Below are positions 1-33,892 of a stretch of 33,892 nucleotides of DNA, in pieces. The stretch comes from an uncultured Ruminococcus sp. (GTDB lineage Bacteria > Bacillota > Clostridia > Oscillospirales > Ruminococcaceae). The number at the start of each line of letters is the position of its first letter. Positions within the stretch are counted from its first letter, which is position 1. A program made the translations under genes and the position numbers. The stretch lies in assembly GCA_964466485.1 (NCBI GenBank), contig CAYXNU010000001.1:1-33892 (forward strand), written 5' to 3'. The notes under the pieces are model-generated. The model saw only the letters and a list, made by a program, of their open reading frames with translations, made no database searches and was not told the origin of the DNA.

Positions 1-84
1 TATCAATAGATTTTAATATTATTTTATAGTATTATATCATATAGAAGAAGAAAACACAATGACTTTTTGAAAGGATGTATAATT

Positions 85-2070
85 ATGATAAAAAAATATG
101 TTTATGGTAAACCTTTTCCAACAGGTGCAGTTGTAAAAGATATCGAAACAACAGAAGATAAAATCTCATTTTTCGAGGTTAATTCCAATGGAGAGTTTAT
201 CTATAACTTTTCCGAAAATGATATAGTTTACGGTCTAGGAGAGCAAGTGCGTGGTATAAACAAAAGGGGTTGGCAATATGTCAGTTGGAACTACGATAAC
301 CCTAACCATCATGAGGATACACGTTCCTTGTATGGTGCACACAACTTTATTATCGTTCGTGGAGAGAATACTTTCGGGGCGTTCTTTGACTATGCAGGAC
401 AAATCACTTTCGATGTTGGCTACACTAAAAGAAGTATCATGAAAGTATCCGCTAAGACTAACGACCTTGTAGTATATATCATTACAGGCGAAAATGAAAA
501 GGATATCGTTAAACAGTTTAGACAGCTTATAGGTAAGAGTTATATTCCACCACTATGGGCTTTCGGATACGGTCAAAGCCGTTGGGGCTATAAGAACGAA
601 TCGGATATTCGCAACGTAGCAGAACAGTATAAATCCATGGGAATACCTATTGATAGCATATATCTAGATATCGACTACATGGACAACTACAAAGATTTTA
701 CTATAGATAGCGAAAGTTTCCCAGAGTTTGAAAAGCTTGTAAAAGATATGAAATCACAGGGTATACACTTAGTACCAATTATTGACGCAGGTGTAAAAAT
801 CGAAAAGGGCTATGACGTTTACGAGGAGGGTGTAGAAAATAGTTTCTTCTGCAAAGACGCTAACGGAAACGACTTTGTGGGTGCTGTTTGGCCGGGTAGA
901 GTACATTTCCCAGACTTCTTACAGCCTAAGGCTAGAGAATGGTTTGGAGAAAAGTATTCCGTACTAACCAACCTAGGCATTGACGGTTTTTGGAACGATA
1001 TGAACGAACCCGCAATATTCTACACAGAAGATAGACTTGCTGATACTCTTAAAGAGATTGAAGAACTTACATCGGGAAATATGGGCATAAATGAATACTT
1101 TAAGTTTACTGGCATGGTTGCTGGGCTAAATGGAAACATCGGGGACTATGACAAGTTTTATCACAATGTAGATGGCGAATTAGTTAAGCATAGCGACGTT
1201 CACAACCTATATGGCATGAATATGACTCGTTCCGCCTTTGAATCTCTACAAAAGCTTGAGCCTGAAAAACGTACACTATTCTTTTCACGTTCATCGTATG
1301 TAGGCGCACACCGTTACGGTGGTATTTGGCAAGGCGATAATAAATCATGGTGGTCACACATATTACAATCCATGCAACAGTTGTCCGCACTAAATATGGC
1401 AGGGTTCTTGTTTGTAGGTTCTGATACTGGCGGATTTGGTTGCGACACCACAGAAGATTTAATGCTCCGTTGGTTGCAATATTCCATGTTTACTCCGCTA
1501 TTCCGTAACCATTCAGCAGATGGCACTCGTATGCAAGAACTTTACCGCTTTGACAATGTAAACACCGCCCGTGAAATGATAAAGATACGTTATAGCCTTA
1601 TACCATATCTTTACAGTGAGTTTTTAAAATCCGCACTAAATGACGATATGATGTTCCGTCCACTAGCTTTTGACTTCCCAAATGACAGCGTTGCTGTAAA
1701 GGTTGAAAATCAACTACTACTAGGCAACGAACTTATGATTGCCCCAATATATGAACAAAACGCTACAGGACGTTATGTATATCTACCTGAAGATATGATG
1801 CTTGTAAGAATGAAGTCATGGGACGACTATAAGACAGAAAATATCACACAGGGACACCACTATGTAGATGTTCCACTTGACGAACTAGTGTTCTTTATCC
1901 GCAAAGGAAAAGCTATTCCATTTGGCAAGGCTGTAGAGAATACTTCTAAAATAGACGTTAATTCTCTTGAATTAATAGGCTATCCCGACAGTTCCTATGA
2001 ACTATATTTTGATGATGGAATATCCCCAAACCCACAAGATAGCCTAAAAGTTACCACTTTAAAGAAATAG
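85..2070 (+). CDS. Glycoside hydrolase family 31 alpha-glucosidase (alpha-xylosidase not excluded)
   Basis: Long ORF 67..2070. It carries the GH31 nucleophile signature GIDGFWNDMNEP and the downstream RYGGIWQGDN region. ATG at 85 is preferred over TTG at 67 because AAAGGA lies about 9 nt upstream. A hairpin terminator follows. Confidence 0.88.
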   Translation: MIKKYVYGKPFPTGAVVKDIETTEDKISFFEVNSNGEFIYNFSENDIVYGLGEQVRGINKRGWQYVSWNYDNPNHHEDTRSLYGAHNFIIVRGENTFGAFFDYAGQITFDVGYTKRSIMKVSAKTNDLVVYIITGENEKDIVKQFRQLIGKSYIPPLWAFGYGQSRWGYKNESDIRNVAEQYKSMGIPIDSIYLDIDYMDNYKDFTIDSESFPEFEKLVKDMKSQGIHLVPIIDAGVKIEKGYDVYEEGVENSFFCKDANGNDFVGAVWPGRVHFPDFLQPKAREWFGEKYSVLTNLGIDGFWNDMNEPAIFYTEDRLADTLKEIEELTSGNMGINEYFKFTGMVAGLNGNIGDYDKFYHNVDGELVKHSDVHNLYGMNMTRSAFESLQKLEPEKRTLFFSRSSYVGAHRYGGIWQGDNKSWWSHILQSMQQLSALNMAGFLFVGSDTGGFGCDTTEDLMLRWLQYSMFTPLFRNHSADGTRMQELYRFDNVNTAREMIKIRYSLIPYLYSEFLKSALNDDMMFRPLAFDFPNDSVAVKVENQLLLGNELMIAPIYEQNATGRYVYLPEDMMLVRMKSWDDYKTENITQGHHYVDVPLDELVFFIRKGKAIPFGKAVENTSKIDVNSLELIGYPDSSYELYFDDGISPNPQDSLKVTTLKK

Positions 2071-2083
2071 TATATCTTTGCAA

Positions 2084-2110
2084 GGAACGTCCATAGGGCG
2101 TTCCGTTTTT
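2084..2110 (+). terminator. Rho-independent terminator after the GH31 gene
   Basis: GGAACG (2084-2089), 9-nt loop, CGTTCC (2099-2104), followed by GTTTTT. Confidence 0.6.
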
Positions 2111-2142
2111 ATATATTTATGTTAAAATATCCAAAAATAATA

Positions 2143-2171
2143 TTGACAAATCAGCCCAAACAATGTATAAT
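2143..2171 (+). promoter_or_regulatory. Sigma-70-type promoter for the serpin gene
   Basis: TTGACA (2143-2148), 17-nt spacer, TATAAT (2166-2171), both perfect consensus. This places the transcription start downstream of the ATG at 2163 and supports the 2193 start. Confidence 0.7.
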
Positions 2172-2192
2172 ATGGTAATAGGAGGGGTTAAT

Positions 2193-3599
2193 ATGTATAA
2201 ACGACTATTATCTATTATTTTAGGCATAATGTGTCTTAGTTTAACATCATGTGGGACTATAGAAAGTACCGAAGAATCGACAGAAACCACTCAAACAGAA
2301 GAAACAACACAGGCTACTACCGTTCTTGAAACTACTACAGAAACCACTACAGAATCCACAACAGAGGCTATTACAGAAGCTACTACCACCGAGGAAGTCA
2401 CTACCTATGAACCTAACACTTTGGATGATATTCAACAGGTTGAACAGTTAGACCCTAACGTTAAATATGATATGCTTAACTTTTCCATAGAACTATTTAA
2501 ACGTAGATTCATAGAAGACAACTCTATGGGCGAAAATACGTTAGTATCCCCACAGAGTTTGTATTATGTACTAGCAATGGTTGTTAATGGCTCGGACGGT
2601 GTTACTAAGCAAGAGTTGGCAGACACACTATTTCCAGATTCCGATTTGGATACCTTTAACAGCAGTATAACGTACTTGCTAAACTCCACAGACCCTAACG
2701 TTTGCAAAAATGCTAACGCTATTTGGCTTAGGGATGATTTTTCCATTAACGAAAGTTTTGCCGACTACTGCACACAGTATTTTAATGCTAAAGTTGAATC
2801 TAAAGCCTTTGACATGGACTTTGTAGACTATGCTAACAACTGGGCTTACGAAAACACCGACGGCATGATAGATACTATCTTGAACGAAGTGCCATCCGAG
2901 GAGGCTATAATGTACCTAGCAAATGCTATATCTTTCGACGACGTTTGGCTTGAAAGTTACGACGATATGAATGTCCGTGAGGGTGAAAGTTTTTATAGTT
3001 CTCAAGATGAAACTGAAAGTGTTACTATGCTACATTCTCAAGAATATTACTACTTTGATGATGGGCGTTCGAGTGGCTTTTTAAAGTATTACACCGACGA
3101 AAGATATGCATTCTTAGCTATAGTTCCCGATATGTATATATCTTTGCCAAACTACATACAAAACTTAACAGTAGACAGTTTTAATAACATCTTTACCAGT
3201 ATGGACTTTTACACCCAAAATGTGAATTTTGAACTATATGTCACCATGCCAGAATATAAGTACGATTGCGATTACGATTTCAGCAAGGATTTAATAGATA
3301 TGGGCATTGAAACGGCTTTTAATGATATGATGGCAGACTTCCCTAATATGGTTAATGGAGAAGAACTTTATATTAGCAAAGTTCTACAAAAGTCAGCGGT
3401 GCAAGTGGATAGAAACGGCACTAAGGCTAGTGCTTCTACAGTGGCAGAAATGTCACCTGTTACCAACGACGGCGACAAACCTCATTATTCTGTAGACCTT
3501 AACCAGCCTTTTATGTATGCCATAATGGATATGGATACGCAATTGCCAGTATTTATGGGAGTAGTAAACACTATCGAAACTAGTGAAAGTGAAGATTAA
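2193..3599 (+). CDS. Serpin-family protease inhibitor, predicted lipoprotein with a Thr/Glu-rich linker
   Basis: RBS GGAGGGG lies upstream of ATG 2193. Signal peptide with lipobox LTSC. Serpin-like blocks NAIWLRDDF and ANAISFDDVW, hinge/reactive-centre-loop-like GTKASASTVAEMSPVT, and C-terminal PFMYAIMD. Confidence 0.82.
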   Translation: MYKRLLSIILGIMCLSLTSCGTIESTEESTETTQTEETTQATTVLETTTETTTESTTEAITEATTTEEVTTYEPNTLDDIQQVEQLDPNVKYDMLNFSIELFKRRFIEDNSMGENTLVSPQSLYYVLAMVVNGSDGVTKQELADTLFPDSDLDTFNSSITYLLNSTDPNVCKNANAIWLRDDFSINESFADYCTQYFNAKVESKAFDMDFVDYANNWAYENTDGMIDTILNEVPSEEAIMYLANAISFDDVWLESYDDMNVREGESFYSSQDETESVTMLHSQEYYYFDDGRSSGFLKYYTDERYAFLAIVPDMYISLPNYIQNLTVDSFNNIFTSMDFYTQNVNFELYVTMPEYKYDCDYDFSKDLIDMGIETAFNDMMADFPNMVNGEELYISKVLQKSAVQVDRNGTKASASTVAEMSPVTNDGDKPHYSVDLNQPFMYAIMDMDTQLPVFMGVVNTIETSESED

Positions 3600-3627
3600 T
3601 ATATTATATATTAATATATAAAAAAAC

Positions 3628-3655
3628 AAGTCTTATCTTTTTGGATAAGACTTGC
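3628..3655. terminator. Bidirectional rho-independent terminator between the convergent serpin and cysE genes
   Basis: 11-bp perfect stem CAAGTCTTATC / GATAAGACTTG with a 6-nt loop. It is flanked by A7 upstream and a T-rich run downstream, so it can work on both strands. Confidence 0.8.
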
Positions 3656-3671
3656 TTTTATTTGACGTTAT

Positions 3672-4373
3672 TTAAATAACGTATGTACCAACTTCAACGT
3701 TGATATTATACTTTTGCACTTGATTTTGTATCTGTTTTTCGCAACGCAAAAGTTCTTCGTTTAGGGCGTTTATTTGCAACTGCAAATTGCACATATCTTG
3801 TGATACTGGGTCGGGTATGTGGATTTGGTCGCATATATCGTGCGTGTTGACTCTTTTGCCATTAACCTTTACTATTCTAGCTGGAACGCCCACAGCAGTG
3901 CTATTTGGGGGAATAGCCGACAACACTACAGCATTAGAGGCTATCTTAGTATTGTCGCCCACGGTAAAAGGTCCTAAAACTTTAGCCCCAGAGCCAACCA
4001 TTACGTTGTTGCCCAGTGTAGGATGTCTTTTGCCTTTATCCTTGCCAGTACCACCGAGAGTCACCCCTTGATATAGTAAGCAGTTGTCGCCTATTTCTGC
4101 GGTTTCACCGATAACTACTCCCATGCCGTGGTCTATAAATAGTCCCTTGCCTATTTTTGCCCCAGGATGTATTTCTATTCCTGTGCAAAATCTAGCCCAC
4201 TGGGAGATTATACGGGCAACCGTGAAAAGCTTATGCATATAGCAAAAATGCGATAAACGGTAGTACCAAACAGCGTGTAAACCCGAATACGTTGCCAAAA
4301 TTTCAAAAGTATTTTTTACTGAGGGGTCACGTTCCTTAATTAAGGAAATATCTTCTTTTAAACGTTTAAACAT
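3672..4373 (-). CDS. cysE: Serine O-acetyltransferase
   Basis: Hexapeptide-repeat core IHPGAKIGKGLFIDHGMGVVIGETAEIGDNCLLYQGVTLGGTG...RHPTLGNNVMVGSGAKVLG and a Gram-positive-type C-terminal tail (PDPV...). AGGTGA lies 7 nt upstream of ATG 4373. It sits 40 nt downstream of the NRPS stop with no terminator between them. Confidence 0.9.
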   Translation of the reverse strand: MFKRLKEDISLIKERDPSVKNTFEILATYSGLHAVWYYRLSHFCYMHKLFTVARIISQWARFCTGIEIHPGAKIGKGLFIDHGMGVVIGETAEIGDNCLLYQGVTLGGTGKDKGKRHPTLGNNVMVGSGAKVLGPFTVGDNTKIASNAVVLSAIPPNSTAVGVPARIVKVNGKRVNTHDICDQIHIPDPVSQDMCNLQLQINALNEELLRCEKQIQNQVQKYNINVEVGTYVI

Positions 4374-4413
4374 CACATCATCACCTAAAAATATTTATCT
4401 CATATGGATAGCT

Positions 4414-7400
4414 TTAAAACTCTGCAAAGTCGTAGTCTTCGGATGTTTCGTCTATAGATATTTGCTCATCAACCTTACTAGCAAGTTCTCTAATAGTTTG
4501 AATTTGGAAGATATCTTGTAAGGAAACAGTTATATTGAACCTATCTTTAAGAGCGTTCATGCACTGTATAGCTATCAAGGAATCCCCACCTATTTCAAAG
4601 AATTTTTCAGTTACACCGATATTTTCATTCTTTAGGATATCGCACCAAACCTCATAGAGTTTTTGTTCTGTAGCGGTTTCGGGCTTGAGAATGTTCTTAA
4701 TAGGTATGTGTTTGCTGTAGTTGTTAGCAACGCTTAAGAGATATTTTCTGTCAACCTTGCCGTTAGCGGTTATAGGAACGCTATCCATGATTACATATCT
4801 GCTAGGCAACATATAGTCTGTTAGTTTTTCTGTAGCCGTTTTGGAAATTTCATTGATGTTTACATTTGCAAAGTTGGAACTATCTTTGGTTATGTATAGA
4901 CCAGTCCTCATGGATTGCTCTACTGTAGAACCATTGCCAAAAGCTTTTATCACATCAAGGCTAGACTTTTTAAAGGTGTTAAGCCACTGTTCGTTGTTTA
5001 GCAAAGGCAAGAACGTATCTTTTCTTAAGTCCTCAAAGTGGCTAAAGCCGTCTTCTAGAAAACCTGCGGTATTCATGACGAAACAGTTATTTTCCAGTTG
5101 TTCAATAACTATTAAGATACCGTTTCCTTTTAGTAGGGACTTTATATTATCCAAAGCGGTATTAACGTTACTAGAGCGATGTATAGTATTGTCAGCGATG
5201 ATTATATCATAGGTGTGGGTATCTGTGCCTTGTTCGTATGGTGAAACTTCCATATCAAAGGTAGAGTATTTAATATCACTGCTTTCAACGTTAGACTTTT
5301 TCTGTTCTATAAAGTAGCTAGAAGTATCTAGGTATGTGTAAGTAGTGTTGCTAAAGTCTAAGTTTTGGGATATAAACTCTGTGAAACTTCCCGAACGTGT
5401 ACCAATTTCGGCAATGTTTAAAGGTTGCTCTTTGGAAACGTTTTGTATAGCTTTAACTACTTTTAGCACAGACGCATATTGACAATTAGCGGTTATATTG
5501 AACTTGCTCATAAATAGTGGTGTTAAAGGTGCATCGCTAGATATAAACAACTCTAAAGGGTTAGTCTTTCCTTGCAACACTGAAACTATTACTTCTAAGC
5601 TACAGCTAAATATTAGGTTTAACTCGTTAAATTCATTATCGAAACCGCCAACCACTGCATACTTATAAGCCTTTTCCTTAAAGGTGTACAAGCCATTTTC
5701 AAGGACTGCTAAGCCTTTATTAGATAGTACTTTTAGCCAGTTGCCCACTAGGTGATAGTATCTAGTATCTATGGAATATTTGCTAACAATATCGTCAAGG
5801 CTTATAGGAGAACTTTCACTAAATATTCCCATAGCGTTGAAAATCTTGCAAACAACATCCACTGATATGTTTTCTAAGTTTTGATAGAAATCATCTAGCT
5901 GTTGAGCGGAAAGCCTGTTAGTATCAAAGAAGTTTTGAACGATATCGTCAATGGTAAAGTCACTAGGTAGTACAGCCTTTGGATTTTCTTCAGTTTTTGG
6001 GACTATAAAGTCTACTATCTGTTTGTTGTCGGTAACTACCGCATAGGACTGTTTAACCGTTGGATTAGTCTTAATAACTTCTTCAATTTCGCCTAGTTCT
6101 ATTCTAAAACCGTGAATTTTAACTTGAAAATCTTCACGACCTAAAAACTCTATGTTTCCGTCGGGGAGGTATTTTCCAATGTCGCCAGTATTGTATACTA
6201 TTTCGTCATGGTACTTTATAAATCTTTCGGAGGTTATTACGGGGTTGTTAAGGTATCCAGTAGCCAAACCAACACCACCTATATATAGAGTTCCTACGAC
6301 GTTTACGGGGCAACTCTGCATTAGTGAGTTTAATATATAGAAACGCTGATTTTTCAAAGGTTTGCCGTAAGGTATGCTATTCCAGTTGGGGTTTATGGTA
6401 TCAATTTTGTAGAAGTTCGACCAAATAGAAGCCTCAGTAGCACCACCCAAACTGATAACATCAACATGACTAAAAGTATCCTTAATGCTATTTGGGAGTT
6501 GTAAAGGTATCCAATCTCCGCTTAGTAGAGCCAACCTTAAGGAGAAGTTTTCCTTGACGATATCCTTAGAGTATTCTAGTAGCATTTGCATAAACGCTGG
6601 GACTGTGTTCCAAATGGTTACTTTTTCAGTTGACATCAACTGTAGCCAACTTTCGGGGTTTTTAACGTTGTCTTCCTTAACGATTACTATAGCACCGCCA
6701 CATGAGAACATTCCAAAGATATCGTAAACGGATAGGTCAAAGTTCAAGTTTGATAGTGCAATAGTTCTGTCGTTTGGAGTAACGCTAAAACGTTCGTTAA
6801 TATCTAATATGGTATTTACTACACCCCTATTGTTTATAGATACACCTTTGGGCTTTCCTGTAGAACCCGACGTATATATTACATAGGCAAGGCTATCGCT
6901 AGTGGATTGTGCATTGATATTTTCACTACATTTTGGAATATCTTCTAAGATTACGAAACTGGTATCTATAATGCCTAGGTTGTACTTTTCATAGGAGTTT
7001 CTATCCGTGACTATGTAGTCAACGTTTGCCTCGTGTAGAATATCTTCAACACGCTGTTTTGGATACTTTATATCTAGTGGTACATAGCCACCGCCCGTCT
7101 TTATTACGCCCATAACGCTAACTATTTGGTTAATGCTTTTTTCAACCATGACACCTACTAACTTGTGTACACCCATGCCGTTCTTAAGTAGAACGTTTGC
7201 GATATCGTTAGCTTTGGTATTTAGTTGGGCATAGGTTAAAGCGGTAGTGCTATCTGTGATAGCTACGTTGTTTGGGTACTTTTGAACAGTTTTGTTAAAC
7301 AAGCTTAAAAGCGTTTCCTTAGATATTTCGCTTTGGGTGTTGTTAGCTTGAACTACCTCATTAGGTAGGATAATATTTGCTATGCTTTTTTTATCTTCTA

Positions 7401-10400
7401 TCCAAAGGGCTTTGTTATCTATTAAGGCATCAACCAATCTAGAATAGGTTTCAAACATTTCATCAACCATACTTTCTGGGAAGATTTCCTTAATAAAGTC
7501 TAGAACTAGTATTAGTTTTCCGTTCTCCTCTGAAACTTGATGGTCTAGCCAAACCTGTGGTGTTTCGGAACTTCTGTACACTCTGTTATCGAAAAGGCTT
7601 TGCTTTTCGTTTTTGTTCAAGCCTAAAGCACTAGTAAACACCACTGGAAATAGTAAGCTTTTAGCATCGTGTTTTTTAGTAAGTTCACGCTGTAGGGCAA
7701 CGCCGTCATAGTAAGGGTGGTCTAAATCTTTCCAAAGTTGTTGTTGAAGTATACGGCATCTTTCAAGGAAGTTATTTCCTTTAGAGAAGTCTGTTTCTAG
7801 CAACGTTAAGGAAGTAAAGTCGCCTATAATACTGTTAATATTTTCATGTAGGGGCAATCTGTTAAAGTGAGTCAAGTTTATAGTAAATTGTGGTTTTCTG
7901 CTCCAAACGTTTAATATTTCAACGTAGATACCTATTAGTAGTCCTGATGGTGTAATGCCACCGTATTCGGAAATAGTATTCTTTAGGGTGTTCCACCTAT
8001 CGTGTGGTACGACTTTTTCAAGGTGTGTAAACTGATAGTTTCCAGTGACGTTTTTCAAAGGTAGTTCGGGAGCTAGTGGAATAGTATCCAATCTGTCTAG
8101 CCAATAATTTTTGCTATCTTCATATAGGGTAGTTTCTTGAATAGCATCGTAGGCTACCATATAGTCCCTAAAGGATACGCCTATATCGTCTAGTATGCCG
8201 TTTGGGTTTTCATAGAAGTATTGCCATTCATTAAATAGTAAGAATATGCTAAAGCCATCAAAGATGATGTTATCAAAGCATAGGTTTAGACGATAGTTGC
8301 TATCATTAACTTTTATAACTCTAATATCGAATAGTGGAAAAGTTTCAGCGGTAAATAGCTTGTGGGACATTTCCTCACGGAGTTGCAATATAAAACTATT
8401 AGTTTCCTCAACGGGCTTGTTAGAGTAGTCATAGATAGGAATGGTATAGCTAGGCATATCTTTTAAAACCTGTTGGGACTGTCCATCTGGGAGTATTACA
8501 GTTCTCATCATATCTTGACGTGCAATAACCTTAAGTAGTGCAAGGTTAAGCTTTTCAACGTCAAGGGAAGTGTTTTCCACTTCAAAGTAATAGTGTGTAG
8601 ATATGTTTCCGAAATCGTAAATACCTTTTCTGCCTATTAGATATGCTTTCTGTACTTCAGTCATAGGGAAAGGCTCAAAGCGGTTTTTCTCATCATGTTG
8701 AATCTGTTTAAGGGGTTCTTCTTTGGTAGTGGTTTCCTCGCTAATGTAAAGTGTAACTCTTTCAGCCTGTTTTGAAAGTGTTGGGTATTCAAAGATATCT
8801 TCTAAAGAGAACTTTATGTTAAAACTTTCCTTAATGATATTACTCAAACGCACTGCGGATAGTGAATCCCCACCGAGTTCAAAGTAGTCATCGTTTAAGC
8901 TTACACGGGCAATTCCCAGTGTAGACTGCCATATATTAGCTAAAGATTTTTCCACTTCTGTGTTGGGTGCTATGTACTCTTTTTGAACTAGTACGCTTTC
9001 GTCAATCTCATAGGATGCCAAAGCTTTTTTATCGACTTTTCCGTTGGCGGTTATAGGTATGGAATCCAAAAAGATGTATACATTAGGTATCATGTAGTTT
9101 GGCAATTTAGAGTTTAGGAACTCTCTAATGTCATTCTTAAAGGTAGTTTCGTCAAGGTTAGACTTATCCTTTGCGACTATGTAGGCTACTAAGTGGTTGT
9201 TGTTAAGGGTATCTTTAAAGGTAGTAACTACATAGTTTTCCAACTTGCCGAACTTATTTAAAGCACTTTCTATTTCGCCTAGTTCTATTCTGTGTCCTCT
9301 AACTTTAACTTGAAAGTCTTTTCTTCCTAAAAACTCTATTATGCCGTCTTCTCTAAATCTTCCCAAATCTCCAGTCTTGTACCATCTTTTGTTGTTTTCG
9401 TCCATAAAGAAATGTGCTTGAGTCTGTTCGATATTGTTGCAGTAGTCTAGTGCAAGACCGTCACCACCGATTAAGAGTTCACCAGTAACCCATTCAGGAC
9501 AACCATAGCCCTTATCATTGACGATATTGTATTGCTGATTAGATAGCGGTTTGCCATAAGGTATAGATACCCATTCGCTGTTTAGTGGTAGAGAAACATC
9601 AAAGTAGTTCGACCAAATGGAAGCTTCTGTAGCACCACCCATGGAAGTTAGTTCGGAGTTTTCTGCGATAGCCTTTAGTTTGTATGGTATAGTTAAACCA
9701 ATCCAATCTCCAGAGAGGAACACTCTTTTTAGTGAGGGCAATGTAACGTTGCTATTTTCAGCAGATACTAAAAGCATATCTAGTATTGCAGGTACGGAGT
9801 TCCAAACGGTAACGTTGTACTTTAACACCGCTGATAGCCATCTTTCGGAGTTTCTTTTGTCGTTCTCATCGATAGTTATTATAGTACCACCAGCGTTTAA
9901 CATTCCAAAGATATCGTATACAGATAGGTCAAAGTCTAGGGAAGATATTGCTAGTATGCTATCATTCTCATTGATGTTGTACCTATCGTTAATATCGTAA
10001 ATAGTATTGTATGCACACCTATGTTGAATTTCAACGCCTTTGGGTTCTCCCGTTGAGCCTGATGTAAAGATGATATATGCTAAACTGTCTAAGTCTATGG
10101 TTACATCTTGTAAAGTGTTTTCGCTGTAGAGTAGTGCATCTTCTATTGAAACTACTGTTGCACTAGTTGGAAATTCTATACTAGAAATAGTATTGCTATC
10201 GGATAGCACAAACTTAATGTTTGCTCTGTTGTGTATGGAGGTTTGTCTATCCACTGGCTGATTTACTCCAATAGGTACATAACAACCATTAAACATTACA
10301 ACACCCAAAACAGCCTCTATTTGAGATATTCCTTTTGGGAGTGTTATAGCAACTTTGTCGTGGGGTTTAGCCCCACAGGATAGCAACTTATTTGCTATGT

Positions 10401-12180
10401 GTAGAGCATTATTTTTAAGTTGGCTGTAAGTAATGCATTCTCCAGTGGTAGAGTGTACAATAGCTTTCTTATCGGGATTTTTTTCTGCATATTCCAAAAA
10501 CTGCGATAGTAAATGGTTATTAGGGACGCTCTTTTTAGTAACCATACCATAAGAGTACCTATATGCGATATCGTCAGCAACTGTTAATATAGGCTCTTGT
10601 TCCCATCTGTCAATGCTTTGTGAAATATAGCTTAGATACTCGATATAGGCATCGAACATGGTATCTAGTACGCCTTTAGGGAAGATTTCGTCAACGCTGT
10701 CCCATTTTAGGAATAGTTCACCATCTTTGTAGTCAAACATTTGAAAGTCTAGCCAAACTTGTGGGGTTTGTGAAATCATGTAGTTTAGTTCGCCAAAGTT
10801 ATCTTGAACGCTTTTGCTTAAGATTGGTTCGCCTAGGTTACAAGCGAAAACTATAGGTGCTACGTTGCTATCGTTGTACTTTTTGGATAGTTCTCTAACT
10901 ACTTGCACCCCTGAATAGTTAGAGTATTCCATACTAGTATGAAAACTATTTTGGATAGCTTTAACATACTCTATAAAGCTTTGCTTTTGGGATAAGTCCA
11001 CGTCTAAAATTAGCAAGTTTGAAAAGTCGGATATAACATCTTCAATGCCGTCAAACTCTGTGTTTCTGTTGAATATAGGTAGGTTTATAACAAACTTTGA
11101 GTTTTCGCTCCATCTTTCTAGTACTATTGCATAGATTGTCAATAGCACCATAGCGGGTGTTATTTTGTACTTCTTTGAAAATTCCTTTATAGTAGACCAA
11201 TCTTCTTTAGAGATTATTCTATATCTAGTGTTAAACTTTACCGTGCTGACATTTTCAGGGTTGACCTTTACTGGCAACTTTGGACGTTCAGGCATATCGA
11301 GAAGTTTGTCATCCCAGTATTTTTTAGCGTTAAGGTATGCAGTAGATGTAGTATCTATGCTATCTTGTAAGTACTGTGCAAAACTCCAGTTAGCAGACTT
11401 TTCAGAGAGGTTTTTACCACTGTATAGTGTAGCTAAATCGTCGAGAACCCTTTGAAAGCTTTGAACATCCGCTACTAGTAAGTCTATATCGTAGTGTATT
11501 CTAAAGTCGTTATTTGGTAGCATAGATAACTCTAAACCGATATTGTTACCGTTTTCCACATCTAGTTTTCTATGAGATAGCTTTTCTCTAATATCCAACA
11601 ACTTTCTTTCAAGTTCGTCTGTAGCATAGGAAGTTAAGTCGTTTATAACCATATCACTAGGAGTAAAATCTTTTATGAGTTGCTGTTTGCCATTAGATGT
11701 AAACTTTGTATGCAACATAGGGTGATGTTGCAATAAAGTTTTCCATGCGTGGTTTAGTTTAGCAATATCTATATTTTTAGAGTTTATCTCAAGGTAAGCG
11801 TGACAGCCTATGCCACCCAACACTTGATTATCATGCCTACCCACCCAGTAGGAGTATTGAACGTCAGTCATATCATAAGGGGCGTAAATATCCACTGTAG
11901 GCTTTTCAGCTGGTACGTTTTGAACAACCTCTTTAGATTTTTTCTTTTTCCTTTGGACGTTTACTTGTTTGTGCCAACTTTCCAAAGTAGGCTTAGATAT
12001 TAGTTTAGCAAAAGTCACAGCAGAGCCTAATTTTCGCCATTGATTTACTAATCTCATAATTTGCAAAGAACTTAATCCCAACTCTATCAAGTTATCCGAG
12101 GTGGAAAAGTCATCGGTTCTTTTAAGCATTTCAAGAATGTTTTCTTTAATGCTTTGCATACTGAACAATTCTTGTTCCAA
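4414..12180 (-). CDS. Nonribosomal peptide synthetase, ArCP-Cy-A(Cys)-T-Cy-A(Cys, MT insert)-T
   Basis: Carrier serines: GLSSL (aa 35-39), GGDSL (aa 1103-1107), GGDSL (aa 2531-2535). Cy motifs: MTDVQYSYWVGR / DLLVAD / QTPQVWLDFQ and PMTEVQKAYLIGR / DNIIFDG / ETPQVWLDHQ. A cores: TSGSTGEPKG, TSGSTGKPKG, YKTGD, NGKVD. TTG start at 12180 (ATG 12159 is an alternative). Confidence 0.93.
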   Translation of the reverse strand: MEQELFSMQSIKENILEMLKRTDDFSTSDNLIELGLSSLQIMRLVNQWRKLGSAVTFAKLISKPTLESWHKQVNVQRKKKKSKEVVQNVPAEKPTVDIYAPYDMTDVQYSYWVGRHDNQVLGGIGCHAYLEINSKNIDIAKLNHAWKTLLQHHPMLHTKFTSNGKQQLIKDFTPSDMVINDLTSYATDELERKLLDIREKLSHRKLDVENGNNIGLELSMLPNNDFRIHYDIDLLVADVQSFQRVLDDLATLYSGKNLSEKSANWSFAQYLQDSIDTTSTAYLNAKKYWDDKLLDMPERPKLPVKVNPENVSTVKFNTRYRIISKEDWSTIKEFSKKYKITPAMVLLTIYAIVLERWSENSKFVINLPIFNRNTEFDGIEDVISDFSNLLILDVDLSQKQSFIEYVKAIQNSFHTSMEYSNYSGVQVVRELSKKYNDSNVAPIVFACNLGEPILSKSVQDNFGELNYMISQTPQVWLDFQMFDYKDGELFLKWDSVDEIFPKGVLDTMFDAYIEYLSYISQSIDRWEQEPILTVADDIAYRYSYGMVTKKSVPNNHLLSQFLEYAEKNPDKKAIVHSTTGECITYSQLKNNALHIANKLLSCGAKPHDKVAITLPKGISQIEAVLGVVMFNGCYVPIGVNQPVDRQTSIHNRANIKFVLSDSNTISSIEFPTSATVVSIEDALLYSENTLQDVTIDLDSLAYIIFTSGSTGEPKGVEIQHRCAYNTIYDINDRYNINENDSILAISSLDFDLSVYDIFGMLNAGGTIITIDENDKRNSERWLSAVLKYNVTVWNSVPAILDMLLVSAENSNVTLPSLKRVFLSGDWIGLTIPYKLKAIAENSELTSMGGATEASIWSNYFDVSLPLNSEWVSIPYGKPLSNQQYNIVNDKGYGCPEWVTGELLIGGDGLALDYCNNIEQTQAHFFMDENNKRWYKTGDLGRFREDGIIEFLGRKDFQVKVRGHRIELGEIESALNKFGKLENYVVTTFKDTLNNNHLVAYIVAKDKSNLDETTFKNDIREFLNSKLPNYMIPNVYIFLDSIPITANGKVDKKALASYEIDESVLVQKEYIAPNTEVEKSLANIWQSTLGIARVSLNDDYFELGGDSLSAVRLSNIIKESFNIKFSLEDIFEYPTLSKQAERVTLYISEETTTKEEPLKQIQHDEKNRFEPFPMTEVQKAYLIGRKGIYDFGNISTHYYFEVENTSLDVEKLNLALLKVIARQDMMRTVILPDGQSQQVLKDMPSYTIPIYDYSNKPVEETNSFILQLREEMSHKLFTAETFPLFDIRVIKVNDSNYRLNLCFDNIIFDGFSIFLLFNEWQYFYENPNGILDDIGVSFRDYMVAYDAIQETTLYEDSKNYWLDRLDTIPLAPELPLKNVTGNYQFTHLEKVVPHDRWNTLKNTISEYGGITPSGLLIGIYVEILNVWSRKPQFTINLTHFNRLPLHENINSIIGDFTSLTLLETDFSKGNNFLERCRILQQQLWKDLDHPYYDGVALQRELTKKHDAKSLLFPVVFTSALGLNKNEKQSLFDNRVYRSSETPQVWLDHQVSEENGKLILVLDFIKEIFPESMVDEMFETYSRLVDALIDNKALWIEDKKSIANIILPNEVVQANNTQSEISKETLLSLFNKTVQKYPNNVAITDSTTALTYAQLNTKANDIANVLLKNGMGVHKLVGVMVEKSINQIVSVMGVIKTGGGYVPLDIKYPKQRVEDILHEANVDYIVTDRNSYEKYNLGIIDTSFVILEDIPKCSENINAQSTSDSLAYVIYTSGSTGKPKGVSINNRGVVNTILDINERFSVTPNDRTIALSNLNFDLSVYDIFGMFSCGGAIVIVKEDNVKNPESWLQLMSTEKVTIWNTVPAFMQMLLEYSKDIVKENFSLRLALLSGDWIPLQLPNSIKDTFSHVDVISLGGATEASIWSNFYKIDTINPNWNSIPYGKPLKNQRFYILNSLMQSCPVNVVGTLYIGGVGLATGYLNNPVITSERFIKYHDEIVYNTGDIGKYLPDGNIEFLGREDFQVKIHGFRIELGEIEEVIKTNPTVKQSYAVVTDNKQIVDFIVPKTEENPKAVLPSDFTIDDIVQNFFDTNRLSAQQLDDFYQNLENISVDVVCKIFNAMGIFSESSPISLDDIVSKYSIDTRYYHLVGNWLKVLSNKGLAVLENGLYTFKEKAYKYAVVGGFDNEFNELNLIFSCSLEVIVSVLQGKTNPLELFISSDAPLTPLFMSKFNITANCQYASVLKVVKAIQNVSKEQPLNIAEIGTRSGSFTEFISQNLDFSNTTYTYLDTSSYFIEQKKSNVESSDIKYSTFDMEVSPYEQGTDTHTYDIIIADNTIHRSSNVNTALDNIKSLLKGNGILIVIEQLENNCFVMNTAGFLEDGFSHFEDLRKDTFLPLLNNEQWLNTFKKSSLDVIKAFGNGSTVEQSMRTGLYITKDSSNFANVNINEISKTATEKLTDYMLPSRYVIMDSVPITANGKVDRKYLLSVANNYSKHIPIKNILKPETATEQKLYEVWCDILKNENIGVTEKFFEIGGDSLIAIQCMNALKDRFNITVSLQDIFQIQTIRELASKVDEQISIDETSEDYDFAEF
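4861..5973 (-). other. Methyltransferase-like insertion inside the second adenylation domain
   Basis: About 400 aa lie between the A8 motif (GREDFQVKIHGFRIELGEIE, about aa 2014-2033) and the A10 motif (PITANGKVDRK, aa 2469-2479). Class I MT-like motifs: IAEIGTRSGS, YDIIIADNTIHR, LLKGNGILIVIE. Boundaries are approximate. Confidence 0.7.
11971..12180 (-). other. N-terminal aryl carrier protein (ArCP) domain of the large NRPS
   Basis: The first ~70 aa contain LIELGLSSLQIMRLVNQW directly upstream of a Cy domain. This is the ArCP-Cy arrangement of PchE/HMWP2-type loading modules. Boundaries are approximate. Confidence 0.7.
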
Positions 12181-12182
12181 AA

Positions 12183-13802
12183 TTAATCATTCCTTTCATT
12201 GGTGGCCATACACTGTAGAGCCTTTTTGTCTATCTTTCCTACTTTAGTTAAAGGGAAAGAGTCTATTAGTTGTAGTTGGTCGGGCATTTTGTAGTCAGAT
12301 ACACCTATACTTTTTAGGAAACTTCTAACCTCGGAAAGAGTTATGTTATCCCTATCAGACACGATAAATGCACATATTCTGTTACCTAAAACATCATCGG
12401 GTATACCAACAACAGATGCCTCTTTTATATCTGTATTTTTGCATAGGTTAGCTTCCACTTCGGATGGCATAATCTTTTCGCCACCCCTGTTAATCTGTTC
12501 CTTAATTCTACCAGTAACTATTATATTGCCGTTCTCATCAATCTTAGCTTTATCGCCAGAACGGTAGAAACCACTAGGCGTAAAACTTTCGTTATTCACT
12601 TCAGCGGATGCCCTATAGTAACTAGTTATGGTATATGCTCCACGCACGATAAGTTCGCCAAACTCTCCAGTAGGTAGGTCGTTTAGTTGGTCGTCCACGA
12701 TACGAATTTCGTCGTACTTAGATATTGGTTTTCCTTGACAGTTCACAACTGTGTTGCTATCGTCCTCAAGAGATGTTAAACACAACAACCCCTCTGCTAT
12801 ACCGAAAACTTGTTGCAATTTGCAACCTAAAGTTGGCTCTACTCTTACAGCAAGTTCTTTTTCAAATACAGAACCGCCTACTAACAAAAACCTTAATGAG
12901 CTAATGTCGTACTCGTTTTCCCATTCTAACATATCCAGTAGTATGGATACCATGGCAGGTACAAGCGATAACATAGTTACTTCATGTTCTTCAATCAATG
13001 GTAAAACCTCATCAATGCTAGGGGAGGGACACATTACAACAGTTCCGCCGTTTTCAAAGATTCCTAAAATACCAGGGCTACCCAAAGGAAAGTTATGGGC
13101 TACAGGTATTACACATAGAAATACATCATCTTCAGTAAGTTGACATCTTTCGGCACACTTTTGAAAATCGTATATATAGTCCGCATGGGTTCTAGGGATA
13201 AGTTTTGGAGTTCCTGTAGTACCACCCGAAAGTAGTATATGAGCGATATCTGTACATAGTGGTGGCTCATATGTAGCGATAGTATCATCGTTTATGTATA
13301 GAGTTTCTAGGTTTATAGCGTTCTTCATGTTGCCATCACAGATAATATTCTTTACACATGGGAACTTTTCAAGCATGGTATTAGCTAAACTTTCATAGCT
13401 AAAACCTAGGTAGTTTTCAGGGACTATATAAGCTACTGGTTTAACATTTTCAAATATGCCAGTTAGTTCAGCCTCTCTGTGTGCAGGAAGTACCAAAACA
13501 GGTAGCACACCAATCTTTTCTAGTGCAAACAGAACCGTCACAAAAGAAATGCTATTAGTTAGCTGTAGTATAACGTGGTCGCCCTTATGCATATTTAGAC
13601 CTAAAAAGCCTTTAACTAGCATATCCACTTTGGCATTTAGTTCACTGTAGGTAATGCTTTCGTCATTGAATATTACGGCATCCTTACTGGAATACTTTTC
13701 AGCCCATTCTTCCAGTTTTTCACCCATAGTGATATTTTTTAAACAATCGTCTAGTTGATAGTAATAGCTACTATCACGCTTTTGATATTCACACTCTTTC
13801 AT
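12183..13802 (-). CDS. Stand-alone aryl-acid adenylating enzyme (2,3-dihydroxybenzoate/salicylate-AMP ligase family, EntE/DhbE/YbtE/PchD-like)
   Basis: LLSGGTTGTPKLIPRTHADYIYD closely matches the EntE/DhbE core. HNFPLGSPG has Asn where amino-acid A domains have Asp. YRSGD...GRIKEQINRGGEKI also present. AGGAGG RBS lies 8 nt upstream of the ATG. Confidence 0.88.
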   Translation of the reverse strand: MKECEYQKRDSSYYYQLDDCLKNITMGEKLEEWAEKYSSKDAVIFNDESITYSELNAKVDMLVKGFLGLNMHKGDHVILQLTNSISFVTVLFALEKIGVLPVLVLPAHREAELTGIFENVKPVAYIVPENYLGFSYESLANTMLEKFPCVKNIICDGNMKNAINLETLYINDDTIATYEPPLCTDIAHILLSGGTTGTPKLIPRTHADYIYDFQKCAERCQLTEDDVFLCVIPVAHNFPLGSPGILGIFENGGTVVMCPSPSIDEVLPLIEEHEVTMLSLVPAMVSILLDMLEWENEYDISSLRFLLVGGSVFEKELAVRVEPTLGCKLQQVFGIAEGLLCLTSLEDDSNTVVNCQGKPISKYDEIRIVDDQLNDLPTGEFGELIVRGAYTITSYYRASAEVNNESFTPSGFYRSGDKAKIDENGNIIVTGRIKEQINRGGEKIMPSEVEANLCKNTDIKEASVVGIPDDVLGNRICAFIVSDRDNITLSEVRSFLKSIGVSDYKMPDQLQLIDSFPLTKVGKIDKKALQCMATNERND

Positions 13803-13827
13803 GAATATAACCTCCTATAATTTAGTT

Positions 13828-15105
13828 TTAGTTGTTAGGAAATACAAAATCATACACATTAGATGTATCATCCTGTAGCATAACTTCTATAGATTCCTTA
13901 GAGTATATAAGAGCATTGTTCATAGAAGTTGCACTGATAAGTTTAGGGTTAAACTCTCCAACGATTCTTATATTTTCAGTATCTTCCCAGTAGTTCAAGC
14001 ATAGGAAATTGTATCCATGGCTGTAGTTGGGCATAACTGGTTGAATATCCAAAGAGTCTACACCCTTAACAGACATATCGAAATTGTGGAAAGTTGCATA
14101 TATATTAGATACCATAGCGTTACAACCCTCAGCGTTTTTAATGTTTAAAGATGTCATTTTTAAGCAACGCTTTAAAGCCTCTGCGAAAGTTTCATCTTTT
14201 TTTATTTCAAAGATGTTAGGTAGTAACCTTGCTAAAGGACCAACCATCTTTAGTTGTTGGGCGGTTACTCTACTAGCAGATGCTTGACTTAGATAAGGAG
14301 TAGTAGTCTTAAACTCTTTTGCTATACCTAAACTCAAAGCTAATAGCACTACTGTGGCTTTAGATGTTTTATGTGCTTTAGCGAAGTTTTCAAGTAGTGT
14401 TTTGTCTATTTCAAAGGAAACTATTCCGTTGCTATGTGTATCGAATTGGCTTTCGTTAGGCTTAGGAAAGTCTATAAGATGTAAGTTCTTTAGGGTTTCG
14501 TTCCAGTAGTCTATTTTTGCTAAACCATTTGCTGTTAAGGATTTTTCATACAAGTTTTGGGAATGTTCTATAAAACTAACTTGAGGTTCAAAAGCGTTAG
14601 GGTTTTCGTAGTAGTAGAATAGCTTATTTAGTAGCACCACCATAGACGCACCATCGAACATAGTATGGTCTGCAACGAATGTTAAGAAGTAATCATTTTC
14701 GTCAATCTTGTATAGGTAGCAATAGAATAAAAGATTATTCAAAGCGTTTACATATGAAACTATATGCTCTATAGAAGTCTTTTCTGCGAACTTAAACCTA
14801 TCCTCGGTAGTGTCGCCAACAGTTGGGAGTACTTCCAACTTAAAAGAATACTCCTTTAAAACCCTTTGGACAAATCCGTCATTGTGCCTAAATATTCTAA
14901 TTCTAAGGGCATCATATGAGTTGTATAGGTTTTGTATAGCTTTTTCTAAGATGTTTAAGTCTAGGTTGCCTTTAATTCTTAAACACGCCGATAATGACAA
15001 GTTGTTTTTACCGTCTATATTATAGTTTGCATATAGGGATTGTGGAGATACTACAGGGAATGTATCATTGCCATTGCAATCTTTGTAATATATATTTTCA
15101 TTCAT
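13828..15105 (-). CDS. Free-standing condensation-domain protein
   Basis: 425 aa, one domain in size. Active-site region ADHTMFDGASM is an HHxxxDG variant (DHxxxDG) that retains the second His. No A or T domain is fused. Confidence 0.75.
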   Translation of the reverse strand: MNENIYYKDCNGNDTFPVVSPQSLYANYNIDGKNNLSLSACLRIKGNLDLNILEKAIQNLYNSYDALRIRIFRHNDGFVQRVLKEYSFKLEVLPTVGDTTEDRFKFAEKTSIEHIVSYVNALNNLLFYCYLYKIDENDYFLTFVADHTMFDGASMVVLLNKLFYYYENPNAFEPQVSFIEHSQNLYEKSLTANGLAKIDYWNETLKNLHLIDFPKPNESQFDTHSNGIVSFEIDKTLLENFAKAHKTSKATVVLLALSLGIAKEFKTTTPYLSQASASRVTAQQLKMVGPLARLLPNIFEIKKDETFAEALKRCLKMTSLNIKNAEGCNAMVSNIYATFHNFDMSVKGVDSLDIQPVMPNYSHGYNFLCLNYWEDTENIRIVGEFNPKLISATSMNNALIYSKESIEVMLQDDTSNVYDFVFPNN

Positions 15106-15125
15106 AAGGATATCCGCCTTTCAAG

Positions 15126-15371
15126 TTAATCGTTTTTAGATGAGGTTATAAAGTTTGCAAGTTCTTGAACAGTTTCATTTTCATAAATATCACTGATAAG
15201 TATTTCGATGTTGTGCTTTTCTAGCAATTCACTTGCTAGATAACTTGCTTTTAGTGAGTTTCCACCTAGTTCAAAGAAAGAACTTTCAGTTGTAACTTCT
15301 TCTTCCACCTCTAAAATGTTTTTAAAAAGTTCCTTAATTATACCAACGTAATCCATAGTTTTTTCTCCTTT
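15126..15371 (-). other. Carrier-protein segment of the TE-T gene, preceded by an in-frame internal RBS and ATG
   Basis: On the minus strand, AAAGGAG (15371-15365), 8 nt, then ATG (15356-15354, Met270) in the same frame as the TE. No stop codon separates the two parts. Confidence 0.6.
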
Positions 15372-16163
15372 CAAAGTTAAGGTTTTGCTTTGGTTTATAT
15401 AACTAGCTAATTCTTTAGCCATTACTTCTTTAATATCTGTTAAGTAGAAGTGTCCGCCATCAAACTCATGGTAGGATACTCTATTAGTGGTAAAGTTATC
15501 CCAATCATGAACGGCAAACTGCCGAATAGTCTTGTCCTTGTTGCCATACATAACGTATATAGGACAATTAAACTTAGCGTTTTCTGTATATTCATACTTA
15601 GACATCATTACTACATCGTTCTTGTAAGTTGGGATGTAGTAGTCTATAAAGTTTTTGTTATCCGCAAATGATGGAGTTACTAGTTCAAACTCAATCATTT
15701 TTTTAACTAGTTCCTCGTCGGATACTATACACTTGCCGTCATCATCAAGGATAATAGTTTGAGCCATAGCGTATTTAGGGGATTCTGTACCGGAAGCTAT
15801 TATGCAAAGGGGTTCTCTGTGTAGAATTTCCCTAACGTATAGGGCAACCTCATAAGCCACTAAAATACCAGTGCAATGCCCAAATAGTACGAAATCTTTT
15901 TGAAATAGTTCCATGTTGTCGTCTACAAACTTGTGAACCATTTCTTTTAAAGTATCTGGGAGAGGCTCATCTTTTCTAAGTTCTCTAGCTGGATATAGCA
16001 CAGGGCATAGGTTTATATCGTCAGCAAATAACTTTTTCCATGGTGCAAATAGGCTAGGACTTCCACCAGCATAAGTAAATAGTATTAAGTTCACGGATGC
16101 GTTTTCATGTGTAGTTCCATGAGCAATCCATATATTTTTACTTTTCAAAATTAAAATACCCAC
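15126..16163 (-). CDS. Type II thioesterase-like domain with Cys nucleophile fused to a C-terminal carrier protein (TE-T)
   Basis: YAGGS near the N-terminus. GHCTG (Cys97, codon 15873-15875) sits where GHSxG is expected. GGHFY His region present. The C-terminal 76 aa carry FFELGGNSL (Ser303). The annotated start is GTG at 16163; TTG at 16148 is also possible. Confidence 0.8.
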   Translation of the reverse strand: MGILILKSKNIWIAHGTTHENASVNLILFTYAGGSPSLFAPWKKLFADDINLCPVLYPARELRKDEPLPDTLKEMVHKFVDDNMELFQKDFVLFGHCTGILVAYEVALYVREILHREPLCIIASGTESPKYAMAQTIILDDDGKCIVSDEELVKKMIEFELVTPSFADNKNFIDYYIPTYKNDVVMMSKYEYTENAKFNCPIYVMYGNKDKTIRQFAVHDWDNFTTNRVSYHEFDGGHFYLTDIKEVMAKELASYINQSKTLTLKGEKTMDYVGIIKELFKNILEVEEEVTTESSFFELGGNSLKASYLASELLEKHNIEILISDIYENETVQELANFITSSKND

Positions 16164-16809
16164 CTTTCAAAAAATCGTCACACTTTAAGATTTTAGGTTT
16201 TGTATTAAAACTTAAATCTTCGCAACATATAGATATATAACAATTATTACACTTAAAGGGATAAATCAAAATGTTGTTAAAAGTTTGCGGAATATCTTCT
16301 TGCAACTTTGAGAAATCCGTGGAGTTGATAGTATTTGCCAAACCAGTACCAACCAACTTGAAATAGCTTTCTTTTACGCTCCACATAAGAGTAAACGCTT
16401 TAGGGATATCATTCGAGGTTGAAATGCTAAAAAGTTCATTTTTGGAAAATATATTACTGGAAAGCACTACAGACTTCTCACTTATATCTTGAATATCGCA
16501 ACCGATATCCTTGTTAGATATTGCACATATTACACCATCTTTGCAATGCGAAAGATTAAAAAATATATTTGGATATCCTAAAAGATATGGCTTGTGATAT
16601 TCGTTGTATTTAAAAATAGGCTCAGCTTGTATGTTATATTCGCAATATAGCCCGTATCTAAGTATAAGGTATGCTATTAGCGATAGTTTTCTATCCAACA
16701 TAAAGCGGTACTTATCCACTCTATGCAAACGCTCTTTCGATAGAAAACGTTTAAGTTTATAGAAACTCTCATCACTTAGATTGTTTAAATCTTGAAATAC
16801 ATATAACAT
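16138..16809 (-). CDS. Sfp-type 4'-phosphopantetheinyl transferase
   Basis: Motifs HKPY...FFNLSHCKD, GCDIQDI and WSVKESYFKLVGTGL. The ATG overlaps the upstream stop (TAATG at 16807-16811). Confidence 0.85.
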   Translation of the reverse strand: MLYVFQDLNNLSDESFYKLKRFLSKERLHRVDKYRFMLDRKLSLIAYLILRYGLYCEYNIQAEPIFKYNEYHKPYLLGYPNIFFNLSHCKDGVICAISNKDIGCDIQDISEKSVVLSSNIFSKNELFSISTSNDIPKAFTLMWSVKESYFKLVGTGLANTINSTDFSKLQEDIPQTFNNILIYPFKCNNCYISICCEDLSFNTKPKILKCDDFLKGGYFNFEK

Positions 16810-17588
16810 TATGAAAATACCCTAGTGTTAATAGTTATCTCATTGAATATAGTTTTTAGTACACTCTTTTCATTTTCCTCATATGGGAAGAAGTGTCCAC
16901 CTTTAAATTCAAACTGTTTAAAGTCCGAAGAAGTTACTCTGTTCCAGTTTTTCATGTGGTCTAGATTTGCGTCGGTATCATCTTTGCCACTTAGTGCCAC
17001 AATAGGGATATCTAAAACTTCTCCATGGTATGAATAGCTTTCATGTAGTTTATAGTCGTTAAAAATCATAGGTAGTATAAACTTAGCGAAATCGGAGTTT
17101 TCTAATAAAGCTTTAGGTGTAGCACCAACTCTAAGGAGTTCTTTTTTTAGTGCATCTATTCCCATAGAGCTTTTGTAAACCACTGGGTCTGCGTTCATAG
17201 GGGCGTGTCTACCTGCAACTATTAGCTTTTGGATATCCATGTTAAAAGCATTTCTTAAAACGTAAGCCGTTTGAAAAGCGACTATTCCACCCAAACTATG
17301 CCCATATATGTAAGTAGGGCGGTAGTCGTCACAGGAAAAGTCTGCTATTGCTTGAGAAGTTTTCTCTACTAGTTCGTTAACGTTTGTGATACAACTTTCC
17401 TTAATTCTAGTACTTCTACCAGGGTTTTAAACTGGTATTATTTCGACTAGGGGGTTATATTTTAACCAACTTCTAAATATATATACACTACCTCCAGCGT
17501 GATTGAAACAAAACATCTTGTAAGGTTTATAACTTTTTTTCAAGTTATATGGAAACCATTTTTTTAATTCAATACTACTATCTAGCAT
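16809..17588 (-). pseudogene. Type II thioesterase interrupted by an in-frame TAA (codon 54)
   Basis: My own translation from ATG 17588 gives MLDSSIELKKWFPYNLKKSYKPYKMFCFNHAGGSVYIFRSWLKYNPLVEIIPV-TAA(17427-17429)-NPGRSTR...YIYGHSLGGIVAF...GGHFF. The frame is unchanged across the stop. The total is 260 codons, the right size for a TEII. Confidence 0.75.
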
Positions 17589-17590
17589 AA

Positions 17591-20500
17591 TTACAAAGCA
17601 CTCCTAATAAACTTAGATAAATCCTCAATGTTTGGGTTGTTTAACATCTCAACTAATATGTCATTAAACATAACTTTATTTTCAAACTTATCTTTTAAAA
17701 TACTTGCTACATTACCCATAATTAAAGAGTTTGCACCTAAATCGTAAAAATCATCTGTTTTGGAGATACTGCTTATATTTAAAGCATCTTTCCAAACATC
17801 AGCGAGTATAGTTTCGATATCGTCGAAAGTTTCAACAACTTGACTGTTTTTACTGCTATAGTTTTTCAATTCTAGCATAATGCTTTCAGCAACGGACTTT
17901 CTATCAACCTTACCATTAGGTGTTAAAGGTATGTTCTCAGTAAAGAAAATCTTTTGTGGTAGCATATACTTAGGCAAGAGTTTACTAGCATAGGCTTGAA
18001 TATTTTCTTCCATAGCAGTTAAATCGCTATCAGTAGGGGAGTTAAGTTTAACGTAGGCATATAGCTTTTTTTCTTCTGCTTTTTGCCCTAATGCTACTAC
18101 AACTACATTTTCAACGTTTGGATGTTTTTGTATACCGCTTTCAACCTCTCCTAGTTCGATTCTATAGCCCATGACCTTAACTTGAAAATCTTTTCGTCCT
18201 AGGAACTCTATGTTGCCATCGAGCATATATCTACCCATGTCACCAGTTTTGTACATTAGCTGATTATCATAAGGGTTTTTGATAAACCTATTGTTAGTTT
18301 CTTCGGGGTTGTTTAAATATTCCTTAGCCAGTCCAACACCCGTGATAAATAGTTCTCCCTCCACTAGCAAAGGACAATCTTTCAAGTTGTCATCTAAAAC
18401 CCTAAAGCCTTGATTGTACATAGGTTTTCCATATGGTATGCTTGTCCATGTGGGGTTTAGAGTAGTATACTCATACAAGATAGACCATATAGATGCCTCA
18501 GTTGCACCGCCTAAACTTACACACTTAATACTCTTATTATACTTCTTAATGTCATCAAATAGGTTTAAAGCAATCCAGTCCCCCGATAGCATAACTAGTC
18601 TAACGTTAGGGAGTTCATAAGTGTTGCTATCCACAAAGTTCATGAATATTTTCATAAAGGCTGGTACACTGTTCCAAATGGTTACGTTGTACTGTTTAAC
18701 CAAATCAAACCAGTGTGACGGATTAGTGTATCTATCCAAACTAGGATATACCACTGTACCACCCACAGATAGCAACCCAAAAATATCATACACAGATAAA
18801 TCAAAGTATAGCTGAGATAGACCTATAGCAGTATCATTTTCAGTGACGTTAAACCTTTCGTTAATATCTTCTATAGTATTCACAGCTGAACCATGGTTTA
18901 TTACTACTCCTTTAGGAACTCCAGTAGAACCCGATGTATGTATCACATAGGCGGGGCTATCTAAACTAGTATCCGATTTCAAGCAGTTTCCTAAAGACTT
19001 TTCTAGGGTGTCAACATCTACCGTTATGACTTTGCTATCGTAGTCTTTGTTCACACTGGATAACGTTAATACTATCCTAATATTTGCGTTCTTTATGATG
19101 GTATTCTTTCTATCTGTAGCCTGTTGGCTGTCTATGGGAACGTATACACAACTTTCCGATAGCACACCCAATACTGAATATATTTGGTATACCGATTTAG
19201 GCATAGCTACTCCAATGCATTCCCCAGACTGAACTTGTAACTCTTTTAGCCTAGTTGCCACAGAAGAAGCATTTAGAATAACATCCTCATAGGTGTACTG
19301 AATATCATCTTGAATTACAGCAACCTTGTCTTTACGGATGTTAAACTGTTCTATAATCTTGCCATGTAGGGTATGCTTTGGAAGTTCTTTCTTAGTAGCA
19401 TTTGCAGTATCTAGTAGTAGCTTTTGTGCTTGTGGCAAAGATACATAGTTTAGGGTATTCCAAATAGTGTTATCTGTTGCTAAAGCGTTTAACAAGCTTT
19501 CAAACATTTGGAACATATCTTCAACCATGCCCTTTGGAAATACGTTGTTTCTAACGTCCCAGTTTACCCTTAAGCCAAAGTTTCCGTCCATAGCTTGACA
19601 GTCTATAAAAACTTGTGGGGTTTGACTGATACAGCTATCCGTCATAACGCCCTTAATAGACGTACTGCTCAACCCTATAGCACTAGTAAACACTATAGGC
19701 ATTAGGGAGTTTTTATTGCCTTTAACCTTTGCCAACTCTCTAATAACTTCCACCCCAGAGAATAGCCTGTGTTCCATATCGGAAAATAGTTGATTGTTCA
19801 ACTGTAGAGCATACTCTAAAAAGGTTTTCTGTTTAGACATATTAACTTCTAAAAGGTTAATGGAAGTGAAATCTCCTACAATATCCATAATCTGTTCATG
19901 CACAGGCAACCTATTTAGTACGGTTAAGTTTATACAGAAGTCTTTGTTTTTGCTCCATCTTTCGATTATAGAAGAATATGCTGTAATTATTGCACACGTT
20001 GGAGTAATTCCAAACTGTTTAGTTTTGTCTTTAAAGCGGTTGTATTTCTCAAGGGACATACTTAAACTATGCCTAGTAAAGCCCACAGGAGAGTCCGCAT
20101 TTTGAGGGAGTACTGGTAGGTTTGGGGCTAATGGAATATCTTCCAATCTGTCGCACCAATACTTCTTATCTTTGGCATAGGATATGCTATCTTTGTAGTT
20201 AGTATATGCTAACTGGTAGTCATGGAAAGTTATATCCAGTGGTTTTAACACATAGTTTGGATTAAAGTACAAACTTTCAAACTCTGAAAGTAGTAGCCAT
20301 ATACTAGCCCAATCCGCTATGATAAACTCTATTGAAAAGTTAAATAAGTCATAGTCATCTAGTTTGGTTACTTGAATATCAAAGGCAAAACCGTTTTCAA
20401 TATCGAATACTTTGTGGCTAAACTCATCACGAATGTATGACAACTTTTCTTCCCTTGCGGAATCTTCCATACCTCTTAAATCGTTCGTTTTGATAACAAA

Positions 20501-20956
20501 CTTTGGAACATCTTTCAAGACTCTTTGTAGGTTATCGCTTGATATCGACGCTCTAAGCATATCGTGTCTTTGGATTAAAGTATTCCAAATATTTTCAACT
20601 GTAGGAACGTCTAAGCTATCGTACTTTAGTTCTATGTAAATTTGACATGAAAGCCCACCATATTCAAAAATGTTACTTCTACCCATTAGGTACGATGATT
20701 GAATATCCGTCAACTGGAACTTTTCAAACACTTGCTCCCCAGTAGATTTTTTTAACAAGTCTTTCATGGAAAGACTATCCTTTAATATGTAATCTATGCA
20801 TAGTTGCTTATTAGACTTTATAAACTCAACATCTTCAGCAGTGATAACGCCTTTAGGTGCTTTGTAGCCTATCTTTCCATCTTTTACATATAGATTAACT
20901 CCTTTGTTTTGTAGTTCTGCAATATATGCCGGAACTGTAGAAACTATTCTATCCAT
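17591..20956 (-). CDS. Nonribosomal peptide synthetase, docking domain-Cy-A(Cys)-T
   Basis: Cy motifs FQLTDIQSSYLMGR, GDFTSINLLE, PIVFTSAIG, QTPQVFIDCQ. A cores HTSGSTGVPKG, YKTGD, PNGKVDRK. Carrier GANSL. ATG 20956 is preferred (AAGGAG 5 nt upstream) over 20998, which would overlap the upstream gene. Confidence 0.92.
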   Translation of the reverse strand: MDRIVSTVPAYIAELQNKGVNLYVKDGKIGYKAPKGVITAEDVEFIKSNKQLCIDYILKDSLSMKDLLKKSTGEQVFEKFQLTDIQSSYLMGRSNIFEYGGLSCQIYIELKYDSLDVPTVENIWNTLIQRHDMLRASISSDNLQRVLKDVPKFVIKTNDLRGMEDSAREEKLSYIRDEFSHKVFDIENGFAFDIQVTKLDDYDLFNFSIEFIIADWASIWLLLSEFESLYFNPNYVLKPLDITFHDYQLAYTNYKDSISYAKDKKYWCDRLEDIPLAPNLPVLPQNADSPVGFTRHSLSMSLEKYNRFKDKTKQFGITPTCAIITAYSSIIERWSKNKDFCINLTVLNRLPVHEQIMDIVGDFTSINLLEVNMSKQKTFLEYALQLNNQLFSDMEHRLFSGVEVIRELAKVKGNKNSLMPIVFTSAIGLSSTSIKGVMTDSCISQTPQVFIDCQAMDGNFGLRVNWDVRNNVFPKGMVEDMFQMFESLLNALATDNTIWNTLNYVSLPQAQKLLLDTANATKKELPKHTLHGKIIEQFNIRKDKVAVIQDDIQYTYEDVILNASSVATRLKELQVQSGECIGVAMPKSVYQIYSVLGVLSESCVYVPIDSQQATDRKNTIIKNANIRIVLTLSSVNKDYDSKVITVDVDTLEKSLGNCLKSDTSLDSPAYVIHTSGSTGVPKGVVINHGSAVNTIEDINERFNVTENDTAIGLSQLYFDLSVYDIFGLLSVGGTVVYPSLDRYTNPSHWFDLVKQYNVTIWNSVPAFMKIFMNFVDSNTYELPNVRLVMLSGDWIALNLFDDIKKYNKSIKCVSLGGATEASIWSILYEYTTLNPTWTSIPYGKPMYNQGFRVLDDNLKDCPLLVEGELFITGVGLAKEYLNNPEETNNRFIKNPYDNQLMYKTGDMGRYMLDGNIEFLGRKDFQVKVMGYRIELGEVESGIQKHPNVENVVVVALGQKAEEKKLYAYVKLNSPTDSDLTAMEENIQAYASKLLPKYMLPQKIFFTENIPLTPNGKVDRKSVAESIMLELKNYSSKNSQVVETFDDIETILADVWKDALNISSISKTDDFYDLGANSLIMGNVASILKDKFENKVMFNDILVEMLNNPNIEDLSKFIRSAL
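20774..20956 (-). other. TubC-N-like N-terminal NRPS docking domain
   Basis: VPAYIAELQNKGVNLYVKDGKIGYKAPKGVITAEDVEFIKSNKQL follows the TubC docking pattern (L..L...GV.L...g.L.Y.APKG.lt.e....i...K). It precedes the Cy domain. Confidence 0.6.
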
Positions 20957-20967
20957 AAGAACTCCTT

Positions 20968-22062
20968 TCAAATAAGACACTCCTCTTGAATATCGCATAT
21001 ATGTGAACTATATACGCTGTAATCTTCAAAGACGTTTAAACTTTCAAGGTTGTGCCAAATATCTTCAACGTACTTTGAACAGTATATAGGATACACACCG
21101 CTATCAATATTTCCGTTGTATATAGATAGTGCTTGTGCCACGGCGACTGCTCCCGTTAAGTACTGTTGACTTTCCACGGTTAATGCGGTAGTAACTGCCT
21201 TAGGTTTTCCGTCGTTGTCTAGACCGTCAAGTTGTACTAGGTATTGAACATATTTCCTATCGTCAAGCACATCTTGTTTAGATACTTCAACTAATTCATC
21301 TATAGTGTTTTCAATACTGTTTTTGTACTTTGAGGGCAACTTCTCAAAAAATTCTAACATATTCTTTCCACTGGTAGCACTGTACCATTCACTGTGGTTG
21401 CACTGTGTAAAGTCTGCCACATACTTAGTTTCGTCATCGTAGTAAGGGAATAGCTTTACTGCATTAAAAAGTTTTGGAAGTACAATCTTATTAAAAGCCC
21501 TGTTGCTATTGAAAAAAGAGTTTCTATCCTTATAGATATACATAACATCGTTGTTGTTGCCATGCATAATGCCGTTTAAATAGTCTTTACTGGCAATGTG
21601 ACTAAAAACTCCTTTTATCTCATATATGGATACTATGTTTTCCACTTTGCTAAAACCTTTGGACTGCACTAGGGGTAACATTCCTGAAACCCCTGGCACT
21701 GACCCTGAGCAGTATACTATAGCGTTATTAGTGTTAGTATACTTGCAAGTATCCACATTGCACAAGCCAACATCTACTAGATGTGTTTGCTTTTTAATAG
21801 CCATATCTATTAGAAGTGGTGTACTCTTGTAAGATGAACCTGAACAGTTAATAACGATACTACATCCGTTGAAAAATTCCTCAAGTGTATCTTGTGAGAA
21901 TATATCAACGTTCTTACAGATGGCATTATTTATACCACTAGGTATACTATTGCTATTGATGTTTCTACTGCCAACTTTAATAGTTTCGTTTGGCAAAACT
22001 TTAGATAGTATCTCTAAAGCCTTAGAGCCTATACTTCCAGTACCGCCCAATAGACCTATCAT
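20968..22062 (-). CDS. Saccharopine dehydrogenase-like NAD(P)-binding oxidoreductase
   Basis: N-terminal Rossmann motif MIGLLGGTGSIGSKA, then ...VDIFSQDTLEEFFNGCSIVINCSG...LVDVG, typical of the Sacchrp_dh_NADP fold. AAGGAGGTG RBS upstream of the ATG. Confidence 0.6.
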   Translation of the reverse strand: MIGLLGGTGSIGSKALEILSKVLPNETIKVGSRNINSNSIPSGINNAICKNVDIFSQDTLEEFFNGCSIVINCSGSSYKSTPLLIDMAIKKQTHLVDVGLCNVDTCKYTNTNNAIVYCSGSVPGVSGMLPLVQSKGFSKVENIVSIYEIKGVFSHIASKDYLNGIMHGNNNDVMYIYKDRNSFFNSNRAFNKIVLPKLFNAVKLFPYYDDETKYVADFTQCNHSEWYSATSGKNMLEFFEKLPSKYKNSIENTIDELVEVSKQDVLDDRKYVQYLVQLDGLDNDGKPKAVTTALTVESQQYLTGAVAVAQALSIYNGNIDSGVYPIYCSKYVEDIWHNLESLNVFEDYSVYSSHICDIQEECLI

Positions 22063-22076
22063 AAAAAATCACCTCC

Positions 22077-23825
22077 TTATATAATAGACCAATCTTTTTC
22101 GGCATTCTGTAGTTTTACCATGCTGTTAAACATTCCGTTTTTAGCAAGTAGTTCGCTAGGAGTGCCATACTCTACAACCTTGCCATTAGATAGCACTATA
22201 ACTTTATCAGCTGACATAATAGTCCTCATTCTGTGGGCTATAATTACTACCGTTTTGTTATCTATTAACTTGCTTATAGCAGATTGTATCAAAGTTTCGT
22301 TTTCCACATCGAGGGAGGCAGTAGCCTCATCGAGTAGGACTACAGGGGCATTTTTTAGCATAGCTCTAGCTATTGAAATTCTTTGTCTTTCGCCACCAGA
22401 TAACATACTACCGTTTTCCCCTATTATAGTTTTGTAGCCATTAGGTAGTTTACGGATAAACTCATCGCATTGAGTTACCTTAGCAATTTCGATAACTTCC
22501 TCATCGGTTGCGTTGGTATTGCCTATCCTTATATTTTCCATAATGGTATCATTAAAGAGTGTAACGTCTTGAAAAACCATAGAGAACTTAGTTAGGTAGG
22601 TTTCAATATCGAAAGACTTTACATCTTCTCCGCCTAGCGTTATAGAACCCTTGTCTATATCCCAAAAGCGAGATATTAACTTTGCTATAGTGGATTTTCC
22701 ACCGCCCGAAGTACCTACCAAAGCAGTAACTTCCCCTTGATTGATTTTCAAAGATATCCCATTGATAACGTCTTCTTCCTTGTCGTTGTAAGAAAAGTAC
22801 ACATCTTTAAATTCTATATCATAGTTGTTAGGCATATCGGTTTTGCTACCCACTTGAATAGGTTGTTCGTTAATCTCACGCATACGCTCAACAGATAGCA
22901 ACACGTTAAAGGTAGCTGTTAAACTTTGTAGAGAACTTATCAAAGCGTCGTAAATTTTAGAAGCGGTAATTAAGAATATCAAGAAAGTAAATACATCTAT
23001 AGAGCCATCCATTAAGCATATAGACCCCATCAAGATTGTACTAGCTATTCCCACCTTTAAAACCATCTGCGAAAGCATAATAATAACACCTGTGAATATT
23101 TCACCACTTATGCAACTCTTTTCAAAGTCGTCAAGTTGGGAATCCAAACTAGCTATGTACTTTTCACACTGGTTTGTAGATTTAATATCCTTAATATTTT
23201 CCAAATATTCTTGAATAGCAGTGTTGTATTGCATCTTGCTTTTGGCGGTTTTAAGTCTAGTGCTATCTTGAGATTTTTTAGTTATAACTACAATTAGCAA
23301 GGCTACAGGAACAACCCACAAAAGTGCAATAGCCATCTTAACGTTTAACACGAACAAGAATACTCCCACAATGACTATATATACACAAGAACCAAATAGG
23401 TTTGGTAAGAAGTGAGATAACGCTGTTTCGATATCTGCACAGTCGTTCATTATTGAGATAGTTAAATCGGAAAGATTTTTCTTACTAAAAAACGATAGTG
23501 GCAACTTCCTAATGTGTTCCGCAAGGGAAATCCTTTGGTTTGCACTTTCGCTATACGATGACAAAAATGTAGAGTTATATTGAATATACTGTGTAATAAA
23601 GATTAATATCAACGCTATGATACACAATGCAACGTATAGCCCTAAATTTATACTATAGCTTGAACCATATAAGATAGGTTTGCAAAACTCCTTAAGTAAC
23701 ATACACACGATACCTAACGGCATCATAAGAACTATATTAGAAATCGCACAACACCAAACAGACTTTACTAAATCTTTAGCACCCTTGTCGGTTAAAGCGA
23801 ATATTCTTTTAAAAAGATTTATCAC
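22077..23825 (-). CDS. ABC transporter, fused permease/ATP-binding protein (type I exporter fold)
   Basis: 582 aa with an N-terminal 6-TM region. Walker A GTSGGGKST, signature LSGGERQR, Walker B VVLLDEATASLD. GTG start with AGGGGGGTG RBS. Confidence 0.88.
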   Translation of the reverse strand: MINLFKRIFALTDKGAKDLVKSVWCCAISNIVLMMPLGIVCMLLKEFCKPILYGSSYSINLGLYVALCIIALILIFITQYIQYNSTFLSSYSESANQRISLAEHIRKLPLSFFSKKNLSDLTISIMNDCADIETALSHFLPNLFGSCVYIVIVGVFLFVLNVKMAIALLWVVPVALLIVVITKKSQDSTRLKTAKSKMQYNTAIQEYLENIKDIKSTNQCEKYIASLDSQLDDFEKSCISGEIFTGVIIMLSQMVLKVGIASTILMGSICLMDGSIDVFTFLIFLITASKIYDALISSLQSLTATFNVLLSVERMREINEQPIQVGSKTDMPNNYDIEFKDVYFSYNDKEEDVINGISLKINQGEVTALVGTSGGGKSTIAKLISRFWDIDKGSITLGGEDVKSFDIETYLTKFSMVFQDVTLFNDTIMENIRIGNTNATDEEVIEIAKVTQCDEFIRKLPNGYKTIIGENGSMLSGGERQRISIARAMLKNAPVVLLDEATASLDVENETLIQSAISKLIDNKTVVIIAHRMRTIMSADKVIVLSNGKVVEYGTPSELLAKNGMFNSMVKLQNAEKDWSII

Positions 23826-23841
23826 AAAGTCACCCCCCTAA

Positions 23842-25590
23842 TTAAAGTTTCCAGTTTATCGCAGATTGATATTCTTCCCACATGGAGGCATATACTCCAT
23901 CTTTGGCTAACAACTCTTTATGTGTTCCGCTTTCGCAAATAGAGCCTTGTTCCATAACTATTATGTTATCGGCATTGCACACCGTTGAAAGCCTATGGGC
24001 AATCATTAGGACTGTTTTACCTTTAATTAATCTTTCTAGTGCCTTTTGAATTTCGTGTTCATTTTCGGGGTCAGCAAAGGCTGTAGCCTCGTCTAGTATT
24101 ACTATTGGAGCGTCTTTTAGTATAGCCCTAGCAAGGGTAATCCTTTGCACTTCTCCCCCCGATAGGTACACACCATTAGAGCCTATAACAGTATTCAATC
24201 CATCGGGGAACTTTCTAACTATATCCATGCACATGGCACTTTCCAAAGCTGACATAACTTCCGTATCAGTAGCGGTAGGCTTAGCCATCTTAACGTTTTC
24301 TAGAATGGTAGTTTTAAATATATGGTTATCTTGAAATACAAAAGATACTCTATCCATAAGTTCACTGGTGGATATATCCTTAACGTTCACACCACCTATA
24401 GATACCGAACCGCTTTCAACATCCCAAAACCTAGGTATTAGACTAGCTACAGTAGTCTTACCACTACCCGAATGCCCAACTATTGCAGTAGTGCTTTTAT
24501 CTGGAATGTTAAAAGTCACACCGTTTAGTATAGTTTTGCCATCCTGTTCATACTTAAAGAAAACATCCTTAAACTTAATGGAATTGTCTTTGGGTACTTG
24601 TGGAGTAGCAGTTTCGTCCAAAGTAGTTTCGTTCAAGATACTTTCTATCCTATGTTGAGCCTCTTTGGCTGACATTAAACTTTCACTTAAACTTATAACT
24701 TTGCTAAGCATACTAGCACACAACGGTGTAAATATAGTATAGAATATAAAGTTTACTAAAAACCTTTGATAGTCCACAGCAGACGCTACTAACAAAATAG
24801 CACCTATCACAAGGAACACTACACTAGCGTTTATAGATACTATAGACGAACACATGGGCATTCTAACGCTAATAGTATAGTTCACAGACCAATCTTTGTA
24901 GCGTTGTATTGAACTAAAAAAGTTCTTAAATGAGAATATACTCTGCTGAAAAGTTTTAACTACTGGAATACCCCTAATGTATTCAACAGCTTGACTATTC
25001 ATATCGTCTAGGGCGTTTTGGTACTCTTTCATGGATTGCATAAGCTTTTCGCCCGTCATACTACCCATAAAGAAGATACTTATAAATATCGGTACTAGAC
25101 CAATCAAGCCCAGTTTCCAGTCGATTTTAAATAGCACTGCAATAACACCTATTAGCGTTACTACAGCCCCAATGCAATCAGGGAGAAGATGTGCTAAAAA
25201 TTCTTCAGTCCTTGAGGCACTTTCGTCTATGGTACGTCTTAACTTGCCACTGCTATTGTTGGTAAAGTATCCTAGTGGTAGGTTAATCAAGTGGTGCAAC
25301 GACATACTTCTCATGTTGGTTGCAACTTTAAAAGCTGTAATATGCGAAAATATCAGCGATAGTATATATATGAAAATACTAACAATAGAGAACACCACCG
25401 CCATAATTCCATAATGTTTTAAGTTTGTAGCTTTTGAAAAGTCTGGGTAGTACTTGAAAACATCCGAAACTACTTTCCAAATGTAGTAGTATGGCACAAG
25501 CGATATTATCGAACTTAAACCCGAAAATATCCACGCAACCACCATTAACGTTTTATGCTTACCCGCATAGTAAAAAAGATTCCTTTTCAC
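23842..25590 (-). CDS. ABC transporter, fused permease/ATP-binding protein (type I exporter fold), likely heterodimer partner
   Basis: 582 aa with a TM region. Walker A GHSGSGKTT, signature LSGGEVQR, Walker B IVILDEATAFAD. GTG start. Confidence 0.88.
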   Translation of the reverse strand: MKRNLFYYAGKHKTLMVVAWIFSGLSSIISLVPYYYIWKVVSDVFKYYPDFSKATNLKHYGIMAVVFSIVSIFIYILSLIFSHITAFKVATNMRSMSLHHLINLPLGYFTNNSSGKLRRTIDESASRTEEFLAHLLPDCIGAVVTLIGVIAVLFKIDWKLGLIGLVPIFISIFFMGSMTGEKLMQSMKEYQNALDDMNSQAVEYIRGIPVVKTFQQSIFSFKNFFSSIQRYKDWSVNYTISVRMPMCSSIVSINASVVFLVIGAILLVASAVDYQRFLVNFIFYTIFTPLCASMLSKVISLSESLMSAKEAQHRIESILNETTLDETATPQVPKDNSIKFKDVFFKYEQDGKTILNGVTFNIPDKSTTAIVGHSGSGKTTVASLIPRFWDVESGSVSIGGVNVKDISTSELMDRVSFVFQDNHIFKTTILENVKMAKPTATDTEVMSALESAMCMDIVRKFPDGLNTVIGSNGVYLSGGEVQRITLARAILKDAPIVILDEATAFADPENEHEIQKALERLIKGKTVLMIAHRLSTVCNADNIIVMEQGSICESGTHKELLAKDGVYASMWEEYQSAINWKL

Positions 25591-25616
25591 AAAAAATGTT
25601 ACACTCCCTTTAAATT

Positions 25617-26999
25617 TTATAGTTTTGTTAAAACTAACGATTTATTACAGGTTTTCGATACCAACTCCTCATCATGAGTAACTATTAGTATTATCTTTCC
25701 ATCTTTAGATAGCGACTTAATTAAGTTAGAAACTCTAAGCATATCATCATAATCAAGTCCACTGGTAGGCTCGTCAAATACTAATATATCCCTATTGCAT
25801 AGATAACTATCGGCTATCGCTAAACGCTGTGCTTGTCCTCCCGAAAGTGCCATAGGATGACGGTTTTCAAAGCCACTTAGCCCCAACTTGTGGAGTATAT
25901 CTTTTGCATCGCTTTCAGTAGCGGAGTTTCCTAGCATAGTTTCTCCAATAACGCTATTTGAAAACAGTTGATGATTTACATCTTGCATGATTAAAAAAGT
26001 TAGTCTTTGCCTTTGCTTAGCAGATAGTTCTTTGCCATTTAGAGAAATACTCCCTGACTTTTGTTTTATCAAACCGCATAGGCACTTTATCAGTGAACTT
26101 TTACCAACACCGTTGTTCCCTAAGATAGCTAATATATCACCCTTGTTTAGCGAAAACGATATGTTTTCTTGAACGGTTTTCTTACCAAAAGAAAGTTTTA
26201 AATCTTTTACGCAAAGGGTATCACTGGAAGTATATTCGCAAGTGGATACCTTTAGCGGTTCTCTAACGATTTGACGTAAGCCTAAAAGTTCCCTCTTAGA
26301 AGTAGAAAGTTTCTTAAACTCTAAGTTAGACATAGCTAACTCTAGCTTACCACTATCGAAATAGAAAGCACGGTCTATAAGGTCTGCTATGTACCAAAAT
26401 CTATGTTCGGCAATGATTATCGTTTTGCCTTGAGATTTTAAAATCTTAAGTATGTTGGATAGATGTTCCATGCTCTTTATATCCAAATTAGATGACGGCT
26501 CATCCAAAAGTATAATATCACTGCCCATAGCGTACACCGACGCAATAGCTATCTTTTGCTTTTGCCCACCTGATAGCTTAAATAAATCCTTGTCGAGTAG
26601 TTCTTGTATATCTAAATCTTTAGTAGTTTCTTGTAATCTTCGTTGCATTGTGGGTCTGTCAACTCTAAGGTTTTCCATTCCGAATACTATTTCGTCAGTG
26701 GTATTGAGATTAAAAAACTGTGACTTTGGGTTTTGGAATACCGAACCAACCATCTTTGAAAGTTCCCACGATTTCATTTCACTAATGGGATAGCCATCAA
26801 TCAACGCAGAACCGCTTATATTTCCCTCTTGAAAGTTTGGGATTAGTCCATTAATAATCTTTGTGACAGTAGTCTTTCCGCTACCGCTTTTGCCACAAAG
26901 TAACACAAACTCTCCACTATTGATTTTAAAGCTACAGTCTGTTAAACTTTTACTTTGATTTTCACCATAGGTATAGCTAACGTTGTCGAATACTACCAT
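25617..26999 (-). CDS. ECF-type transporter ATPase with duplicated ABC domains (EcfA-EcfA' fusion)
   Basis: Two nucleotide-binding units: GKSGSGKTT / LSGGQKQK / ILLDEPSSNLD and GNNGVGKSS / LSGGQAQR / LVFDEPTSGLD. There is no TM region. ATG 26999 overlaps the upstream stop (ATGGTAG). Confidence 0.85.
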   Translation of the reverse strand: MVVFDNVSYTYGENQSKSLTDCSFKINSGEFVLLCGKSGSGKTTVTKIINGLIPNFQEGNISGSALIDGYPISEMKSWELSKMVGSVFQNPKSQFFNLNTTDEIVFGMENLRVDRPTMQRRLQETTKDLDIQELLDKDLFKLSGGQKQKIAIASVYAMGSDIILLDEPSSNLDIKSMEHLSNILKILKSQGKTIIIAEHRFWYIADLIDRAFYFDSGKLELAMSNLEFKKLSTSKRELLGLRQIVREPLKVSTCEYTSSDTLCVKDLKLSFGKKTVQENISFSLNKGDILAILGNNGVGKSSLIKCLCGLIKQKSGSISLNGKELSAKQRQRLTFLIMQDVNHQLFSNSVIGETMLGNSATESDAKDILHKLGLSGFENRHPMALSGGQAQRLAIADSYLCNRDILVFDEPTSGLDYDDMLRVSNLIKSLSKDGKIILIVTHDEELVSKTCNKSLVLTKL

Positions 27000-27664
27000 A
27001 TAAATCCACACACCACCAATCCTAAAAAGATTACCATTAAAACGAAATCCCACCAGTGAAACTTAACTTCTATAAAGGAAGTTTTTTCGTTAGGGTTTTC
27101 AATACCTCTTGTAACTGCCGAGGCTGATAAATCATCCGAAATTTGCATACTATTAACAATCATCGGCATATAAAGATATTCTATCTTATTAAATATTCCC
27201 TTAATCTCTCTTAATTTCATAGCGTTTCGTATTTCCGAAAACTCCTCTTTAATCGTTGGAAAATATCGGATAAGTACTGCTAGTGAAATTATTAAGTTAT
27301 TAGGGAGTTTCATTAACCTAAGCGATTCTAATATGGAACGGACTTTGGTAGTCTTTAGTAGGTATGTGGAGGGAAGTGTGCAAGGAAAAAGCCATCTAAA
27401 GTATATGAACACCGAGAACAACATACCAACGCTAGTTGAAACTTTAGGGATTAGCAAAAACTCTATTGCCGTCAATATGCCATATACTATGCCACATTCA
27501 ATAAGTTCTTTCCACAAGTTGGATACTATAAACATTACTATAAATATACATGACATTATCGCTATTATCCATGTGTTGTTGTTGAAATTCATAAATATTG
27601 CCATGATAGTCGCTAGTAACAGAAACACTTTAGTTCTAGGGTCGATTTTATTTGAAAAATCCAT
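26993..27664 (-). CDS. ECF transporter transmembrane (T) component, EcfT/CbiQ family
   Basis: 223-aa polytopic membrane protein between the S-like and ATPase genes. Arg-containing coupling-helix-like motifs AMKLREIKG and SAVTRGIENP. Confidence 0.75.
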   Translation of the reverse strand: MDFSNKIDPRTKVFLLLATIMAIFMNFNNNTWIIAIMSCIFIVMFIVSNLWKELIECGIVYGILTAIEFLLIPKVSTSVGMLFSVFIYFRWLFPCTLPSTYLLKTTKVRSILESLRLMKLPNNLIISLAVLIRYFPTIKEEFSEIRNAMKLREIKGIFNKIEYLYMPMIVNSMQISDDLSASAVTRGIENPNEKTSFIEVKFHWWDFVLMVIFLGLVVCGFIW

Positions 27665-27665
27665 G

Positions 27666-28253
27666 CTATACTATACCCGCCTTGATAAAGTGTTTTTTCA
27701 TTAAATTAGTACCTAAAAAGCCCCCAACTAACGAACCTACTAGCACACTTAATAGCACTATTACAATTGCAGGTGTGGAAGTCATTAAAGTAAGTTTTTC
27801 CAAATATTCGTCACTAAAACCAGAATCCCTCATGGATTGCATATAACTGTTGGTAGTCAACCAAACTGGTAAAAAGTCACCGATAAAGCCATAACTAAAT
27901 AGTATAAATGCACCTATCTGTGTGGATTTCTTTTTGTAGTCGCCAAACTTTAAAATTAATTCTGCCAACAAACCAAACACAATGCAAGTAATAGTTATCA
28001 TGTAACTTGCCACAAAAAAGACTATTCCTGTTAATAACGATACCATAAAAACAGCACCCGTTTTGTGTATCTTTGCGATTAATAGCATAAATATAGGTGC
28101 TAATAATATCGCATCTATGAAGTGCGAGGCAAACCAAACTACTGGGGCTATACCGCCACAAATCATGAAAACCATCCTAATAGCAACGCATAAAGCCCCT
28201 ATTATGCCTATGGTGATAGCATCTTTGGATGTGATTTTTTTACTATTCTTCAA
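27666..28253 (-). CDS. Putative ECF transporter substrate-capture (S) component, possibly MptD/Trep_Strep family
   Basis: 195 aa, about 6 TM helices, first gene of the S-T-A set. The C-terminal ...LMKKHFIKAGIV resembles my memory of MptD-family proteins. TTG start with GGAGAG 6 nt upstream. It is not BioY-like. Confidence 0.6.
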   Translation of the reverse strand: MKNSKKITSKDAITIGIIGALCVAIRMVFMICGGIAPVVWFASHFIDAILLAPIFMLLIAKIHKTGAVFMVSLLTGIVFFVASYMITITCIVFGLLAELILKFGDYKKKSTQIGAFILFSYGFIGDFLPVWLTTNSYMQSMRDSGFSDEYLEKLTLMTSTPAIVIVLLSVLVGSLVGGFLGTNLMKKHFIKAGIV

Positions 28254-28289
28254 TTAAAACTCTCCAATCTTTATATCAATTTATTAGTT

Positions 28290-28299
28290 AGCGTACGCT
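28290..28299. promoter_or_regulatory. Perfect 10-bp palindrome AGCGTACGCT in the operon leader (candidate operator)
   Basis: Self-complementary. It lies 11-21 nt downstream of the predicted minus-strand -10 box and 37 nt upstream of the S-component start codon. Confidence 0.4.
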
Positions 28300-28310
28300 T
28301 ACCGAGTAAT

Positions 28311-28340
28311 ATTATACTACACTGAAAATTTAAATACTAA
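28311..28340 (-). promoter_or_regulatory. Candidate promoter of the NRPS/transport operon (good -10, weak -35)
   Basis: On the minus strand, TATAAT (28316-28311) is preceded at 18 nt by TTAGTA (28340-28335), which matches TTGACA at 3 of 6 positions. Confidence 0.5.
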
Positions 28341-28366
28341 TCCAAAACGCTCAAAGTAATCCAAAA
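28338..28366. repeat. Two perfect 10-bp direct repeats TAATCCAAAA with a 19-bp period (candidate AraC-type binding sites)
   Basis: Copies at 28338-28347 and 28357-28366. The proximal copy overlaps the weak -35 of the minus-strand promoter. The repeats lie between the divergent promoters. Confidence 0.55.
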
Positions 28367-28402
28367 ATGCAGATATATTTTTAAAACAACTTTCCCCACC
28401 AC

Positions 28403-28432
28403 TTGACAAAAACCACTAGTTTATGTTATAAT
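28403..28432 (+). promoter_or_regulatory. Strong sigma-70-type promoter upstream of the AraC-family gene
   Basis: TTGACA (28403-28408), 18-nt spacer ending in the extended -10 TGT, then TATAAT (28427-28432). This predicts a leader of about 190 nt before ATG 28631. Confidence 0.65.
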
Positions 28433-28630
28433 AGCTTTAGATGAGCTGTTAAAAAAGTATTTGTTTGAATGTTTTTTAGGACAAATACTTTCAACTAGAT
28501 TATATTTTTATATTGATAAAGCTATGTTTTACGTCAAAATAGAACATATTATATATTGTATTTGAGTTAGCTTAGGCTAACTAAATTATATTAAAAAATT
28601 TAAATCAATATAAAACGGGAGTGTTATTTT

Positions 28631-29581
28631 ATGAGTAAAAATCAAGTTTTCAAAGAGTTTTCTAACCTAAACGATTGTACAATATACAGGTACACACAAG
28701 GCGAAAAAGAAAGCACTATAAATACCATAAGCGTATTTAATGGTATTAATATAATATTAATGAACTTAAACTCTTGTAATATTGCACCTGATATATCTAT
28801 GTACAAGCCTAATAACATTCTATTAATAAACCTGTGCATATTTGGAAGATGTGAAATGACTCTAAGGAACAACCAAAAAACCTCGCTAAATGCAGACGAA
28901 ATCTCATTTAATATAACATATCCCTCTAAGTGCAACTACCCCTTTGGTTACTATAAAGAAATAGGCTTACTAATAGATTTTAACTCCCTTGATATCGATA
29001 CTAAAAAAATGCTCTCTAGATTTAACATTAATCTTGAAAAAATTCAAAAATATATCATAAACCAAAATGGATATAAAATATACAACATAGGCAAAAACCA
29101 AAAGTTGAAATCTATCATAAAAACATTAACTCTCCAAAATGACTTAATAGAGTACAGATTATCCACATTAAAGATACTATACAACATTTCAAAGTATATA
29201 GATATTTTCATATCTAGCGAACAGGCTTACTTGCCTAGTTTGAAAATAGATATAGTACAAAAAGTGCGTTTAAAAATCTGTGGCGATTTAAAAAAGCATT
29301 ATTCAACAAAAGACCTATCAAATGAGTTTAATATTAGCAGTAGCACCCTTGAAAGATATTTCAAGGCAGTATATGGCATAAGCATTTCTAAGTTTCTCCA
29401 AAAAGAACGCATGAACGTTGCTAGTAACTTGCTAAAAGACACAACCATGAAAATCTCCGATATTGCGTACTCTGTGGGATATGAAAACCAAAGTAAGTTT
29501 ACCGCAACTTTCAAAAAAACTTTTGGTGAAACTCCTAACAACTTTAGGAAGTTCAATAGGCATATATTAAACGCCAATTAG
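28631..29581 (+). CDS. AraC/XylS-family transcriptional regulator
   Basis: C-terminal double HTH: STKDLSNEFNISSSTLERYFKAVYGISISKFLQKERMNVASNLLKDTTMKISDIAYSVGYENQSKFTATFKKTFGETPNNFR. The N-terminal ~200 aa are not assignable. RBS GGGAG upstream. Confidence 0.88.
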   Translation: MSKNQVFKEFSNLNDCTIYRYTQGEKESTINTISVFNGINIILMNLNSCNIAPDISMYKPNNILLINLCIFGRCEMTLRNNQKTSLNADEISFNITYPSKCNYPFGYYKEIGLLIDFNSLDIDTKKMLSRFNINLEKIQKYIINQNGYKIYNIGKNQKLKSIIKTLTLQNDLIEYRLSTLKILYNISKYIDIFISSEQAYLPSLKIDIVQKVRLKICGDLKKHYSTKDLSNEFNISSSTLERYFKAVYGISISKFLQKERMNVASNLLKDTTMKISDIAYSVGYENQSKFTATFKKTFGETPNNFRKFNRHILNAN

Positions 29582-29604
29582 TGTTAATTCAAAATAGATA
29601 TAGA

Positions 29605-29635
29605 AAAATCCACTCCAAATACAGAGTGGTTTTTC
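29605..29635. terminator. Bidirectional terminator between the convergent AraC and bioB genes
   Basis: A-run, CCACTC (29610-29615), 8-nt loop, GAGTGG (29624-29629), then TTTTT. Confidence 0.55.
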
Positions 29636-29652
29636 TACTATATAACGTTAAG

Positions 29653-30615
29653 TTATCTTGAAATGTCAAAGCCCATTTCTGTTAGCATTTGCAAATCGTC
29701 CTTGATATTGTTGCCAGAAGTAGTAAGCATATCGCCTGTAATGGTAGCGTTTGCACCGCAATTGAAAGCTACTTTTCCTGAGTTTTCCATGGAGTTACGA
29801 CCTCCCGCAAGTCTAACGTCAACGGTTGGATTGATGTATCTAAACATTGCTATAGTTCTCAAAATATCGTCAGTGCTAATAGGTGCTTGATTTTCAAGTG
29901 GAGTACCCTTAATAGGCATCAACACGTTAATAGGAATGGAGTCAACCTGTAGTTCGGATAGGCTTATAGCCATATCTAATCTATCTTCCCACGTTTCGCC
30001 CATGCCTATAATACCCCCTGAACAGACACGGAAACCAACGCTCTTAGCACGTTTTATACAAGCTATCTTGTCGTCGTAGGTGTGGGTTGTGCATATATTA
30101 GGGAAGTTTCTCTTAGAAGTTTCTATGTTTGAGTGGTACATTCTAACACCGCTATCCCAAAGCTTTTGGAACTGTTCGGTAGTTAGTAAGCCATGTGAAG
30201 CACATAGTTCTATATCGCATTCATGGTTCATTCTGTCATAGGCATTTATAGCCTTGTCGAAATCCTTACCGCTTAGGGTTCTACCAGCGGTAACTATGGA
30301 ATATCTATGTACCCCTTGACTTGCATTCTTTTTGCAATCTTCTATTATTGTGTCAACGTCTAAGAAATCATACTCATTTACACCTGTGCAGTTGTGTCCA
30401 GACTGTGCACAGAACTTACAGTTTTCACTACATTTTCCGCTACGTCCATTTATGATAGTACATAAATCCACATGGTTACCACATAGATTTTTTCTAATTT
30501 CGTCAGCACCCTCACAGAGTTCTTTAAGGTCAGCAGTTAGAAAAAATTCCAAATCTTCTCCACGTTGTATACGTCTGCCATTGATAATTTCTTTTGCTAA
30601 AGATTTAACGTTCAT
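29653..30615 (-). CDS. bioB: Biotin synthase (radical SAM)
   Basis: CSENCKFCAQS (CxxxCxxC), YHSNIETS, GGIIGMGET, and a typical length of 320 aa. Confidence 0.9.
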   Translation of the reverse strand: MNVKSLAKEIINGRRIQRGEDLEFFLTADLKELCEGADEIRKNLCGNHVDLCTIINGRSGKCSENCKFCAQSGHNCTGVNEYDFLDVDTIIEDCKKNASQGVHRYSIVTAGRTLSGKDFDKAINAYDRMNHECDIELCASHGLLTTEQFQKLWDSGVRMYHSNIETSKRNFPNICTTHTYDDKIACIKRAKSVGFRVCSGGIIGMGETWEDRLDMAISLSELQVDSIPINVLMPIKGTPLENQAPISTDDILRTIAMFRYINPTVDVRLAGGRNSMENSGKVAFNCGANATITGDMLTTSGNNIKDDLQMLTEMGFDISR

Positions 30616-30690
30616 TATACGATTATCCTTTCATGGGTTATATTTTTTCATGATACCAGTTATAACATCAACTGATATCGCAACAAAACT

Positions 30691-30719
30691 ATTATAGCAC
30701 CATTGCAAGGAAAAGTCAA
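30691..30719 (-). promoter_or_regulatory. Sigma-70-type promoter for bioB
   Basis: On the minus strand, TTGACT (30719-30714), 17-nt spacer ending in TGC, then TATAAT (30696-30691). Confidence 0.65.
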
Positions 30720-30775
30720 CTAGATTTTTATTTTTAGGTGACAAATACTATTTATGGCATTACATCGAATTCACG

Positions 30776-32380
30776 TTACTTTAATCTCACGGTGTAAGTA
30801 TCATCGCCGTAGCCACCCAAAATACATACCACTGGAAGTTCAAGAGCGTTCTCATCTATTACAAAACCTATCTTCATAGTGCGAGTTTCATTAGGCTGTA
30901 GAGTTATGCAGTATGCAGACTTGTTGTAGTTTTCGTAGCTGTCGAAAGCAACGGGTTCGTTCAAGCATTGGAACATATTACTATAGTTTAGACTAAACTG
31001 TCTATAGAACTCTTGTTCGGTGTCTGTAGTGCTTGTGATAGTAGCATCCACAATAATAGCCTTGTAACCATCCTTTATGTTTCCGTTTTCGTCAAGATAT
31101 TCACTTGCAGTATTGCTAACTTGTAAGCCGTCAAAGTTATCTGCTATGGTGTAGCCGTCTATGCTTAGATTGAAACCATAGCCGTCATCATCATTGTAAG
31201 TAAAGGTATCTTCCCCGACTGTTGGAATATCTTTGAAATCTTCTTCAAGTTTAGCGTTTACTAAACTCTTAACCTCATCCATAGGGGGATTGTATATAGG
31301 TTCTACATCTACATAGCATTGACCGTTTGCAACGTCTAAGCCAGTATTAAAGCCACGTTCTATAGGCACTTCAAAGGAGTATACAGCATCTGCTTGAGTG
31401 TCGTTGTAAAGCCCTACAGTTATGGAAGTAGCACCTATCATAGGGGTTTCATACTTTGGACTGGATGTATCGCTATTCCAGTTTAGTTCTTTGCCAGTGC
31501 TGTCATGTAGAAGAATATAGAAACCCTCTTGACAGTCTATATCTATAGTAGTTCCCGCAGGTGATACCGTCACGCTGTGTAGAGTATTTCCCCCTTGAGT
31601 CTGTTCTACGGAGTAGGTATCTAGTTGGGGGTTGGTGCTAGTAATCTCAAAGCTTGTAGATACTACATCGTCTAGATACTTGTTATCTCCTACACGAGTT
31701 CTACTTTCATAGTAAAGGTTGTCATAGTTAAAGTCTTGATGGATACTGTCAAAAGCTGTATTAACTCTAAAGTCTATATCTACAGTAGCACCTTCGATGT
31801 TTTCAACGTTGGAAATATCCACGTTGATTTTTCCAACGAATAGCCCTAACTCGTCACTACTTGCGGTAAAAGTGTCAGTAGACTTCTCACCATTTTCTAA
31901 AGATTCCCCATTAATCTTGATATCCATACCACCGTACATACAGTTGCACTGTGCTAAATCTTCAGCGTTGGCTTGAATGCCGTACGTTATATATAGTGAA
32001 CTATCATCGCAGTAGTAGCTGTAGATGTATGGAGTTATGCAGTGTTCGTATGATGTAGTATCAGCGTTGGCGGATTGTGTAACGTCTATAGCGTAATCGT
32101 TAGTGGGGTTTACCTCGTTGCGTTGTTGAATCTTAGCTACTAGGCTTTCAAATATAGTAGTATTGTCTGCCATGACTGGTAGTGCCATTGTGGATACTCC
32201 TACCACAGCCACCAAACACGCAGAGAATATTGCCACTTTTCTGCCCTTGCGAGTAGTGTTCTTTAGTGGTGTTTTTTCTTGATTTTTCATTTCATCTTCT
32301 ACCTTTCTAAGTATGCGATACTGTAAGTTATCGTTGGGTTTAAAGTTGTCTATTGCATGAATAAAGTCCTTCTTTTCCAT
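30776..32380 (-). CDS. Putative anti-sigma factor: single-pass membrane protein with a large extracytoplasmic domain
   Basis: It lies immediately downstream of, and overlaps, the ECF sigma gene. Short cytoplasmic N-terminus, TM segment VAIFSACLVAVVGVSTMALPVMA, and about 460 aa outside the membrane. No enzymatic motif recognised. Confidence 0.5.
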   Translation of the reverse strand: MEKKDFIHAIDNFKPNDNLQYRILRKVEDEMKNQEKTPLKNTTRKGRKVAIFSACLVAVVGVSTMALPVMADNTTIFESLVAKIQQRNEVNPTNDYAIDVTQSANADTTSYEHCITPYIYSYYCDDSSLYITYGIQANAEDLAQCNCMYGGMDIKINGESLENGEKSTDTFTASSDELGLFVGKINVDISNVENIEGATVDIDFRVNTAFDSIHQDFNYDNLYYESRTRVGDNKYLDDVVSTSFEITSTNPQLDTYSVEQTQGGNTLHSVTVSPAGTTIDIDCQEGFYILLHDSTGKELNWNSDTSSPKYETPMIGATSITVGLYNDTQADAVYSFEVPIERGFNTGLDVANGQCYVDVEPIYNPPMDEVKSLVNAKLEEDFKDIPTVGEDTFTYNDDDGYGFNLSIDGYTIADNFDGLQVSNTASEYLDENGNIKDGYKAIIVDATITSTTDTEQEFYRQFSLNYSNMFQCLNEPVAFDSYENYNKSAYCITLQPNETRTMKIGFVIDENALELPVVCILGGYGDDTYTVRLK

Positions 32381-32852
32381 AGTCTGTATCCTCCTGTAAA
32401 TCTAATTTAAGCTTTTCCCTACCACGTTTTAGACGCATCTTAATAGCCGACCTACTAAGTTTTAAAGCTGTTGCTATCTCATCTATAGAGTAGCCCTCGT
32501 AGTAGTATAGGTACAAGACTACTCTATACTTAGGCTGTAGATTGTATAGCTTTTCGGTAACTATGTTGGTGTTGTCGTCGGTGTAGGGCATTTCTTGAAT
32601 GGTTTCTATGCCTACAGTGTTTCTGTTCCAAAAAGTACCCAAATGGTTTTTACAAGCGTTAATAGTAACCCTAATAATCCAATAACGCTCATGCTGTGGG
32701 CTTTCAAACTGTGGTGCATTAGTGAATAACTTTACAAATACATCTTGAGTTATATCTTCCGCATCGGATTGATTGCCTAGGTACGTCATGGAAAGTTTAA
32801 ACACTAAATCGCTATAAGTGGAGTACTTTTCTTCAAAGAGTCTGTTATCCAT
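32340..32852 (-). CDS. ECF-subfamily (sigma-70 family) RNA polymerase sigma factor
   Basis: Region 2-like DAEDITQDVFVKL...ERYWIIRVTINACKN and region 4 HTH YYYEGYSIDEIATALKLSRSAIKMRLKRGREKL. ATG 32852 has AAGGAGG 9 nt upstream, so it is preferred over 32888. Confidence 0.85.
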   Translation of the reverse strand: MDNRLFEEKYSTYSDLVFKLSMTYLGNQSDAEDITQDVFVKLFTNAPQFESPQHERYWIIRVTINACKNHLGTFWNRNTVGIETIQEMPYTDDNTNIVTEKLYNLQPKYRVVLYLYYYEGYSIDEIATALKLSRSAIKMRLKRGREKLKLDLQEDTDYGKEGLYSCNRQL

Positions 32853-32947
32853 TGCCTTTAACCTCCTTTCAATATAGATACAAACCAAAGCTAAAAAAAG
32901 TCACATAAAAGATAAGATTTATTTTTTGTTTTTTTTTGGAAATTTTA

Positions 32948-32976
32948 TTGACAAATAAAAAACTTTATGTTAAAAT
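32948..32976 (+). promoter_or_regulatory. Sigma-70-type promoter for the downstream secreted-protein gene
   Basis: TTGACA (32948-32953), 17-nt spacer ending in TGT, then TAAAAT (32971-32976). Confidence 0.6.
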
Positions 32977-33021
32977 TAGTAATATATATAATACCCATAA
33001 AAATAAACAGGAGGATTCAAT

Positions 33022-33892
33022 ATGAAAAAAATTATTGCTTTAATTGCAACTTTTACAATCATTAGCAGTAATGCTCTCCTTGTAGATGCATACTCAAACA
33101 ACGACAGTCAGTACGACATCTTAGACGTTATTCAAGTGAAAAACGCCATACTAAATGGTGACTATCATGCAGAATTTGACACGAACGAAGATGGCAAAAT
33201 AACTAATCTTGATTTGCTAGTATGTAAAAAATCCCTATTGGATGTAAGTTCTACCACAACTAGTGAGTTTACTTATTCTATTAACGCTATATTCAGTTAT
33301 GGTAATTACGACTACTCCAAAAACGATAATAACTACTATATAGTAACATCCTATGACGAACTAGTCGAACTTGAAAGCAACAGACCTATCTTTGAAGAAC
33401 AACCTATTTCCACCCCACTATTAAGTGATACTTATGGTAAAGATTACTTTGAAGATAATGTGCTATGTATAGCCCTATCACGACGTGCTAGTGGTAGTTA
33501 CTCATCAAGTGTAGATAGCGTTACTTGTCAAGGTGGTGTAATCACTATGGACATAGGCACATACATGGAAAAGAACGGCACTGCAACTTGCGATTTGCAT
33601 ATTGACATATTCCTTGCGGAAATTCCAAAGGCTTGTTACAATGGCGAAACTTTCGAGGTAACAAGCACCGACCACTACTATAAAAACTTCGCTCCTAAAG
33701 CTGAAGTAATTACTGGCAACTACTCCTACGGCGATAATTCTCAACTAATAAAATCCTATGAAGATATACTAGCTTTTGAAAGTGAATATGGCTTTTCTCT
33801 ACCTGATACTTACGACGAAAGCTATTTTGAAAATAAGATACTATACGTTCAAGGGGTATCATCTTTAAATAGTGATAGCACTATACAAGTTA
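33022..33892 (+). CDS. Secreted protein with an N-terminal dockerin-like Ca-binding repeat; 3' end truncated by the window edge
   Basis: Not in the ORF track because no stop is reached. My own translation from ATG 33022 (AGGAGGA RBS) stays open to 33892. Signal peptide MKKIIALIATFTIISSNALLVDA. DTNEDGKITNLDLLVCKKSLL fits the dockerin loop DxNxDGxIxxxD. Confidence 0.7.
   Translation, partial: MKKIIALIATFTIISSNALLVDAYSNNDSQYDILDVIQVKNAILNGDYHAEFDTNEDGKITNLDLLVCKKSLLDVSSTTTSEFTYSINAIFSYGNYDYSKNDNNYYIVTSYDELVELESNRPIFEEQPISTPLLSDTYGKDYFEDNVLCIALSRRASGSYSSSVDSVTCQGGVITMDIGTYMEKNGTATCDLHIDIFLAEIPKACYNGETFEVTSTDHYYKNFAPKAEVITGNYSYGDNSQLIKSYEDILAFESEYGFSLPDTYDESYFENKILYVQGVSSLNSDSTIQV

What the first reader, a model, noticed from the sequence alone, without database searches (positions are those of the whole stretch)
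3672..29581. Roughly 24.6-kb operon for an aryl-capped, three-cysteine (poly-thiazoline) NRPS product in a low-GC Firmicute, with its own PPTase, transporters, precursor gene and regulator
Seen in sequence:
- 14 co-directional minus-strand genes (28253 down to 3672) with gaps of at most 40 nt and several start/stop overlaps (ATGGTAG at 26993-26999, TAATG at 16807-16811).
- The block is bracketed by hairpin terminators at 3628-3655 and 29605-29635, with a divergent AraC gene.
- Three Cy-A-T modules, an N-terminal ArCP, a stand-alone EntE/YbtE-type ligase, an MT insertion, a reductase, two thioesterases, a free C domain and a PPTase.
Established knowledge: aryl-acid ligase + ArCP-Cy-A(Cys) + embedded MT + thiazoline reductase + AraC regulator + fused ABC pair is the pyochelin/yersiniabactin logic of Proteobacteria.
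Inference: the product is an aryl-thiazol(in/idin)e trimer-type metallophore-like molecule.
The locus differs from both paradigms in these ways:
- no PKS module, and a third Cys module on a separate docking-domain protein;
- a free-standing C domain and a Cys-nucleophile TE fused to a carrier;
- an ECF-type transporter and cysE in the operon;
- a non-PchG-type reductase.
I cannot tell from sequence alone whether this architecture has been described.
Basis: partly seen in the sequence, partly recalled or inferred. Interest (0 to 1): 0.9.

Follow-up and report, generated by a model that had tools for sequence, protein, structure and literature searches.

The report
Aryl-capped poly-thiazoline metallophore gene cluster
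This is a real 24.6-kb operon in a gut or rumen-type Firmicute that most likely builds and re-imports a cysteine-derived metal-binding molecule of the known equibactin/coelibactin kind, with an unusual, uncharacterised chain-ending unit.

Summary
Fourteen co-directional minus-strand genes (28253 to 3672) encode an ECF importer, two fused ABC half-transporters, a saccharopine-dehydrogenase-fold (SDH-like) reductase, three Cy-A(Cys)-T modules, an aryl-acid ligase, a PPTase, two thioesterases, a free C domain and cysE. One correction: the type II thioesterase carries an in-frame TAA.

The interpretation (aryl-capped tris-heterocycle metallophore) is supported. Most features flagged as unusual have published precedent:
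- Equibactin has no PKS, a three-gene importer plus an ABC pair, an essential SDH-family oxidoreductase (EqbM) and no salicylate synthase.
- Sorangibactin, mupirochelin and coelibactin have three Cy modules on two NRPSs, a Cys-nucleophile TE and an essential SDH-like enzyme. Mupirochelin also has an AraC regulator.

What remains uncharacterised is a sub-family seen here in metagenomic loci of 28–65% GC:
- It has no Irp3/PchG-type reductase.
- The third Cy domain is an E-x4-D variant.
- A GHCTG thioesterase, a divergent C domain and an extra carrier form one unit (TE-T, C-T or one TE-C-T protein).
- The aryl-ligase pocket is non-canonical.

I also found a DtxR/IdeR-like operator pair in the promoter region.

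Verdict: new variant of a known kind, moderate interest.

The parts
27666..28253 (-). ECF transporter S (substrate-capture) component, MptD/Trep_Strep family; first gene of the operon
   Evidence: PF09605 1.7e-48; TIGR02185 126 bits against a cut-off of 76
26993..27664 (-). ECF transporter T component (CbiQ family)
   Evidence: PF02361 4.9e-17
25617..26999 (-). ECF transporter fused A-A' ATPase; ATG at 26999 overlaps the TAG of the T gene
   Evidence: Two ABC_tran stretches, 2.6e-60; ECF_ATPase models about 287 bits; junction read
23842..25590 (-). Fused TMD-NBD ABC half-transporter 1 (YbtP/EqbK-like layout)
   Evidence: ABC_membrane + ABC_tran; 81% identical orthologue in L001
22077..23825 (-). 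Fused TMD-NBD ABC half-transporter 2
   Evidence: ABC_membrane + ABC_tran
20968..22062 (-). Saccharopine-dehydrogenase-fold NAD(P)H oxidoreductase (EqbM/SrbE/MchE type); proposed thiazolinyl imine reductase
   Evidence: PF03435 8e-9. AF2 model pLDDT 94.7. Foldseek top hits are carboxyspermidine DH, L-Lys DH and saccharopine reductase, TM about 0.7. Family of 548 representatives. Homologue sits in a mupirochelin-type gene order in L017, E 8e-30
17591..20956 (-). NRPS3: TubC_N docking domain, Cy3 (E-x4-D variant), A3 (Cys, DLYNMSLIWK), T3
   Evidence: Pfam; BmdB 2.8e-186; motif conservation; A code; start codon
16809..17588 (-). Type II thioesterase (GHSLGG) interrupted by an in-frame TAA at 17429-17427; apparent pseudogene or sequencing error
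   Evidence: the stop replaces Glu of PVEIPGR; orthologues are intact (262, 261 and 249 aa)
16138..16809 (-). Sfp-type 4'-phosphopantetheinyl transferase
   Evidence: ACPS + AASDHPPT_N
15126..16163 (-). Type II-like thioesterase with Cys nucleophile (FGHCTG) fused to an extra carrier domain Tx (GGNSL)
   Evidence: Thioesterase 2.8e-23 + PP-binding 2.1e-12; RifR 1.2e-23; Cys conserved in all relatives at 34% identity or more
13828..15105 (-). Free-standing, highly divergent condensation domain (active-site DHTMFDG)
   Evidence: PF00668 1.3e-37; weak PDB hits only; fused to T in L005 and to TE and T in L010
12183..13802 (-). Stand-alone aryl-acid adenylating ligase (DhbE/EntE/YbtE family) with non-canonical pocket NFSSLGVLCK
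   Evidence: DhbE 2.5e-139, salicylate ligase 5.4e-129; code comparison over 120 homologues
4414..12180 (-). NRPS1. Domains in window coordinates: ArCP 11956-12180; Cy1 10546-11895; A1 9001-10545; T1 8746-8958; Cy2 7351-8703; A2 5956-7350 plus 4696-4860, with an embedded methyltransferase at 4861-5955; T2 4441-4683; acidic C-terminal docking tail
   Evidence: Pfam; sequence motifs; A codes; methyltransferase best hits are PKS C-MTs, CurJ 1.4e-26
3672..4376 (-). Serine O-acetyltransferase (cysE), cysteine supply; last gene of the operon
   Evidence: TIGR01172 241 bits against a cut-off of 211; a hexapeptide-repeat homologue also sits in the related cluster L005
28566..28585 (-). Operator-like site 2: TTTAGTTAGCCTAAGCTAA, 16/19 match to the DtxR/IdeR iron box; lies just downstream of a minus-strand -10 box
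   Evidence: One match at 3 mismatches or fewer, 0.03 expected; palindrome GTWAGC-N4-GCTWAC; promoter scan
28287..28302 (-). Operator-like site 1: GTTAGCGTACGCTTAC palindrome, just downstream of TGTAGTATAAT and about 35 nt upstream of the ECF-S start
   Evidence: Two palindrome matches in the window, both in this intergenic region, 0.01 expected; sequence; a similar site is upstream of the L001 operon
28631..29581 (+). Divergent AraC-family regulator
   Evidence: HTH_18 1.4e-23; perfect TTGACA-18-TATAAT promoter at 28403-28432
3622..3659 (.). Bidirectional intrinsic terminator closing the operon (and the serpin gene)
29610..29629 (.). Bidirectional terminator between araC and bioB

Best explanation
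The locus is a biosynthesis, export and uptake operon for an aryl-capped, cysteine-derived tris-heterocycle metallophore. It belongs to the equibactin / coelibactin-sorangibactin-mupirochelin branch of the pyochelin/yersiniabactin logic.

Proposed course; steps 1-3 are well supported by sequence, the later steps are inferred:
1. The PPTase primes five carrier domains.
2. The stand-alone ligase adenylates an aryl acid and loads the N-terminal ArCP of NRPS1. The acid is probably a 2-hydroxybenzoate-type compound. It is not made by the cluster and is not plain salicylate or DHB by pocket code.
3. Cy1-A1-T1 and Cy2-A2(MT)-T2 add and cyclise two Cys. Ring 1 could be Ser-derived, as in sorangibactin. 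The embedded PKS-C-MT-like methyltransferase adds one methyl, either on Cα or on a reduced ring nitrogen.
4. The acidic C-terminal tail of NRPS1 docks on the TubC_N domain of NRPS3, which adds the third Cys ring (Cy3, E-x4-D type).
5. The SDH-fold NAD(P)H enzyme, from an imine-reducing superfamily, reduces one carrier-bound thiazoline to a thiazolidine. In this sub-family it does the job that an Irp3/PchG enzyme does elsewhere.
6. The GHCTG thioesterase, the divergent C domain and the extra carrier Tx form one termination unit. The A-less C-Tx module most likely appends a fourth, uncyclised residue loaded in trans (probably Cys). The Cys-thioesterase then either releases the product or shuttles the aminoacyl group onto Tx, as SyrC and CmaE do.
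7. The ABC pair exports the product and the ECF S/T/AA' system re-imports the metal complex.
8. cysE boosts cysteine supply.
9. A DtxR/IdeR-family metallorepressor encoded elsewhere shuts the operon off when metal is plentiful, and the divergent AraC protein adds a second control.
For: - Domain identities and order.
- Cy motifs and best solved relatives are all Cy-A(Cys)-T proteins.
- The ligase is in the DhbE/salicylate-ligase family at 1e-129 to 1e-139.
- The reductase model (pLDDT 94.7) matches the carboxyspermidine DH, L-Lys DH and saccharopine reductase folds.
- Its family (548 representatives) lay in Cy-domain NRPS clusters, next to or near a Cy3-type module, at each place with enough flanking DNA: L001, L004, L005, L006-L009, L010/L011 and L017. 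Short contigs were uninformative: L012 (4.2 kb) shows only an adjacent ABC gene, and L016 (3.5 kb) shows no NRPS gene, only an Asp/Glu racemase next door.
- One member, in L017, sits in the exact mupirochelin/sorangibactin gene order: ABC pair, SDH, MT, MT, Irp3-like, VOC, AraC.
- Literature: EqbM and SrbE (SDH family) are required for production (PMC3672683, PMC10127202). In the systems with a solved or predicted structure, the number of thiazolidines equals the number of reductase genes: pyochelin and yersiniabactin have one of each, sorangibactin and mupirochelin have two.
- Fusion patterns (TE-T, C-T, TE-C-T) tie the three termination parts together.
- GHCTG is conserved in the whole clade.
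- The DtxR-like operator pair is present and is conserved in L001. EqbA, a DtxR-like repressor, controls eqb.
- eqbHIJ is required for equibactin-dependent iron uptake (PMC3672683).
Against: - No product, metal or phenotype is known for any member of this sub-family.
- No aryl-acid synthase is in the window.
- The ligase pocket (NFSSLGVLCK) matches neither the DHB nor the salicylate code, and it varies among the closest orthologues.
- In most other contexts the SDH-like enzyme co-occurs with an Irp3-like reductase. It may therefore do something other than thiazoline reduction.
- The methyltransferase SAM loop is degenerate (EIGTRSG).
- The type II thioesterase is broken in the window, and the C gene is frameshifted in the closest relative L001. 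Parts of the system may therefore be dispensable or decaying.
- The window Cys-thioesterase is not detectably related to the C-terminal Cys-TE of a coelibactin-type NRPS.
- That EqbHIJ is an ECF system was not tested here.
Confidence: 0.8

Rival explanations
1. The product is made by the same assembly line, but its main role is not metal acquisition. It could be an antibiotic or antagonistic arylthiazoline, or a signal, with the ABC and ECF systems serving export, immunity or recycling.
For: Related arylthiazoles show antibiotic or anti-oomycete activity: bilothiazoles (PMC11934131) and mupirochelin, described as a weak siderophore with strong antagonism (PMC10080011). No Fur box is present in the window.
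Against: The DtxR/IdeR-like operators sit at both minus-strand promoters. A dedicated ECF importer is part of the operon. The eqbHIJ importer genes are required for iron uptake in equibactin (PMC3672683). The overall chemistry is that of known metal chelators.
Confidence: 0.15
2. The SDH-like enzyme is not a thiazoline reductase. It performs another step shared by this family, for example a redox or epimerisation step on the third module's intermediate, or a reductive amination that supplies the nucleophile used at chain release. All rings of the window product would then stay thiazolines.
For: It co-occurs with a bona fide Irp3-like reductase, often as the adjacent gene, in L006, L007 and L017 and in eqb, srb and mch (PMC3672683, PMC10127202, PMC10080011). 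This argues for a non-redundant role. Its structural relatives catalyse reductive amination between an amine and a carbonyl. Its function is stated to be unknown in PMC10127202.
Against: Sorangibactin and mupirochelin carry two thiazolidines and two reductase genes, whereas pyochelin and yersiniabactin carry one of each. The gene is always linked to a Cy module. Imine reduction is exactly the chemistry needed to turn a thiazoline into a thiazolidine.
Confidence: 0.35
3. The GHCTG thioesterase is not the release catalyst. It is a SyrC/CmaE-type Cys-dependent aminoacyl shuttle that loads the A-less carrier Tx from another carrier. Release is then done by the Ser thioesterase (the gene broken in this window) or happens spontaneously.
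For: The unit is A-less (C plus T). In the single-protein version the thioesterase comes before C-T (TE-C-T), which is unlike a terminal C-A-T-TE. By established knowledge, SyrC loads the A-less last module of SyrE, and CmaE shuttles between carriers; both use a Cys nucleophile in an α/β-hydrolase fold. The second thioesterase gene always directly follows NRPS3.
Against: The sequence sits in the type II thioesterase family (RifR 1e-23), not in the SyrC/CmaE lineage as far as tested. The Cys-TE of sorangibactin is a release domain (PMC10127202). A Cys-loading A domain could load Tx in trans, as in yersiniabactin and equibactin.
Confidence: 0.35
4. The cluster in this genome is non-functional or decaying, so no product is made.
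For: There is an in-frame TAA in the type II thioesterase, upstream of its catalytic Ser. The closest relative L001 has a frameshifted C gene.
Against: All other 13 genes are intact, including 3.7 kaa of NRPS. The thioesterase remnant shows no further damage, so the stop is either recent or an assembly error. By established knowledge, type II editing thioesterases such as PchC and YbtT lower yield but are not essential.
Confidence: 0.12

Closest known systems
Equibactin cluster eqbA-N of Streptococcus equi ICESe2 (PMC3672683), with the uncharacterised Clostridium kluyveri CKL_1505-1523 cluster
   Same: - A Firmicute aryl-capped three-Cy NRPS without a PKS.
- A stand-alone aryl ligase, PPTase and type II thioesterase.
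- An essential Pfam saccharopine-DH-family oxidoreductase (EqbM).
- A three-gene importer (eqbHIJ) followed by two fused ABC half-transporters (eqbKL).
- No aryl-acid synthase in the cluster.
- DtxR-type metal control: EqbA there, a DtxR-box-like operator here.
   Different: - eqb has a single A domain serving three carriers; the window has three.
- eqb has a YbtU-type reductase (EqbF), an inactive C-terminal TE on EqbG and an α/β-hydrolase (EqbN).
- The window has none of these. It has instead a GHCTG thioesterase-T, a free C domain, cysE and an AraC gene.
- The eqb ligase has a salicylate-type Cys at position 239/240; the window has Ser.
Coelibactin-type clusters: sorangibactin srb (PMC10127202) and mupirochelin mch (PMC10080011)
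   Same: - Two NRPSs with the same split: CP-HC-A-CP-HC-A-CP, then a docking HC-A-CP protein. The window NRPS3 is 42% identical over 937 aa to a coelibactin-type third-module protein (L017).
- All A domains are predicted to load Cys.
- An SDH-type oxidoreductase that is essential and of unknown function.
- An active-site Cys thioesterase.
- An ABC half-transporter pair.
- An AraC regulator (mch).
- A residue beyond the three heterocycles (sorangibactin: homocysteine thiolactone).
   Different: - srb and mch also have an Irp3-like reductase, two stand-alone methyltransferases, a P450, a VOC protein and a salicylate synthase.
- Their Cys-TE is a C-terminal type I domain, not detectably related to the window's type II-like enzyme.
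- They have no free C domain, extra carrier, ECF importer or cysE.
- Their hosts are Proteobacteria, Myxobacteria and Actinobacteria.
Pyochelin (PchDEFG) and yersiniabactin (YbtE, HMWP2/1, YbtU)
   Same: - Aryl ligase, ArCP-Cy-A(Cys), and a methyltransferase embedded in an A domain (PchF).
- Thiazoline to thiazolidine reduction.
- An AraC regulator (PchR/YbtA).
- A fused ABC pair (YbtPQ).
   Different: - The reductase belongs to a different fold family (Gfo/Idh/MocA there, saccharopine-reductase fold here).
- The window has three Cys modules with no PKS.
- Termination is different.
- The importer is an ECF system rather than a TonB-dependent receptor.
- Control is by a DtxR-type operator rather than Fur.
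Uncharacterised syntenic metagenomic loci (L001, L004, L005, L010/L011) and clostridial genome clusters such as C. saccharobutylicum CP006721 (L013)
   Same: - L001, L004, L005 and L010 share gene order and 35-82% identity for nearly every gene. This includes the SDH-like gene, E-x4-D Cy3, the GHCTG thioesterase, and the ligase followed by the large NRPS (about 2600 aa where its length is on record, L001 and L010).
- L013 shares the AraC gene, thioesterase, PPTase, ligase, and the 2.5-kaa NRPS followed by a docking NRPS.
   Different: - Regulators differ: MarR-like in L001, LysR in L010.
- L001 lacks the ECF genes at its operon start.
- L004 has a stand-alone carrier, a different C domain and a Gfo/Idh/MocA gene.
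- L013 has a chorismate-binding (salicylate synthase-type) gene, a salicylate-type ligase code and larger methyltransferase-containing modules.

Membership tests
Aryl-capped thiazoline NRPS (pyochelin/yersiniabactin logic) | Stand-alone aryl-acid adenylating enzyme of the DhbE/EntE/YbtE family plus an N-terminal aryl carrier domain | tested here: met
   DhbE 2.5e-139 and salicylate ligase 5.4e-129; N-terminal PP-binding with GLSS motif
Aryl-capped thiazoline NRPS (pyochelin/yersiniabactin logic) | Heterocyclization (Cy) domains with a D-x4-D motif instead of HHxxxDG | tested here: met
   Cy1 DIDLLVAD and Cy2 FDNIIFD. Cy3 is IEFIIAD, a conservative E-for-D change conserved in 8 loci. Best solved relatives are Cy domains
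Aryl-capped thiazoline NRPS (pyochelin/yersiniabactin logic) | Cys-specific A-domain codes | tested here: met
   DLYNFSMIWK, DLYNLSLIWK and DLYNMSLIWK, aligned to BmdB. Caveat: a sorangibactin A domain predicted as Cys actually loads Ser (PMC10127202)
Aryl-capped thiazoline NRPS (pyochelin/yersiniabactin logic) | PchG/YbtU/Irp3-type (Gfo/Idh/MocA) thiazolinyl imine reductase | tested here: not met
   No GFO_IDH_MocA or Irp3-like_C hit on any window protein. Such genes are present in L006, L007 and L017
Aryl-capped thiazoline NRPS (pyochelin/yersiniabactin logic) | Salicylate or DHB synthase genes in the cluster | tested here: not met
   No chorismate-binding or isochorismatase protein in the window. 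One is present in C. saccharobutylicum L013
Yersiniabactin type | PKS module (KS-AT-KR-ACP) between the NRPS modules | tested here: not met
   No ketosynthase or acyltransferase domains
Equibactin type (eqb) | SDH-family oxidoreductase (EqbM) in the cluster | tested here: met
   PF03435 hit and fold match. Direct sequence comparison with EqbM was not possible because no Eqb sequence was on hand
Equibactin type (eqb) | Three-gene importer followed by two fused ABC half-transporters | tested here: inconclusive
   The window has ECF S/T/AA' plus two ABC_membrane-ABC_tran genes in that order. The paper describes eqbHIJ only as two permeases plus an ATPase. An ECF importer next to an equibactin-like NRPS is reported for S. 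lugdunensis
Equibactin type (eqb) | One A domain loading all three peptidyl carriers | tested here: not met
   Three complete Cys-type A domains
Equibactin type (eqb) | DtxR-family repressor control | tested here: inconclusive
   No DtxR gene in the window. A DtxR-box-like operator is present (16/19 match, 0.03 expected) and a second palindrome copy lies nearby. A similar site is in L001. Binding was not tested
Coelibactin/sorangibactin/mupirochelin type | NRPS split CP-HC-A-CP-HC-A-CP plus docking HC-A-CP | tested here: met
   NRPS3 is 42% identical over 937 aa to the L017 third-module protein
Coelibactin/sorangibactin/mupirochelin type | SDH-type oxidoreductase homologous to SrbE/MchE | tested here: met
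   The window enzyme against the SDH gene of L017, which has the mch/srb gene order: 23% identity over 367 aa, E 8e-30
Coelibactin/sorangibactin/mupirochelin type | C-terminal type I TE domain with an active-site Cys on the last NRPS | tested here: not met
   NRPS3 ends at T3. The Cys enzyme is a separate type II-like thioesterase, unrelated at sequence level to the L017 TE domain GYCLGG
Coelibactin/sorangibactin/mupirochelin type | Accessory set: Irp3-like reductase, two stand-alone methyltransferases, P450 and/or VOC protein | tested here: not met
   None of these in the window
ECF-type ABC importer | S component + T component + two ATPase domains | tested here: met
   TIGR02185 is above its cut-off. 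The other parts are family-level matches: CbiQ Pfam hit and a double ABC_tran protein, with the ECF-T and ECF-ATPase NCBIfam models below their equivalog cut-offs

The most novel reading that the evidence does not exclude
This sub-family could be a natural 'SDH-only' case that reveals two new activities.

- Saccharopine-reductase-fold enzymes (EqbM, SrbE, MchE; essential but unassigned in three published systems) would be a second, non-Irp3 class of carrier-dependent thiazolinyl imine reductase. They would be paired with a distinct (E/D)-x-x-I/L-A-D-W Cy subtype.
- The GHCTG thioesterase, divergent C domain and A-less carrier would form a previously undescribed termination unit. It would add a fourth residue by Cys-mediated acyl shuttling before release.

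The product would be a new arylthiazoline metallophore scaffold from uncultured dockerin-bearing Firmicutes and a 65%-GC lineage.
Probability: 0.35. Interest if true: 0.65.

Novelty: new variant of a known kind. Interest (0 to 1): 0.45.

Why it matters
Arylthiazoline metallophores are virulence and competition factors, yet almost none from anaerobic Firmicutes has a known structure. Even the structure of equibactin has not been determined.

- The SDH-type oxidoreductase. Knockouts show it is indispensable in equibactin and sorangibactin, and the sorangibactin authors explicitly flag it as unexplained. Here it is the only reductase in the cluster. A single expression and knockout experiment could therefore assign its function without interference from an Irp3-type enzyme.
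- The Cys-thioesterase. The TE/C/T fusion series gives a clear hypothesis for what a Cys-nucleophile thioesterase does in these pathways.
- Ecology. The cluster suggests that cellulosome-type gut or rumen bacteria compete for metals with a dedicated chelator that is taken up through an ECF transporter.

Tried and rejected
- Source organism and exact matches. An exact look-up of the window C protein found nothing. Two scans of GTDB genomes with reductase alignments gave nothing (A1) or only distant Halothermothrix and Fibrobacter MAG loci (A4). A 65-sequence alignment was too diverse to scan with. Cluster look-ups show only that the window is an NCBI contig and that its nearest relatives are metagenomic.
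- First structure model. The reductase model built from 3 sequences was useless (pLDDT 41.5). The 65-sequence alignment fixed this.
- RNA elements. Rfam gave no riboswitch, T-box or other RNA family in the window.
- Fur control. No Fur box was found even at 3 mismatches, so Fur control was rejected.
- PchE-like epimerase reading of the methyltransferase insert. Rejected, because the insert hits PKS C-MTs and not PchE.
- Polyamine-synthesis reading of the SDH-like gene (a VibH-like amine for the free C domain). Considered because of the carboxyspermidine DH fold match. Judged less likely because the gene tracks Cy3-type modules even in loci without the free C domain.
- Common origin of the two Cys-thioesterases. 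Not supported: only a 48-residue local match, E 0.001.
- P0163 (Eubacterium MAG ligase) context look-up failed. The P0065 and P0061 contigs were too short to be informative.
- A literature search for Arachnia propionica NRPS work found nothing relevant.

Full report
**1. The observation**

The window holds 14 co-directional minus-strand genes between 28253 and 3672.

I read the junctions directly:
- ATGGTAG at 26999-26993, where the ECF ATPase start overlaps the T-component stop.
- TAATG at 16811-16807.
- A 2-nt gap between NRPS3 and the next gene.
- All other gaps are 37 nt or less.

NRPS3 most likely starts at ATG 20956, behind an AAGGAG, and not at 20998. This agrees with the L001 orthologue.

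Bidirectional hairpin terminators lie at 3622-3659 and 29610-29629. An AraC gene is divergent at 28631-29581.

There is one correction. The type II thioesterase (17588-16809) has an in-frame TAA at 17429-17427. It replaces the Glu of the conserved PVEIPGR motif and lies upstream of the catalytic GHSLGG. Three orthologues are intact.

**2. What the genes are**

Pfam and NCBIfam give, in transcription order:
- an ECF S component (MptD/Trep_Strep, above the curated cut-off), an ECF T component, and a fused A-A' ATPase;
- two fused ABC half-transporters;
- a Sacchrp_dh_NADP protein;
- NRPS3, which is TubC_N dock-Cy-A-T;
- the interrupted type II thioesterase;
- an Sfp-type PPTase;
- a thioesterase fused to a carrier;
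- a free condensation domain;
- a DhbE-family ligase;
- a 2588-aa NRPS, which is ArCP-Cy-A-T-Cy-A(MT)-T;
- cysE, above its cut-off.

*Cy domains.* The three condensation-type domains in the modules are heterocyclization domains, with motifs DIDLLVAD, FDNIIFD and IEFIIAD. NRPS3 matches the solved bacillamide Cy-A(Cys)-T module at 2.8e-186. It also matches FmoA3, PchE, EpoB-Cy and HMWP2-Cy1.

*A-domain codes.* Read off an alignment to BmdB, the codes are DLYNFSMIWK, DLYNLSLIWK and DLYNMSLIWK. These are the Cys codes tabulated for HMWP2, PchF, BacA and MtaC in PMC3672683. A caveat applies: in sorangibactin an A domain predicted as Cys actually loads Ser. A1 is the most deviant code, so ring 1 could be an oxazoline.

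*Methyltransferase insert.* It is closest to PKS C-methyltransferases (CurJ 1.4e-26). It keeps the His/Glu dyad but has a degenerate SAM loop, EIGTRSG.

**3. The reductase**

The word-based search found only two relatives, at 67% and 58% identity, both in metagenome assemblies. The exhaustive profile search found a family of 548 representatives.

With 65 of them as alignment, AlphaFold gave a confident model (pLDDT 94.7). Its best structural matches are carboxyspermidine dehydrogenase, L-lysine dehydrogenase and saccharopine reductase, with TM about 0.7. All of these are NAD(P)H enzymes that act on C=N intermediates.

Wherever enough flanking DNA was available, the gene sits in a Cy-domain NRPS cluster, next to or near a Cy3-type module:
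- L001, L004 and L005;
- Halothermothrix and Fibrobacter MAGs;
- a 65%-GC lineage, L010/L011;
- a high-GC locus, L017, whose order is dock-Cy-A-MT-T-TE, ABC pair, SDH, MT, MT, Irp3-like, VOC, AraC. This is the published mupirochelin/sorangibactin order.

Two short contigs were uninformative: L012 shows only an adjacent ABC gene, and L016 shows no NRPS gene.

The window enzyme aligns to the L017 enzyme over its full length with E 8e-30.

The literature says that EqbM (Pfam saccharopine DH family) is required for equibactin activity. It also says that SrbE is essential with unknown function.

So the 'non-PchG reductase' is real, but it is a recurrent, published and unassigned component. What is particular here is that it is the only reductase. 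No Gfo/Idh/MocA or Irp3-like protein is in the window, whereas L006, L007 and L017 have one nearby, directly adjacent in L006 and L007.

I infer that it reduces one thiazoline, for two reasons:
- Pyochelin and yersiniabactin have one thiazolidine and one reductase, while sorangibactin and mupirochelin have two of each.
- Its fold family does imine chemistry.

This is an inference, not a demonstration.

**4. The termination unit**

*The thioesterase.* The carrier-fused thioesterase belongs to the type II family (RifR 1.2e-23) but has FGHCTG. Every database relative at 34% identity or more has GHC[T/L]G, and everything below that has GHSxG. This is therefore a discrete Cys-nucleophile clade. It is also found in Ruminococcus sp., a Eubacterium MAG and Arachnia propionica.

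*The C domain.* The free C domain keeps the catalytic His (DHTMFDG) but is very divergent.

*The fusions.* The thioesterase, the C domain and the extra carrier (GGNSL) are fused in different combinations:
- TE-T in the window and L001;
- separate TE, C and T in L004;
- C-T in L005;
- a single 759-aa TE-C-T protein in L010/L011.

That is strong evidence that they act together.

*Two readings remain.* There is no fifth A domain, so the C-T pair is an A-less module.
- In the second reading, the Cys-thioesterase is a SyrC/CmaE-like acyl shuttle that loads Tx. This precedent comes from my own knowledge and was not tested.

Sorangibactin also carries one residue beyond its three rings and needs a Cys-TE. 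However, that TE is a C-terminal type I domain with no detectable similarity to the window enzyme.

The C gene is frameshifted, and only 35% identical, in the otherwise 65-82% identical L001.

**5. Starter unit**

The ligase is firmly in the DhbE / salicylate-ligase family. No chorismate-utilising enzyme is in the window, as in equibactin, where salicylate must be supplied.

Its pocket code is NFSSLGVLCK. Most of the best 120 homologues listed (mostly metagenomic; the named ones are largely Clostridia) have the salicylate-type code NFCAQGV[L/I][S/C]K. The nearest orthologues have NFNSLGVSCK and NFNSLGVTCK.

The starter is therefore an aryl acid of uncertain identity. The pocket appears to be diversifying in this sub-family.

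**6. Regulation**

The 377-bp region between the ECF-S gene and araC contains two copies of the palindrome GTWAGC-N4-GCTWAC. These are the only two copies in the window (0.01 expected). Each lies just downstream of a minus-strand -10 box.

One copy is TTTAGTTAGCCTAAGCTAA. It matches the DtxR/IdeR iron-box consensus TTAGGTTAGCCTAACCTAA at 16 of 19 positions (one hit, 0.03 expected). The consensus itself is recalled from my own knowledge.

L001 has TTAGGTTAGCGTATGCTAA behind a TGATATAAT box, upstream of its first operon gene. There is no Fur box and no Rfam element.

Equibactin is controlled by the DtxR-like EqbA. This supports metal-responsive repression, and so a metallophore role. Binding was not tested.

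**7. Comparison with known systems**

*What the locus works like.* It follows the pyochelin/yersiniabactin logic.

*Membership.*
- It fails the pyochelin/yersiniabactin tests for an Irp3-type reductase, a PKS and an aryl-acid synthase.
- It shares with equibactin the Firmicute host, no PKS, an SDH enzyme, the importer plus ABC pair layout, no salicylate synthase and DtxR-type control. It differs in having three A domains and in termination.
- It shares with coelibactin-type clusters the two-protein, three-module split (42% identity of NRPS3 to L017), the SDH enzyme and a Cys thioesterase. It lacks their accessory set.

An ECF importer beside an equibactin-like NRPS has been noted in S. lugdunensis.

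Canonical relatives with AraC, a chorismate-binding enzyme and salicylate-type ligases occur in sequenced clostridia such as C. saccharobutylicum.

**8. Host**

The window is an NCBI contig from an unnamed organism. Several features point to a cellulosome-type Clostridia or Ruminococcus-like Firmicute:
- GC of about 36%;
- an ECF sigma / DUF4179 anti-sigma pair;
- a lipoprotein serpin;
- a dockerin-bearing protein at 33022-33892;
- a dockerin protein next to the L001 cluster.

**9. Verdict**

The finding is real and correctly interpreted. It is a new variant of a known kind rather than something categorically new.

The uncharacterised parts are:
- the SDH-only reduction;
- the E-x4-D Cy3 subtype;
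- the TE(Cys)/C/T unit;
- the odd ligase pocket.

These parts make it a useful system for resolving two questions left open in the equibactin and sorangibactin papers.

Interest 0.45.

Noticed in passing
window 17427-17429 (minus strand, within 16809-17588): An in-frame TAA interrupts the type II thioesterase where orthologues have Glu (PVEIPGR). The rest of the gene is undamaged. This is a recent nonsense mutation or an assembly error.
   Followed up: yes
window 28287-28302 and 28566-28585; L001 5349-5367: A pair of GTWAGC-N4-GCTWAC palindromes, one matching the DtxR/IdeR box 16/19. Each follows a -10 box in the operon promoter region. A similar site sits upstream of the related L001 operon.
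   Followed up: partly
window about 20300-20335 (Cy3 motif IEFIIADWASIW); L001, L004, L005, L006, L007, L009, L010: The Cy domain next to the SDH-like gene always has Glu instead of the first Asp of the D-x4-D motif, followed by ADW-x-SIW. A coelibactin-type locus (L017) has DSLIADWAS.
   Followed up: partly
L001 16149-17502: The free C domain gene of the closest relative is split by a frameshift (343 aa, then 83 aa in another frame). It is only 35% identical to the window's, while neighbouring genes are 65-82% identical.
   Followed up: partly
L010/L011 (65% GC) 12186-14465: A single 759-aa TE(GHCTG)-C-T protein sits in a high-GC organism. The gene order there is otherwise the same as the window (ECF S/T/AA', SDH, dock-Cy-A, TE, PPTase, ligase, 2605-aa NRPS), with a LysR regulator.
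   Followed up: partly
L014/L015 (Ruminococcus sp.-type contigs): The GHCTG thioesterase clade also occurs in a different NRPS context: a C-A-T-C-A-T NRPS, a thioesterase, a carrier, a ketosynthase, and an ABC/FtsX transporter.
   Followed up: no
window 2163-3599 (+): A serpin gene whose product has a lipoprotein-type signal (LTSCG) and a roughly 80-residue Thr/Glu-rich linker before the serpin domain. Serpins are uncommon in bacteria.
   Followed up: no
window 33022-33892 (+), runs off the end: A secreted protein with an N-terminal type I dockerin domain (29.3 bits, cut-off 22.9). This suggests a cellulosome-type host.
   Followed up: partly
window 29653-30615 (-) and 30691-30719: bioB (radical SAM + BATS) with a near-consensus extended -10 promoter (TTGACT-17-TATAAT with TG). 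It shares a bidirectional terminator with araC.
   Followed up: no
window 30776-32888 (-): An ECF sigma factor and a DUF4179 anti-sigma-like gene overlap by about 40 nt. They are unrelated to the cluster as far as can be seen.
   Followed up: no
window 12183-13802; P0160, P0161, P0178: The aryl-ligase pocket residues at positions 240 and 330 vary (S/N/A and L/S/T/I) among the closest orthologues, and Gln299 is replaced by Leu. Most of the best 120 homologues listed keep the salicylate-type code.
   Followed up: partly
window 28403-28432 (+) to 28631: The only perfect sigma-70 promoter for araC lies about 200 nt upstream of its ATG. The long leader that results contains operator-like site 2.
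   Followed up: no

Follow-up and report, generated by a model that had tools for sequence, protein, structure and literature searches.

The question raised by this locus is what a thioesterase with a cysteine nucleophile does when it is joined, in one polypeptide, to a carrier domain within an assembly line that has no terminal thioesterase (TE). In the 33,892-nucleotide stretch of DNA that was analysed (the window), an ORF on the minus strand (15126..16163, 345 aa from GTG), a strand shared by the neighbouring genes described below, encodes a type II thioesterase (TEII)-like alpha/beta-hydrolase domain (15417..16088, residues 26-249; PF00975 Thioesterase, E 2.8e-23, above the cutoff), followed by a carrier (T/PCP) domain (15147..15338, residues 276-339; PF00550 PP-binding, E 2.1e-12), with no stop between the two domains and a terminal TAA at 15126-15128. 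Direct reading of the codons gives the nucleophile elbow as Gly95-His96-Cys97-Thr98-Gly99 (GHCTG), with TGC for Cys97 at 15873-15875, and TCA at 15255-15257 for Ser303, the phosphopantetheine attachment site within GGNSL. Alignments combined with codon reading place the predicted triad aspartate at Asp210 (GAC, 15534-15536; GNKD, the position used by RifR-like TEIIs) and the predicted triad histidine at His238 (CAC, 15450-15452; GGHFY). The preliminary description of this DNA had reported the GHCTG elbow, the histidine of GGHFY and the uninterrupted run into a GGNSL carrier, and all three stand, supported by conservation among relatives of the TE domain, by the PF00550 match and by two fused homologues, P0001 and P0002. 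The Shine-Dalgarno (SD) sequence of the GTG at 16163 directly abuts the start codon, and translation more probably begins at the TTG at 16146-16148 (residue 6), so that the true residue numbers may be 5 lower.

By its domain organisation, the NRPS cluster in the window is pyochelin/coelibactin-like, sharing with pyochelin-, coelibactin- and sorangibactin-type systems a free aryl-A enzyme, an ArCP-Cy-A-T-Cy-A(MT)-T subunit, a TubC_N-docked Cy module and a saccharopine-dehydrogenase-like protein (Sacchrp_dh_NADP). On one side of the TE-T ORF lie a free-standing condensation (C) domain protein of 425 aa with the motif DHTMFDG (13828..15105), a partner of the Cys-TE and T, a free-standing aryl-acid adenylating enzyme of the DhbE/PchD kind (12183..13802; TIGR02275, E 2.4e-168, below cutoff; DhbE, 1MD9, E 2.5e-139), and the NRPS ArCP-Cy-A-T-Cy-A(MT)-T, which carries an acidic C-terminal docking tail and no TE (4414..12180). 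On the other side, an Sfp-type phosphopantetheinyl transferase recognised by Pfam (16138..16809) overlaps the start of the TE-T ORF and is followed by an ordinary Ser-TEII (GHSLGG; 16809..17588) with one in-frame TAA at 17427-17429, the counterpart of which is intact in the related locus L001, by the last module, TubC_N docking domain-Cy-A-T (17591..20956), and by a protein that shares its Pfam domain with SrbE from the sorangibactin cluster (20968..22062; PMC10127202). Domain annotation confirms the earlier observation that no module of the cluster ends in a TE: there is neither a cis TE nor an R domain in the line, and the last protein ends directly after its carrier, T3. The same annotation assigns no dedicated A domain to the fused T. 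The Clostridia of rumen and gut in which clusters of this family were found include Ruminococcus, Eubacterium, Cellulosilyticum and Hathewaya, and literature searches found no described product of these Clostridial clusters.

The TE domain fits the TEII family by sequence, by fold and by the positions of the triad Asp and His, and departs from it at the nucleophile, where GHCTG replaces GxSxG. RifR was its best PDB match (E 1.2e-23 by sequence, 1.9e-38 by profile), and the AF2 model, with pLDDT >90 over the TE domain, gave RifR, ClbQ, RedJ, BorB and YbtT as top Foldseek matches (target-normalised TM-scores, TMt, 0.74-0.90). In the alignments A1 and A2, Asp210 is invariant and His238 nearly so (His in 70 of 72 clade members), both aligned with the GxxD and GGHF motifs of RifR. 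In the nucleophile column of the profile alignment, Cys occupies 72/72 members of a clade containing the window domain, compared with Ser in 148/148 Ser-type TEIIs. This all-Cys clade is monophyletic and nested among the Ser-TEIIs, and on this comparison Cys97 is therefore real rather than a sequencing error. A scan of species genomes gave a similar picture, with G[HQ]CTG in all 11 matches of at least 33% identity and Ser in each of the 21 weaker matches checked that had a readable motif (one more had none). A tblastn search of plasmids returned only distant matches, all <60% identity and at most 32% among the matches listed; the best of them, on the Anaerococcus prevotii plasmid, was dropped, as it is a TEII of the ordinary kind (GHSMG) from a separate NRPS cluster. 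Those clade members that could be placed belong to aryl-capped, heterocyclising NRPS clusters of anaerobic Firmicutes.

It had been proposed that the exchange of Ser for Cys is rare and signals unusual release chemistry, but this does not hold for the pathway class. Besides the 72 members of the all-Cys clade, the unrelated terminal TEs of PchF-architecture proteins, which stood in for the SrbD and coelibactin TE sequences in our comparison of TE lineages, also carry Cys at the elbow, as does the SrbD TE, in which C1586A and C1586S both abolish production (PMC10127202). None of the PchF-architecture TEs was detected by the clade HMM (A2) at E 1e-3, and alignment with them is confined to the elbow, G[YH]CxGG; they represent a different, cis-terminal lineage, whereas the window TE is free-standing, TEII-like and fused to T. 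Cys nucleophiles are thus already common in TEs of aryl-thiazoline metallophore pathways, where they are the rule and no rarity, and a Cys by itself is therefore no sign of exotic release chemistry.

What the Cys-TE may do is better approached through the genes around its relatives. A survey of homologues along the lines suggested in the preliminary description found, in addition to the fixed Cys, TE-T fusions in L001, P0001, P0002 and the more distant P0131 and P0147 (30-33% identity to the window TE). Elsewhere the small A-less carrier is free-standing (L005, L009, L010, L012, L013 and L095; free T proteins of 68 aa occur among the relatives), is encoded by a gene overlapping that of the Cys-TE (L016, L017), or is fused as C-T (L014, P0037, L099) or as TE-C-T (P0089). 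The first subunit in Hathewaya histolytica (L090), ArCP-Cy-A-T-CysTE, has the Cys-TE, which thus lies mid-line, as its last domain; this is followed by a free 120-aa T (T120) that has no A or C domain, that carries an acidic C-terminal tail resembling the docking tail of the window NRPS, and whose gene overlaps that of the next subunit, TubC_N-Cy-A(MT)-T-TE, which provides the line with its own, different terminal TE. In L091, L092, L097 and L098 (proteins 62-71% identical), an ArCP-Cy-A-T-CysTE subunit always occurs together with a free T-R protein and with no C domain, and the T of these T-R proteins lacks an A or C domain that could load it. A free Cys-TE is likewise accompanied by a free T-R in Cellulosilyticum ruminicola (L011), with no free C domain within the 20.7 kb examined.

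These contexts suggest that the Cys-TE passes the growing chain between carriers rather than merely releasing it. The reading that we prefer, and to which we would give an even chance of being correct, is that the window protein is a Cys-dependent, TEII-like transacylase fused to the carrier that it serves. Cys97, activated by His238 and Asp210, would attack a thioester that an upstream carrier, most likely the T3 of the last Cy-A-T module, holds on its phosphopantetheine arm, to give an acyl-S-Cys enzyme; from there the cargo would move to the protein's own C-terminal T, onto the phosphopantetheine thiol at Ser303, and the fused T would present it to the adjoining free-standing C domain for a last condensation or release. 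Since donor, enzyme and acceptor species would all be thioesters, the transfer would be roughly energy-neutral, which offers a reason for Cys over Ser. The orphan carriers (T120 and the T-R proteins), having neither A nor C domain, need a loader, and we take this as support for a transacylase; an acceptor without its own A or C loader, as expected of a shuttle, is found in the fused T, which has no A domain of its own, in T120, in the T-R proteins and in the 68-aa T proteins. We infer the transfer, its direction and its cargo, which may be the full chain or a cysteinyl unit. In the AF2 model, considered with regard to the reach of Ser303 to Cys97, the fused T has a pLDDT of 50-67, i.e., low confidence. 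The preliminary description had called the protein the real off-loading or shuttling enzyme of the pathway. Its shuttling half is the one best supported by the contexts of the relatives, while the off-loading half survives as a rival reading only, given that the H. histolytica clade member sits mid-line in an assembly line terminated by a different TE.

Read across the family, the contexts would imply the transfer of whole aryl-thiazoline chains. We tentatively extend the transacylase reading, with rather less confidence than we have in its application to the window, to the all-Cys clade as a whole, the members of which may be dedicated peptidyl-chain translocases that move the aryl-thiazoline chain, complete or only partly built, from the last carrier of a subunit, via acyl-S-Cys, to a free adaptor carrier. 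The adaptor could be coupled to interchangeable catalysts, namely a free C domain in the window, an R domain in L091, L097 and L011, or the next subunit via the docking tail in H. histolytica; the whole would form a plug-in cassette for hand-over and release, of which the TE-T fusion in the window would be a self-loading form. To our knowledge, no enzyme has been described that transfers whole chains from T to T, and only aminoacyl units are documented as cargo.

Both CmaE and SyrC belong to the alpha/beta-hydrolases and use a Cys nucleophile within GxCxG. Together with CysB, they shuttle aminoacyl groups between carriers in the coronamic acid, syringomycin and cystobactamid pathways; the transfer by CysB is reversible, and CmaE hands its cargo to CmaD (PMC7966384), a free-standing carrier that corresponds to the fused T in the window. 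Compared by description, these enzymes differ from the window protein in being separate proteins that move single amino acids, whereas the latter combines a PF00975 domain with a carrier. A second precedent is LgnA, the TEII of the legonmycin/legonindolizidine pathway, which moves an aminoacyl group between T domains through a covalent acyl-enzyme, targets the T of an A-less module, and has co-evolved with its NRPS partners (PMC8748450). LgnA resembles the window enzyme in being free-standing with a TEII fold, but it acts in an actinomycete pyrrolizidine pathway with Ser77 (GHSxG), a Thr cargo and no carrier fusion, whereas the window enzyme has a fixed Cys and a fused carrier. A Cys is no diagnostic mark of shuttling, since LgnA does this with Ser; literature searches found no Cys TEII transacylase that had been described. 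If the transacylase reading is correct, the family would account for the arrival of a chain on a carrier that has no adenylation or condensation domain, a missing piece of NRPS logic, and the Cys-TE with its carrier would be a small portable part linking assembly lines to different release enzymes. An energy-neutral thioester-to-thioester transfer would also give a reason for the fixed Cys in one TEII subfamily.

The main rival, which we consider somewhat unlikely, is that the protein acts in trans as the release TE of a terminal module that is split and A-less (C + T + TE). The fused T would be loaded in trans by an in-line, Cys-specific A domain, the free C protein would condense the chain from T3 onto it, and Cys97 would take the product from Ser303 and release it by hydrolysis or aminolysis. 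This would supply the releasing activity to a line whose modules all lack a terminal TE or R domain, and the composition of the minimal cluster L010 (4 carriers, 3 condensing domains and 3 A domains) is the one predicted for a line in which the free C joins T3 to the free T and two carriers share one A domain. The C-T fusions, and the canonical T-TE order found in the P0114 family and in P0103, an A-T-CysTE protein, also fit a termination module. Furthermore, one A domain is documented to load several T domains in trans in yersiniabactin-like lines (PMC9396620); A-less T domains of this pathway class can thus be loaded by the A domain of another module, and an orphan T does not strictly need a transacylase. 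Terminal TEs with an essential Cys also occur in the same pathway class, in the sorangibactin/coelibactin systems (PMC10127202), alongside those of PchF architecture. By contrast, a release TE leaves unexplained both the mid-line position in H. histolytica, where a docking-tailed free T follows and a different TE terminates the line, and the kept pairing of a cis Cys-TE with a free T-R lacking A and C domains, as well as the free Cys-TE and T-R of L011, and it demands a different function in close members of the clade.

We note that, in the window and its closest relatives, the free C could move the chain from T3 to an aminoacylated fused T, so that release would fall to the Cys-TE, and that the fusion orders C-T and T-TE are the canonical ones of termination modules; both observations speak against a transacylase. 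The xHxxxDG motif is kept in all orthologues of the free C protein (13828..15105), and a PDB search for likeness to VibH, which releases with a free amine, gave weak matches to Cy/C domains, VibH being absent from them. Two further roles were considered. Release followed by re-activation by a free A enzyme (CAR-like A + T-R; L091, L097) is less likely, because the sole free A enzyme present must load the ArCP. A role of the fused T as aryl carrier for the free aryl-A enzyme was rejected as the main reading, as an ArCP (ELGLSSLQ) already stands at the N-terminus of the NRPS, and the fused T shows a GGNSL motif of PCP type and PDB matches to PCPs, not to aryl carrier proteins; it survives as a minor possibility on account of P0103, the A-T-CysTE protein.

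A special case of release, and an improbable one in our judgement, is that of a ring-forming enzyme of the ObiF, SulM or SrbD kind, in which the thioester acyl-enzyme at Cys97 would allow either the closure of a C-terminal ring that is strained or activated (beta-lactone, thiolactone) or capture by a free amino acid. Products of this kind come from all three characterised Cys TEs, and exchange of their Cys for Ser abolishes or diverts the reaction (PMC6668435, PMC11298585, PMC10127202); the ObiF and SulM TEs group with type II TEs (PMC6668435, PMC11298585), and the window and sorangibactin clusters share the aryl cap, the ArCP-Cy-A-T-Cy-A(MT)-T subunit and the saccharopine-dehydrogenase-like protein. 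The TEs of ObiF (obafluorin) and SulM (sulfazecin) also resemble the window TE in their Cys nucleophile and TEII-like triad, with Asp at the RifR position, and resemble the mechanism proposed for it in the energy-neutral transthioesterification onto the enzyme. However, they are cis-terminal and form a beta-lactone or a beta-lactam, whereas the window enzyme is free-standing with its T C-terminal to the TE. The parallel with obafluorin drawn in the preliminary description is further weakened by distance, as the clade profile matches ObiF1 at E 4.1e-07 and SulM at E 3.2e-04, compared with 1.9e-38 for RifR, and Foldseek ranks the two 23 and 31. The Gln-Cys-Asn of SulM is absent, the window enzyme having His-Cys-Thr. 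In addition, pyochelin is released by hydrolysis (PMC10510592) even though PchF-type TEs have Cys at this position, and Cys alone is thus no predictor of ring formation. The H. histolytica and T-R contexts pose the same problems here as for a release TE in general.

It is also quite improbable that the enzyme is an ordinary editing TEII that happens to have Cys, with the T fusion a functionally meaningless read-through that arose by chance. Editing TEIIs (RifR, RedJ, BorB, YbtT, ClbQ) are indeed its nearest solved structures and, like SrfD, are free-standing members of its Pfam family, and the broken Ser-TEII of the window could be replaced in function by a second TEII. These enzymes, however, use Ser to hydrolyse mis-primed carriers, and the cluster family keeps such a Ser-TEII besides the Cys enzyme: most loci encode a separate one near the Cys-TE (the window, L001, L002, L005-7, L009, L011, L016-19, L090 and L095), which argues that the Cys-TE is not the editing TE. 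Against editing also stand the Cys fixed throughout the clade, the occurrence of its members in cis after T or fused to C, T or A partners, and the recurrence of the TE-T fusion in two orthologues of 78% identity and again in distant members.

Finally, a sequencing or assembly error behind the Cys codon or the TE-T read-through is very improbable, for although a strong SD-ATG lies exactly at the junction and the in-frame stop of the Ser-TEII implies at least one lesion or error in the sequence, P0002, a 99% identical fragment from a different source, has the same uninterrupted junction (LKGEKTMDYVG), P0001 (78% identical) and the L001 orthologue (78% identical) are fused too, and GHCTG is present in P0001 as in all close homologues.

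Because most relatives have T as a separate gene, the TE-T ORF of the window is a fusion of two genes, as had been suspected. At the domain junction, AAAGGAG-N8-ATG (15354..15371; AAAGGAG at 15365-15371, ATG of Met270 at 15354-15356) is present as described earlier, and is most simply the relic of a once separate carrier-protein gene, or else a start site of that gene that is still usable. The idea that an internal start at Met270 yields a stand-alone carrier fares less well: the fused orthologue in L001 has Val-Asn at this position and no start there, so that internal initiation is not required. A look-up in public assemblies found no exact copy of the window TE-T protein. Within the window, AAGGAG-N5-10-ATG occurs 5 times against 1.4 expected. 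Among the other four sites, one lies at a listed ORF start (22062) and two at in-frame ATGs just within listed ORFs (20956 and 32852), which we read as the real starts of these ORFs; as such sites mark starts elsewhere in the window, the Met270 junction looks like a real start site. The last-module protein, in particular, probably starts at Met15 (20956), behind AAGGAG.

The open reading frame listed at 15126..16163 (−), 345 aa long from its GTG, is real, and a direct reading of its codons together with Pfam confirmed the preliminary description in that a thioesterase with GHCTG runs in frame into a carrier domain with GGNSL. Thioesterase (PF00975, E 2.8e-23) covers residues 26-249 and PP-binding (PF00550, E 2.1e-12) residues 276-339, with Cys97 of Gly95-His96-Cys97-Thr98-Gly99 encoded by TGC at 15873-15875, Asp210 at 15534-15536, His238 (GGHFY) at 15450-15452, Met270 (ATG) at 15354-15356, Ser303 (GGNSL) at 15255-15257 and the stop codon at 15126-15128 (all −). 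A sequencing artefact is an unlikely source of the cysteine or the fusion, as P0002, a fragment of different origin that is 99% identical, has the same uninterrupted junction, and P0001, a 78% identical protein from a locus (L001) syntenic with the window, has GHCTG and is likewise fused; both Cys97 and the missing stop before Met270 are thus genuine.

The junction had been described as either a fusion of two genes or a site of internal initiation. AAAGGAG (15365-15371, −) lies 8 nt 5' of the Met270 ATG, and AAGGAG-N5-10-ATG is found five times in the window versus 1.4 expected; among the other four, one is at a listed ORF start (22062) and two are at in-frame ATGs slightly inside listed ORFs (20956 and 32852), which we read as the real starts of those ORFs. 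Because this combination marks starts in the window, the junction has a start signal as good as those of real genes here. The equivalent position in the fused L001 orthologue is without a start, and the suggested internal start is not supported; most simply, the signal at Met270 is a relic of a former gene boundary. A Shine-Dalgarno sequence directly abuts the annotated GTG of the fused gene, and TTG at 16146-16148 is the likelier true start, so that the residue numbering used here may be 5 too high.

From 3672 to about 28250 all genes lie on the minus strand, and this group is an aryl-capped, heterocyclising NRPS. Its free aryl-acid adenylating enzyme (12183-13802, −; TIGR02275 2.4e-168, below the cutoff; DhbE 2.5e-139) has DHB/salicylate hybrid specificity residues (HNFPLGSPG, QQV, GLLCL): relative to DhbE, Tyr236 is replaced by Phe and GLVNY by GLLCL, while Ser240 and Val329 are kept. 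No isochorismate or salicylate synthase gene was seen in the window. The 2588-aa NRPS (4414-12180, −), organized as ArCP-Cy-A-T-Cy-A(MT)-T with DxxxxDxxS Cy motifs, ends in an acidic tail (..DEQISIDETSEDYDFAEF; 4414-4470, −) that forms a docking pair with the TubC_N domain (20750-20956, −) of the next protein, TubC_N-docking-Cy-A-T (listed ORF 17591..20998, −). The latter probably starts at Met15 (ATG 20954-20956, AAGGAG upstream), which places the docking domain at the N-terminus. All three amino-acid A domains contain FDLSVYD, a Cys-type motif. The last protein ends directly after its T domain and no TE or R domain closes a module in the cluster, bearing out the earlier observation that the modules end without a TE. 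The cluster further encodes a PPTase, a free C domain protein (425 aa; 13828-15105), a serine O-acetyltransferase, two ABC half-transporters, an ECF transporter and a saccharopine-dehydrogenase-like oxidoreductase (20968-22062, −).

Its architecture assigns the cluster to the pyochelin/coelibactin/sorangibactin class; in sorangibactin biosynthesis, too, a free salicyl-A enzyme stands beside a seven-domain and a five-domain NRPS (PMC10127202). Saccharopine-dehydrogenase-like genes are also present in the sorangibactin and coelibactin clusters, the sorangibactin protein SrbE being essential and of unknown role (PMC10127202), and in the related loci L001, L002, L011-L014, L090 and L095, where those of L012 and L013 immediately follow CysTE-C-T. 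An otherwise intact Ser type II thioesterase (GHSLGG; 16809-17588, −) contains one in-frame TAA at codon 54 (17427-17429), where the L001 orthologue has GAA (..PVEIPGRS); either a recent nonsense mutation or an error of sequencing accounts for the TAA. The flanking GH31 glycosidase and serpin (67-3599, +) and a dockerin-bearing peptidase adjoining the syntenic cluster (L001 1-250) point to a cellulolytic Clostridium-type host. In L001 the free C gene (11050-12403) was called in two parts (343 aa and 83 aa) and shares only 35% identity with that of the window; the gene may be undergoing decay or have diverged strongly, though the TE-T fusion persists there.

The N-terminal domain belongs, by sequence and by predicted structure, among the type II thioesterases. 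Its best PDB match is RifR (1.2e-23 by sequence, 1.9e-38 by clade profile), and its AF2 model (pLDDT >90) best matches RifR, ClbQ, RedJ, BorB and YbtT in Foldseek, whereas the Cys thioesterases ObiF1 and SulM are much more distant (4e-7 and 3e-4 by clade profile). The homologue survey showed Cys at the elbow of every homologue at least 34% identical (GHCTG, in a few cases GQCTG or GHCLG), while those at most 31% identical have GHS[ML]G. With one genome per species, all 11 matches at least 33% identical have G[HQ]CTG, their hosts being Ruminococcus, Eubacterium, Cellulosilyticum, Lachnospiraceae, Bianquea, other Bacillota and one Propionibacteriaceae-labelled MAG; 20 of the next 21 matches checked have Ser and one an unreadable motif. 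In an exhaustive profile search with subsequent profile alignment, 38 Cys and no Ser were counted at 250 bits or more, and 26 Cys and nine Ser at 200-250 bits. In a neighbour-joining tree the window protein falls within a pure-Cys clade of 72 members nested among Ser-TEIIs, in which His238 is retained in 70 and the residue after the cysteine is usually Thr (Met or Leu in Ser-TEIIs). This clade is sizeable, no characterisation of it was found in the literature searched, and the functional readings below draw on sequence and synteny. Some members have GQCTG (P0014, P0008, P0010; loci L012, L013, L015), and in P0014 the triad His is replaced by Arg (GGRFY).

In the loci of relatives, the Cys-TE is accompanied by a free C domain with conserved xHxxxDG and by a small A-less carrier of variable position. 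This carrier is encoded as a free protein behind the NRPS (L005, L009, L010) or the C gene (L012, L013, L095), or by a gene that overlaps that of the TE (L016, L017), or it is fused as C-T (L014, L099, P0037), TE-C-T (P0089) or TE-T (the window and L001 and, more distantly related, P0131 and P0147). TE-C (P0093), TE-A (P0113, P0171) and A-T-TE (P0103) fusions also occur. These arrangements identify the window protein as a fusion of two neighbouring genes that work together.

Other clade members bear on what the Cys-TE does. In Hathewaya histolytica (L090), [ArCP-Cy-A-T-CysTE] is followed by a free A enzyme, a Ser-TEII, a PPTase and a free 120-aa T (L090 17330-17692), whose gene is overlapped by that of a [TubC_N-Cy-A(MT)-T-TE] protein with its own TE (GYCMGG), and lastly by the saccharopine-dehydrogenase-like gene. 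The clade member thus occupies a mid-line position. The acidic C-terminal tail of the free T (..DADQLNIESDTTDFEEGTL) resembles the docking tail of the window NRPS. Since this T lacks both A and C domains, the chain has to be loaded onto it by something else, and the cis Cys-TE is the only candidate that the locus encodes. In L091, L092, L097 and L098 (proteins 62-71% identical), a free T-R protein with intact GATGYLG and YxxxK comes after [ArCP-Cy-A-T-CysTE] in every case, and there is no C domain; Cellulosilyticum ruminicola (L011) encodes a free Cys-TE together with a free T-R, and the 20.7 kb fetched for it contain no free C domain. If the Cys-TE were a plain hydrolase, all these carriers would stay unloaded.

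We therefore favour a shuttle, in which Cys97 would accept a thioester-bound cargo from a carrier upstream, probably that of the last Cy-A-T module (17591-20956), and hand it on to the phosphopantetheine of Ser303 in the fused T domain, and the neighbouring free C domain would perform the final condensation or release. What is moved may be the complete chain or a cysteinyl unit, and the fused T may serve the C domain as donor or acceptor. With a thiol nucleophile no step would leave the thioester level, and this would account for the fixed Cys of the clade. CmaE and SyrC have a Cys nucleophile. Among known systems, the type II thioesterase LgnA moves Thr between T domains via an acyl-enzyme (PMC8748450), and CmaE, SyrC and CysB act as aminoacyl shuttles between carriers (PMC7966384).

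The main alternative is product release by the Cys-TE within an A-less terminal module that is split into C, T and TE. The numbers of carriers, condensation domains and adenylation domains in the minimal cluster L010 agree with it, as do the C-T and T-TE fusion orders and the trans loading of carriers documented in this pathway class (PMC9396620), but it does not account for the L090, L091/L092/L097/L098 and L011 contexts. Of the earlier proposal of off-loading or shuttling, shuttling is thus supported by the mid-line and T-R loci, and off-loading survives as this rival reading. Ring-forming release like that of ObiF, SulM or SrbD would be a special case of the split module, for which the sequence support is distant. 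An editing role is unlikely because a separate Ser-TEII nearly always accompanies the Cys-TE.

The preliminary description had also linked a rare Cys to unusual release chemistry. All proteins sampled with PchF architecture (TubC_N-Cy-A(MT)-T-TE; P0285 and P0292-P0334, from Pseudomonas, Burkholderia, Streptomyces, Xenorhabdus and Acetitomaculum) have G[YH]C[SMV]GG at the nucleophile elbow, and none of their TEs was detected by the window-clade profile. Terminal TEs of pyochelin/coelibactin-type lines thus seem to have a Cys nucleophile as a rule, and two distant TE lineages of aryl-thiazoline lines use Cys. Since pyochelin is nevertheless released hydrolytically (PMC10510592), Cys in itself is no marker of exotic release chemistry, and the proposed link does not hold. 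The known kinds to which the window protein relates are TEII-type and Cys-hydrolase carrier shuttles and the Cys TEs found in coelibactin-like lines.

In Bianquea, Ruminococcus callidus and others, Cys-TE clusters of a more remote branch have a free ACP, a ketosynthase and a KS-like or chain-length-factor-like gene instead of the free C (L016 4427-6756, L019 4775-7027, L093 4762-7007). The tree also contains a second pure-Cys clade, of 33 domains, formed by tandem TEs of large non-NRPS megasynthases, which gave no match to the A or C domains of the window NRPS. These tandem-TEII-ended proteins (0.6-2.7 kaa; P0115, P0117, P0126, P0127, P0130, P0134, P0141, P0148, P0151-P0157 and others) have GHC[LMV]G in the first TE and again Cys, or Asp (GHDLG), at the elbow of the second.

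Follow-up and report, generated by a model that had tools for sequence, protein, structure and literature searches.

The five genes that lead the NRPS operon of the window, the whole 33,892-nt stretch of DNA analyzed here, probably encode the transport part of a metallophore locus of the equibactin type (yersiniabactin/pyochelin-like), in which an ECF transporter would import the metal-loaded product. This reading is the best supported one because of the shared eqbH–M gene order, the genetics of eqbHIJ, and the presence of the EqbA operator core. The sequence-only reading had likewise proposed ECF-mediated uptake of the product–metal complex; the uptake role is upheld, whereas the novelty that was attached to it is not, as the equibactin locus of S. 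equi had already shown this layout. All five leading genes that it had named (a 195-aa S protein, an EcfT-like protein, a two-headed ATPase, and two 582-aa fusions) were confirmed by coordinates and families, on the minus strand from 28253 to 22077.

The first gene of the operon (27666..28253, minus strand), at the position of EqbH, encodes the 195-aa S component, which belongs to the MptD/Trep_Strep family. In the Pfam/NCBIfam profile search, Pfam Trep_Strep (PF09605) was matched at 165.5 bits against a cut-off of 28.7 (E = 1.7e-48), and TIGR02185, the NCBIfam model titled "MptD family putative ECF transporter S component," at 126.5 bits against a cut-off of 76.45; no match to CbiM/NikM, BioY, or ThiT was obtained at E ≤ 0.01. 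The family check that the sequence-only reading had proposed therefore returned MptD/Trep_Strep and no vitamin or Ni/Co family. The TTG start is preceded by GGAG approximately 9 nt upstream, residues 1 to 29 could be aligned with homologues (D11 and G16 were at least 90% conserved), and a relative with 76% identity (P0002) is likewise 195 aa long, indicating that the 195-aa start is correct. A 166-aa automatic gene call (P0001) was rejected, as it lacks the first transmembrane helix. The C-terminal tail KKHF-x-KAGIV was invariant among homologues. The AF2 model had a pLDDT of 91, and its top PDB folds were ECF S components, namely 5EDL (probability 1.00, TM 0.57) and TmRibU 5KBW (probability 0.96).

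The second gene (26993..27664, minus strand; EqbI position) encodes a 223-aa T component of the EcfT/CbiQ type, which scored 62.7 bits against Pfam CbiQ (cut-off, 25). Its Arg-containing stretches AMKLREI and AVTRGIE occupy what we take to be the coupling-motif positions of T components. The third gene (25617..26999, minus strand; EqbJ position) encodes a fused A–A′ ATPase of approximately 460 aa with two ABC_tran domains. Its ORF spans 25617 to 27053, extending to a GTG at 27053; however, homologues align only from ORF residue 12 to 19, and the true start is therefore likely the ATG at 26999 (460 aa). The NCBIfam models ECF_ATPase_1 and ECF_ATPase_2 gave approximately 287 bits, which is under their equivalog cut-offs of 315 and 330.

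The fourth and fifth genes, ABC1 (23842..25590, EqbK position) and ABC2 (22077..23825, EqbL position), both on the minus strand, encode fused permease–ATPase half-transporters of 582 aa each, and ABC_membrane and ABC_tran were found in both by Pfam. Compared with PDB half-transporter chains, ABC1 was YbtP/IrtA-like, with IrtA (301 bits) and YbtP (299 bits) as the best matches, followed by Sav1866 (264 bits) and YbtQ (263 bits). ABC2 scored 279 bits with Sav1866 and 270 bits with both TM0288 and YbtQ, suggesting a YbtQ-like protein, though not a distinctive one. Since the nearest chains of ABC1 are importers, the roles might be reversed, with the ABC pair importing the metal–metallophore, as in Yersinia and Mycobacterium, and the ECF system transporting a different cargo required in the same situation, for example free divalent metal or some other chelate. 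Such an arrangement would agree with the retention of the ABC pair by 34 of the 46 loci, most of which lack NRPS (a poor fit if the pair only exported what the cell itself makes), and with the tighter tie of the pair than of the ECF genes to NRPS, as seen in the related cluster L081. Moreover, free metal ions are carried by other ECF systems, CbiMNQO and NikMNQO. We nevertheless consider the reversal unlikely, because the S protein had no CbiM/NikM match, ABC2 matched the exporters Sav1866 and TM0288 at least as well as YbtQ, and the genetics of S. equi point the other way. There, deletion of eqbHIJ abolished equibactin-dependent 55Fe accumulation, and the eqbHIJ/eqbA mutant lost the iron-toxicity phenotype while its supernatant contained more active product, whereas deletion of eqbKL did not prevent equibactin-dependent iron toxicity (Heather 2008, PMC3672683). 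The ABC pair of the window most likely exports or recycles the ligand in its metal-free form, and import is less likely.

The transport genes are separated by gaps of at most 26 nt or overlap. One terminator-like match was found among them, within the ABC2 coding sequence, and this number of matches equaled the shuffle expectation. Biosynthetic genes continue downstream in the same direction. The next gene (20968..22062, minus strand; EqbM position) encodes a 364-aa saccharopine-dehydrogenase-family NAD(P) oxidoreductase (Pfam Sacchrp_dh_NADP), presumed to be an EqbM-like thiazoline reductase. It is followed by the region 4414..20998 (minus strand), in which Pfam domains and sequences identified a first NRPS gene of Cy-A-T organization (17591–20998), a broken type II thioesterase gene (16809–17588), a large NRPS of 2588 aa that contains a methyltransferase in addition to two Cy-A modules, a PPTase, a TE-PCP, a stand-alone C domain, and an aryl-AMP ligase. 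With this thioesterase gene broken, the pathway may be impaired in the window. All three A domains contain FDLSVYD...WNSVPA...ATEASIW, which we take to be a cysteine-type signature. The NRPS genes would yield a salicylate-capped product with three cysteine-derived thiazoline/thiazolidine rings.

No salicylate synthase gene was found in the window among the gene sequences and Pfam domains, and S. equi needs external salicylate to produce equibactin (PMC3672683). Both facts would fit an ECF system that imports salicylate, the aryl starter that the cluster cannot make. However, eqbHIJ mutants in salicylate-containing medium had more extracellular activity than the parent (PMC3672683), and the cassette is conserved under a metal-responsive operator in genomes without NRPS, so that starter import is very improbable.

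A divergent gene upstream of the operon (28631..29581, plus strand) encodes a 316-aa AraC-family regulator (Pfam HTH_18 and HTH_AraC). Its family is that of the AraC gene found within the S-T-AA′-AraC-ABC-ABC cassette of the relatives, with 22 to 26% identity over approximately 300 aa to the cassette AraC proteins in 44 of 80 related loci. Neither an EqbA gene nor conjugative-element genes were seen in the window.

The operator core of EqbA, a DtxR-family regulator, GTTAG-N6-CTAAC, was present in three exact copies in the window, compared with 0.06 expected; none of 3000 simulations reached three. This core is the centre of the EMSA-validated palindrome of S. equi EqbA, which responds to Fe2+, Zn2+, and Mn2+. 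One exact copy, AGTTAG-N6-CTAACT (28565..28582), lies 48 nt upstream of the AraC ATG and 8 nt downstream of a promoter-like −10 element at 28552–28557. The second (26325..26342) falls within the AA′ gene, in the part that encodes the linker joining its ATPase domains, and the third inside the first NRPS gene, approximately 785 nt from its start (20198..20215). The third copy was kept at the same position in L081 (11036) and L084 (10069), with identical arms and differing spacers. A one-mismatch copy, GTAAG-N6-CTAAC on the minus strand (28287..28302), follows the TATAAT −10 element of the S gene (28311–28316) at a distance of 8 nt and precedes the ribosome-binding site of that gene, and its position relative to the S start was the same in 45 related loci. 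Furthermore, two exact direct repeats of TTTTGGATTA (28338–28347 and 28357–28366, minus strand), the only exact copies in the window, cover the −35 region of the S promoter with a spacing of 19 bp and represent a candidate AraC activator site. Across the 80 related loci, the core occurred 106 times, exclusively with a 6-nt spacer; it was present in 62 of these loci, where it precedes S, ABC pair, AraC, and ZIP metal transporter genes, and EqbA-like regulators of approximately 125 aa were found in 16. The EqbA operator core in this locus and the same operator across related loci, including ZIP genes, are new observations.

The distribution of the S family was then analyzed in the 46 closest S homologues with full flanks, with NRPS genes scored within 10 kb, and gene order and operators in the wider set of 80 related loci. 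The S-T-AA′ order recurred in 76 of the 80 loci, which places it far beyond chance. Among the 46 homologues, T was present in all, the fused ABC pair in 34, and the AraC regulator in 26, but NRPS adjoined S in only 3, showing that the S family is not NRPS specific. NRPS-linked S proteins were scattered rather than forming one clade in an NJ tree without support values. In L081, the closest related NRPS cluster, ABC1 and ABC2 were 81 to 82% identical to those of the window, and no ECF genes were found in the 5.6 kb upstream of the pair, indicating that the ECF genes are dispensable in cis. The proposed dedication of the S family to NRPS loci was therefore not borne out; this NRPS independence and the absence of ECF genes from that stretch of L081 are also new. 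Further NRPS-linked examples were C. senegalense L003, L015, L026, L084, and a C. butyricum megaplasmid.

These counts raise the alternative that the cassette serves for uptake during metal starvation in general or for uptake of foreign metallophores, that it transports something other than what the neighboring NRPS makes, and that its NRPS adjacency reflects shared regulation only. The 43 homologues that keep the cassette without NRPS within 10 kb, the frequency of the operator, the inclusion of ZIP transporters in the regulon, and the scatter of the NRPS-linked S proteins all favor this alternative. It is still improbable, because the transport and NRPS genes form one tightly packed, co-directional string in the window, L003, and L084, and because uptake through EqbHIJ in S. 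equi needed the product of the locus itself (PMC3672683). The transporter-plus-AraC cassette is viewed here as a self-contained unit, widespread in Firmicutes, that was joined to NRPS clusters more than once.

Under the preferred reading of ECF uptake, S-T-AA′ would act as a dedicated (group I) importer, by analogy with EqbHIJ. As in ECF transporters generally, the MptD-family S component may bind the product in its metal-loaded form on the outer side of the membrane and topple within the T scaffold, and cycling of the A–A′ ATPase would release the cargo inside. ABC1 and ABC2 would pair into an exporter-fold heterodimer similar to YbtPQ and IrtAB, with the same ligand as its substrate. When metal is plentiful, an EqbA-like DtxR-family repressor encoded elsewhere may occupy the operators over the AraC and S promoters, and the divergent AraC-type regulator may activate the S promoter through the TTTTGGATTA repeats, in the manner of YbtA and PchR. 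The ligand, and even the metal, are uncertain, because the chemical structure of equibactin was never determined, its CAS tests were negative, and EqbA answers to all three metals.

Among known systems, CbiMNQO, NikMNQO, and the vitamin transporters share the T family (CbiQ) and ECF-type ATPases with the window, and the S-component fold is common to their S components (BioY, ThiT, RibU, and YkoE among the vitamin ones); however, the S sequence of the window matches none of the CbiM/NikM, BioY, ThiT, RibU, or YkoE families. YbtPQ of Yersinia and uropathogenic E. coli and IrtAB of Mycobacterium are, as here, fused permease–ATPase heterodimers encoded in siderophore loci. Of this pair, ABC2 corresponds to YbtQ and not to YbtP but is equally close to classical exporters, and the N-terminal siderophore-interaction (reductase) domain of IrtA is absent from ABC1 and ABC2, which are just 582 aa long. 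In S. equi, import did not depend on EqbKL (PMC3672683). The mpt locus named by the sequence-only reading as the source of the MptD name was confirmed: the mptABCDEF operon of Mycobacterium avium subsp. paratuberculosis lies on the metal-related island LSP14 (PMC4132290). This namesake operon contains ABC transporter genes, its island carries many genes of metal metabolism, and an mptD mutant had a virulence and metabolism phenotype, but it is a high-GC actinobacterial locus, likened to the window by description rather than sequence.

The claim that ECF use would be unusual for NRPS metallophores has been overtaken by the 2008 genetics and by reports on C. difficile RT023, S. lugdunensis, and LhaSTA. 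LhaSTA of S. lugdunensis, a heme-specific ECF system (PMC7299338), resembles the window in being a dedicated S-T-A system and serves iron acquisition under iron limitation, but it differs in its heme substrate, its isd locus, and its lack of paired exporter-fold ABC proteins. NRPS loci that resemble the equibactin one and include an ECF-type set (ATPase, Ecf "cobalt transporter," and membrane protein) occur in the C. difficile RT023 element 023_CTn1, for which the same layout was reported (PMC6814731), in an S. lugdunensis cluster, also reported with this layout, for which a dedicated ECF importer was named in a 2025 paper (PMC12709192), and in C. kluyveri NRPS cluster 1 (PMC6814731, PMC12709192). 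The 023_CTn1 element additionally has an AraC regulator, two ABC proteins, and a saccharopine dehydrogenase (PMC6814731). None of the three clusters has been biochemically characterized, and their arrangement and regulators, compared by description rather than sequence, differ from those of the window.

The equibactin locus of S. equi (ICESe2, eqbA–N) offers the closest comparison. It differs from the window in that the transport genes lie in its middle rather than at the operon front, a single A domain was reported (in EqbE) versus three of the Cys type in the window, an EqbA gene is present, and a divergent AraC regulator is not. Both loci have a salicylate-AMP ligase and a Cy-domain NRPS, lack a salicylate synthase, and share the operator core. 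In the published annotation, EqbH and EqbI are membrane proteins, the latter of the cobalt-transport (CbiQ) type, EqbJ is an ATPase with a length of 419 aa or more, EqbK and EqbL are fused YbtPQ-like proteins, and EqbM a saccharopine-dehydrogenase-family protein (Table S2, Heather 2008, PMC3672683), the last being a member of that Pfam family and required for equibactin activity (PMC3672683). The homology to EqbH/I/J is drawn from synteny, this annotation, and the shared operator, and the eqbH-I-J-K-L-M order equals the S-T-AA′-ABC-ABC-reductase order of the window.

The genes on the minus strand from 28253 to 4414 of the window (33.9 kb, 36% G+C) are closely spaced or overlapping, and the string opens with genes for an ECF S component (S), a T component (T), a fused two-domain ATPase (AA′) and two fused permease-ATPases (ABC1 and ABC2). 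The family assignments of these five proteins agree with their description in the sequence-only reading. The S component (195 aa, minus strand, start at 28253) scored above cut-off with two family models, PF09605 (Pfam Trep_Strep) at E 1.7e-48 and TIGR02185, the NCBIfam "MptD family putative ECF transporter S component". The family search that the same reading had proposed for this protein pointed to Trep_Strep/MptD only: Trep_Strep was the sole Pfam family at E ≤ 0.01, and the vitamin and Ni/Co families CbiM/NikM, BioY, ThiT, RibU and FolT gave no match. The automatic gene call (166 aa) was too short; an upstream GGAG, a conserved N-terminus and a 76%-identical relative of equal length indicate that the TTG at 28253 is the right start. 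The AlphaFold2 model of S (pLDDT 91) had ECF S components as its top two PDB fold matches, namely, the YkoE-type 5EDL (prob 1.00, TM 0.57, E 9.9e-3) and TmRibU 5KBW (prob 0.96), with zero matches at E ≤ 0.001; these weak E-values support an S-component fold but not a closer kinship. S is therefore predicted to be a small integral-membrane protein with an S-component fold. Its C-terminal peptide K-K-H-F/L-x-K-A-G-I-V (residues 186–195, window 27666–27698) was invariant in 26/26 aligned family members, and the pattern by itself retrieved at least 563 members of the family, raising the question of whether it may dock to T or to the ATPases.

Directly beside S, the T component (223 aa) scored 62.7 bits with Pfam CbiQ (cut-off 25) and 37 bits with the NCBIfam CbiQ equivalog (cut-off 111.8), indicating a T component but not CbiQ proper. 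AA′ contains two ABC_tran domains in a single protein, most likely starting at ATG 26999 rather than GTG 27053; its best NCBIfam models were ECF_ATPase_1 and ECF_ATPase_2, both scoring approximately 287 bits and falling short of their equivalog cut-offs (315 and 330). No extracytoplasmic substrate-binding protein was found among the ORFs in 4414–29581. By its component set, S-T-AA′ would be a group I (dedicated) ECF transporter, with transport itself predicted from the genes.

ABC1 and ABC2, encoded by adjacent genes, are each 582 aa long and consist of an exporter-type ABC_membrane domain and an ABC_tran domain. Among solved half-transporters, ABC1 scored highest with IrtA (301 bits) and YbtP (299 bits), clearly above Sav1866 (264 bits) and YbtQ (263 bits). 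For ABC2, the scores were 279 bits with Sav1866 and 270 bits with both TM0288 and YbtQ; this protein matches YbtQ rather than YbtP, yet no better than Sav1866 or TM0288. As in YbtPQ and IrtAB, two fused permease-ATPase half-transporters lie in a siderophore locus, whereas the extra reductase domain of IrtA is absent from both ABC1 and ABC2. Both sequences show a Walker B D-E, LSGGE, and an H-loop His, and their ATP sites accordingly look canonical.

Downstream, an oxidoreductase of the saccharopine dehydrogenase family is followed by an NRPS composed of docking, Cy, A, and T domains. The remaining genes encode a type II thioesterase, a PPTase, a thioesterase-carrier protein, a free-standing condensation domain, an aryl-AMP ligase, and a second NRPS of 2588 aa that contains two further Cy-A modules and an embedded methyltransferase. 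Cy motifs (DxxxxDxxS) were read in the NRPS modules, and all three A domains carry the strings FDLSVYD, WNSVPA, and ATEASIW, which we take to be the signature of cysteine-type A domains. With such strings in 3/3 A domains, the expected product is a salicylate-capped tris-thiazoline/thiazolidine of the pyochelin/yersiniabactin/equibactin kind; no salicylate synthase gene was found in the window. The type II thioesterase gene (16809–17588) is split into a 53-aa N-terminal ORF (17427–17588, containing FCFNHAGGS) and a 161-aa C-terminal ORF (16809–17294), which makes it a pseudogene through a frameshift or else an error of the assembly; the orthologue in L081, the closest related NRPS cluster, is intact (262 aa).

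Around the cluster, the divergent AraC gene has bioB (29653–30615, minus strand; NCBIfam 407.6 bits) as its next neighbour, and a bidirectional, terminator-like hairpin occupies 29610–29629. Biotin transport, considered because bioB is adjacent, was rejected, as S had no BioY match and the hairpin follows bioB. An overlapping ORF pair farther out, at 30776–32888 (minus strand; 182 and 534 aa), resembles by its sequence a sigma factor of the sigma-70/ECF type and, behind it, a possible anti-sigma or surface protein. A bacterial serpin gene (2163–3599, plus strand; 478 aa, Pfam Serpin E 3.9e-66) adjoins a GH31 glycosidase gene immediately outside the NRPS cluster.

The S family was then scanned with one genome per species, yielding at least 563 members; the best 80 were kept and are merely 28–39% identical to S of the window. 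A neighbourhood census covered those 46 of the 80 loci that had 8 kb or more of flank to each side. A T gene was present in 46/46, the double ATPase in 42/46, at least two fused ABC genes in 34/46, and the AraC family of the window in 26/46. NRPS genes occurred in just 3/46, so the S family is not one confined to NRPS loci. The common form of the cassette is S-T-AA′-AraC-ABC-ABC, and a second form is (TetR)-ABC-ABC-S-T-AA′. In the three NRPS-linked loci, the NRPS lies on either side of the cassette and is always co-directional; a Clostridium butyricum megaplasmid is a further example with annotated NRPS/PKS genes. A monophyletic clade of NRPS-linked S proteins was not seen in a neighbour-joining tree drawn without support values. 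In the NRPS-linked locus of Clostridium senegalense JC122 (L003, 11764–15032), two genes, one for the double ATPase and one for the first fused ABC protein, each appear split into two ORFs, reflecting either frameshifts or sequencing errors. Five Bifidobacterium loci (L033, L041, L050, L065, and L071) keep S-T-AA′, followed by a conserved 213-aa protein with zero Pfam matches, and have no fused ABC pair, AraC gene, or operator of the type described below.

The 377-bp intergenic region between S and the AraC gene contains the palindrome AGTTAGCTTAGGCTAACT (28565–28582). Its reading as a full 19-bp DtxR/IdeR box (16/19 matches) was replaced, the conserved unit being the 16-bp GTTAG-N6-CTAAC, which is exactly the core of the published S. 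equi EqbA operator AACTATTATTGTTAGATGTATCTAACAATAATAGTT. In S. equi gel shifts, binding of EqbA, a DtxR-family protein lacking an SH3 domain, required the palindrome and was enhanced by Fe2+, Zn2+ and, less strongly, Mn2+. The related loci (1.28 Mb) contain 106 exact copies of this operator, against 0–1 copies for each other spacer length from 0 to 12, and the fuller form across the 80 loci is R-GTTAG-N6-CTAAC-Y. The copies are nearly all intergenic, typically ending 14–60 nt ahead of an operon's first gene; the operator is present in 62/80 loci, and in 53/80 it lies no more than 300 nt upstream of a gene of the cassette. It precedes S genes, fused ABC pairs, AraC genes, second S paralogues, and a leucine-carboxyl-methyltransferase-like gene, and in four loci (L010, L025, L028, and L029) it precedes ZIP metal transporter genes, which supports a metal-starvation regulon whatever the ligand. 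The distribution as a whole suggests that a metal regulon of the EqbA type extends across Firmicutes.

The window itself holds three exact copies, where 0.06 were expected and 0/3000 simulations reached three. A weak promoter-like −10 element before the AraC gene precedes the intergenic copy by 8 nt. A one-mismatch copy (28287–28302) occupies the canonical operator place of the relatives, 8 nt downstream of TATAAT (28311–28316) and just 5′ of the S ribosome-binding site, and two exact TTTTGGATTA repeats cover the −35 region of that promoter, which is a poor one. The other two exact copies are inside coding sequence, in the first NRPS gene (20198–20215) and in the A-A′ linker (26325–26342). The NRPS-gene copy is kept at the same codons (Q-L-A-Y-T/S-N) in L081 (11036) and in L084 (10069), another near relative of the cluster; the proteins are 68–79% identical, the arms are perfect at wobble positions, and the spacers differ. 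Such intragenic copies may act as a roadblock or in looping, or may have no role. A perfect sigma-70 consensus (TTGACA-18-TATAAT with TG, 12/12) at 28403–28432 on the plus strand, approximately 200 nt upstream of the AraC start, points towards AraC, and its long leader would contain the exact palindrome.

This palindrome was also scored as a terminator-like hairpin. An RNA hairpin as the conserved element was rejected, because the arms are invariant, the spacer is free, and compensatory arm changes are absent; the invariant arms and free spacer fit a protein-bound DNA palindrome. No Rfam family reached its gathering score anywhere in the window, and 28150–28750 was free of matches even at E ≤ 1. 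No Fur box was matched near the operon at up to 3 mismatches, the total count being below chance expectation. An EqbA-like gene was not found in the window and may lie at another place in the genome; such genes (about 125 aa, with a DACRIEH cysteine motif) occur in 16/80 related loci. A metal-loaded EqbA-like repressor would shut the S and AraC promoters, and upon its release, the AraC protein would activate the transport-NRPS operon in the fashion of YbtA and PchR, the AraC-type activators of their systems.

The layout varies among the nearest relatives of this NRPS cluster. In L084, the ECF genes are present, and three biosynthetic genes lie between them and the ABC pair. In L081 (Logan ERR11638251), the operon begins with the ABC pair (proteins 81–82% identical to those of the window) behind an exact operator abutting a TTGACT-17-TATAAT promoter (5353–5649); unrelated genes lie upstream, with no ECF or AraC genes in the 5.6 kb before the operon. 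These layouts indicate that the cassette behaves as a mobile functional unit, in which the ECF genes can be absent in cis.

Functional evidence comes from the equibactin locus (eqbA-N) of S. equi, defined by Heather et al. 2008 (PMC3672683). In that description, EqbH and EqbI are both membrane proteins, the latter annotated with "cobalt transport"; EqbJ is an ATPase with at least 419 residues, the fused permease-ATPases EqbK and EqbL are 28–30% identical to YbtP and YbtQ, and EqbM is a saccharopine-dehydrogenase-family protein (PMC3672683). Compared with the published description and its Table S2, the order eqbH-I-J-K-L-M is that of the window, gene for gene. Deletion of eqbHIJ in a derepressed eqbA mutant abolished the iron-toxicity phenotype and 55Fe accumulation and left more active product in the supernatant, and the authors concluded that import needs eqbHIJ (PMC3672683). 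When eqbKL was deleted, toxicity persisted and cross-feeding activity was merely halved (PMC3672683), the latter hinting at efflux. ECF uptake of the product-metal complex, as proposed in the sequence-only reading, is thus the best available idea and has an experimental precedent in S. equi. For the ABC pair, the eqbKL data argue against an essential import role, and its retention in non-producers argues against a plain product exporter; our guess is export or recycling of the emptied ligand, which fits both.

Taken jointly, these observations could be read, tentatively and with the balance of probability against it, as a six-gene cassette of MptD-type ECF importer, AraC sensor, and YbtPQ-like ABC pair that forms a widespread, self-contained metallophore uptake-and-recycling unit in gut and soil Firmicutes, repressed by an EqbA-type DtxR-family protein through GTTAG-N6-CTAAC. 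Metal chelate would enter through the ECF transporter, and the emptied ligand would be returned to the outside by the ABC pair; most carriers would be non-producers pirating thiazoline-type metallophores, the cassette would have been captured by NRPS clusters several times, and the conserved intragenic operator copies would be extra repressor sites. To our knowledge, no ECF transporter has been characterised biochemically or structurally with a siderophore-type ligand, the sole functional evidence being the 2008 S. equi genetics, and we know of no demonstration of how metal chelates are handled by an ECF S component. If MptD-family S proteins bind bulky metal chelates, the known substrate range of ECF transporters would extend past vitamins, Ni/Co, and heme. 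Taken by itself, the window yields a routine annotation, namely, a biosynthetic cluster of the equibactin-like kind together with transport and regulatory parts; the cassette and operator appear widespread in anaerobes without the NRPS. The neighbourhood census and the operator data suggest that the system is common in gut anaerobes making no metallophore themselves, which would bear on metal competition in the microbiome.

Related loci are known from the literature. The mpt operon of Mycobacterium avium subsp. paratuberculosis, described in the sequence-only reading as having fused ABC genes and an S/T/A-like set next to siderophore-like genes, was confirmed in the literature. A conjugative element of Clostridioides difficile RT023 carries the same gene set, with an "Ecf cobalt transporter" and a saccharopine dehydrogenase listed alongside a membrane protein and an AraC regulator (PMC6814731). 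A 2025 survey described an equibactin-like cluster of Staphylococcus lugdunensis with a dedicated ECF-type importer (PMC12709192), and iron acquisition from heme by an ECF system, LhaSTA, is established (PMC7299338). With these and the eqbHIJ genetics as precedents, the claim that uptake of this kind would be an unusual use of the ECF mechanism was dropped. A profile search with 26 S proteins named no S. equi protein among the 120 family members listed, and a protein search with the reductase of the window returned two relatives only; the link to EqbH-J is drawn from synteny, published annotation, and the regulatory motif. With the eqb locus, the window shares an aryl-AMP ligase, Cy modules whose A domains are of the Cys type, and the lack of a salicylate synthase gene. 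In the window, the transport genes come first, the AraC gene is divergent, and operators of the EqbA type are present. We place this locus among the equibactin-type loci as a new and divergent member.
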